From: an uncultured bacterium | Lineage (GTDB): Bacteria; CSSED10-310; CAZUFC01 | Assembly: GCA_964619725.1 (NCBI GenBank) | Contig: CAZUFC010000070.1 | Span: forward strand, 1 to 42,080 | Direction of reading: 5' to 3' | DNA length: 42,080 nucleotides | Shown: positions 1 through 42,080 of the stretch, in pieces | Numbering within the stretch: the first letter of the stretch is position 1 | Layout: every line of letters begins with the position of its first letter | Program-made: the position numbers and the translations under genes | The notes under the pieces: model-generated | What the model saw: only the letters and a program-made list of their open reading frames with translations | Database searches by the model: none | Told to the model about the DNA's origin: nothing

Positions 1-1423
1 CTGTCGGCGTATCGGTCGGGGTCCTTGTGGGAGTTCGTGTGACTGTCGGAGTATTAGTGGGCGTATCCGTTGGCGTCCTGGTCGGCGTATCGGTCGGGGT
101 CCTTGTGGGAGTTCGTGTGACTGTCGGAGTATTAGTGGGCGTATCCGTTGGCGTCCTGGTCGGTGTATCGGTAGGAGTCCTTGTGGGAGTTCGGGTTATA
201 GTGGGTGTGTTGGTAGGGGTATCTGTCGGTGTGTAAGTCGGTGTGTCAGTGGGAGTTCTGGTTGGTGTTAGGGTGACTGTCGGGGTATCCGTAGGGGTCC
301 TTGTTGGAGTTTGCGTGACTGTCGGAGTATTCGTGGGCGTATCCGTGGGCGTGCGCGTGGGAGTCTGCGTGGGAGTTCTGGTCGGCGTCGACGTCGGCGG
401 CAACCAATAACCGAAATCAGCATCCAGATGGCATTCTCCTACATCCAGATCATATGCATAAGGTTCGTTGGCCGTCGTTAATACAGCGCCGGTCGGCAAT
501 GTGGCTTCAATCACATCTACTACGTAGCATCCGGCTTCCAGGCTGATGAATTTGTACCAGCCGGGATATCCCGTATCCGGATCATTCTGAGTAGTCGCCG
601 TATCGATCAAATCATCTTCGGGATCGACGTCTCCGTCGCAGTTTTCATCTTCATATAAGTATATGTCTATTCCATTCATGCCGGCAGTTACTGGATTCTC
701 ATCCTGGTCCCCTTCGCTGTCGGAGTCAAACCACACGTAATCCCCCAGGCATGATGTGGCGGTTTCTATAAAGTCCAGGCTGATATCCGTCGCGACATGA
801 TCGCCGAAAATATCCATCACAATGGCTCCGGCGTCGCTGAAGTCGGCTCCAGTCCCTGCCTGAACCGCAAATCCGCTGTAGGGCAGATAAAATGACTGCC
901 CCGGTTGCTCTATCAGGCCCGGCAAGGACAAAGCATAGCTGGACCAGTTTGATCCGTCCGTATAAACCGATAAAACCAGCAGCGCCGGCCAATCCTCTTC
1001 ATATACATGTATCAGGAGGCTATTCTGATTACCGTTGTTCGTCAAATCTATTCCGCCCAATCCCGTGTAGTCTATCGTCAATGCATCGTTGTCCGTTCCG
1101 TCCCATACTACCCTTGAATCGGCCTTCACTCCCGTCTCCTGACTATGCGCCAACAGACCGTTTCCACCGCTGTTCGCTTTCAAGGTCATTATGCCGGTTC
1201 CCTCGGTCACTTCGATAAATCCGTCACGCTCTGCGCCGATTATCCCGCTCCCTGAAACATAACCATAGTCTGTATCGCCCAGACCGGTCGCTTCCAGTGT
1301 CTGGTTCGCATCAAAGGTGTCGATCGTTAAACTCTGGGCATTGACGCCGCCGGCAATTAACATTGATAGAAATAAAATTATCAGGAAAGCCTTCCGACTC
1401 TCCCTGCTTTCATTTGTCGACAT
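1..1423 (-). CDS. Secreted/surface protein, partial (3' end runs off the left edge): signal peptide, N-terminal beta-rich domain, SdrD B-like domain, long Pro/Thr linker
   Basis: Absent from the ORF track because there is no stop in the window. Manual translation from ATG 1423 (GGAGG upstream): [30 protein letters not shown]..., then [19 protein letters not shown]...G..IYLY...GWYKF..L..G.Y (SdrD B-like), then ([10 protein letters not shown])n. Confidence 0.85.
3..400 (-). repeat. Pro/Thr-rich coding repeat with two identical 78-bp units (3-80, 81-158) followed by degenerate units
   Basis: GTCGGCGTATCGG recurs at 3 and 81, and with one mismatch at 159; encodes [10 protein letters not shown]-type repeats on the minus strand. 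Confidence 0.9.
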
Positions 1424-1646
1424 TGATGCAAACCCTCCATGATTGCTTGAATAATAAAATTTCATGCAAGTATACTCTTGCAAGAAAAAATGAATTCCGA
1501 AAATCGACTATCCCCTTGTTAATACGATTCTCAATTGTTTTAATAAGACAAAAAAAATCAAAAGTCAAATATTACTTGTAATTTTAACGCTCATTTTTCT
1601 TATGAATCCTGTTTCTTCACGCGTTTTCTGATTCAATCTGCAAAGT

Positions 1647-1676
1647 TTGACAAAACTCAGGGAACCATAATAGCAT
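1647..1676 (+). promoter_or_regulatory. Putative sigma70 promoter of the C25 peptidase gene
   Basis: TTGACA(1647-1652)-N18-TAGCAT(1671-1676). Confidence 0.35.
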
Positions 1677-1739
1677 CAAAGCGGGAAAAGGATGAACCTT
1701 CTCTTCTATGCAATGATTCCCAGAAAACCAGGAGAACAT

Positions 1740-4700
1740 ATGACAAAGATCACGGTAATAGCTCTAGTATCGCTGACTTTCGCCGTAAATGCTTTCAGCC
1801 GGCAAAAAGCATACGAAGCTTTTGAAATTATCGAGGAGAGTCAAGGAAGAATAGTGTTGTCGTATCGATTGAGGCCGTCGTTTGACGTTTCGGATATCGA
1901 AGAAAAGATGAAATCGGAATTTCCTTATTTTAGCCGTGAGCCAGGTCGACCTGTCCTACCGTTGGAATACTGTTTATTAGGCATTCCCGGCGATGCTGAT
2001 ATTGAATTACAATGGGCTGTCGAGCAGAGCGCAATGGTGGAAGAAGTAGATTTATCAGTATATGAAGAGGAGGAAGATTGGCGGTTCAGAAGTCTTGAAA
2101 CATCGAAAGGAGCAGGCCGTTCCGCAGTGGAAATCAGCGACACGGGCTGGATAAGGAACCAGCGGATTGCGGCTGTTATTATCCGACCGCTGGAGTACGA
2201 CGCCGATACTCGTAACTTACATGTAAAAAAGCGGATACGAATCCGTATAAGCTTCGATGGAGCGATCTGCAATAAAAAAGATAAAGCTCCGCCGGCGGGC
2301 GCTGCATACGAGGAACTGTTATCCGGTTTACTTCTCAATTATGAGTCTTCGAGAAACAGACGAAGTCTTTTCTCGCCTTCACCGACGACTTCACAACCTT
2401 TTTCTTACGCGGAAGGAGGTCCCTGGTTCAAAATAAAAAACGATAATGAACCGGCCGTATATCGTATTGGAACTCAATTGGACCTGGCCGGACTGGATTA
2501 CAGGACATTCCGGGTATTAAATGAAGGAGAGCACGTACCGGTAAGACTGGTCGGAACAGGCGACGGCATTTTCGATCCGGATGATTACTTTGAGTTTTAT
2601 TCGGAGCCGTTCCGGTCGGCGGACGGCAGCCATGACCGGTACACGGTGGAAAATGTTTACTGGTTTCATTACGGCGATGAAGGCGGACGTCGAATAAAGC
2701 CTGTGGATGCATCTCCGGGGTCGGCTGCCTTGAGTCCTCATTTCAGGGATGCAGTGCGTTATGAGGAAAACAGAATTCCATCCTGGGCGGAAGACAAGTG
2801 GATGTGGAAAGAATTCAGGGCCGGTGAGGCCGGGATCGTGGAAATAGATATTCCCTCACCTGACGTCGATTCTGAGGATACGGCTGATCTGTCCGTGCAG
2901 TTGATCGGCGTGACGGATGCGGAAGGAGCAGCGCCGGATCATCACATGTTAGTCTATATTAACGATCAACTGATCTGCGAAAGAGAATGGGACGGCTGGG
3001 AAACGCAATTATGCGAGATAGAACTGTCGCATGACTTTTTATTAGAAGGAACAAATGAATTAAGGGTGGTGATGCCGGGAGATACGGAAGCCGGGGAATT
3101 TGATTATGTATGGCTGAACTGGATCAAACTCGAATATGACAGACTTTATATAGCTGAGAACGACCGGCTTCATTTCGAGAGTCCGGAAATCGACGATCCG
3201 CAAGCTTTCCGATGCAAAATAACAGGTTTCGATACTCCACACATAAATATATGGGACATAACCGACAGGAATTTTCTGGAAAATATCGCTGTTGAGTCTT
3301 CAGAAAACGGATATTCAGCCGAATTCGAAATCGAATTGGACGCCGGCGTTGAATTTTTTGCGTTCACCGAAGCAACGGTCGTTATTCCTGATGTTGAGGA
3401 AGACGCCCTGTCAACTCTTCAATCCCCTGAGAATCAGGCTGATTATCTAATTATAACCCATGAGCAATTCATGGGAGACATGGCCCCTCTTTACGATCTT
3501 GAAGACCTGGAGGATTTGCAGCAGTCCAGGGGGTATTCCACCAGGATAGTGAACGTTGAAAATATTTATGATGAATTTAATTACGGCATTTTCAATCCTA
3601 CGGCAATACGCTCATTTCTCGATTATGCCTATCACAACTGGAATACCCCTGCGCCTCAATACGTTTTACTGGTCGGAGATGCCTCCTGGGATTATATCGG
3701 CTATCTGCCGGAAGGAACTCATATCAATTATGTTCCTTCCTACACGAAGCAATGGTATGACGGTCACGGCAATCCCAACTTCAAACGCCTGATGAAAATC
3801 AACGGCCGGCAAAAAAGCGATTTTAATAACATAACGGGTCCTTATGATTTCATATATGGAGCGGCCATGGTGGACCAGCAATACGTGTGCGTATCCGGGA
3901 ACGATTCCTTTCCCGATATGATGATAGGCCGGTTTTCCGTCAAAAATTCTCAGGACCTTGATACTATGGTGCGCAAAAGCCTTAAACGCGGCGGCGGATT
4001 GCCTCCGGGATACTGGATAAGAAATACGGTATTTATAACCGGCGGAGTCAACGATCTGGAACAGAACACGTTCGGGGTCCAGGCGGATACGCTGATCGAT
4101 GAGTTTATAAGACCCGGGTTCAGCGGACTCAAACCCTACAGAATATATAAAGAAACGAACGGTTACGACTGGGGGTATTATGAACAGGACGTTATAGATG
4201 CATTTAATCAAGGCGCTCTGTTCGTCAGCTTTTTCGGTCACGCCGGATCATGGTCCTGGGAATGCATGCTCGATTTCGACGATATACCCGCTATTCAAAA
4301 TAATAATATGCTGCCCTTCGTTTTAAGCATGACCTGCAACACAGTAAGATTCGCCAATCCCGTCGTGGACTCATTCGGCGAAGAGATGGTCCACACCAGC
4401 CCTCAAAGCGGCGCTCTCGCATTGTGGGGCGGCTGCAATTTCGGGGGACTCTGGTCCGATTATTATCTCGCATACAAATTCTTCGATGAAGTATTCGTCC
4501 AGAAAAATCATAACATAGGCTCCATCATCAACGCATCAAAGATTACCACCCAGTCGATCTACCCGGACTATGCCGTTATTATCGAACCTTATACCCTCCT
4601 GGGAGACCCTGCCATGAACCTGACTTTCCGGTCAGACCCCTGTCTGGTTATGGGAGGATGGTTCGATAAAAAGGTTAGCTGGTCTCAAGGCGGAGAAATC

Positions 4701-4958
4701 CTGATGACCGCTTTTGGAACAGGACTCGACGGAACAGCCGTTGAAACCATTGAACTCTATTACGACGGCATGCCTACCGGCGTCAACCTTTTCGATGACG
4801 GCAACAATTTCGATTTTTCCGGCCAGGACGGCTTTTTCGGACTGTATATCCCCCTGGAATCACAAACAATACCGGCCGGCAGTTATTTGTTCGAATTAAA
4901 AGGTTTCGATTACTTCAATAATCCCACCGCGCTCTGGCCCTGCCTTAACGTTGAATAA
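1740..4958 (+). CDS. C25 family (gingipain-like) cysteine peptidase with propeptide and a C-terminal LFDDG..D....DG (choice-of-anchor X-like) domain
   Basis: ATG 1740 after AGGAGA; signal peptide MTKITVIALVSLTFAVNA; C25 motifs ADYLIITH, IYDEFNYG, YVLLVGDA, MMIGRF, catalytic FFGHAG and MTCN, YTLLGDPA. Confidence 0.9.
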   Translation: MTKITVIALVSLTFAVNAFSRQKAYEAFEIIEESQGRIVLSYRLRPSFDVSDIEEKMKSEFPYFSREPGRPVLPLEYCLLGIPGDADIELQWAVEQSAMVEEVDLSVYEEEEDWRFRSLETSKGAGRSAVEISDTGWIRNQRIAAVIIRPLEYDADTRNLHVKKRIRIRISFDGAICNKKDKAPPAGAAYEELLSGLLLNYESSRNRRSLFSPSPTTSQPFSYAEGGPWFKIKNDNEPAVYRIGTQLDLAGLDYRTFRVLNEGEHVPVRLVGTGDGIFDPDDYFEFYSEPFRSADGSHDRYTVENVYWFHYGDEGGRRIKPVDASPGSAALSPHFRDAVRYEENRIPSWAEDKWMWKEFRAGEAGIVEIDIPSPDVDSEDTADLSVQLIGVTDAEGAAPDHHMLVYINDQLICEREWDGWETQLCEIELSHDFLLEGTNELRVVMPGDTEAGEFDYVWLNWIKLEYDRLYIAENDRLHFESPEIDDPQAFRCKITGFDTPHINIWDITDRNFLENIAVESSENGYSAEFEIELDAGVEFFAFTEATVVIPDVEEDALSTLQSPENQADYLIITHEQFMGDMAPLYDLEDLEDLQQSRGYSTRIVNVENIYDEFNYGIFNPTAIRSFLDYAYHNWNTPAPQYVLLVGDASWDYIGYLPEGTHINYVPSYTKQWYDGHGNPNFKRLMKINGRQKSDFNNITGPYDFIYGAAMVDQQYVCVSGNDSFPDMMIGRFSVKNSQDLDTMVRKSLKRGGGLPPGYWIRNTVFITGGVNDLEQNTFGVQADTLIDEFIRPGFSGLKPYRIYKETNGYDWGYYEQDVIDAFNQGALFVSFFGHAGSWSWECMLDFDDIPAIQNNNMLPFVLSMTCNTVRFANPVVDSFGEEMVHTSPQSGALALWGGCNFGGLWSDYYLAYKFFDEVFVQKNHNIGSIINASKITTQSIYPDYAVIIEPYTLLGDPAMNLTFRSDPCLVMGGWFDKKVSWSQGGEILMTAFGTGLDGTAVETIELYYDGMPTGVNLFDDGNNFDFSGQDGFFGLYIPLESQTIPAGSYLFELKGFDYFNNPTALWPCLNVE

Positions 4959-5185
4959 AATCGCGATACGGCTTAAAATTGGAAGGATGGATGGGTGGAA
5001 GATGCCTTAATGCTTCTCCCGTTCAGTCCGCAGCGTCCGCTTCGTCCGCAACAATATAAATGTTAATGCGGCCCTCCACTGATGTTCAGTTTAAATAAAA
5101 CGATCGTCGGTCCTGAATATAGTAATGTCGGCAGCTTGACCGGGAAAAAATGTATTGATACCTTCACTTTTGGGAGAAGTCGTCA

Positions 5186-6844
5186 ATGGATGCAAATCAA
5201 AGAAACGCCCGTGATCAAGACAGCAATTCTGATTTCATAATCGCCGACTATCTGATAACGGCTTCATCCCGCGATATCGAAAGAATAGCCAGAGAAACGG
5301 CTTTGGAACAAACCGTAGAAGTCCCCGAAGATATTGTCGATACACTGTTCATTGAACGTCATGTAGTGGGACGAATCCTCTCCGTCAAAGAAGCGAAAGG
5401 TCAAGTCCCCGAAAAATATCTTGTAAAAATGGCTTATTCCGTCGAAGTGGCGGATTTTCAGATTCCCCAGTTGCTGAATCTTCTGTTCGGCAACATATCA
5501 ATGAAGCAGGGAATAAAAATCGTCGACATAATTCTGCCGGAAACATTTACCGAAAAGTTCCAGGGACCGGCATTCGGAATAGAAGGATTACGTGATTTAC
5601 TGAATATTCACGACCGGCCTTTGACGGCAGCGGCATTGAAACCTATGGGGCGCTCCGCGGAAGAACTCGCCGAAGCGAGTTACCAATTGGCTTTGGGCGG
5701 CGTGGATATACTGAAGGACGATCATGGATTGACAGATAATTCCTTCTGCCGTTTTAAAGACAGAGTGAGACTTTGCAGCAGCGCGGTCAGGAGGGCTGTT
5801 GAGGAAACAGGCAAAAAATGTCTTTATTTCCCTAACATACTGGACAGGATGAACCTGATTAACGAGCGGATAGAATACGCCCTGGAACATCATGCGGGCG
5901 GTCTGCTGATGTCGCCTTTTTTGCTGGGATTCGATCAGGTAAGGTTCATCGCCGAGAATCCCGCAGTAAACATTCCCATAATGGGTCATCCTTCTCTGAG
6001 CGGGACTCTGTACAATAATCCGACTCACGGCATTGAGCCTCATCTGATCCTGGGGACCCTCTTCAGACTGGCGGGAGCAGATATTTCGATATATCCCAAT
6101 GCAGGCGGACGATTTTGTTTCAGCGAATACGTGTGCAGCCGGATAAATGCTTCTCTGCAAAGCGAATTGAACGGATTAAGGAAAGCCTGGCCTGCTCCGG
6201 CCGGCGGAATAAATCTGGAATCAGCCCCCGAAATCTGCCGTTCCTATGGAAAAGACATCATTTTACTGATAGGGGGCAGCCTTTATCAGCATTCGCCGGA
6301 CCTTCGACGCAATGCCGAATATTTCCTGGAACTGGCGGAAAATTGTGAATCCGTCGCCCGTGATAAAGAAATCAAAAGGCGTCACAAGAGACCTCAAATG
6401 AAACCCCATGCGGAGAAAGCTTCAAATCGCCCGGCAAATGGACTTTCTGCAGAACCCTTCCTGAAGTTCAAAAATTTTCTTTGGGATCATCGAAGTTTCT
6501 CGGAATATAAACCGGCAGACTCGTCAGGCGGCTTTCGAAATATCAATCGCCTGGAACTGATGGGAAGAGGATTGAAAAAAACAGGATTCGATCTGCGTTA
6601 TTTTGAAATTCAAAAAGAGGGATATTCCAGTCTTGAAAAGCATCGGCATGCTCACGTGATTATCGCAGCGAGAGGGCAGGGGATCATCCAGATAGGAGAA
6701 GAAGAATATAAAGTGAATCCCTTTGATGTGGTTTTTGTGGATTCGTGGAAAGTGCATCGGTTGAAGAATCCCTTTGAGGAGCCCTTCGGTTTCTTTTGCA
6801 TTGTAGACAGCGAGCGAGACAAGCCGATTCAGCTTAAAGATTAG
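5186..6844 (+). CDS. RuBisCO-like protein (form IV) fused to a C-terminal cupin domain
   Basis: RLP motifs ALEQTVE, LLNLLFGNIS, GPAFGIEGLR, LKPMG, GGVDILKDDHGL, PAPAGG, LIGGSL; C-terminal cupin LRYFEI..EGYSSLEKHRHAHVII...VHRLKN...FGFFCIVDSERDKP. Confidence 0.92.
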   Translation: MDANQRNARDQDSNSDFIIADYLITASSRDIERIARETALEQTVEVPEDIVDTLFIERHVVGRILSVKEAKGQVPEKYLVKMAYSVEVADFQIPQLLNLLFGNISMKQGIKIVDIILPETFTEKFQGPAFGIEGLRDLLNIHDRPLTAAALKPMGRSAEELAEASYQLALGGVDILKDDHGLTDNSFCRFKDRVRLCSSAVRRAVEETGKKCLYFPNILDRMNLINERIEYALEHHAGGLLMSPFLLGFDQVRFIAENPAVNIPIMGHPSLSGTLYNNPTHGIEPHLILGTLFRLAGADISIYPNAGGRFCFSEYVCSRINASLQSELNGLRKAWPAPAGGINLESAPEICRSYGKDIILLIGGSLYQHSPDLRRNAEYFLELAENCESVARDKEIKRRHKRPQMKPHAEKASNRPANGLSAEPFLKFKNFLWDHRSFSEYKPADSSGGFRNINRLELMGRGLKKTGFDLRYFEIQKEGYSSLEKHRHAHVIIAARGQGIIQIGEEEYKVNPFDVVFVDSWKVHRLKNPFEEPFGFFCIVDSERDKPIQLKD

Positions 6845-7069
6845 TAGAGAAAAGTAAAATGGACGATCGACTGACCGGAAAAATTGATGAACTTATGAAT
6901 GCGAAGTTTGTTACAGACAATATGGATGATTGGTAAAGGGTAGCATAACGAACGGAATACAGGCAATTTGATCACATTGAAGGTTTTGAATTAGATTGTT
7001 GAAATGGATTGAATTATTTTAGGCTTTGCCGGACCTCAGGGTTCGGACGGAGCAATTAAGGATATCATT

Positions 7070-7957
7070 ATGAAAATGCATTTGGAATGTTTGCCCTGCG
7101 TCGTCAGGCAGGGTCTTGATGCCGCCCGGATGATTACCCGGGATCAGAATATCCAGGAAAAAATTATGCGGGACGTGCTGAAATTGCTGGCTGAGAATCC
7201 CTTCACCCAGTCACCGGCCCACCGTGGATACGAAATTCATAAAAAGATAAGGGAGATAAGCGGCAACAAAGACCCGTACAAAGAAATAAAAGAAAGACAC
7301 AATAAAATAGCGCTTTCACTGGCGCCTGAATTAAGGGAAAAAATGTGCTTTTCGCCGGACCCGTTTGAGACGGCCGTCAGACTGGCTATTGCCGGCAACA
7401 TCATCGATATGGGAATGTCCAGCGCTGTATCCAGGGCTCAAATCATCGATTCCATTGACCGGGTACTGGAATATCCCATACCTCATGAACGCTTCGTCAA
7501 ACTGAAAAAAAGAGCCGCCGAAGCTGAATCGATCCTTTATCTGGCGGACAATGCCGGTGAGATAGTTTTCGACCGGTTATTGATCGAAGAACTGCCGACG
7601 GAGCGTGTGGTCCTCGTCGTCAAGGCCGGTCCCGTCATCAATGATGCGGTATATCAAGATGCTGAATTCGCCGGATTAGCACAGATGGTCAAAGTCGTCG
7701 ATAACGGCTCGAACGCGCCGGGAACTTGCCTGGATTATGTTTCTGATGAATTTATGAAAAGGTTCAATTCCGCTGACCTGATTATTGCCAAGGGCCAGGC
7801 CAACTTTGAAAGTCTGAACGATTGCGACAGACCTGTCGTGTTCTTGTTTCAGGCTAAATGCAATGTCGTGGCGAAAATGGCCGGAACTGAAGTCGGAAGC
7901 GTCGTCATCAGGTTTCAGGACGAACTGGATGCGACCCTCCAGAAAAACAGGAATTAA
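7070..7957 (+). CDS. DUF89/ARMT1-like damage-control phosphatase family protein
   Basis: N-terminal ECLPC, DPYKEIK, AIAGNIID, YLADNAGEIVFD, PVINDA, IIAKGQANFESL, KCNVVA. Confidence 0.9.
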   Translation: MKMHLECLPCVVRQGLDAARMITRDQNIQEKIMRDVLKLLAENPFTQSPAHRGYEIHKKIREISGNKDPYKEIKERHNKIALSLAPELREKMCFSPDPFETAVRLAIAGNIIDMGMSSAVSRAQIIDSIDRVLEYPIPHERFVKLKKRAAEAESILYLADNAGEIVFDRLLIEELPTERVVLVVKAGPVINDAVYQDAEFAGLAQMVKVVDNGSNAPGTCLDYVSDEFMKRFNSADLIIAKGQANFESLNDCDRPVVFLFQAKCNVVAKMAGTEVGSVVIRFQDELDATLQKNRN

Positions 7958-7958
7958 T

Positions 7959-8651
7959 ATGAAAAGTGCGAAAACTGATACGACAAGGTTTTTTAATAAA
8001 ATAAAGGCTGAACCGAGCATTCCTTATGTGCTGGAATTGCTGGGATATGACCCGGACAATCCTGATCAGTGGAGCAAGTTTGTTCCGCTTGTTGAAGAAT
8101 GCGTTGAACAGGCAGAAGAGTTGGCTGTTCCGAGGGGAGCGTTCAGGGAATTGAACTCTCAAACGATTGGAGACTGGTTTCCGGCGCCCAACCCTCGTGG
8201 AGTCTTCATCGCCATGGTCACCATCGGCTGTGATTTGGAAGCGCAGGTGGATGCAATGTTCCAGGAAGGTCATCTGACTAATGCGGTTATTCTCGATGCC
8301 GTAGGTTCCGCCGTCGTTGAAAAAGCGGCGGAACAACTGGACGAAGCCATACAGAAAATAGTCCTTGAAAAAGGCTTGAAGAGGCGGCCGAGAATAAGTC
8401 CCGGATACGGTAATTTCCCCCTGGAAGATCAGAAAAAATTCATGGCTCTGCTCCCCTCGCAAAAGTTAGGAGTAACTCTAACGCCGTCATTCATGCTGGA
8501 ACCCAAAAAATCCGTTACCTTCGCCGTAGCCTGCGGAGCTTCGCCGGGCTCCCTTTATAAAGAACGCTACTGCGACGACTGTCCTCTGGTCAATTGCCCG
8601 CAGAGACGTCCCGGCGGAGTATGCTCCAATCAGGAAAAATTGAAAAAGTAG
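7959..8651 (+). CDS. Stand-alone B12-dependent methionine synthase activation-domain-like protein with C-terminal Cys cluster
   Basis: VTIG..LE, LDAVGSAVVE, RISPGYGNFPLEDQ, LGVTLTPSFMLEPKKSVT, C-terminal CDDCPLVNC; ATG 7959 one base after the DUF89 stop. Confidence 0.8.
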   Translation: MKSAKTDTTRFFNKIKAEPSIPYVLELLGYDPDNPDQWSKFVPLVEECVEQAEELAVPRGAFRELNSQTIGDWFPAPNPRGVFIAMVTIGCDLEAQVDAMFQEGHLTNAVILDAVGSAVVEKAAEQLDEAIQKIVLEKGLKRRPRISPGYGNFPLEDQKKFMALLPSQKLGVTLTPSFMLEPKKSVTFAVACGASPGSLYKERYCDDCPLVNCPQRRPGGVCSNQEKLKK

Positions 8652-8970
8652 TCGGTAATATAACCTAAAGACTCTTGGCCTGCAACAGCGCTGGAAGAGA
8701 CGGCACTATGAACGTTCGTAACAGGTTTTGTATGAGAAATCAGGGATAATGCTGCATCAGGCTTTAGATTTGAAAATTCAACGCATTGGCAATATGACCA
8801 CCTCGCAACTTCTTGACTCCCTTGCCTTAAGTATAATTCCTCCGTTTAAGGAAACGATTGTACATCCACAGGCAACCACGGATTGGACGGATGTATGAAT
8901 AAGATATTGAGAATTGGATAATATGACCTTCGGTAAACGCGCGTAACGATAGTGATTTGGATTATAGGGA

Positions 8971-9566
8971 AACCACGAATCACACGAATCTCACGAATAA
9001 GAGTGACGGCGTTGGCCCGTTTCTCATGTCTTTAGGGTCCGGGTCGCTGCGGATACAGCGAAAACCGTTCACTAATGCTTGTACCCTTCTGATTCGAATG
9101 ATTCGGGAGATTCGTGGTTCGAAAAAAAAATACAACATTGCAAATAAAACAACCCTATGCAAGTTTTTGACGGCTTATGATGTTCACATTTGCCGGAATT
9201 CAACCACGAATCGCACGAATCTCACGAATAAGAGTGACCTCGTAGGCCCGTATCTCATGTCTTTAGGGTTCGGGTCGCTGCGGATGCAGCGAAAACCGTT
9301 CACTAATGCTTGTACCCTTCTGATTCGAATGATTCGGGAGATTCGTGGTTCGAAAAAAAATACAACATTGCAAATAAAACAACCCTATGCAAGTTTTTGA
9401 CGGCTTTTGATGTTCACATTTGCCGGAATTCAACCACGAATCACACGAATCTCACGAATAAGAGTGACGTCGTTGGCCCGTATCGCATGTCTTTAGGGTT
9501 CGGGTCGCTGCGGATACTGCGAAAACCGTTCACTAATGCTTGTACCCTTCTGATTCGAATGATTCG
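8971..9566. repeat. Tandem array of ~231-bp units (2.6 copies), each with a 149-bp segment bounded by 28-bp imperfect inverted repeats
   Basis: Units start at 8971, 9202 and 9432 with AACCACGAATC..ACGAATCTCACGAAT and close with ATTCGAATGATTCGGGAGATTCGTGGTT (ends at 9119 in unit 1). Confidence 0.95.
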
Positions 9567-9932
9567 TGTTGACAAACTTCCATTTTCGATTAAATCAACG
9601 GACCTGCAGGCGGAGGACTTTAATTTTTATAAATAATTAGAGCATATTTCCCCTTGCGTAGAATAATGTCGGATAAAAACTCATAACAAAATATCGAGTA
9701 GGCTTAAAACTAAAAAAGTCTCCTTGCTCCCGTTTTCTTCTCCATTGAAACGCATTCGAAAACCTGTTAGATTCCATAGAGAAGTGCTGGATTCAGTCGT
9801 TTCAGCGGATTTTCCGGCGGATAAAAAGGGATTGATGCACTGAAGCGAGTCATGTTCAGCGCTGCGCGTTGGACAAACATTGGATTCTGAGGAGTATCAC
9901 ATTTAAGAATAAGATGAGAGTTGGATTAGATC

Positions 9933-12900
9933 ATGAGTGAAAAAATAACATTGTCGAAGACTTACGAACCGGTAAGCGTTGAAAAATCGATTTATGACAT
10001 TTGGTTGAAAAGCGGCGCTTTTCATGCTGCTCCTGACGAAAGGGGACCGGACAGGCGATATGTGGTTATGATGCCTCTGCCGAACGTGACGGGAGCTTTA
10101 CATATGGGTCATGCCATGGACAATGTGATGCAGGACCTTTTGATACGATGGCATCGCATGCTGCAGGACAACACTTTATGGATGCCCGGCACAGATCATG
10201 CGGGTATAGCGACCCAGGCCGTAGTAGAGAAGCGGATGAAAGAGCTTGAGGGATTGACTCGACTGGATGTGGGCCGGGAAGGCCTGATATCCCGGATATG
10301 GAAGTGGAAAGATCAATTTCAGGCTCGCATCATAGAGCAGCAGCAGAAAATGGGCTGCAGTTGCGACTGGTCCAGGCAGCGGTTCACCATGGACGCGGTG
10401 TGCGCTCGTGCGGTCAGGCACGCTTTTTTCCGGATGTTCGACGACGGACTGATCGTAAGAGGAAAGCGTTTGGTCAACTGGGATGCCTATCTGCAAACCA
10501 GCATCTCCGATGATGAGGTTTATCATGAAACCGTTCAGGGGCATTTCTGGCATTTGAAATATCCGGTCATCGATTCCCGGCCCGGAGACCCTCAATACGC
10601 CGTAGTGGCGACCACGCGTCCTGAGACGATGCTGGGCGATACTGCCGTAGCGGTGCATCCTGATCCCGAAGCGGCATTAAAGCGGATTCTTGAAGAAACT
10701 GAAGAACAATTAAGGAAAGCCCCGAAAAAAGAACAGGCTCATTTGCAGGATGAGCTGGATGAACTGAAGCGCAGAAAAGCAGAGGAGCTGCCCCGGCTGA
10801 TCAGGTTCAGGGATATGGCCCTGGAAGGACGCGAAGTTATGCTTCCTTTGATGGACCGTCCTATTCCTTTGATCTGCGACGAGTGGGCCAAACCGGACAT
10901 GGGGACGGGAATAGTCAAAATAACGCCTGCGCATGATCAGAATGACTATGAAGTCTGGACCCGCCACAAGGACGATATTGATATAATTAACATACTCAAT
11001 CCTGATGGAACGCTTAACGACAATGCCGGTTCATACAGGGGAATGGACCGTTTTGATGCAAGAGAAAAAGTCATAGAGGATTTAGAGAGTAAAGGATTAA
11101 TGGGAGAGATCGAAGAGCGTGCCGTCGAAATAGGGCACAGCGACCGGAGCAAAACGCCTATTGAACCTTACTTGTCCGATCAGCGTTTTATCCGGATGGG
11201 TGATGTCGAAGGCGGCATCGTAATGGGGAAAGGAACGGACAAGGAACACAAGAGTCCGGGCCTGGTGCAGGCAGCCATGGATGCGGTGATTGACGGCCGG
11301 GTGGAGATACATCCGGAACGTTATACCAAGACCTATCTTGACTGGTTGAGCGAGAAGCGGGATTGGCCTGTCAGCCGCCAGTTATGGTGGGGACATCGCA
11401 TACCGGTGTGGTCGAAGAAAGTGTCCGTCGACGAATTGAACCTGGGCGAGCTGGTTCCGCTTATTAATAAAGCCCCAGGCAGTATGATCGTAAGGATTCA
11501 GCAGACCGATACGTTTGAAAGCTTGCCCGTCAATGATGCCTTTTCATTCGACAAAGAAAAACTTGATCCTGACAAGGACTGCCACATTGACGTCTGCCTT
11601 CTTGAAGACAATGAAATTATTCTGGAAAATCTATCCCAGCTCGGTTACAAGCAGGACCCGGACGTGCTCGATACCTGGTTTTCCTCCGCCTTATGGCCCT
11701 TTTCAACATTGGGTTGGCCTGATCCGGAAACCGCGGAACTGGATGAAAATCAGCCTGCTCTAGGTTCGGTCGGCGATGCTGTGGATTGCCTGGAATACTA
11801 TTATCCCGGCAGTTGCCTGGTTACCGGACGCGACATAATCACTTTATGGGTAGCCCGAATGGTTCTGGCCGGCCTCTATTGCCTGGGCGACATTCCTTTC
11901 AGCGACGTCTTCATTCACGCCAACATCCTTGACGGTAAAGGCGAAAGGATGAGCAAATCCAAAGGCAACGGAATAGACCCCGTGGACATCATCGATACTT
12001 ATGGAACAGATGCCATGAGATACGTCCTGTGCGACATGCAGACGGGAAACCAGGACATCAAGCTTCCCGTAACCGCCGTATGCCCCAATTGCGGACATCA
12101 TAACGACCTCAGCGACACCAGGCACGGCTCCAGCATATTTACCTATGTTTGCGGTAAAACGGCAAAAGGTAAAACCCGGCCGGACTCATGCGGAGCCGAA
12201 TTTGATGTCCTGGGAACCATGCCCGGTATTCCCGCAGCTAAACTCACCAGCGAAAGATTCGAAACAGGGTGCTCATTCTGTAATAAATTGTGGAACAGCG
12301 TGCGTTTCGCTCTGATGAATCTCGACGAAAACCAGGCCGAAGACAGAGAATTCTCCAATCCTGTCCTCGAAGACCGATGGATACTCGCCAAACTGAACCG
12401 TGCAATCAGAGACGTCAACCGGGCACTGGAAAACTATAATCCCAGCTCAGCGCTTAACGCGGCCACGGAATTTTTCTGGGGCTCCCTCTGCGACTGGTAT
12501 CTGGAACTGATCAAGCCCAGATTACAGGAGAAAAATACGGAATCGGCCAGGAACGCCAAAAAGGTTCTGGCGTTTTGCATCGATCAGGTGTTGAGATTGT
12601 TTCATCCTTTTATCCCTTTTATTACGGAACATCTATGGCAATTGCTGGGAAAATTGACGACAAGCAGAGGATTGGGAACAGTCGCACAAGCTCCCTATTC
12701 CGAATACCTCATCGAAGCGGAATGGCCCGTCCCGTCAGACAGTATGGATGACGACGACTTGCTGCAGCATTTCTCGGAATTGCAATCGATAACCCGAACG
12801 ATAAGAGAAATACGTTCCGACAGGGACATCGCGCCCAAAGCATACGTGACCGCCACTTTGAAACCTCCCAGGCGAAAAGCCGAAGCCTTGAAAGAGCATG

Positions 12901-13229
12901 TTTACATCATTTCGGAAGCGGCAAGAGTATCGGACCTGCAGGTCGATCCGGACGCAAAACGTCCGCCAGGGTCGGCATCACGCATTATAGGAGACATGCA
13001 GGTTTTCGTTCATGACGTCATAAACGATGAGGAAGAACGAGAGCGCTTGAACGAAATGATAAAAAAGGTCGAAGGAGAGATAAAACGCTGTCATAAAACG
13101 CTGGGCAACGAAAAATTTGTGGAAAAAGCTCCCCGTGAAGTCGTTCAGAAACATAAAGACCGCCTGGTTAAATATGAAAAGCAGTTGCATGATTACCGGG
13201 AAAGTTTGAAAGTCATCCAGGGAGATTAA
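9933..13229 (+). CDS. valS: Valine--tRNA ligase
   Basis: PLPNVTGALHMGHA (HIGH), GTDHAGIATQ, ATTRPETMLGD, KITPAHD, SRQLWWGHRIP, DVLDTWFSS, RMSKSKGN (KMSKS), C-terminal coiled-coil arm. Confidence 0.98.
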   Translation: MSEKITLSKTYEPVSVEKSIYDIWLKSGAFHAAPDERGPDRRYVVMMPLPNVTGALHMGHAMDNVMQDLLIRWHRMLQDNTLWMPGTDHAGIATQAVVEKRMKELEGLTRLDVGREGLISRIWKWKDQFQARIIEQQQKMGCSCDWSRQRFTMDAVCARAVRHAFFRMFDDGLIVRGKRLVNWDAYLQTSISDDEVYHETVQGHFWHLKYPVIDSRPGDPQYAVVATTRPETMLGDTAVAVHPDPEAALKRILEETEEQLRKAPKKEQAHLQDELDELKRRKAEELPRLIRFRDMALEGREVMLPLMDRPIPLICDEWAKPDMGTGIVKITPAHDQNDYEVWTRHKDDIDIINILNPDGTLNDNAGSYRGMDRFDAREKVIEDLESKGLMGEIEERAVEIGHSDRSKTPIEPYLSDQRFIRMGDVEGGIVMGKGTDKEHKSPGLVQAAMDAVIDGRVEIHPERYTKTYLDWLSEKRDWPVSRQLWWGHRIPVWSKKVSVDELNLGELVPLINKAPGSMIVRIQQTDTFESLPVNDAFSFDKEKLDPDKDCHIDVCLLEDNEIILENLSQLGYKQDPDVLDTWFSSALWPFSTLGWPDPETAELDENQPALGSVGDAVDCLEYYYPGSCLVTGRDIITLWVARMVLAGLYCLGDIPFSDVFIHANILDGKGERMSKSKGNGIDPVDIIDTYGTDAMRYVLCDMQTGNQDIKLPVTAVCPNCGHHNDLSDTRHGSSIFTYVCGKTAKGKTRPDSCGAEFDVLGTMPGIPAAKLTSERFETGCSFCNKLWNSVRFALMNLDENQAEDREFSNPVLEDRWILAKLNRAIRDVNRALENYNPSSALNAATEFFWGSLCDWYLELIKPRLQEKNTESARNAKKVLAFCIDQVLRLFHPFIPFITEHLWQLLGKLTTSRGLGTVAQAPYSEYLIEAEWPVPSDSMDDDDLLQHFSELQSITRTIREIRSDRDIAPKAYVTATLKPPRRKAEALKEHVYIISEAARVSDLQVDPDAKRPPGSASRIIGDMQVFVHDVINDEEERERLNEMIKKVEGEIKRCHKTLGNEKFVEKAPREVVQKHKDRLVKYEKQLHDYRESLKVIQGD

Positions 13230-13457
13230 AAATGATAAAACACGGGCTGAAAAACGAGTAATACTTATCAAATTTTATTTATCCCACAGCCGTTGCAAAA
13301 GCGATAAGCCTTCATCGGTTCAATTAACGAACGGTTTGTTCGAATGCTCTTCAGGTATGGAGAAATGGCGAAAGGACCGGTTCAAAAAGGTTATGAAGTA
13401 AAGCCCGGCGTGGTTCTATCTCTTTAAGTGATCAAACGTTAAGGGCGGCAATGCAAA

Positions 13458-14285
13458 ATGAAGGATGATGCAGAATTTCCTGAACTGGCGGAAGAAAATC
13501 GCCGTATCTGGAACGCCAATGCTAAATGGTGGGACGATAGAATCGGAGACGGCAACGCTTTCCAGGAAGTATTGATCGAGCCGGCGACGGAACGCTTGCT
13601 GGAAATTTCTCCCGGTCATAAGGTTTTGGACATCGCATGCGGAGCCGGTCGAACGGCGAGAAAATTGACCGGGCTGGGCGCACAAGTAACCGGAATTGAT
13701 TACAGCTCAGAATTCATAGATCGTGCGCGTCTTCGAGGGAAACAAGAAGGGATCGAAGTGACCTATCACGTTATGGATGCGGCAAATGAGGAGGCGCTGG
13801 AGACATTGGGGCGGCGTAGATTCGACCGGGCGGTCTGCACAATGGCCTTGATGGATATGCCGTGTATTGAGCCTCTGATGAGAGCTTTGCACAAGTTGCT
13901 GAAGACGGAGGGTTTATTTGTTTTTTCGACGATTCATCCCTGCTTTCATTCCACGGACGTTCAACGGTTTATGGAAATATGTGAGGACGAAAGGGGAAGG
14001 CATATAACCCGGCGAGGGGTCAAGGTTTATAAATACAAGACGCCGGAAGCCCGAAAAACAGAAGGGATAATCGGCCAGCCGGAGCCGCAGTATTACTTCC
14101 ATCGACCGCTGCATATATTGTTGAACGCGGCTTTCCAGGCCGGCTTCGTCGCGGATGCTCTGGAAGAGCCGTCTTTTTCTTACAGGGAGGAGAGTTCGGA
14201 ACGTTTTCGATGGATGGACATGCCGGAAATACCGCCCATTTTAGTGGTCAGAATGAGGCCGGCAGGAAAGGACATCTCAATATGA
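13458..14285 (+). CDS. Class I SAM-dependent methyltransferase
   Basis: VLDIACGAG motif I, VTGIDYS, FDRAVCTMALMD, GLFVFSTIHPCF. Confidence 0.9.
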   Translation: MKDDAEFPELAEENRRIWNANAKWWDDRIGDGNAFQEVLIEPATERLLEISPGHKVLDIACGAGRTARKLTGLGAQVTGIDYSSEFIDRARLRGKQEGIEVTYHVMDAANEEALETLGRRRFDRAVCTMALMDMPCIEPLMRALHKLLKTEGLFVFSTIHPCFHSTDVQRFMEICEDERGRHITRRGVKVYKYKTPEARKTEGIIGQPEPQYYFHRPLHILLNAAFQAGFVADALEEPSFSYREESSERFRWMDMPEIPPILVVRMRPAGKDISI

Positions 14286-17017
14286 AAGAAAAATTATCGC
14301 GTATGATCCGCTGGTTCATATTACCGGCAATGTTGATGTCGGCGTTGTTCTGCCAGTATTGCCGAATTAACAGGGAATTCGAGTTTAAAGAAGAGGAGCA
14401 TGAGAAGGGAGTAAGCGGCGCCATGCAGGCGCTTGATTTCTGGGCGGCGCAACGGGCTTATCCTTTTAATGCAGTGCCGGACAGGGGGTTCGGAGAAGCT
14501 GTCGAACAAGTGGGGAAAATGAAACGGCAGTCCGACTTAAAAGACGATATAATTGAGCCATGGGAGCTGATCGGACCTTACAACATAGGAGGAAGAACTC
14601 TTTGTCTCACTCTGCATCCGGAGAATCCGGACATTATATACGCCGGCAGCGCCAGCGGGGGACTATGGAAATCGACGACAGGCGGGGTAGGAGCTGAAGC
14701 CTGGGAATATGTCGAAACGGGCTTTCCTGTATTAGGTGTGAGCACGATCGTCATTGATCCCGGTGATCCTGACGTCATGTATATCGGCACGGGAGAAGTT
14801 TATCGATACCAGGATTCAATAGGAGGAGAGGTGATTCGCACCACCAGAGGCAGTTACGGCATAGGCATTCTGAAAACCACGGATGCCGGAGCGACGTGGT
14901 TCAAGAGTCTGGACTGGAGTTACGCTCAGACCCGCGGCATATGGATGCTGGCTTTACATCCAGAGGATTCGACCGTTCTTTATGCCGCTACGACCGAAGG
15001 CGTATTGAAATCGACAGATGCCGGCGATTCCTGGGAGACTATGCTTGACGTACGCATGGCCATGGATGTTCGCATTCATCCGGTTTCACCGAATATTATT
15101 TTTGCAGCCTGCGGCAATTTCAGTTCTGAAGGCGTGGGTATCTACCGCAGCATGAATAACGGACTTATATGGTCCAGGTTGACGAACGGTCTGCCGGGGT
15201 CCTGGAGCGGTAAGGCTCAGTTGAACATAGCCGAGACCGATACGGACAGAATATACGTAAGCATTGCCGAGACCAGCTACGGCAGGGGACTCTACCGCTC
15301 GACCGATATGGGCGACTCGTGGGTTCAGGTCAACTCAACGGATTATCCTCAATATCAAGGGTGGTATTCCCATTACGTGCTGGTCAGTCCGTTCGACGAG
15401 GACTTTCTTTTCACCGGGGGGATAGAGATATGGCGTTCGCAAGATGGGGGTCAGAACCTCTCGGAACGCTCCGACTGGACAGAGATTTACCTGGGAAGTC
15501 CGCCGCCGGAAGGCCCGATCGGAGGTCCTCATTACGCTCATGCCGACCACCATTATGCTGTGTGGCATCCTTACGATCCTGACACTGTGTTCTTTGCTTC
15601 CGACGGCGGGGTGTTCAAGACGACTGACGGCGGCGATACTTTTCAAAGCTTGATCGGAGGTTACGCCACCACTCAGTTTTACAACGGGTTCGCTTCATCG
15701 GCCCATGATCCGAACCTGGCGATAGGAGGAATGCAGGACAACCTGACCGCCATTTACCAGGGCGAAGCCGCCTGGAGAAGGGTTATAGGCGGCGACGGCG
15801 CCTGGGCTGCGATAAATCCTCTGGATAACGACACACTATATGGTTCTGCTCAATACTTATACATGGTTCGTTCCAGAAACGGCGGCAGCAACTGGACGGA
15901 GATCGAACCGCCATCGCAGTCCGGAGACAATACCGCTTTCGTGGCTCCTTATGTCCTTTGTCCTTCGAATCCCCAAATCCTTTATGCCGGCCGGTCTCGC
16001 GTTTACAAAAGTACGGATGAGGGCTCTAATTGGTTTGCGACCAATAACGGAGCAAGATTGGATGGGGCCAATCCCGTCCTGTGCCTGGACGTTGCTTTCA
16101 CAAACGAAAAAGTCGTTTATGCCGGGACCGCGCCCATTAACAATCCCGCAGGCTTTTATCGAACGCTGGACGGCGGAATGAGCTGGCAGGAAGTCACCGG
16201 CAGTCTGCCGGACAGATACCCGGCGGATTGTTATGTGGACCCTAACGAACCAGCCAGAGTCATCGTCACATTTATGGGATATGATAATTCGCATGTTTTT
16301 CTGAGTGAGGATGCCGGGGATTCCTGGCAGGATATCAGCGCAGGATTGCCTGATCTGCCCGTATCAGCGGCCGCCATTGATCCGGAATATCCCGATGTTT
16401 TCTACGCCGGCGCTGATCTGGGCGTCTTCTGTTCCACGGACGCCGGCGTTTCCTGGAGTCCTTTTCAAAACGGCATGCCGACAGCAATGGTAATCGACCT
16501 GAAAATATTCCAGCCGCAACGTAAAATAAGAGCCGCTACGCACGGCAACGGCGTATTCGAACGCAATCTCATTCAACCGCATATGCCCACGGTTTCTCCG
16601 GCTATCTCGCCAACGGCCATGCCCACACTTATCCCCCCGACGCCGACGCCGGCAATAAACTTCGGCGTAGATATCATCCTGCCGCAAAATTATTTCTCAC
16701 CCGGAGATACGTTCACGCTCTCCGCAAAATTAATCAATAACGGTCAAACGCGACCCTACGTACCCTTCTTCTGCATCCTGGACATCTACGGTCGGCTCTT
16801 CTTCTACCCCTCCTGGTCGGAATATCCGCCGGATGTCGACTGGGAATACCTCCCCGTTCCCTCAGGCATAACCGAAAAACGAATTATAGAAGCTTTCACC
16901 TGGCCTCCCATTGACCAGGCCCTGGACGGACTGTTCTTTCATGCCGCATTCCTCGACGAATCCTTCTCCGCTATAGAAGGCCGAATGGATACCGAAGGAT
17001 GGGGGTACGGCCCGTGA
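14282..17017 (+). CDS. Secreted BNR/VPS10-type beta-propeller protein with Pro/Thr linker and conserved C-terminal domain
   Basis: ATG 14282 overlaps the upstream TGA (ATGA); hydrophobic N-terminus; WELIGPYNIGGRT, many S/T.D.G..W repeats, HADHH, GGMQDN, GGDG, AATHGNG. Confidence 0.88.
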   Translation: MKEKLSRMIRWFILPAMLMSALFCQYCRINREFEFKEEEHEKGVSGAMQALDFWAAQRAYPFNAVPDRGFGEAVEQVGKMKRQSDLKDDIIEPWELIGPYNIGGRTLCLTLHPENPDIIYAGSASGGLWKSTTGGVGAEAWEYVETGFPVLGVSTIVIDPGDPDVMYIGTGEVYRYQDSIGGEVIRTTRGSYGIGILKTTDAGATWFKSLDWSYAQTRGIWMLALHPEDSTVLYAATTEGVLKSTDAGDSWETMLDVRMAMDVRIHPVSPNIIFAACGNFSSEGVGIYRSMNNGLIWSRLTNGLPGSWSGKAQLNIAETDTDRIYVSIAETSYGRGLYRSTDMGDSWVQVNSTDYPQYQGWYSHYVLVSPFDEDFLFTGGIEIWRSQDGGQNLSERSDWTEIYLGSPPPEGPIGGPHYAHADHHYAVWHPYDPDTVFFASDGGVFKTTDGGDTFQSLIGGYATTQFYNGFASSAHDPNLAIGGMQDNLTAIYQGEAAWRRVIGGDGAWAAINPLDNDTLYGSAQYLYMVRSRNGGSNWTEIEPPSQSGDNTAFVAPYVLCPSNPQILYAGRSRVYKSTDEGSNWFATNNGARLDGANPVLCLDVAFTNEKVVYAGTAPINNPAGFYRTLDGGMSWQEVTGSLPDRYPADCYVDPNEPARVIVTFMGYDNSHVFLSEDAGDSWQDISAGLPDLPVSAAAIDPEYPDVFYAGADLGVFCSTDAGVSWSPFQNGMPTAMVIDLKIFQPQRKIRAATHGNGVFERNLIQPHMPTVSPAISPTAMPTLIPPTPTPAINFGVDIILPQNYFSPGDTFTLSAKLINNGQTRPYVPFFCILDIYGRLFFYPSWSEYPPDVDWEYLPVPSGITEKRIIEAFTWPPIDQALDGLFFHAAFLDESFSAIEGRMDTEGWGYGP

Positions 17018-17219
17018 TCCGTAAAATTCGAAAAACGCTGATAAAGATTCATCTCTGATAATCTTTTCTGAATGCACGGATCGCAACGAAATTTGATTAA
17101 ATCAACGCTCTTCTGCCAGATGTCATAAAAAGTATAACTATTTCAATGGGTTCTACTTTCCTTAAATCCTGTGAGAAATCCGGGTAAAAAGAGAATCCTG
17201 AAGAGGATCATTCACGCAT

Positions 17220-17265
17220 AAAAAAACGCGATTTCCACAACCTTTGTGCCATGGAAACCGCGTTT
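17220..17265 (-). terminator. Rho-independent terminator of the minus-strand C25 gene
   Basis: Minus strand AAACGCGGTTTCCA-loop-TGGAAATCGCG followed by T7, about 30 nt after the stop. Confidence 0.7.
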
Positions 17266-17293
17266 AATGTCGACGTTGTTTTTATTTCTTCAA

Positions 17294-20200
17294 TTACGGA
17301 CCGAATCCGAAGGTCCATTGACCTATGGCGAGCATGCCTCCAAGGACTTGCTGAAAGTCCTGAGTTGTCATGGCGCTCCAGAAATGAATGCCGTTGAGTT
17401 CGGTCTGTCCTGTTTCAGGCCATTCGAATTCCGTCAGGATTTGCAATATTGATTTGCCGATGGGCAGATAGATCATTTTGAAATCGAAGTCGTTTTTCCA
17501 GTCGTCGTAGAACCAGAGTTCTCCTCCGATGTCCAGTATGACGAAGAAGGGAACGTTGCTCATGGGGACGCCTGAGTAGTTGTAAAGTTCTGCGTCAAGC
17601 CGGCAGGTATCGCCGGGAGTGTAATAATCGGAGGGCATATTGAGGACCACTTTGTAGTCGGATATGTGGTCGGGAGTGGGATCAACGGTCGGCGTCCGGG
17701 TCGGTCCGACGGTCGGAGAAGGCGCGATAGTGGGTGTGGGCAGGAGACATTCCCTGGAATAGGAGACTTTAACATCGTCGATATTCCATCCGCAATAGAC
17801 CCATCCCTGATCGGTGTCGCCCATTACCCATCTGATGTATACCGTTTCCTGATCGTCTGCGTAGTCGGAGATGTCGAACTCCTGGTAGGTCCATTCTTCA
17901 TCGGCTAATTCATCGTCGGGGTTTTCCCATATGGTGTGCCAGAATGAACCGTCATTGGATACGCGAATATACGCGTGATCGTAGGTGCTTCTCTCAACGC
18001 CCAGCCATCTCTGGAACGACAGTTTAACGCCTTCTCTTCCCGAACAGTCAATGGCGTCGGTGGTCAGGTAATGTTCCGGCATGTAATTCGTATAATCGCC
18101 GTTTAAATTGTAGCCGTAAACATTAAAGCCGGTGTGCCCTGATACGGGATCGGGACCTCCATGCTGTCCTCCGTATCCGTTAGGCTGTCCCCAGGCCCAG
18201 GCGCCGCCGGAAACGACCCAGTTCGGCTGAACAGACATATCCTCTTCCATCAGTATGACTTCTTCATAGGTTCCTTCTGCGTAATTGGAACCCTGGTTAT
18301 CGTCCGTCGCTACGTTGCCGGCAAGATCGGCGGATTCGACGTAGAAAACGTAAGTGGTGCATTCGTTCAATTCCGTTATGGTGATTTCATGAAAAGTCGA
18401 CAGCATATCGCTGGTTTTCGTCTGTGAAGGAGTCCCTTCGCCGTAAACCACCGTGCTGGTTGCCTCTTCATCCGTAGACCACTGTATGGTTATCTCGGAT
18501 TCCGTGATATTCGTTACTTCCACTCCCGTTATCTCAGGAGCGACGGCATCCACGGATGCCATGGCGGATTTTTCCACATCTATGCCTCCGTGGCCGTCAT
18601 CCGCATCGATATACGTGGCTGTCACGGCATCATTGTGCTGGACTTCCAGAATTCCGTTGCCCGCAGTCGCCGTTCCTTCTTCCAGGGTTATTTCACCTTC
18701 GAAGAAACAGGAAGAGAATCCCGTTTCATTCAATACCAACGTTTCCTGGTCTCCTGTAAATGTGGTTAAAGTTATTTCCACGGTATCCGGCATCCCGGAA
18801 TTCTCATCCAGGTCAACGTCTCTGACCGACACCACAGCCTGCGATCCCGGAGAATAGATGTTTTTATCCAGTCCTATAGTCCCGTCGCTCGACAGAATCG
18901 TTCCCATTCCCAGATCAGGGTTACCCCAGATAGTCCATTCCGCCATCTCAAATTTCGGATAATACCATCCGTCTATCTGATAAACCTGCATCAAGGCGTT
19001 TTGATGAGCGGCTCCCTGTGTATACTCTCCTGAAGTCACGGCAGTGCTGAAGTAGTAGTCCATAGACTGACTGGAACCGTCAAGCGGATCGTCCCAGGCT
19101 GATGTTCCATACGCGACTTTTGTCGCTCCCACGAAACCTACGGCCCCCTGTTGCAGCATCTTCGCACCTATATTGGTGTAATCGGTATCCGAATTGCTGC
19201 AGGCGTCGGCAAAAATAATGGCGGGATATTCATCGTTCAGGCTGCTGCAGTCCGAGGCTTCGATGAACGGCGCCGAGCCCATGCCCAAAATGTAACAACC
19301 GTAATAAGAACCATGCCCGGCCCAGTTTACGAAAGCGTAAGAACCGGAAGACCATACGGAAACCACGTTGCTCTGAAGGAGCTCATAATCGCATGGATAG
19401 GATGAATAATAACTGCCGTTCTGCTCATACATCCTCGTCATCGTCCAGTCGGCCATCCATGGCTGGTCCACCTTCGCTTCCATCAATACGGCATTGTCCG
19501 TGTCATCCCAAAAATACGCTCCCAGCAACAATATATTCTTCTTGAAAGCCGGATCGTCATTTAATTCGTAAGCCTCAGATTTTTCGCAGATGTGCTCTAC
19601 CGTATCCGCATCGCTCCACGGTATCCTTCCCACGTTAATCTCCGAATAAAAATCAACGTTATCCGAATCGTCGCCGTAGCGCCCGTTGCTATTGCTGTCC
19701 CAGGACTGATCGTCAGGAGCAGATAACTCCGCAAAATAAAAATCAGTCCGGGGTCTTCCATAACCGGCATCCTGCCAGACCGTCCGCATCGGCACATCCG
19801 AATGATGACCGACAAAACACACGTCCTCTATCCCCCACTCCGATGTGGGATACTTCTCCAGCAGGAAATTACGCATCTTCTGGGCGGTATCCGCTCCCGC
19901 ATAATTGCTCTCAATCCAATTTACCGTCACAACTCGCACGTTCCGGCCCTTGTCGCTCTCCCAGTCGACTAAACTCCCAATAGAAGGCCGCAACGCTTCG
20001 GTCGTTATAATCACATAATCATACAATCCTTTGCCGGATGAGCATTTCGGATACCACTCTTGCGCCTGATCATAATTGAGCATGATCAGGCGTGCCTGAC
20101 TCTCCATTCGTGGCTGACAGTCGTATAAAACCGGTTCCCGCATATCGTCATTTTTGCCGGGTAATACATATTCAACTTCTATCGATATCTCCGGGAAATA

Positions 20201-20707
20201 ATAGAGTTTTCCTGAAACAGGATTATATTGGAACGGCGTTATACGAACGTCCGCAAGATTGTATTTTCGATAACCGGCCTGACCGATAAACTCCGCTAAC
20301 CCCGAAGGATAAAGATCATTACTCCCGTATATTCTCTCTTTCGTCATCCTGTAACGTTCCAGTTCCTCAGCATAAATCTCCGGGTTCTCTTCTCCGATGA
20401 CCCGATAAACCGGTACCGCTTTAACCTCATATTGGCCCGGAAACTCGACGGTCTGTTTCGATTTAACTTTTACTCCCTGGATTTCCGCTCCCGGAGGAAC
20501 CGCAACCGCGAAAATTCGCGAAGGAAGCCTGGGAGCGCCGGGTACGTTCACATAACCGAAGCCCTCCACACTCACTTCGCTCTTCCCGTCGACATAATTG
20601 ATATTGTACTCGCCGACGGGGATATTAACCTCAATGTTCTCCGCCAGGCACTGCGCCGGCGTCCATATTAAAAGGGACAAAATAAACACCCAGTTGATTT
20701 TGTTCAT
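17294..20707 (-). CDS. C25 family peptidase with propeptide, Ig-like, FN3-like and adhesin-like domains, Pro/Thr linker and conserved C-terminal domain
   Basis: ATG 20707 after AAGGGAG; signal peptide MNKINWVFILSLLIWTPAQCLA; YDYVIIT, INVGRIP, catalytic NWAGHGS and FADACSN, TIWGNPD. Confidence 0.9.
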   Translation of the reverse strand: MNKINWVFILSLLIWTPAQCLAENIEVNIPVGEYNINYVDGKSEVSVEGFGYVNVPGAPRLPSRIFAVAVPPGAEIQGVKVKSKQTVEFPGQYEVKAVPVYRVIGEENPEIYAEELERYRMTKERIYGSNDLYPSGLAEFIGQAGYRKYNLADVRITPFQYNPVSGKLYYFPEISIEVEYVLPGKNDDMREPVLYDCQPRMESQARLIMLNYDQAQEWYPKCSSGKGLYDYVIITTEALRPSIGSLVDWESDKGRNVRVVTVNWIESNYAGADTAQKMRNFLLEKYPTSEWGIEDVCFVGHHSDVPMRTVWQDAGYGRPRTDFYFAELSAPDDQSWDSNSNGRYGDDSDNVDFYSEINVGRIPWSDADTVEHICEKSEAYELNDDPAFKKNILLLGAYFWDDTDNAVLMEAKVDQPWMADWTMTRMYEQNGSYYSSYPCDYELLQSNVVSVWSSGSYAFVNWAGHGSYYGCYILGMGSAPFIEASDCSSLNDEYPAIIFADACSNSDTDYTNIGAKMLQQGAVGFVGATKVAYGTSAWDDPLDGSSQSMDYYFSTAVTSGEYTQGAAHQNALMQVYQIDGWYYPKFEMAEWTIWGNPDLGMGTILSSDGTIGLDKNIYSPGSQAVVSVRDVDLDENSGMPDTVEITLTTFTGDQETLVLNETGFSSCFFEGEITLEEGTATAGNGILEVQHNDAVTATYIDADDGHGGIDVEKSAMASVDAVAPEITGVEVTNITESEITIQWSTDEEATSTVVYGEGTPSQTKTSDMLSTFHEITITELNECTTYVFYVESADLAGNVATDDNQGSNYAEGTYEEVILMEEDMSVQPNWVVSGGAWAWGQPNGYGGQHGGPDPVSGHTGFNVYGYNLNGDYTNYMPEHYLTTDAIDCSGREGVKLSFQRWLGVERSTYDHAYIRVSNDGSFWHTIWENPDDELADEEWTYQEFDISDYADDQETVYIRWVMGDTDQGWVYCGWNIDDVKVSYSRECLLPTPTIAPSPTVGPTRTPTVDPTPDHISDYKVVLNMPSDYYTPGDTCRLDAELYNYSGVPMSNVPFFVILDIGGELWFYDDWKNDFDFKMIYLPIGKSILQILTEFEWPETGQTELNGIHFWSAMTTQDFQQVLGGMLAIGQWTFGFGP

Positions 20708-20862
20708 GGAATACTCCCTTCCCATGGTTCCGTTTTTCGTCATTACCTTTACCCTTGAATCGGTTTTCATTTCGATTACCGACCTCAGTTAATTAATATA
20801 TTAATAAATTAGACTTATCGCAAGAAATATCATGAAAAAGTCAATTTCGTCCTTCCAGGCGT

Positions 20863-20891
20863 TTGACAATCAGTCCTGCAACTTACATAAT
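20863..20891 (+). promoter_or_regulatory. Putative sigma70 promoter of the DUF456 gene
   Basis: TTGACA(20863-20868)-N17-CATAAT(20886-20891). Confidence 0.55.
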
Positions 20892-21008
20892 TTCTTGTCG
20901 AACTGGCGGGCCGGGTCGTTTGCCGAAAAAGAGACTAATCCGTAATTTTTGCATGGCAATAACCGGCCTTATCAAAAAAGCGCTTCTTCAACACAGGAAT
21001 AACGACTC

Positions 21009-21533
21009 ATGGAAACTTTCATTTTTATAATAGCCTGGATTCTGTTGATCCTTTCATTCGTCTCAGGACTCCTCCTGCATATCATAAATCTCTTCGGAAA
21101 CTGGGCGCTGGCCGCCGGGGTCGCAATTTTCGGGCTGTTGACCGAATTCAAATACTTTTCACCCTGGATTATCCTGGTCGTCTTCCTCCTGGCCCTGGCA
21201 GGCGAATTGGCCGAATCCATGAGCGCGGCGGCAGGATCGCTGAAAAGCGGCGGCGGCCTCTCCACCATGCTTGTAACCATCCTCTCTTTCATCACAGGCG
21301 CGGCTTTGGGAACTATCCTGATCCCCGTACCGGTGATAGGCAGCATCGCCGGAGGTTGGATAGGCGTTTACGCAGGAACAGTAATTTTTGAAAAATACGT
21401 CAGAGGCGGAACATCCGAACAGGCCCATAAAATAGGATACGGCGCTATGAAAGGAGCCGTCCTGGGCCAGTTGCTCAAATTCGTCCTGGGCCTTACTATC
21501 ATTACCGTTACCGTTGTTCAGATAATTCGGTGA
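21009..21533 (+). CDS. DUF456 family membrane protein
   Basis: Multiple TM helices; IPVPVIGSIAG...G....E...G....A...G pattern. Confidence 0.75.
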   Translation: METFIFIIAWILLILSFVSGLLLHIINLFGNWALAAGVAIFGLLTEFKYFSPWIILVVFLLALAGELAESMSAAAGSLKSGGGLSTMLVTILSFITGAALGTILIPVPVIGSIAGGWIGVYAGTVIFEKYVRGGTSEQAHKIGYGAMKGAVLGQLLKFVLGLTIITVTVVQIIR

Positions 21534-21681
21534 CCTCACACCATGTCCACTCTCACTCCTGGCGCTTAAGCGTCAGGATAAACAGAATTTTTCGACATTA
21601 GGGCTCAATACAGCAATAGGGATTCCAGAATAAAGAAGTAGCCGCTTTGCAGCCTTGAACAATTGAGAATCCTTGAAAATC

Positions 21682-21773
21682 CGGCATTGATCAAAAATGC
21701 GTCCATTGAGGTTGCAATACTTCCGAATATCCCATCATTTTGTTTCGATTCCGATACCGATACCGACCCCGAT
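21682..21773. repeat. Dispersed ~92-bp repeat, copy 1, ending in CCGATA/CCGACC hexamers
   Basis: CGGCATTGATCAAAAA.GCGTC..TTGAGGTT.CAAT...CATCATTTTGTTTCGAT.CCGATACCGA also present at 41726-41817. Confidence 0.85.
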
Positions 21774-21900
21774 TACTGAAACAAACCTTCGAAAATTTTA
21801 GAAGAAGTGTAACCCGGGTTTGATAAGTCCCAAAACTTCTCTCAAACCAACCATAAAACAACCAACGAAATCCCCCAACCAGCCATAAAATAACCCAATC

Positions 21901-22284
21901 TTACTCCCCCTCTCCAGCCATGGAGAGGGGGCCGGGGGGTGAGGTCCCAGAACACTGCAACTCCAGTATCTTCTCCAGTTTTTCAGCCTTCAATTCCTGA
22001 TCCAGCAGGAAAGTCATCCTGATCGCATCGCCTTCCTGTACCGGAAAGGGAAATAAGAAAACCGGCACCGTCAGGGGCTGCCCCTTTTCATCGATTATCC
22101 TCACATTTCTTTTCTCAATGCTGTCAATGCTGAATATTCTTTCCATCTCAGCAATCTGCTCCATAGCCTCTTCATTTTTTATCAGCAACGATCCGGAATT
22201 GCATATTACCGCCGATATTATGACCAGGAACAGAGCATGAACACCTAAAAACAGATACTTGTTAACGGACAAAATATTTTTCAT
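21901..22284 (-). CDS. DUF3006-like protein with N-terminal membrane anchor
   Basis: ATG 22284 after AGGAGG; FSIDSIE..NVRIIDEKGQPLTVP..LFP..VQEGDAI resembles DUF3006. Confidence 0.65.
   Translation of the reverse strand: MKNILSVNKYLFLGVHALFLVIISAVICNSGSLLIKNEEAMEQIAEMERIFSIDSIEKRNVRIIDEKGQPLTVPVFLFPFPVQEGDAIRMTFLLDQELKAEKLEKILELQCSGTSPPGPLSMAGEGE
21903..21944. repeat. REP-like GC-rich hairpin CCCCCTCTCC-AGCCAT-GGAGAGGGGG-CCGGGGGGTGAGG
   Basis: 10-bp perfect stem with a GGGTGAGG tail, overlapping the 3' end of the DUF3006-like gene. Confidence 0.75.
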
Positions 22285-22451
22285 TGGTTTATTCCTCCTG
22301 GTCAGCGGAAGAAGCAAATATGATGCCGGCAATATCATTTCTTCAGTTCTGATCACTTTGATTTTTTTCTGATTGTTGCCGGGTAAGGCTTTATGAAGTT
22401 CAGCGGGCTGACGGGCGCAGCGGTAAATTTCCGATAGCGGACCGTTAAAAT

Positions 22452-22574
22452 TCAAATTTTTTGACCCTGAATCCGTAACAATATTGAGCATAAACTCGCA
22501 ATTCATTGATGAATAATGAAAAAAACTATGATGAGGCCGATTCAAATTTTTTGAGTTTAATTCAAATTTCTTGA
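22452..22574. promoter_or_regulatory. Three copies of palindromic TCAAA-N3-TTTGA in a divergent promoter region (candidate operator)
   Basis: TCAAATTTTTTGA at 22452 and 22542, TCAAATTTCTTGA at 22562. Confidence 0.5.
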
Positions 22575-22658
22575 CCCGGACGGTATGGAGTTAAATCGGC
22601 GCCGAATTAACATTAAAACGTTGCGATTTTGAGTCTGAATTGCTAGAATCTGCCGGGG

Positions 22659-23357
22659 ATGAAACGGACGAACCAAAAACTGATCTTATTCGACATTGAC
22701 GGAACTATAATGATGAGCGGCAAGGCATCCCGTCGTTCACTGGCTGCTGCGATCAAGGAAGTGTTGCAAATTGACGTAACCTTTGACGGGTACGAATTTT
22801 CCGGGAAAACTGATCCCCAGATATTATGGGAACTTCTTGAGATAACCGGCATAGACGAGAGACGCTTCAAGGATGTGTTCCCGAAATTAATGGACTTTTA
22901 TTTTGTGACGCTTGAGAAAATATTGCCTGATTCTCCGGTGGAGGTATTGCCGGGCGTAGAAGATATTCTGAAAAGATTGAAAATTGAGAAGAACATTCAC
23001 CTGGGATTGGTGACGGGAAATTCAGAAAAAGGGGCCCGTTTGAAGTTGAACCGTATCGAGATGAACGATTATTTCCCGTTCGGCGCTTTCGGCAGCGATT
23101 CAGCGGTCAGGGACGAACTTCCGCCTATTGCGTTGAGAAGGGCGCAGGCATATTCAAAGAAAAATTTTCACGTGAACGATATTTTCGTCATCGGGGATTC
23201 GATTCATGACATACGATGCAGCCGCTCGATAAGGGCGAAATCAATAGCGGTGGCTACGGGATTCACGCCTTTAGAGGAGCTGCAGAAGGAGAATCCCGAC
23301 CATCTTTTCCGTGATTTTTCAAATATAAACGACGTGATATCGGTATTGTTGGATTAA
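22659..23357 (+). CDS. HAD family hydrolase (phosphoglycolate phosphatase-like)
   Basis: LFDIDGT, SGKTD, LVTGN, GAFGSD, VIGDSIHDI, VATG. Confidence 0.92.
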   Translation: MKRTNQKLILFDIDGTIMMSGKASRRSLAAAIKEVLQIDVTFDGYEFSGKTDPQILWELLEITGIDERRFKDVFPKLMDFYFVTLEKILPDSPVEVLPGVEDILKRLKIEKNIHLGLVTGNSEKGARLKLNRIEMNDYFPFGAFGSDSAVRDELPPIALRRAQAYSKKNFHVNDIFVIGDSIHDIRCSRSIRAKSIAVATGFTPLEELQKENPDHLFRDFSNINDVISVLLD

Positions 23358-23364
23358 TTCCGGA

Positions 23365-24660
23365 TTGAATGTTTATTATTACAGTTTAATTCTGATTTTG
23401 CTTTCGATTGCAGCGATCCTTTTTCCCCGCGGACCTTTCAACTGGTACGTGATAGCTTTTCGTACGATCATTTTTTCGTTTTTTATACCCTCTTCCATCT
23501 GTTACTGCAATTTTCTGACGAAAAAGCTGCATTCGCTGCAGCAAAGCGGCGCCGTAATACTGGAAAAACTATGGTTCATCCTCATCATCTTATACATGGT
23601 TCTGACCTTATCCGTTTTCGTGCTGTTTTTCACTCGCTGGACAGGAGACATAAAATCGCAGTTTTATCGCCGGGCAGTTGCTGTTCCCGCCTCATTTTTT
23701 TATGTAGCTCATTTCACGGCAACGATAGGTCTGGCGGTTTATTTTGCCGGAAGGGGAGTCTGTCGTCTGTTGAGTCCCTATACAGCAGACATGCCGGTTT
23801 TACATGCGACGTGGGGATTGATTGAAGCGACATTTTATCCGGTTATCCTGGCCGCGCCTTTCGTCATTTCATTTATAGGATTGTTGACGACGTATGATTA
23901 TAAAATAGAGCATGTCCGCATAAGACTGCCGAAGCTGAAACCGGAAGACCGGATAAGGATAGTCCAGGCAGCCGACATTCATTACGGGATATATTACGGG
24001 GAAAGTTACATGGACCGTATCGTAAACGATGTCAATCGCCTGGAACCGGATTTATTTTTAATTACCGGAGATATATTGACTCACGCATCCGAGCAGAACT
24101 TCGATCCGCTGCTGCATTCGCTGAAGAATATCGATCCGGAGATCAGGACCTATTTCTGCCTGGGGAATCATGATCTGAAGGTATCCCGAAACCTGACGGC
24201 GGCATTGAAAGGATTGGGTATTGAAACTTTAATCAACGAGAAGGCCGATATCCGGATACGCGGCATTCCGCTTCAAATAGGAGGCTTGGAATTCTACTGG
24301 CCGGGAACGGGAAAAAAAGCATATCCGGGAGGCGTCGAACAGATCGGATTCAATGCTTCATGTGTAAGGGTACTGATGGCGCATGATCCCGGCGCGGTCC
24401 GATTCCTTGAGGAAAAGAGCGCGGACCTGATACTGAGCGGACATCTTCATGGAGGACAGATAGGGTGGGGGAAAAGAGGCAGTTTGTTGCGCCTGCTGGG
24501 AATTCCGGACCAGGGCTTGCACAGAAAGAAGGGTATGCTGCTGTATATCAACCGCGGCACGGGACATTACGGATTTCCCTTGAGAATAGGAGTTTCTGGA
24601 GAACTGACATGCCTGGAACTGACGGGAACAGGGGAGGGACTTCCGGAAAGGGGTCCGTAA
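23365..24660 (+). CDS. Membrane-anchored metallophosphoesterase (YkuE/YaeI-like)
   Basis: N-terminal TM helices; ADIH, ITGD, LGNHD, MAHDP, LSGHLHGGQ motifs; TTG start uncertain. Confidence 0.88.
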   Translation: MNVYYYSLILILLSIAAILFPRGPFNWYVIAFRTIIFSFFIPSSICYCNFLTKKLHSLQQSGAVILEKLWFILIILYMVLTLSVFVLFFTRWTGDIKSQFYRRAVAVPASFFYVAHFTATIGLAVYFAGRGVCRLLSPYTADMPVLHATWGLIEATFYPVILAAPFVISFIGLLTTYDYKIEHVRIRLPKLKPEDRIRIVQAADIHYGIYYGESYMDRIVNDVNRLEPDLFLITGDILTHASEQNFDPLLHSLKNIDPEIRTYFCLGNHDLKVSRNLTAALKGLGIETLINEKADIRIRGIPLQIGGLEFYWPGTGKKAYPGGVEQIGFNASCVRVLMAHDPGAVRFLEEKSADLILSGHLHGGQIGWGKRGSLLRLLGIPDQGLHRKKGMLLYINRGTGHYGFPLRIGVSGELTCLELTGTGEGLPERGP

Positions 24661-24809
24661 AGGGGTCAGAGCCCTTCGCAGATGCTGTGATTGACAAAGG
24701 ATGCTGTCGGAATAAGCTTCCGGAAAGGGGTCAGAGCCCTTCGCAGATGCTGTGATTGACAAAGGATGCTGTCGGAATAAGCTTCTGGAAAGGGTTAGAG
24801 CCCTTCGCA
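24640..24809. repeat. 65-bp tandem repeat (about 2.3 copies plus a partial copy) containing an AAGGG-GTCAGAG-CCCTT hairpin
   Basis: AGGGGTCAGAGCCCTTCGCA at 24661 and 24726, with one mismatch at 24791; partial CTTCCGGAAAGGGGTC at 24640. Confidence 0.9.
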
Positions 24810-24917
24810 ATTCGCAAATGAACAACCAACACATTCCGGGAGAAATGAACATGCAGTCGTATGCCCCCGTTTTCCTGCGCGAAATATTTAATTCCACAGA
24901 TTTTATTTTGTTCTCTG

Positions 24918-25117
24918 GTTTTTGTCCATGGACGGCGATTTTTCCTTAATGCTGCTTCAGGTCGTGGATTTGCTCAGTTAAGGTAAAAGCAATACATCTG
25001 CCTCGCAAATCCTTGTCTTAATTGCTTTAAGTTAAATTCGCCCGTTTATGGATCAAAAACCCAAGTGACTGTCCAACATTAAATTTTGAATCGAGATTCG
25101 AGTTTATGGACAGACAC
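24918..25117. mobile_element. Composite MITE-like element: module A (24918-25060, 143 bp) plus module B (25065-25117, 53 bp)
   Basis: A: GTTTTTGTCCAT...ATGGATCAAAAAC inverted ends; B: GTGACTGTCCA...TGGACAGACAC; same arrangement and lengths at 41823-42022. Confidence 0.8.
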
Positions 25118-25185
25118 TAATTAGATAATCCGATATCCAGCATCCAGAATTGAGCATCCGGAAAGTAATGAGAGCTGTGCGCTAA

Positions 25186-27522
<2,337 letters not shown>

Positions 27523-27866
27523 GATCCGCCTCAATTCAAAAATGAAAAAATTTGACAAAAACCGACATCTCTGCAACTGATTCGAACCTTCATTAAACAT
27601 ATTAAGAAAATTCAAGGCAAAGTCAATCGACTGGAGATAGACGTCCGATGAAGCATGGTGATGCTCATAAAGGACTCAGAGCGCTACGCCAGGACCAGCA
27701 AAAAGAAGACGCTCCCGTTGCTGCCAGGGCTCAGGAATCATCAGGAAACGCTGTCAGCAAAGATTATCCGGCATCCGGCATCTGTTCAATTCAATGAAAA
27801 TTTGGAATCCCTGAAGCAGAATGTTACATTCCTCATGTCGATAAATGATTTTTTCCCGTGCACAGG

Positions 27867-27895
27867 TTGACTCATGCTCTTGTGATCGTTAAATT
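27867..27895 (+). promoter_or_regulatory. Putative sigma70 promoter of the peptide ABC permease genes
   Basis: TTGACT(27867-27872)-N17-TAAATT(27890-27895), followed by GAGGAG and the GTG start. Confidence 0.45.
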
Positions 27896-27918
27896 CAGAG
27901 TGAGGAGAGGCGGAAGCC

Positions 27919-28929
27919 GTGATTCAGTACATAATCAGAAGATTTTTTCTTATGATCCCGACGTTGCTGGGGATAACTGTGGTTACTTTCGTGATCATCC
28001 GTATGGCTCCGGGCGATCCGACCACTATGATTCAGGGCGGCGGCGGAGCGGGATTGACGGCTGCGGGGGCGGCCAACGAGGAATTGCTGGCCGACATTAT
28101 AAAAGCCAAACGCGAATTGTTGAATCTGGATGAACCTATTCCCGTCCAGTATTATTTGTGGCTGAAAAGAATAGCGGTGCTGGATTTCGGCGAATCTTTC
28201 AAGGACCATCGTCCTGTGATACAGAAAATCGCCGAGGCGCTTCCAATTACTATTTCGCTTAACGCCATTTCATTATTCCTGATATATGTCATATCGATCC
28301 CCATCGGCGTTTATTCCGCTACTCATCATAATAGTCTGAGCGACAAAGTGATAACGGTTTTTTTGTTTATTTTGTACAGCCTGCCAAATTTCTGGACCGC
28401 CACCATGCTGATACTTATTTTCGGAAGCGTAAACATGTGGGACATTTTTCCGATTGTGGGGCTGCATTCTTCCGAAGCCTGGCGCATGCCGACCCTGCAA
28501 TACATCGGCGATTACATCATGCATATCATTCTGCCGGTGATTTGCCTGACTTATACGGGACTGGCGGGCTTATCGCGGTATGCCAGAACAGGCATGCTGG
28601 AGGTCATTCGCCAGGATTACATAAGGACCGCCAGAGCCAAGGGCGTTTCGGAAAAAATGGTGGTCATGAAGCACGCTTTCCGCAATTCGCTGATTCCTAT
28701 CGTTACGCTGATGGCGAACCTGCTGCCTGTTCTGATCGGAGGCAGCGTCATCATCGAGTACATATTCACTATTCCGGGCATGGGACGCCTTGGTTTCGAT
28801 TCCGTGCTGTCGAGAGATTATCCCGTCATTATGGCCATTACCACTTTCTCCGCTGTGCTTGTCCTTATGGGAATACTCATTTCCGATATACTCTATTGCC
28901 TGATCGATCCGAGAATTTCTCTTGACTAG
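27919..28929 (+). CDS. Oligopeptide/dipeptide ABC transporter permease (OppB/DppB family)
   Basis: YIIRR..LMIPTL.G, APGDP, DFGESF, DYIRTARAKG EAA loop, SRDYPVI, DPRI. Confidence 0.93.
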   Translation: MIQYIIRRFFLMIPTLLGITVVTFVIIRMAPGDPTTMIQGGGGAGLTAAGAANEELLADIIKAKRELLNLDEPIPVQYYLWLKRIAVLDFGESFKDHRPVIQKIAEALPITISLNAISLFLIYVISIPIGVYSATHHNSLSDKVITVFLFILYSLPNFWTATMLILIFGSVNMWDIFPIVGLHSSEAWRMPTLQYIGDYIMHIILPVICLTYTGLAGLSRYARTGMLEVIRQDYIRTARAKGVSEKMVVMKHAFRNSLIPIVTLMANLLPVLIGGSVIIEYIFTIPGMGRLGFDSVLSRDYPVIMAITTFSAVLVLMGILISDILYCLIDPRISLD

Positions 28930-28943
28930 GCTGAACGTGACTT

Positions 28944-30053
28944 ATGAAAAATAACGGTAAAGAAAAGAAAATCGCACAACCGAAGCTGCCGGAAAAGGGA
29001 ACGTCCTATTCGCAGATAGTCTGGAAGCAGCTTAAAAGAAACAAACCCGCCATGTTCGGCATGTTCGTCATTTTTTTTCTCGTGCTTGTGGCCCTGTTGT
29101 CGCCTCTGCTGGCGAACAGCAAGCCGATACTCATGAAATTCGACGGCCGTCTTTACTTCCCGGCTTTCAAGGATTACATCGATACCATGCCCATTCCGGA
29201 TTTCATCGTCGATGAGTTGCGGAAGATACCGGTTTTTCAGGAATATAAGAAATTCAGAGCGACAGGCTATGAGAATATGGAAGCGAGGATGGACGACGAC
29301 GACTGGATGATATCGCCTCCCGTTTCCTACTATTACACGGACATCCATATAGATGAAATCAAAAAGCTGCCCGGCTCAGATCATCTCCTGGGAACAGACG
29401 ATACGGGACGGGATATCCTGTCCCGGATGATCCACGGCACTGTCATCTCCCTGTCCGTCGGCGTCGTGGCCGTTGGAATTTACGTCACTATCGGCATCAT
29501 CGTCGGCGCCATGGCAGGATATTTCGGAAAATGGGTCGATATACTCCTCTCTCGCATCATTGAAATCATGATATGCTTTCCCGCTTTTTTCCTCATCATC
29601 ACCATCATCGCTTTCCTGCCAAGGTCCATCTACAACATCATGATCGTTATCGGCATCACGCGATGGACGGGAGTCGCCAGGCTGATACGAGGCGAATTCC
29701 TGAAAATCAGGACCCAGGATTATGTCAGCGCGGCCAAGGCACAAGGCATACCTTCTTCCAGGATCATGTTCCGGCATATCCTGCCCAACGCCATCGCTCC
29801 CGTCCTGGTCAGCGCCACCTTCGGCATTGCCGGCGCCATCCTGACTGAAACCGGCCTGAGCTTCCTGGGATTCGGCGTAGCTCCACCCACTGCAAGCTGG
29901 GGAGAAATTCTCAACCAGGGTCGAAGGTATATCTCTCACGGCTCCTGGCACCTCGCCATCTTCCCCGGACTCGCCATCTTCATCACCGTCACCGCCTTCA
30001 ACCTCTTCGGCGAAGGACTCAGAGACGCCCTGGACCCCCGGCTTCGAGAGTAA
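28944..30053 (+). CDS. Oligopeptide/dipeptide ABC transporter permease (OppC/DppC family)
   Basis: HLLGTDDTGRDILSR, DYVSAAKAQG, RHILPN, LSFLGFG, NLFGEGLRDALDPR. Confidence 0.93.
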   Translation: MKNNGKEKKIAQPKLPEKGTSYSQIVWKQLKRNKPAMFGMFVIFFLVLVALLSPLLANSKPILMKFDGRLYFPAFKDYIDTMPIPDFIVDELRKIPVFQEYKKFRATGYENMEARMDDDDWMISPPVSYYYTDIHIDEIKKLPGSDHLLGTDDTGRDILSRMIHGTVISLSVGVVAVGIYVTIGIIVGAMAGYFGKWVDILLSRIIEIMICFPAFFLIITIIAFLPRSIYNIMIVIGITRWTGVARLIRGEFLKIRTQDYVSAAKAQGIPSSRIMFRHILPNAIAPVLVSATFGIAGAILTETGLSFLGFGVAPPTASWGEILNQGRRYISHGSWHLAIFPGLAIFITVTAFNLFGEGLRDALDPRLRE

Positions 30054-30237
30054 CGTATTGAAAAGCAAAAATATTACGACTGGCTCCGCAGGCGATATGT
30101 CATTAACACCGCCCGGCTTATTGACGCCTGCCTTTAATAGGGAGCAGAACCCATTACTGATGTTCCGCCAGGTTTCCGCATAATATTCACGGCAGGACAC
30201 ATTCCAAAACAGTTAAATTTTACGAATAAAGTAATAT

Positions 30238-30273
30238 TTGACAAAAAACGTAAATTATGTTATGAAACGTTTT
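30238..30273 (+). promoter_or_regulatory. Promoter and overlapping palindromic operator upstream of tetR
   Basis: TTGACA(30238-43)-N17-TATGAA(30261-66) with extended TG; inverted repeat AAAACGT(30245-51)-N15-ACGTTTT(30267-73). Confidence 0.6.
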
Positions 30274-30286
30274 GGAGGATCGAACG

Positions 30287-30901
30287 ATGAAGAAGCGGAT
30301 TATGGAAAACAGGAAATTCAAAGCATTGATGGATACGGCTGAAAGGCTTTTCATGAAGCACGGATTTCGCCGGGTTACTATAAAGGAACTTTGTGAAAAA
30401 GCGGACGTGAGCAAAATGACTTTTTACAAGCATTTCGATAACAAGGCTGACCTGGTGAAGTTTATGATTGATGTTTTGATTTCGCGTAATATGGAGAGAT
30501 ACAGGAGCATTATGAATTCCGATATGCCTTATGCTGCAAAGATACGGAAGATTATAGATTTAAAAATGGAGCAGACCCGGAATGTGAGTCGGGAATTTTT
30601 TGAAGACATCCATATTTATTCGGAGCCGGATATACGTGATCACATGCGGGAGAGAACGGATTCGACGGTGCAAGAGATGTTGGCGGATTTTACGGAGGCG
30701 CAGAGACAGGGATATATCAGGGCGGACATCAAGCCCGAGTTTATTTTATATTTTTTGAATCACATGTTTGAGATGGTGAAGGACGCTCGTTTGAGCGGCA
30801 TATATGAGAGTCCTTCGGAGTTGATAATGGAGCTGGTGAATTTCTTTTTCTACGGGATAATGGGTGAGTCAGGCATCGAGGAAGGTCGGGATGAGAAATA
30901 G
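30287..30901 (+). CDS. TetR/AcrR family transcriptional regulator
   Basis: GGAGG then ATG 30287; AERLFMKHGFRRVTIKELCEKADVSKMTFYKHFDNKADL HTH. Confidence 0.93.
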   Translation: MKKRIMENRKFKALMDTAERLFMKHGFRRVTIKELCEKADVSKMTFYKHFDNKADLVKFMIDVLISRNMERYRSIMNSDMPYAAKIRKIIDLKMEQTRNVSREFFEDIHIYSEPDIRDHMRERTDSTVQEMLADFTEAQRQGYIRADIKPEFILYFLNHMFEMVKDARLSGIYESPSELIMELVNFFFYGIMGESGIEEGRDEK

Positions 30902-32063
30902 CGGTAAGCGGGCATCGACCGTCGGGGTATTAATTATCGCTTTAGCGCTTGTAGCGGCGAAGGCGGATGCCGTTTCGATCGGATCAAGAGGGCATTTATC
31001 CGGATGGATAGGCTTTAATGATGCCGGGGAAACAGGCATTCATCTGGGAGTAAGGTATGTGCCTGAGCTGTTCATAGAGACTTCATTCGGCGAGAATTAC
31101 ACTATTGATGCGGATATATCGGTGAATACGTATGGACGAAGCGTATTAAGCGAGGGAGATGTCGATGCGTCGGGTGAGTTAAAACTATATCGACTGTGGA
31201 TAAGGATGACGTCGGTGCAGATGGAAGCCCGTTTGGGGCTTCAGAAGATCAATTTCGGTCCGGCGACTTTGTTCAGGCCTTTGATGTGGTTCGACCGGAT
31301 TGATCCTCGCGATCCGCTGGAAATGACGGAAGGCGTCTATGGTTTTTTAATGCGTTACTACTTTTTAAACAACGTGAATGTTTGGGCCTGGGGACTTTAT
31401 GACAATGAGGAGACGAAGGGTTGGGAGATTGCTCCGACTGCCGAAGGAAAAGTTGAATGGGGCGGCAGAGTGCAGTTGCCGGTATTTCAGGGTGAGATGG
31501 GAATTTCGTATCATCGGAGGAAAGCGGACACCGGCGCTTTGCCTTTATTAACGGAGAAGGAAATATCGGAGCAAAGGTTTGGTATTGACGGTCGCTGGGA
31601 CATTGAGACCGGCATGTGGTTCGAAGCGTCCTGGACTCGCTGGGACGTGGAGTGGGATATGTTGCGGTACAGACGTATGGTGACCCTGGGCATCGATTAT
31701 ACCTTTAATATCGGCAACGGACTTTACGGATTAGGCGAATATCTGACCGCTGCATCTGCCGAAGACCCTTTTCAATCCAGGTTAAAAAGCGAATTAACCG
31801 GAATTATGCTGAATTATCCCCTGGGCTTGCTCGACAGCGTGACGGGTATGTTCTACTACGACTGGGACAACCGGGACCGTTATAATTTTTTAAGATGGGA
31901 GCGCATATACGATCATTGGGGATTGCATTTCATGGCGTTCTGGAATCCGGAAGATTCTGTGATGCAGATGGCGCCTTATCAACCGGAAAACGGATTCGAT
32001 GCGTCGAATGGCGGATTGATGAGAGGTAAAGGAATGCAGATAATGCTCGTTTTGAACCATTAG
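30891..32063 (+). CDS. Conserved exported protein, probably an outer-membrane beta-barrel, associated with the ABC operon
   Basis: Signal peptide ending AKA; LYRLW.R, RLGLQKINFG..LFRPLMWFD.IDPRDP; alternating beta-strand pattern. Confidence 0.65.
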   Translation: MRNSGKRASTVGVLIIALALVAAKADAVSIGSRGHLSGWIGFNDAGETGIHLGVRYVPELFIETSFGENYTIDADISVNTYGRSVLSEGDVDASGELKLYRLWIRMTSVQMEARLGLQKINFGPATLFRPLMWFDRIDPRDPLEMTEGVYGFLMRYYFLNNVNVWAWGLYDNEETKGWEIAPTAEGKVEWGGRVQLPVFQGEMGISYHRRKADTGALPLLTEKEISEQRFGIDGRWDIETGMWFEASWTRWDVEWDMLRYRRMVTLGIDYTFNIGNGLYGLGEYLTAASAEDPFQSRLKSELTGIMLNYPLGLLDSVTGMFYYDWDNRDRYNFLRWERIYDHWGLHFMAFWNPEDSVMQMAPYQPENGFDASNGGLMRGKGMQIMLVLNH

Positions 32064-32112
32064 AGTGTTTATGGAGCCGGGATTTGAATATTGCCGGATA
32101 GGAGGAATACGA

Positions 32113-32835
32113 ATGGAAAACTCAGACATAATATCCCTGACGGGCATAACGAAGAAGTTCCCTGTCGGCGGAGGATATTTCACGGCGCTGGACCAGATAT
32201 ATCTCAGGTTCAGGAAAGGTGAATTCGCCGGATTTGTAGGTCCGAGCGGTTCAGGCAAGACGACGTTGCTGAACATCATCGGTTCCCTGGACAATCCGAC
32301 GGAAGGCGAAGCCATAGTATTGGACCGTTCCGTAGGCGTTTTATCTCATAAAAAAGCGGCCCTGCTTCGCCGAAAGCACCTGGGTTTCATCTTTCAAACA
32401 TATAATCTTCTTCCGGTTTACACGGTGTATGAAAACGTGGAATTTCCGTTGCTGCTTTTGAAAATGCAGGAGTCGGAACGAAGAAAAGCGATAATGGATG
32501 CCCTGGAATGGGTCGGGATAGAGGACAAGGCGGGATCGAAGCCGGCTCAGTTGTCAGGAGGAGAGTCTCAAAGAGTCGCCATCGCACGCGCCATGGTTAA
32601 GCGCCCTGAAATTGTTTTGGCGGATGAGCCGACTGCGAACCTGGATGCGAAGAATTCGCACAACATTCTGGAGACGATGGAGAAATTGAATGCGGAATTG
32701 AGAACAACGTTTCTTTTCGCCACTCATGATGAAAAGGTGATCCGTTATCTTCATCGGAAGATATCGCTTGAGGACGGCCGGGTGGTGAAAGATGAGCAGA
32801 TGAAAGGAGCGCGGGTCGAAGGAGAGCAGGCATGA
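32113..32835 (+). CDS. ABC transporter ATP-binding protein (LolD/MacB-like)
   Basis: GPSGSGKTT, LSGGESQRVAIARA, LADEPTANLD, ATHD; GGAGG before ATG 32113. Confidence 0.95.
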   Translation: MENSDIISLTGITKKFPVGGGYFTALDQIYLRFRKGEFAGFVGPSGSGKTTLLNIIGSLDNPTEGEAIVLDRSVGVLSHKKAALLRRKHLGFIFQTYNLLPVYTVYENVEFPLLLLKMQESERRKAIMDALEWVGIEDKAGSKPAQLSGGESQRVAIARAMVKRPEIVLADEPTANLDAKNSHNILETMEKLNAELRTTFLFATHDEKVIRYLHRKISLEDGRVVKDEQMKGARVEGEQA

Positions 32836-34004
32836 TATCCTTGAAATTAGCTTATCGCAATATTGTGGGAGCGGGTTTGAGGACCTGGCTGAGCGTAATC
32901 GTTCTTTCTTTTTCCTTTGTTTTGATCATCTGGAACCAGGGGTTGCTGAACGGTTGGGACAGGCAGGCCAGAAGGGACACCATCGCCTGGGAAATTGGCG
33001 GCGGACAATACTGGCATGAAGCTTATGATCCTTTTGATCCGTTTGCCCTGTCCGACAGTCATGCCTTGGTTCCGGAAAAGTTGAAAAGAGACGTTCAGGA
33101 CGGCAGGTTTGCCCCTGTTTTGATCGCTCAGACTGCGGCATATCCGGAAGGACGAATGCATAACCTGCTTTTGAAGGGAATAGAACCCGGTCAAAACATA
33201 TTAGAATTGCCCACAAAACATCTGGATGCTGATATCGAGGAAATTCCCGCGATCATAGGAGAACGGACGGCGGACAGTCTTAACCTGAACGTCGGCGAAC
33301 TTATGACTGTCAGGTGGCGGGATGCGAACGGCATGTTCGATGCCAGGGACGTTAAAATAATGAGCGTCATGGAAACGGACGTCATCTCGGTGGATAAAGG
33401 ACAGCTTTGGATACCGCTGAAACGAATGCGGGAAATGATGCAGGCTCCCGGTGAAGCGACCCTCATCATCGTCGAGCAGGGGATGGAGAATCCGCCCGAA
33501 GCTGATAAATGGGTGTTCAGAGACCATGAATACCTGATGAGGGACATCACCCAGATGATAAAAACCAAAACAGTAGGACAGTCGATTTTTTATCTTCTTC
33601 TGCTGTCGCTGGCCCTCCTGGCTATTTTCGATACGCAGATACTGGCGATATTCAGGCGGCGTAAGGAAATCGGCACCCTCATCGCTTTGGGTATGACCAG
33701 GGGCGAAGTCATACGACTCTTCACGTTAGAAGGCGCCATGCATGGCGTCCTGGCCGCAATCGTCGGCGCTGTCTACGGCATTCCCCTGCTGGCATACTTC
33801 GCTATATACGGATTAGGCGTTCCTCAATCCACGGAAGACTTCGGTTACGCCATCGCTGAAAGAATTTACCCGGCTTACAGCCTGGGACTGGTGACAGGAA
33901 CAACCCTGATAATCTTAGTTACGGTTACTATCGTCAGTTTTATTCCCACCCGCAAAATCGCAAGACTTAAACCCACAGACGCCATCAGGGGGACATTCCA
34001 ATGA
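32832..34004 (+). CDS. ABC transporter permease (FtsX/LolC-E-like)
   Basis: LAYRNI...RT, large periplasmic loop, RRKEIGTLIALG, LKPTDAIR; ATGA overlap. Confidence 0.9.
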   Translation: MISLKLAYRNIVGAGLRTWLSVIVLSFSFVLIIWNQGLLNGWDRQARRDTIAWEIGGGQYWHEAYDPFDPFALSDSHALVPEKLKRDVQDGRFAPVLIAQTAAYPEGRMHNLLLKGIEPGQNILELPTKHLDADIEEIPAIIGERTADSLNLNVGELMTVRWRDANGMFDARDVKIMSVMETDVISVDKGQLWIPLKRMREMMQAPGEATLIIVEQGMENPPEADKWVFRDHEYLMRDITQMIKTKTVGQSIFYLLLLSLALLAIFDTQILAIFRRRKEIGTLIALGMTRGEVIRLFTLEGAMHGVLAAIVGAVYGIPLLAYFAIYGLGVPQSTEDFGYAIAERIYPAYSLGLVTGTTLIILVTVTIVSFIPTRKIARLKPTDAIRGTFQ

Positions 34005-35275
34005 TTAAATTCCTGCTTAAAGGCCTGATCAGGGACCCTTCCCGAAGCCTGTTTCCCCTGCTGACCGTCATTTTGGGCGTTATGCTGACGGTGTTTCTCC
34101 ATAGCTGGATCGGCGGCATACTGGGCGATGTGGAAGATTTGACCGCACGTTTCGATACAGGGCATGTCAAGGTGGTCACCCGCGCATATGCGGAGAATGC
34201 GGACCAGTTGCCCAACGACCTGGCCCTCGCCGGCGTCAATACTTTAATGAAACAATTGAAATCAATGTTTGAAAACGTCAACTGGACGCAGAGAATACGA
34301 TTCGGCGGATTAATCGATGTTCCCGACGAAAAAGGCGAAACCAGATCACAGGGACCCGCTATGGGACTGGCCGTTGATCTGCTGTCGCCGGATTCTAAAG
34401 AAATCGAAAGATTGAATATTCAAAAATCAATGGTCAAGGGAGAACTTCCCCAAAAAAATGGAGAAATTATCATCAGCGACGAATTCGCCCATAAACTGGA
34501 GGTTGAACCGGGCGATGCCGTCACTTTGATCAGTTCAGCAATGTACGGCAGTATGGCCATGCATAATTTCAACATCGCCGGCACGATCAGCTTCGGCATG
34601 GAGGTCCTGGACAGAGGGTCTTTCATTGCGGATATCAGGGATGTGAGATTAGCGCTGGATATGGACAATGCCTGCAGCGAAATTCTGGGATTCTTCGAAT
34701 CAAAGCGCTTTAATCAGGACAAGGCTGAAACGGTCAAGCGCGCTTTCAATGAAAAGTATGCGGATGAGGATGATGAATTCTCGCCCGTTATGTTGACCCT
34801 GGTCGATGCAGCGGGTTTCGGCGATAACCTGGAATTGGCACGCAGTATGTCTGTACTGCTGGTCGGACTCTTCGTTTTCGTCATGTCGCTGGTGTTGTGG
34901 AATACCGGATTGATCGGAGGCTTGCGCAGATACGGAGAAATTGGCGTACGACTAGCTGTGGGAGAAGACAAAACCAACCTTTACGCATCCATGATCGCTG
35001 AATCCATCATGATCGGCATCGCAGGTTCCCTTGTCGGAACATCTATAGGACTTACCGGCGCTTATATTATACAACATTACGGCATTGATTTCAGTTTCAT
35101 GATGCAAAAATCATCCATGATGCTTCCTAATGTCGTCAGAACAAAAGTCACCACCGTCACTTACTTCATCGGTTTCATCCCCGGACTGCTCTCAAACGTC
35201 CTGGGTTCATCCCTCGCCGGTATTGGCATATATAAAAGACAAACCGCTCACCTCTTCAAGGAGCTTGAAACATGA
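34001..35275 (+). CDS. ABC transporter permease (FtsX/LolC-E-like)
   Basis: N-terminal TM, periplasmic loop, RRYGEIGVRLAVGE; ATGA overlap. Confidence 0.9.
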   Translation: MIKFLLKGLIRDPSRSLFPLLTVILGVMLTVFLHSWIGGILGDVEDLTARFDTGHVKVVTRAYAENADQLPNDLALAGVNTLMKQLKSMFENVNWTQRIRFGGLIDVPDEKGETRSQGPAMGLAVDLLSPDSKEIERLNIQKSMVKGELPQKNGEIIISDEFAHKLEVEPGDAVTLISSAMYGSMAMHNFNIAGTISFGMEVLDRGSFIADIRDVRLALDMDNACSEILGFFESKRFNQDKAETVKRAFNEKYADEDDEFSPVMLTLVDAAGFGDNLELARSMSVLLVGLFVFVMSLVLWNTGLIGGLRRYGEIGVRLAVGEDKTNLYASMIAESIMIGIAGSLVGTSIGLTGAYIIQHYGIDFSFMMQKSSMMLPNVVRTKVTTVTYFIGFIPGLLSNVLGSSLAGIGIYKRQTAHLFKELET

Positions 35276-36018
35276 AAATTTCCCTCTTCGTGAGTTTCTC
35301 CCTGCTTTTGGCTGTTTTAGCTCAGTCGTACGCACAGGAACTGACCGCAGACCTTATACTGGAAAAAGTTGACGAGAACCTCACCTCGCATAACCGCTTC
35401 TTCCGGTCAAAAATGATCATTCACGGACGCAGGGGAAGCCGAACCGTGGAATCGAAAACCTGGGCCGAAGGAGAAAACAAAGCCTTCACGGAATATGTCG
35501 CGCCCGCAAGAGAAAAAGGAACAAAAATGCTCAAACTGGACGACAACCTCTGGATGTATTCCCCGTCCACAGATCGCATTATCCAAATATCGGGACACAT
35601 GCTGAGACAATCCGTCATGGGGTCGGACCTCTCCTATGAAGACATGATGGAAGATGCGAAATTACATGAAAACTATGATGCGGAAATTACCGGCAATGAA
35701 AAGATCAATGAAACAGATTGTTATGTCTTAAAATTAACTGCTCGACAAGAGGACCTGGCGTACCACTCCAGAAAAATATGGGTCGACAATGAAAAATTCG
35801 TCCCCTTAAGAGAAGAACTGTACGCCAAAAGCGGAAAACTGCTGAAAAAAACGGACCTGCAAGACTTCAAACAAATAGAAGGAAGATGGTACCCCCGAAA
35901 AATCATCTTCAAGGATATGCTGAAAAGAGGCGACGGCACGGAATTCATTATTGATGAAATCGAGTTTAATATTGAGATACCGAAAAGTGTTTTTTCCAAG
36001 GCCGCGTTGCGGAGATGA
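35272..36018 (+). CDS. Outer-membrane lipoprotein-sorting (LolA-like) protein
   Basis: Signal peptide; APAREKGTKMLK, LWMYSP, MGSDLSYEDM, ELYAKSGKLLK. Confidence 0.85.
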   Translation: MKISLFVSFSLLLAVLAQSYAQELTADLILEKVDENLTSHNRFFRSKMIIHGRRGSRTVESKTWAEGENKAFTEYVAPAREKGTKMLKLDDNLWMYSPSTDRIIQISGHMLRQSVMGSDLSYEDMMEDAKLHENYDAEITGNEKINETDCYVLKLTARQEDLAYHSRKIWVDNEKFVPLREELYAKSGKLLKKTDLQDFKQIEGRWYPRKIIFKDMLKRGDGTEFIIDEIEFNIEIPKSVFSKAALRR

Positions 36019-36436
36019 GAACAGAGGAGTTAAAGGCATTGATCAATTATCCCGGTTTCGAGGATAAATTTATGAATTTGCTGTCGGTTATTGAAACGAA
36101 ATTCAATGGAATGAAAAGTCGTTTTCAAAATAGCCAGGCATTCCGTTAAATAATTCGGTTGATTTGGATCAGCAAGCTTCATTATAAAGGCGGGATTGAG
36201 GATAACTTATATAATAAACTAAGCCGAAACTGATGCAATAATGCTAGAGTTAGATTCGTAACATGCTCATCCATAATCGACGATAGAATTGCTGAGCGAT
36301 CTTTTTACGAAACATCAATCGGACAACAAGAAACTATCCCTCTGAATATTGATATTTTGATTAAATTCTTATAAACTTTGTTTCAGGAGGTCTTCGTGAT
36401 TTCCGTCATAACAGCGTCAGAAAAAGGATTTGTCGT

Positions 36437-36787
36437 ATGAAAAAGACAGACATTGATTTAAGAGGATATTTTGAATTTTTGGATAATGATGACATTCGTG
36501 TTAAAGGAACACGCGTAGGAATTGAGATCATTCTTGAAGATTATCTGAATGCTTTCAGTCCTGAAGAAATCGCAATACGCTATCCAACATTGAATCTGGA
36601 GCAGGTATACGCTACGATAACTTATTATTTTCATAACAAAGCCCGAATCGATGCTTATTTGAAACGTTGGCGAAAATATTCCGAGGAATCAAGATTGGCG
36701 CAAATACGAAATCCGACACCTGCAGTCAGGCGTCTTCAAGATTTAAAACGACGCAGATCGAAAATAATGAACGAGTCTTCTGCATGA
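36437..36787 (+). CDS. DUF433 domain protein (putative antitoxin)
   Basis: IRVKGTRVGIE.IL...SPEEIA.RYPTL.LEQVYA.I.YY. Confidence 0.88.
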   Translation: MKKTDIDLRGYFEFLDNDDIRVKGTRVGIEIILEDYLNAFSPEEIAIRYPTLNLEQVYATITYYFHNKARIDAYLKRWRKYSEESRLAQIRNPTPAVRRLQDLKRRRSKIMNESSA

Positions 36788-37146
36788 ACGGACGGTCCTA
36801 TTTAATCGATGAGAATACAACACCTGCTCTTGCTGATCAATTGCGCCGCCGGCGATCGATTATCAATGTCATGAAGATCGGGGATGAATCTGCTCCGCCA
36901 AAAGGAACACCTGATAAAGATATATTATTATGGATCGAAAGGCATGGTTTTAGTTTGGTGACCCGTAACAGGAAATCCATGCCGTATCATCTGGATCAGC
37001 ATTTGAAATCGGAGCATCATGTCCAGGGGATTTTTGTTTTGCGACCAAGGGCGTCATTGGGAGAAGTCATAGACGATTTGATTCATATTTGGGAATCCTC
37101 AGAGCCGGATGAATTCCAGGATCAGATTGTCCGCCTTCCATTATAA
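36784..37146 (+). CDS. DUF5615 PIN-like protein (putative toxin)
   Basis: ATGA overlap with DUF433; YLIDEN, GTPDKDILLW, LVTRNRKSM, GIFVL. Confidence 0.82.
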   Translation: MNGRSYLIDENTTPALADQLRRRRSIINVMKIGDESAPPKGTPDKDILLWIERHGFSLVTRNRKSMPYHLDQHLKSEHHVQGIFVLRPRASLGEVIDDLIHIWESSEPDEFQDQIVRLPL

Positions 37147-37177
37147 GCATAACCGCCAGATGAACCTGACGACGAAT

Positions 37178-37330
37178 AATGAGGACGAAGCTGAAGCGGG
37201 CCAACGCTCTTTTAATGCGAAGTTTGCGGATGATGATGAGGATGATGAATTCTCGCCCGTTATGATGCCCTGGTCGATGCAATCGGTTTCGGTGATAACC
37301 TGGAATTGGCCCGCAGCATGTCTGTTCTGC
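37178..37330 (+). pseudogene. Degenerate ~150-bp fragment of the ABC permease gene (copy of 34712-34859)
   Basis: Shared GGATGATGAATTCTCGCCCGTTATG, CCCTGGTCGATGCA and GATAACCTGGAATTGGC, with about 20 substitutions, a 6-bp insertion and a 1-bp deletion. Confidence 0.85.
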
Positions 37331-37364
37331 AACAGCCCTGAGTCAGTCAGAGATTTATTAGGTA

Positions 37365-37417
37365 GTGACTGTCCATAAACTCGATTGTCGATTCAAAATT
37401 TAATGTTGGACAGTCAC
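37365..37417. mobile_element. Solo MITE module B (53 bp) with a 6-bp direct repeat TAGGTA on both sides
   Basis: GTGACTGTCCA...TGGACAGTCAC perfect 11-bp TIR; TAGGTA at 37359-64 and 37418-23; inverted relative to the copies at 25065 and 41970. Confidence 0.85.
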
Positions 37418-37633
37418 TAGGTAGAGATTACTTCAAGTAAGAGGGATTTCAAACCGATAAACGGTTTAAAAGCGATGCTCCGCTTTGATAAGTCCGCAGC
37501 ATCGTTAGATGAGCAAATGCGTACTGGGGCTCCAGTAAGAGGATATACATGTGGGTAAAGAAAAGGCAGTTGACGTAAATAAGAGAAGGTAATAAATTCG
37601 CCTGAGGGAACATTCCAGAGCAGGAGATCACTT

Positions 37634-38803
37634 GTGAACGGTCAGGCGGCGAAGAATCGGGCCCCCAGGGCGCTAGTTTGTTTCAGTCTGCTTTTTCTGC
37701 AGGCTATAGCGGCGACTTTGCTGGGACCTCTGGTCAGCGTTATCGAGGAGCATTTTCATACGGGGGAAGCGGGTATCGGCGCACTTTCCGGCGGAGTTGC
37801 AGCGGGGTTCATTCTTGCCGTGACTTTGAGCGGATATGTGGGCAGAAAGACTGGAATAAAAATTATTTTGCTTCTGGGCTCTTTTCCGGCTCTTTCCGGA
37901 TTGCTTCTGTTCAGCCAGGTGCATCATTTCAGCCTGGGGATGACTGGTATGATTCTCGTCGGCATATCCGGCGGATTCGCTCAGATAGGGGTCAATGCCG
38001 TTATCCTCAGTTATTTCAGGGAAAACCGCACATTTTATATGAACCTTCTGCATGTATTTTTCGGATGCGGAGCTGTTGCGGGACCCCGGATAACGGCTTA
38101 TTTTCTGAAATACGGAATAGGCTGGCAATGGCTTTATATTCTTCTGTCGGGTTTGTTTGGATTGAATTTCATCTCCAGTTTGTTCGTCGGTTTTCCTGCG
38201 GTATCGGAAAAGGAATTTCAGAAAGGACCGGCCGATTTAAATAGGCTGTCGCCGGCGCTGGTTATATGGATAGGCGCTGCAGCCATATCATTCTATGTGG
38301 GAGCGGAATCGACGCTCAACATATGGTCTCCGGTTTATATGGAAAGGGTTGTTGGAATAACCAGAGTGCATGCTGCGGCGAACTTAAGCAATTTCTGGTT
38401 GTGCCTGATGATCGGTCGAATTATATGCACGCTGCTGGCGAAGAAAATGTCGTCGCGAATCATCCTGATGATACTGTGTTCCGGGGCATTTCTGTCCGTT
38501 TTGATTTTCGTGACGATACCCGCTCAATCTATGGCAGGAATATCTCTGGCCGCTGCCGGACTCTTTTTTTCCGGCTTTTTCGCCACTCTGCTGGCGCTGG
38601 TCGGCGACTATTATCCCGACTCGATCGACCGGATAACATCGATCATGGTTTTCACTTCCGGCATAGGCCTGTTGTTTTATCCCTGGCTGGCGGGAATAGC
38701 TGCGGAATTTATGAGTCTTCGCACGGCAATTTATCTGCCTTTAATTCTGACGTTTCTTTTAAGTCTTTTTTCTCTTTTCCTGACAGTAAAAACAAGAAAC
38801 TGA
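37634..38803 (+). CDS. MFS transporter (fucose permease/TsgA-like)
   Basis: About 12 TM helices; MNLLHVFFGCGAVAGP, FYVGAE...W, FW..LMIGR. Confidence 0.88.
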   Translation: MNGQAAKNRAPRALVCFSLLFLQAIAATLLGPLVSVIEEHFHTGEAGIGALSGGVAAGFILAVTLSGYVGRKTGIKIILLLGSFPALSGLLLFSQVHHFSLGMTGMILVGISGGFAQIGVNAVILSYFRENRTFYMNLLHVFFGCGAVAGPRITAYFLKYGIGWQWLYILLSGLFGLNFISSLFVGFPAVSEKEFQKGPADLNRLSPALVIWIGAAAISFYVGAESTLNIWSPVYMERVVGITRVHAAANLSNFWLCLMIGRIICTLLAKKMSSRIILMILCSGAFLSVLIFVTIPAQSMAGISLAAAGLFFSGFFATLLALVGDYYPDSIDRITSIMVFTSGIGLLFYPWLAGIAAEFMSLRTAIYLPLILTFLLSLFSLFLTVKTRN

Positions 38804-38815
38804 TCGGTTTCAGCA

Positions 38816-41581
38816 TTATTCGTGATACCCGAAACGCCAGGCGTAGATGTTGCTCAGCACGTCGTTCATGTCCTTATCCGTGACTGCGGCCAGAAAATAG
38901 AGGCCGGAAGCTGAGCCGGCGTTTTCGGGCCAGGCGAATTCATTAATGACGGGGAATGTGATGATGCCCTGGGGAAGTCCGAAAGTATAATAATCGAAAG
39001 ATTCCGGAAAATGCCCCCAGCCTGGTGCGGTCCAGTATTCTCCGTAAATTTCCAGGACAATGAAAACCAGGACCCAGGTCAAGGGGTCGCCGGGGTTCTC
39101 GACGGAGGCCGTGAGCGAGCAGGGATCGCCCGGTGAGAAGCTATGTGCGGGCATAATGAGAGAGAAGACGTTTATTTCACCGGCGTATGGGGTGGAGTAT
39201 GGAGAAGGGGAAGGGGTAACAGTGGCCGGAATAGTCGGAATCGATGATTCTGTGGGGTGAGGTGAAGGCGAATAAGTCGGAATAGCCGAAGGCGTCAGAG
39301 TGGGCGCATGAATTGTGAAATCCGCGGCGCTCATGTCCGATGTTTTATTCCACGAGGGGTCGTAGGCTACGGATTTTATGCGGCAGGCATTTGAGTTTAT
39401 CATCGGGACGGTCCAACCGTATGAGCCGGAAGTCCTGACGCCGCCCTTAACGACCAAAGGCCATGAAGCGCCCGAATCCGTCGATAAGAAAAGGTCTGCG
39501 TATAGAATGCAATCATTGTCGGAGGCGTTCCAGGAGATGGTGAAGTTATCGCCGCCGTTAAGGATTTCTCCGCCGTTGGGGGCTGTCAGGTCTATGGATG
39601 GAGACGTTTCATCGATCGGCGCCCATTTATAGAGACCATATCTGGTCCCTGCATAGACCTGTTCGGTTTCGTTTTCAATTCTGCAGGCAATGCGCTGTAT
39701 TCCCTGATTATAGAATCCATCGTTCCTTTCGGTCCAGGATTCACCCTGGTCTGTACTGAACCAGAATCCGCTGCCTCCGGCATAAATGGTTCCGTCTACC
39801 GGCGATATTTTTATGTCGCCTATAATCCCGGGTATTTCCGTTCCGAGGTTTTTGGTCCAGGTTTCGCCGTAATCGGTCGTGCGGCATATTTTGTAACCGT
39901 TAGAATCGGTAAAATAGGTTCCGGGCGTTTGAGGATCGCTGCATATGTTCATCGATGCGACGAATTCCATCGGCGTCCACGTGGTTCCGAAATCCGTGCT
40001 TCTTCTGAAGACGTGGTTGGAATACAAGAGGGAATGAACGAAGATAACGGCGGGATCAAACGGGTCCGCTTCCAGTGAAGCGACCTGCATGGAACCGAGG
40101 ACGCGCCAGGATACGCCGGCATCGGATGACAACCATAGACCGGTGTTGGTTGATGACCCGGCCGCGCCGTAATAGACGTAATCCGGGGCTTCTCTGCAGA
40201 AGCTTATGCCGTTGCAGTTTCCGCTGCCGGTTATGTTGGTCGGCTGCTAGGAATTCCCCCCGTCTGTGCTGCGATGAAGGGAAGACGTTCCTGCCAGTAA
40301 TATCTGCGGATCGTCCGGTTTGTAGGCTGACCAGGCGCTGAAACTGGTTGAAGGACATTCCGTATCGGTCCATTCAAGTCCTTTATTATCGGTCCTGAAA
40401 AGCGCTTTTACCTCTCGACCGGCGACCAGCAAGGTGTCTTCGTCCTGGGGATGAAGTTCCAATCCCGTTACCCAGTTGCCGGAAAAATATCGGGCGCTTA
40501 ATTTCCAGGTTTCTCCCCCGTCGATGCTTGCCAAAGGTCCGGTGTATATATTGCAGACATATATTGTTTGAGGGTCATCCGGATGCACCGTTACCGACAG
40601 TCCCATCCCGATGAATTCATTCTCTTTCGACTCCCAGGTTTCTCCCCCGTCGGAGCTTCTGTATATCAATGTCGGGAACCAGTCGTAGGTTCCGCCCACG
40701 GCCCATAACACATCAGAATTCGACGGATCAGCACGGATGCAGTTTATCGTTTCATCCAAAAGCAGCTCCCACGTGTAACCGCCATCCGTGCTCTTCGATA
40801 TGTTGCCTTCAAAATTCCACCGCCAGGCAGTGTATATGGCGCTATATTCATCGTCCAGAACTTCTATGCTCCTATGAGATGCTTCAGTGCGCTCCATCGG
40901 TCCTTTTGATGAATCTGTATGACCTCTGATCTCCCAGGTTAATCCTCCGTCCGTGCTCACCCCTGTTCCCGACTGTTCGATGGCCGCATAAATAATATCA
41001 GGATTCGCCGGATGGTCCGTAAATTCATAATAATCATGAGTCACATCCAATATCGACCAGCTTTCGCCGCCGTCCTCAGATATATACAAACGATCAAAAC
41101 CGCCTGCCAGAACCCTATCCGGATTCGAACCGTGAATCCATACGTCCAGCAAATCATCCGTCAGGCTCAATTCCTCCCATACCTGACCGCCGTCCACGCT
41201 CTTATAGACGCTGCACCAGCCTCCGCCCGCAGCATAATAAATATCAGGGTCAAAAGGATGTTGTCGAATATGCCGCAGATTCACGGTGTCGAGACTCATT
41301 CCCTCACGGGAGGGCAGCCAGGTCGCTCCGGCGTTGTACGAAGCGAACGCTCCAGCCCAGGTCCCCATCACGATATGATTGTGATCAGAACGGTCAATGC
41401 AGAATCCCGAACTGCCGCCTCCCCAGGGCCCGTTTAAATTTCTCCAGGCATGATCATCACGATGGAAAAGCTCCGCAGAAGATTCGACGGTTTCCGCAGC
41501 GCAGTCCGGGACGCTGCACAATAGATGCATGACCGACGCAATCATTGTAATCGTTTTCATATATGATGATTTACTTGTCAT
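38816..41581 (-). pseudogene. Secreted BNR-repeat beta-propeller protein with Ig-like domain, Pro/Thr linker and conserved C-terminal domain; interrupted by one in-frame TAG (40247-40249)
   Basis: The two track ORFs are in the same frame with an open 38-codon bridge; the stop falls in STDGGNS*, where BNR repeats have W; start ATG 41581 after GGGGAG. Confidence 0.85.
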
Positions 41582-41725
41582 TTTATTTCTCCCCATTTTT
41601 TGCAGTTGAATTTTTTCCTCGGCAGGAAATGCCATATTCATTAAAGCTGATGTCATTAATAAGAGTAAATTTTTCAAAGAATTAAAGCGCCGGGAATCTC
41701 TTCAACACGATCAAACGGAGTATTG

Positions 41726-41817
41726 CGGCATTGATCAAAAAGGCGTCTTTTGAGGTTCCAATTCGAAAGGATATCTCATCATTTTGTTTCGATACCGATA
41801 CCGACCCCGGCCCCGAT
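41726..41817. repeat. Dispersed ~92-bp repeat, copy 2
   Basis: Homologous to 21682-21773. Confidence 0.85.
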
Positions 41818-41822
41818 ACCTA

Positions 41823-42080
41823 GTTTTTGTCCATAAACGGCGAATTTTTCCCAATTCTGCGTCTGTCTTCGTATTTGCTCAGTCAAAGTATTACCGCCGC
41901 CCCTGCCTTGCAAATCCTTACCACCCTTGTCTTAAGAAAAATTCGCTCGTTTATGGATCAAAAACCGCAGTGACTGTCCAGCATTAAATTTTGAATCGAG
42001 ATTCGAGTTTGTGGACAGACACTACCTAGTTTTTGTCCATAAACGGCGAATTTTCCCCAATACTGCGTCAGGCTGCGGAT
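41823..42080. mobile_element. Composite MITE A (41823-41965) plus B (41970-42022), followed by a further A copy from 42029 (truncated by the window edge)
   Basis: TACCTA at 41817-22 and 42023-28 flanks the 200-bp A+B unit; GTTTTTGTCCATAAACGGCGAATTTT recurs at 41823 and 42029. Confidence 0.85.

What the first reader, a model, noticed from the sequence alone, without database searches (positions are those of the whole stretch)
16661..39172. Shared ~120-aa C-terminal domain on different secreted proteins: candidate undescribed sorting/anchoring system
Seen: three signal-peptide proteins (BNR/VPS10 propeller, domain at 16661-17017; C25 peptidase, 17294-17656; a second BNR protein with different architecture, 38816-39172) end in a Pro/Thr linker plus a homologous domain. 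Its consensus is [LM]P...[FY].PGD...L.A...N.....V..F..L[DE]I.G.....W....D......P.G.......F.WP......G..F..A....., ending in [WF]G[YF]xx at the extreme C-terminus (GWGYGP, TFGFGP, RFGYHE). Known: this architecture is how T9SS CTD, FlgD-like, dockerin and SLH tags appear, and C25 peptidases are classic T9SS cargo, but I do not see the T9SS CTD motifs (YPNP, G.Y, terminal K..K). Inference: a lineage-specific export or surface-attachment tag with unknown cognate machinery. The truncated Pro/Thr gene at the left edge may also end in this domain.
Basis: partly seen in the sequence, partly recalled or inferred. Interest (0 to 1): 0.85.

Follow-up and report, generated by a model that had tools for sequence, protein, structure and literature searches.

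The report
Undescribed C-terminal tag on secreted proteins
More than 200 exported proteins of this uncultured bacterium end in the same small, uncatalogued domain, which most likely acts as a tag that delivers or holds them at the cell surface, without the one known secretion system that uses similar tags.

Summary
The three window copies (16658-17014 +, 17297-17659 -, 38819-39163 -) belong to a family of 224 copies in this 9.17 Mb genome. Of these, 211 end within 5 residues of the stop codon, and none is tandem. About 90% of the proteins have a signal-peptide-like N-terminus, and most copies follow a Pro/Thr linker. The passengers are unrelated: 93 clusters covering peptidases, beta-helices, propellers and adhesin-like domains.

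The domain matches nothing in Pfam or NCBIfam and shows no profile similarity to canonical T9SS CTDs. It folds confidently (pLDDT 96.7) as a generic Ig-like beta-sandwich. It occurs in 10 of 13 other genomes of the same small phylum (probably CSSED10-310), at 59 to at least 110 copies each. It was not found in 27 outgroup genomes, many of which have a T9SS.

SprA and PorV were not found in any of the 14 phylum genomes, with positive controls in the outgroups. In the three sister genomes that lack the domain, most complete homologues of the same passengers end in a hydrophobic helix plus a basic tail. That is an alternative anchor in the same position.

My reading is a lineage-specific sorting or anchoring tag that does not depend on T9SS. 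The machinery is unidentified. A PorU-like C25 peptidase in the window is a lead, but four well-assembled tag-bearing genomes lack it.

The parts
14210..17017 (+). Gene for a BNR/Sortilin-Vps10 propeller protein (935 aa ORF). The likely true start is the Met at about 14282, ahead of a signal peptide (MKEKLSRMIRWFILPAMLMSALFC). It carries the CTD.
   Evidence: (Sortilin-Vps10 E 9.6e-24).
16577..16657 (+). Pro/Thr-rich linker ahead of CTD copy 1 (approximate limits).
   Evidence: Translation. Genome-wide, the 30 residues upstream of the domain are 48% P/T/S.
16658..17014 (+). CTD copy 1, about 119 aa, ending at the stop codon (...EGWGYGP*).
   Evidence: E 8.7e-40 against the 31-sequence profile.
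17294..20770 (-). Gene for a C25 (gingipain-family) peptidase with propeptide and fn3-like domains, 1158 aa ORF. The likely start is the Met at about 20707, ahead of a signal peptide (MNKINWVFILSLLIWTPAQCLA). It carries the CTD.
   Evidence: Peptidase_C25 E 1e-37.
17660..17743 (-). Pro/Thr-rich linker ahead of CTD copy 2 (approximate limits).
17297..17659 (-). CTD copy 2, ending at the stop codon (...QWTFGFGP*). This copy was the one modelled.
   Evidence: pLDDT 96.7, eight strands.
38816..41677 (-). One BNR/Sortilin plus Big_7 gene interrupted by an in-frame TAG at 40247-40249. The upstream ORF 40247-41677 holds the signal peptide. The downstream ORF 38816-40132 holds the CTD.
   Evidence: aligns across the stop with an intact 916-aa paralogue at 47.6% identity.
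39164..39295 (-). Pro/Thr/Ser-rich linker ahead of CTD copy 3 (approximate limits).
38819..39163 (-). CTD copy 3, ending at the stop codon (...AWRFGYHE*).
   Evidence: E 2.1e-41.
1692..4958 (+). PorU-like C25 peptidase (1088 aa) with a signal peptide and a different C-terminal domain ('domain B', 4581-4955). It is a candidate processing enzyme for the tag, but membership in the system is not shown.
   Evidence: (NF033707 E 4.2e-68, 230 bits against a cut-off of 420).
2..1483 (-). 5' part of a secreted SdrD_B-domain protein with a long Pro/Thr repeat that runs off the contig. Whether it ends in the CTD cannot be told.

Best explanation
The domain is a lineage-specific C-terminal sorting or anchoring module (CTD) of exported proteins. 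It is found in one clade of a small uncultured phylum, probably CSSED10-310.

Proposed course:
1. The N-terminal signal peptide takes the protein through Sec into the periplasm.
2. The passenger (protease, beta-helix, propeller or adhesin-like) is joined by an extended Pro/Thr stalk to an acidic, roughly 120-residue Ig-like beta-sandwich. The last strand of that sandwich is the free C-terminus.
3. This terminal sandwich is the handle by which the protein is delivered to the outer face of the cell and kept there. It plays the role that hydrophobic-helix-plus-basic-tail signals play on homologous passengers in the sister lineages without the domain. It also parallels the role of T9SS CTDs in Bacteroidota.
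4. The handle does not use a T9SS. The outer membrane is probably crossed through one of the several T2SS-type secretin systems or through a translocon not yet recognised.
5. In lineages that have the PorU-like C25 peptidase, the tag may be clipped or exchanged after transit.

Shown here: the family, its strict C-terminal single-copy position, its pairing with signal peptides and linkers, the variety of passengers, its fold, its distribution, the failure to find SprA and PorV, and the alternative tails in sister genomes.

Inferred: every functional step, including surface delivery, retention, the route across the outer membrane and any cleavage.
For: Copy number and position. There are 224 hits in 223 reading frames in the genome. 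Of these, 211 end within 5 residues of the stop and 215 within 15, and no frame holds a tandem pair. In a search of 1.84 billion representatives, 2410 proteins matched at E<=1e-3. Of the best 150, 145 end within 5 residues of the C-terminus and 147 within 15.

Exported proteins. Signal-peptide-like N-termini were found in 174 of 194 against 307 of 600 control ORFs. The upstream 30 residues are 48% P/T/S, and 123 of 207 are at least 50%.

Passengers. 197 passengers fall into 93 clusters, 71 of them singletons. Of 71 relatives from elsewhere, 41 carry extracellular-type Pfam families. These include Beta_helix/PMP, FG-GAP/ASPIC, BNR, Kelch, VWA, GH123 and peptidases C25, C11, C1, S8, M6 and M12A. 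CTD proteins are a distinct acidic class: passenger pI 4.3 and CTD pI 4.05, against 6.0 for random long ORFs.

Old family. Median pairwise identity is 30%.

Fold. The AF2 model has pLDDT 96.7 and is an eight-stranded sandwich.

Distribution. 10 of 13 other phylum genomes hold 59 to at least 110 copies, even genomes of 2.6-3.3 Mb. None was found in 27 outgroup genomes.

Not T9SS. SprA was found in 0 of 14 phylum genomes, with no candidates at all, while 36 of 87 outgroup genomes matched and 20 exceeded the cut-off. PorV gave only two marginal hits (E about 5e-4) in the phylum, against 11 outgroup genomes with best E <= 1e-15. Canonical type A CTDs were found in 0 of 12 phylum genomes and in two low-quality ones, against up to 107 per outgroup genome. 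hhalign of the CTD against canonical CTDs gave a probability of 0.7%.

Alternative anchor. In the three CTD-less phylum genomes, 11 homologues of the two intact window passengers have a complete C-terminus. Seven of them (eight by eye) end in a hydrophobic helix plus a K/R tail, two after a Pro/Thr linker. These include two C25 peptidases 53-55% identical to the window's. None matches the CTD profile, and 0 of 223 CTD proteins has such a tail.

Routes available. The genome has seven secretins and several T2SS-type clusters.
Against: No partner or machinery was identified, and nothing here shows localisation, cleavage or attachment.

The fold is a generic Ig-like/E-set sandwich. The best matches are CARDB (TM 0.60) and GH-associated Ig domains (Z 9-10). 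These are also used as plain binding or spacer modules.

The only enzyme lead, the PorU-like peptidase, has strong orthologues in just 4 CTD-bearing genomes, plus a C-terminal fragment on a short contig in a fifth (G012). It was not found in four CTD-bearing genomes that are 90-94% complete, even with a same-family query. Weaker homologues occur in CTD-less genomes.

Secretins and a small exosortase-family protein occur in all 14 phylum genomes, so they do not track the domain.

The signal-peptide rule is crude, with 51% positives among control ORFs. Nine of 224 copies in the genome and 3 of 150 elsewhere are not terminal.

The genomes with the domain probably form one clade, so presence or absence counts as roughly one event. 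The genome is a 344-contig assembly with 6.5% estimated contamination.
Confidence: 0.6

Rival explanations
1. It is a plain binding module (adhesion, carbohydrate-binding or protein-docking, dockerin-like) that adds affinity for a substrate, a scaffold or other cells. It has no part in sorting, and proteins leave the cell by ordinary T2SS.
For: The fold is a generic Ig-like sandwich, closest to CARDB, GH-associated Ig domains, RbmA and carbohydrate-binding modules. Pro/Thr linkers are typical between catalytic domains and binding modules (established knowledge; linkers). Conserved aromatic residues (W55, W81, F79, F94) include two that fall between predicted strands. Several T2SS-type systems are present.
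Against: Binding modules are usually found in variable positions and numbers. This one is single-copy and ends at the stop codon in 94% of 224 cases. It sits on 93 unrelated passenger clusters, including many proteases that would not share one substrate. In sister genomes the same position is taken by membrane-anchor-type tails, not by another binding domain.
Confidence: 0.2
2. It is a C-terminal pro-domain or intramolecular chaperone, like the pre-peptidase C-terminal domains of secreted proteases. It aids folding or passage and is removed afterwards, without anchoring.
For: It has a C-terminal beta-sandwich on secreted hydrolases, several of them peptidases. Many C25-type peptidases that could trim it are present (23 matches to the PorU model in the genome).
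Against: There is no Pfam match to PPC or any other family at E<=10 in 31 copies. Most passengers are not peptidases. A long Pro/Thr stalk is unnecessary for a pro-domain. The replacement by anchor-type tails in sister genomes points to anchoring.
Confidence: 0.1
3. It is a strongly diverged T9SS C-terminal domain served by a cryptic, diverged T9SS.
For: The architecture matches T9SS cargo: signal peptide, passenger, terminal beta-sandwich, tens to hundreds per genome. C25 peptidases are among the cargo. A PorU-like peptidase is in the window (NF033707 E 4.2e-68). Many sampled neighbour phyla have a T9SS.
Against: SprA was found in 0 of 14 genomes with no candidates, and PorV gave no real hit, with good positive controls. 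The TIGR04183 model finds nothing in 12 of 14 genomes. Profile-profile probability is 0.7%. The domain is about 120 aa against about 70-90 for canonical CTDs and lacks their motifs. The PorU-like score is below the family cut-off (230 against 420 bits), and the gene was not found in four well-assembled CTD-bearing genomes. The GldM model search was uninformative.
Confidence: 0.05

Closest known systems
T9SS type A C-terminal domain (TIGR04183 / Por_Secre_tail) of Bacteroidota and the FCB group
   Same: Sec signal peptide plus passenger plus one beta-sandwich at the extreme C-terminus. There are tens to hundreds of cargo proteins per genome. Cargo is rich in hydrolases and adhesins, including C25 peptidases. 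A PorU-like C25 peptidase is present in part of the lineage.
   Different: There is no sequence or profile similarity. The domain is about 120 aa, strongly acidic, lacks the PNPF / G.YFY / K..K motifs and is usually preceded by a Pro/Thr stalk. The genomes lack detectable SprA and PorV. T9SS-bearing outgroup genomes lack this domain.
Membrane-anchor-type C-terminal sorting signals (PEP-CTERM/exosortase, LPXTG/sortase, GlyGly-CTERM and similar)
   Same: It occupies the same place on homologous passengers, sometimes after the same kind of Pro/Thr linker. Sister genomes without the domain carry helix-plus-basic-tail ends instead. It marks a large, diverse set of exported proteins in a lineage-restricted way.
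   Different: It is a folded, soluble, acidic 120-aa domain with no hydrophobic helix or basic tail (0 of 223). No cognate sortase-like enzyme tracks it. A small exosortase-family gene is in all 14 genomes.
CARDB domain (PDB 3idu/2kl6) and other E-set Ig-like domains
   Same: Best structural matches: Foldseek E 4e-5 and TM 0.60-0.66; VIA Z 9.0 over 98 residues.
   Different: Identity is 10-13% and there is no Pfam hit to CARDB. The similarity is at the level of a common fold and says nothing about function.
Pre-peptidase C-terminal (PPC) domains and dockerin modules
   Same: They are C-terminal add-ons of secreted enzymes, joined by linkers.
   Different: There is no Pfam match. The passengers are far broader than peptidases. 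No repeated cohesin-like receptor was identified.

Membership tests
T9SS type A CTD (TIGR04183 / PF18962) | Sequence match to the family model | tested here: not met
   Pfam found nothing relevant on 31 copies at E<=10, and NCBIfam likewise. TIGR04183 gave 0 matches in the own genome and in 12 of 14 phylum genomes, while outgroups gave up to 107. hhalign against 13 canonical CTDs gave a probability of 0.7%.
T9SS type A CTD (TIGR04183 / PF18962) | Single beta-sandwich at the extreme C-terminus of Sec-exported cargo | tested here: met
T9SS type A CTD (TIGR04183 / PF18962) | Genome encodes the SprA/Sov translocon | tested here: not met
   TIGR04189 matched 0 of 14 phylum genomes with no candidates, while 36 of 87 outgroup genomes matched and 20 exceeded the cut-off. 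PF14349 found none in the own genome. The assemblies are 60-96% complete.
T9SS type A CTD (TIGR04183 / PF18962) | Genome encodes the PorV shuttle | tested here: not met
   NF033710 gave only two marginal partial hits (E 4.4e-4 and 6.6e-4) in the phylum. Eleven outgroup genomes had a best E between 1.5e-61 and 1.3e-15.
T9SS type A CTD (TIGR04183 / PF18962) | Genome encodes the PorU sortase | tested here: inconclusive
   The window protein 1692-4958 matches NF033707 at E 4.2e-68 but scores 230 bits against a cut-off of 420. Strong orthologues occur in 4 other CTD-bearing genomes, and none was found in G005, G006, G009 or G010.
T9SS type A CTD (TIGR04183 / PF18962) | PorLM/GldLM motor and PorKN ring | tested here: inconclusive
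   TIGR03517 (GldM) matched nothing in any of 41 genomes, including SprA-positive ones, so the search had no working positive control. GldK, GldL and GldN were not searched.
T9SS type B CTD (CHU_C, PF13585) | Sequence match to the family model | tested here: not met
   The Pfam-A scan of 31 copies at E<=10 lists no such family. That PF13585 is part of Pfam-A is recalled.
PEP-CTERM / LPXTG-type sorting signals | Short motif, hydrophobic helix and basic tail at the C-terminus | tested here: not met
   0 of 223 CTD proteins have such a tail by a hydropathy and charge rule. The domain is an acidic folded sandwich.
CARDB (PF07705) | Sequence match to the family model | tested here: not met
   There is no Pfam hit and no sequence relative in the PDB. 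Only the fold is similar, at TM 0.60 and 12-13% identity.
Pre-peptidase C-terminal domain (PF04151) | Sequence match to the family model | tested here: not met
   There is no Pfam hit at E<=10 in 31 copies. The accession is recalled.

The most novel reading that the evidence does not exclude
The domain is the address label of a previously unknown outer-membrane secretion and surface-attachment pathway. That pathway would be confined to one clade of the candidate phylum CSSED10-310, with its own translocon and processing enzymes. It would have arisen in a lineage that has no T9SS, and it handles cargo that in sister lineages carries membrane-anchor-type C-terminal signals. A second clade-restricted C-terminal domain ('domain B') sits on the PorU-like peptidases and has the same presence/absence pattern among the 41 genomes searched. 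It may mark the machinery's own components.
Probability: 0.3. Interest if true: 0.9.

Novelty: new variant of a known kind. Interest (0 to 1): 0.68.

Why it matters
C-terminal sorting domains define whole secretion systems. The T9SS was recognised largely through its shared CTD.

This family marks roughly one gene per 41-44 kb in its host genomes and is absent from Pfam and NCBIfam. No mention turned up in my literature searches on the phylum. The lineage has neither the T9SS translocon nor its shuttle.

If the tag works as proposed, it would have several uses:
- It would give an immediate list of the surface and secreted proteome of an uncultured, poorly known phylum.
- It would provide a new family model for genome annotation.
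- It would offer a defined way to look for an unrecognised route across, or anchor on, the outer membrane.

The swap between this domain and helix-plus-basic-tail ends on homologous passengers is a natural experiment. It can guide that search.

Tried and rejected
Scans and naming
The one genome-contig scan, run with the window's ValRS, found only relatives at or below 65% identity from other phyla and did not name the organism.
- My recollection that the phylum had been renamed Zhuqueibacterota was wrong. That paper never mentions CSSED10.

T9SS searches
- Family searches for SprA, SprA_N and TIGR04183 in the own genome alone had no positive control. I repeated them over relatives.
- The GldM model rang nowhere, even in SprA-positive genomes.

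Binding test
- Complex prediction of the CTD (A2) with domain B (A4) gave no verdict, with scores of 0.01 and 0.00 against a mark of 0.32. This says nothing either way.

Neighbourhoods
- The genes around the small signal-peptide-plus-domain-B protein on C41 are housekeeping genes.
- The flanks of PorU-like orthologues in 6 loci share no partner gene, apart from a duplicated SdrD_B/Pro-Thr protein next to both own-genome copies.

Genes that do not discriminate
- Secretin counts (2-7) and a roughly 200-aa exosortase-family protein occur in all 14 phylum genomes. Full-length exosortase matches occur only in the CTD-less G001 and G002.

Annotation sources
- NCBIfam placed none of the helix-plus-basic tails of sister genomes above a cut-off. 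The best was LPXTG_anchor at 14.3 against 15.9 bits in one.
- The ESM Atlas gave only unnamed clusters.
- Cluster look-up gave only 'hypothetical protein' and one 'DedD' label.
- The PDB sequence search gave only chance-level hits.
- Earlier findings of the scan held nothing on this.

Literature
- The search for CSSED10-310 found 7 papers. I read the announcement of five genomes in full, and it says nothing on this domain or on secretion beyond flagella and pili. The other six I saw only as listings.
- A search on T9SS CTD and PorU terms listed only canonical T9SS work (listing only).
Full report
**The observation**

The window is contig C70 of a 9.17 Mb, 344-contig assembly (90.9% complete, 6.5% contamination). 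Three genes end in a homologous domain of about 120 residues behind a Pro/Thr-rich linker:
- a BNR/Sortilin propeller protein (14210-17017, +);
- a C25 peptidase (17294-20770, -);
- a second BNR/Sortilin protein with a Big_7 domain (38816-41677, -).

The three tails align at 40% and 32% identity to the first, with 28 invariant columns. No Pfam family at E<=0.1 covers them, and no NCBIfam family matches at E<=10.

One correction applies. The third gene carries an in-frame TAG at 40247-40249 (- strand). This splits it into a signal-peptide half and a CTD-bearing half. Read through with X, it aligns from residue 43 to 953 with an intact 916-residue paralogue on contig C24 at 47.6% identity. It is therefore one gene that is broken, misassembled or polymorphic.

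**Size and anatomy of the family**

A profile of the three window copies found 150 scored matches (321 candidates) in the same genome. Two rounds of HMM search over all stop-to-stop frames gave 224 hits in 223 frames. Of these, 211 end within 5 residues of the stop codon, 215 within 15, and 9 lie elsewhere. No frame holds a tandem pair. A few of the 9 are truly followed by other domains.

Other features of the family:
- The domain has a median length of 121 residues. It is very acidic (median pI 4.05, net charge -13) and old, with a median pairwise identity of 30% (5th-95th percentile 22-41%).
- The 30 residues upstream are 48% Pro/Thr/Ser, against about 21% in the same proteins overall. In 123 of 207 cases the share is at least 50%.
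- By a crude rule (a basic residue followed by a hydrophobic stretch after a possible start), 174 of 194 testable proteins have a signal-peptide-like N-terminus, against 307 of 600 random long ORFs. The printed examples look like ordinary Sec signals.
- The 197 passenger parts fall into 93 clusters, 71 of them singletons.
- The passengers are themselves acidic (pI 4.3), against 6.0 for random long ORFs. This sets the class apart from the bulk proteome.

**Elsewhere**

A profile of 31 copies (A2) matched 2410 of 1.84 billion representative proteins at E<=1e-3, and 2031 at E<=1e-10. Of the best 150, 145 end within 5 residues of the protein's C-terminus, 147 within 15, and 3 are internal.

I scanned 71 of these against Pfam. 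Forty-one carry extracellular-type families:
- Beta_helix, DUF1565 and Chlamydia PMP repeats;
- FG-GAP/ASPIC, BNR/Sortilin and Kelch;
- VWA, lamin-tail and cohesin;
- GH123 and GHL15;
- CarboxypepD_reg;
- peptidases C25, C11, C1, S8, M6 and M12A.

The other 30 have no family at E<=1e-5.

Public names on four homologues read 'candidate division CSSED1...' (cut off in the table). The taxonomy copy holds only CSSED10-310 under that beginning.

In whole-genome searches the phylum has 14 species genomes. Three (G001, G002, G004, each in its own family) hold none, and none of 27 outgroup genomes does. The genomes with the domain belong to four families and may well be one clade. The pattern should therefore be read as about one gain or loss.

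**Known families and fold**

Thirty-one copies scanned singly against Pfam and NCBIfam at E<=10 gave only scattered singleton noise. A profile search of all PDB sequences also gave only chance-level hits.

AlphaFold2 with the 31-sequence alignment gives a confident eight-stranded beta-sandwich (pLDDT 96.7, pTM 0.87). Foldseek ranks the CARDB domain of PF1109 first (E 4e-5, TM 0.60-0.66, 12-13% identity). The exhaustive aligner ranks Ig-like domains of GH66 dextranases (Z 9.8), CARDB (9.0), a GH2 Ig domain (8.9) and RbmA (8.6), followed by a long tail of Ig-like domains. This is a common fold and carries no functional message.

**Is it a T9SS tag?**

The architecture is that of T9SS cargo, so I tested the defining parts.
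- SprA (TIGR04189) gave no candidates in any of the 14 phylum genomes. It matched in 36 of 87 outgroup genomes, 20 above the curated cut-off, which is a working positive control.
- PorV (NF033710) gave two marginal partial hits in the phylum. Eleven outgroup genomes had a best E between 1.5e-61 and 1.3e-15.
- The canonical type A CTD model found nothing in 12 of 14 phylum genomes. It found 1 and 10 hits in the two assemblies that are 78% and 69% complete. It found up to 107 per genome in the outgroups.
- I aligned 13 canonical CTDs from those outgroup loci. Profile-profile comparison with the new domain gave a probability of 0.7%.
- The GldM model matched nothing anywhere and is uninformative.

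The outgroup genomes that have SprA lack the new domain, and the genomes with the new domain lack SprA.

**The PorU-like peptidase**

Window ORF 1692-4958 (1088 aa, with a signal peptide) is a full-length C25 peptidase (E 2.3e-73). It matches the PorU sortase model over positions 63-735 (E 4.2e-68), but at 230 bits against a cut-off of 420. A 49%-identical second copy lies on C69.

Strong orthologues (E<1e-180) occur in G003, G007, G008 and G011, and a fragment in G012. None was found in G005, G006, G009 or G010 (90-94% complete), even with the G011 orthologue as query. Weaker homologues occur in the CTD-less G001 and G002.

It is thus a lead for a processing enzyme, but it cannot be a universal requirement.

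**A second clade-restricted domain**

The last 110 or so residues of the PorU-like proteins form another repeated module, which I call domain B.
- There are 53 copies in 33 proteins of this genome, often in tandem, with 24 at the very C-terminus. It never occurs together with the CTD.
- Its presence/absence pattern matched the CTD's in all 41 genomes searched: all 11 CTD-bearing genomes, none of the 3 CTD-less phylum genomes, and none of 27 outgroups.
- It has no Pfam family and only a weak choice-of-anchor-X motif hit.
- It models as an Ig-like sandwich (pLDDT 77.6).
- It shows no profile similarity to the CTD or to T9SS CTDs.

**Alternative anchors in sister genomes**

I searched the three CTD-less phylum genomes with the passenger parts of the two intact window proteins and read the ends of 16 homologous frames. 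Eleven had a stop inside the fetched locus.

Seven of these 11 (eight by eye) end in a hydrophobic stretch followed by a Lys/Arg-rich tail. Five or six are BNR proteins of G004. Two are C25 peptidases of G001 that are 53-55% identical to the window peptidase. Two of them have a Pro/Thr linker in front. Three end otherwise.

None matches the CTD profile at E<=10, and none of the 223 CTD proteins has such a tail. NCBIfam places none of these tails above a cut-off.

Homologous passengers thus carry either a membrane-anchor-type signal or the new domain at the same position. This is the pattern expected of interchangeable sorting or anchoring signals.

**How it most likely works**

The following are shown:
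- an old, strictly C-terminal, single-copy folded domain;
- its presence on hundreds of unrelated Sec-type exported proteins, behind an extended linker;
- restriction to one lineage that lacks the T9SS translocon and shuttle;
- replacement by anchor-type tails in the sister lineages.

What I infer is that the domain is the handle by which these proteins are taken to the cell surface and held there. The outer membrane could be crossed by one of the T2SS-type systems. The genome has seven secretins, with GspDEFG-type, GspKLM-type, PilMNOQ and Tad-type clusters. Secretins occur in all 14 phylum genomes and do not discriminate. An unrecognised translocon remains possible. Cleavage or transfer by the PorU-like peptidase is speculative.

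I put this sorting/anchoring reading at about 0.6. The rivals are a plain binding module at 0.2, a removable pro-domain at 0.1 and a diverged T9SS tag at 0.05.

**Novelty and limits**

The family is not in Pfam (2025 copy) or NCBIfam (release 20). The only paper on the phylum that I read in full, an announcement of five genomes, does not mention it. The six other papers that name the phylum I saw only as listings.

It is a new variant of a known kind of feature, the C-terminal sorting domain. It would be categorically new only if a dedicated machinery is found.

All functional statements are inference from sequence. The genomes are draft assemblies of uncultured organisms, and the presence/absence pattern rests on related genomes.

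Noticed in passing
window 1692-4958 (+); second copy G000:C69:24099-27266: This is a PorU-like C25 peptidase in a phylum without detectable SprA or PorV. It matches NF033707 at E 4.2e-68 but scores 230 bits against a cut-off of 420. Both copies are paired divergently with a secreted SdrD_B protein that carries a very long Pro/Thr repeat (68-70% identical N-terminal parts).
   Followed up: partly
window 4581-4955 (+); 53 copies in 33 proteins of G000: 'Domain B' is a second uncatalogued Ig-like module of about 110 aa, often tandem and often C-terminal. It never shares a protein with the CTD, but its presence/absence pattern matched the CTD's in all 41 genomes searched (11 of 11 CTD-bearing, 0 of 30 others). 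A conserved small protein made of a signal peptide plus domain B exists in most of these genomes (own copy at C41:28483-29125).
   Followed up: partly
window 40247-40249 (- strand): An in-frame TAG interrupts the third CTD gene. An intact 916-aa paralogue on C24 aligns across it. It could be a pseudogene, a population variant or an assembly error.
   Followed up: yes
L139, L141, L143, L145, L147 (G004); L149, L150 (G001): Homologues of the window's BNR and C25 passengers in CTD-less sister genomes end in a hydrophobic helix plus an Arg/Lys tail. No NCBIfam sorting-signal model places these tails above its cut-off, so they may be further unclassified CTERM-type signals.
   Followed up: partly
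G000 contigs C26:19600-26900 and C24:4100-15700: Two T2SS-like secretin clusters are each followed on the same strand by Big_1/invasin-D3 proteins. One is then followed by a CTD protein (C26). The other is followed by a 1766-aa protein ending in domain B (C24). There are seven secretins in the genome in all.
   Followed up: partly
window 5186-6844 (+): A 552-aa protein combines part of a RuBisCO large-chain catalytic domain (E 4.6e-27, profile 1-171 of 299) with a C-terminal cupin domain. This is an unusual RuBisCO-like fusion.
   Followed up: no
window 25186-27615 (-): An 809-aa protein with collagen triple-helix repeats. It has weak matches to collagen-like adhesins and to a Bdellovibrio mosaic adhesive trimer N-terminal domain.
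   Followed up: no
window 30272-36018 (+): An operon-like run: a TetR regulator, a 399-aa protein of no family, an ABC ATPase, two FtsX/MacB-type permeases and a LolA-like protein (PF17131, E 1.7e-62).
   Followed up: no
window 36437-37146 (+): Overlapping DUF433 and PIN-like (DUF5615/PIN_10) ORFs, probably a toxin-antitoxin pair.
   Followed up: no
G013 (10 hits) and G012 (1 hit): Canonical T9SS type A CTDs occur only in the two phylum assemblies of 69% and 78% completeness, which have no SprA. This may be contamination from T9SS-bearing organisms.
   Followed up: no
G000:C102:9219-13808 (+): A 1530-aa protein of the window's own genome ends in a hydrophobic helix plus a basic tail (...GIIGIIAILGFLISLSGRKR...). 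Helix-type C-terminal signals therefore coexist with the CTD in this genome.
   Followed up: no
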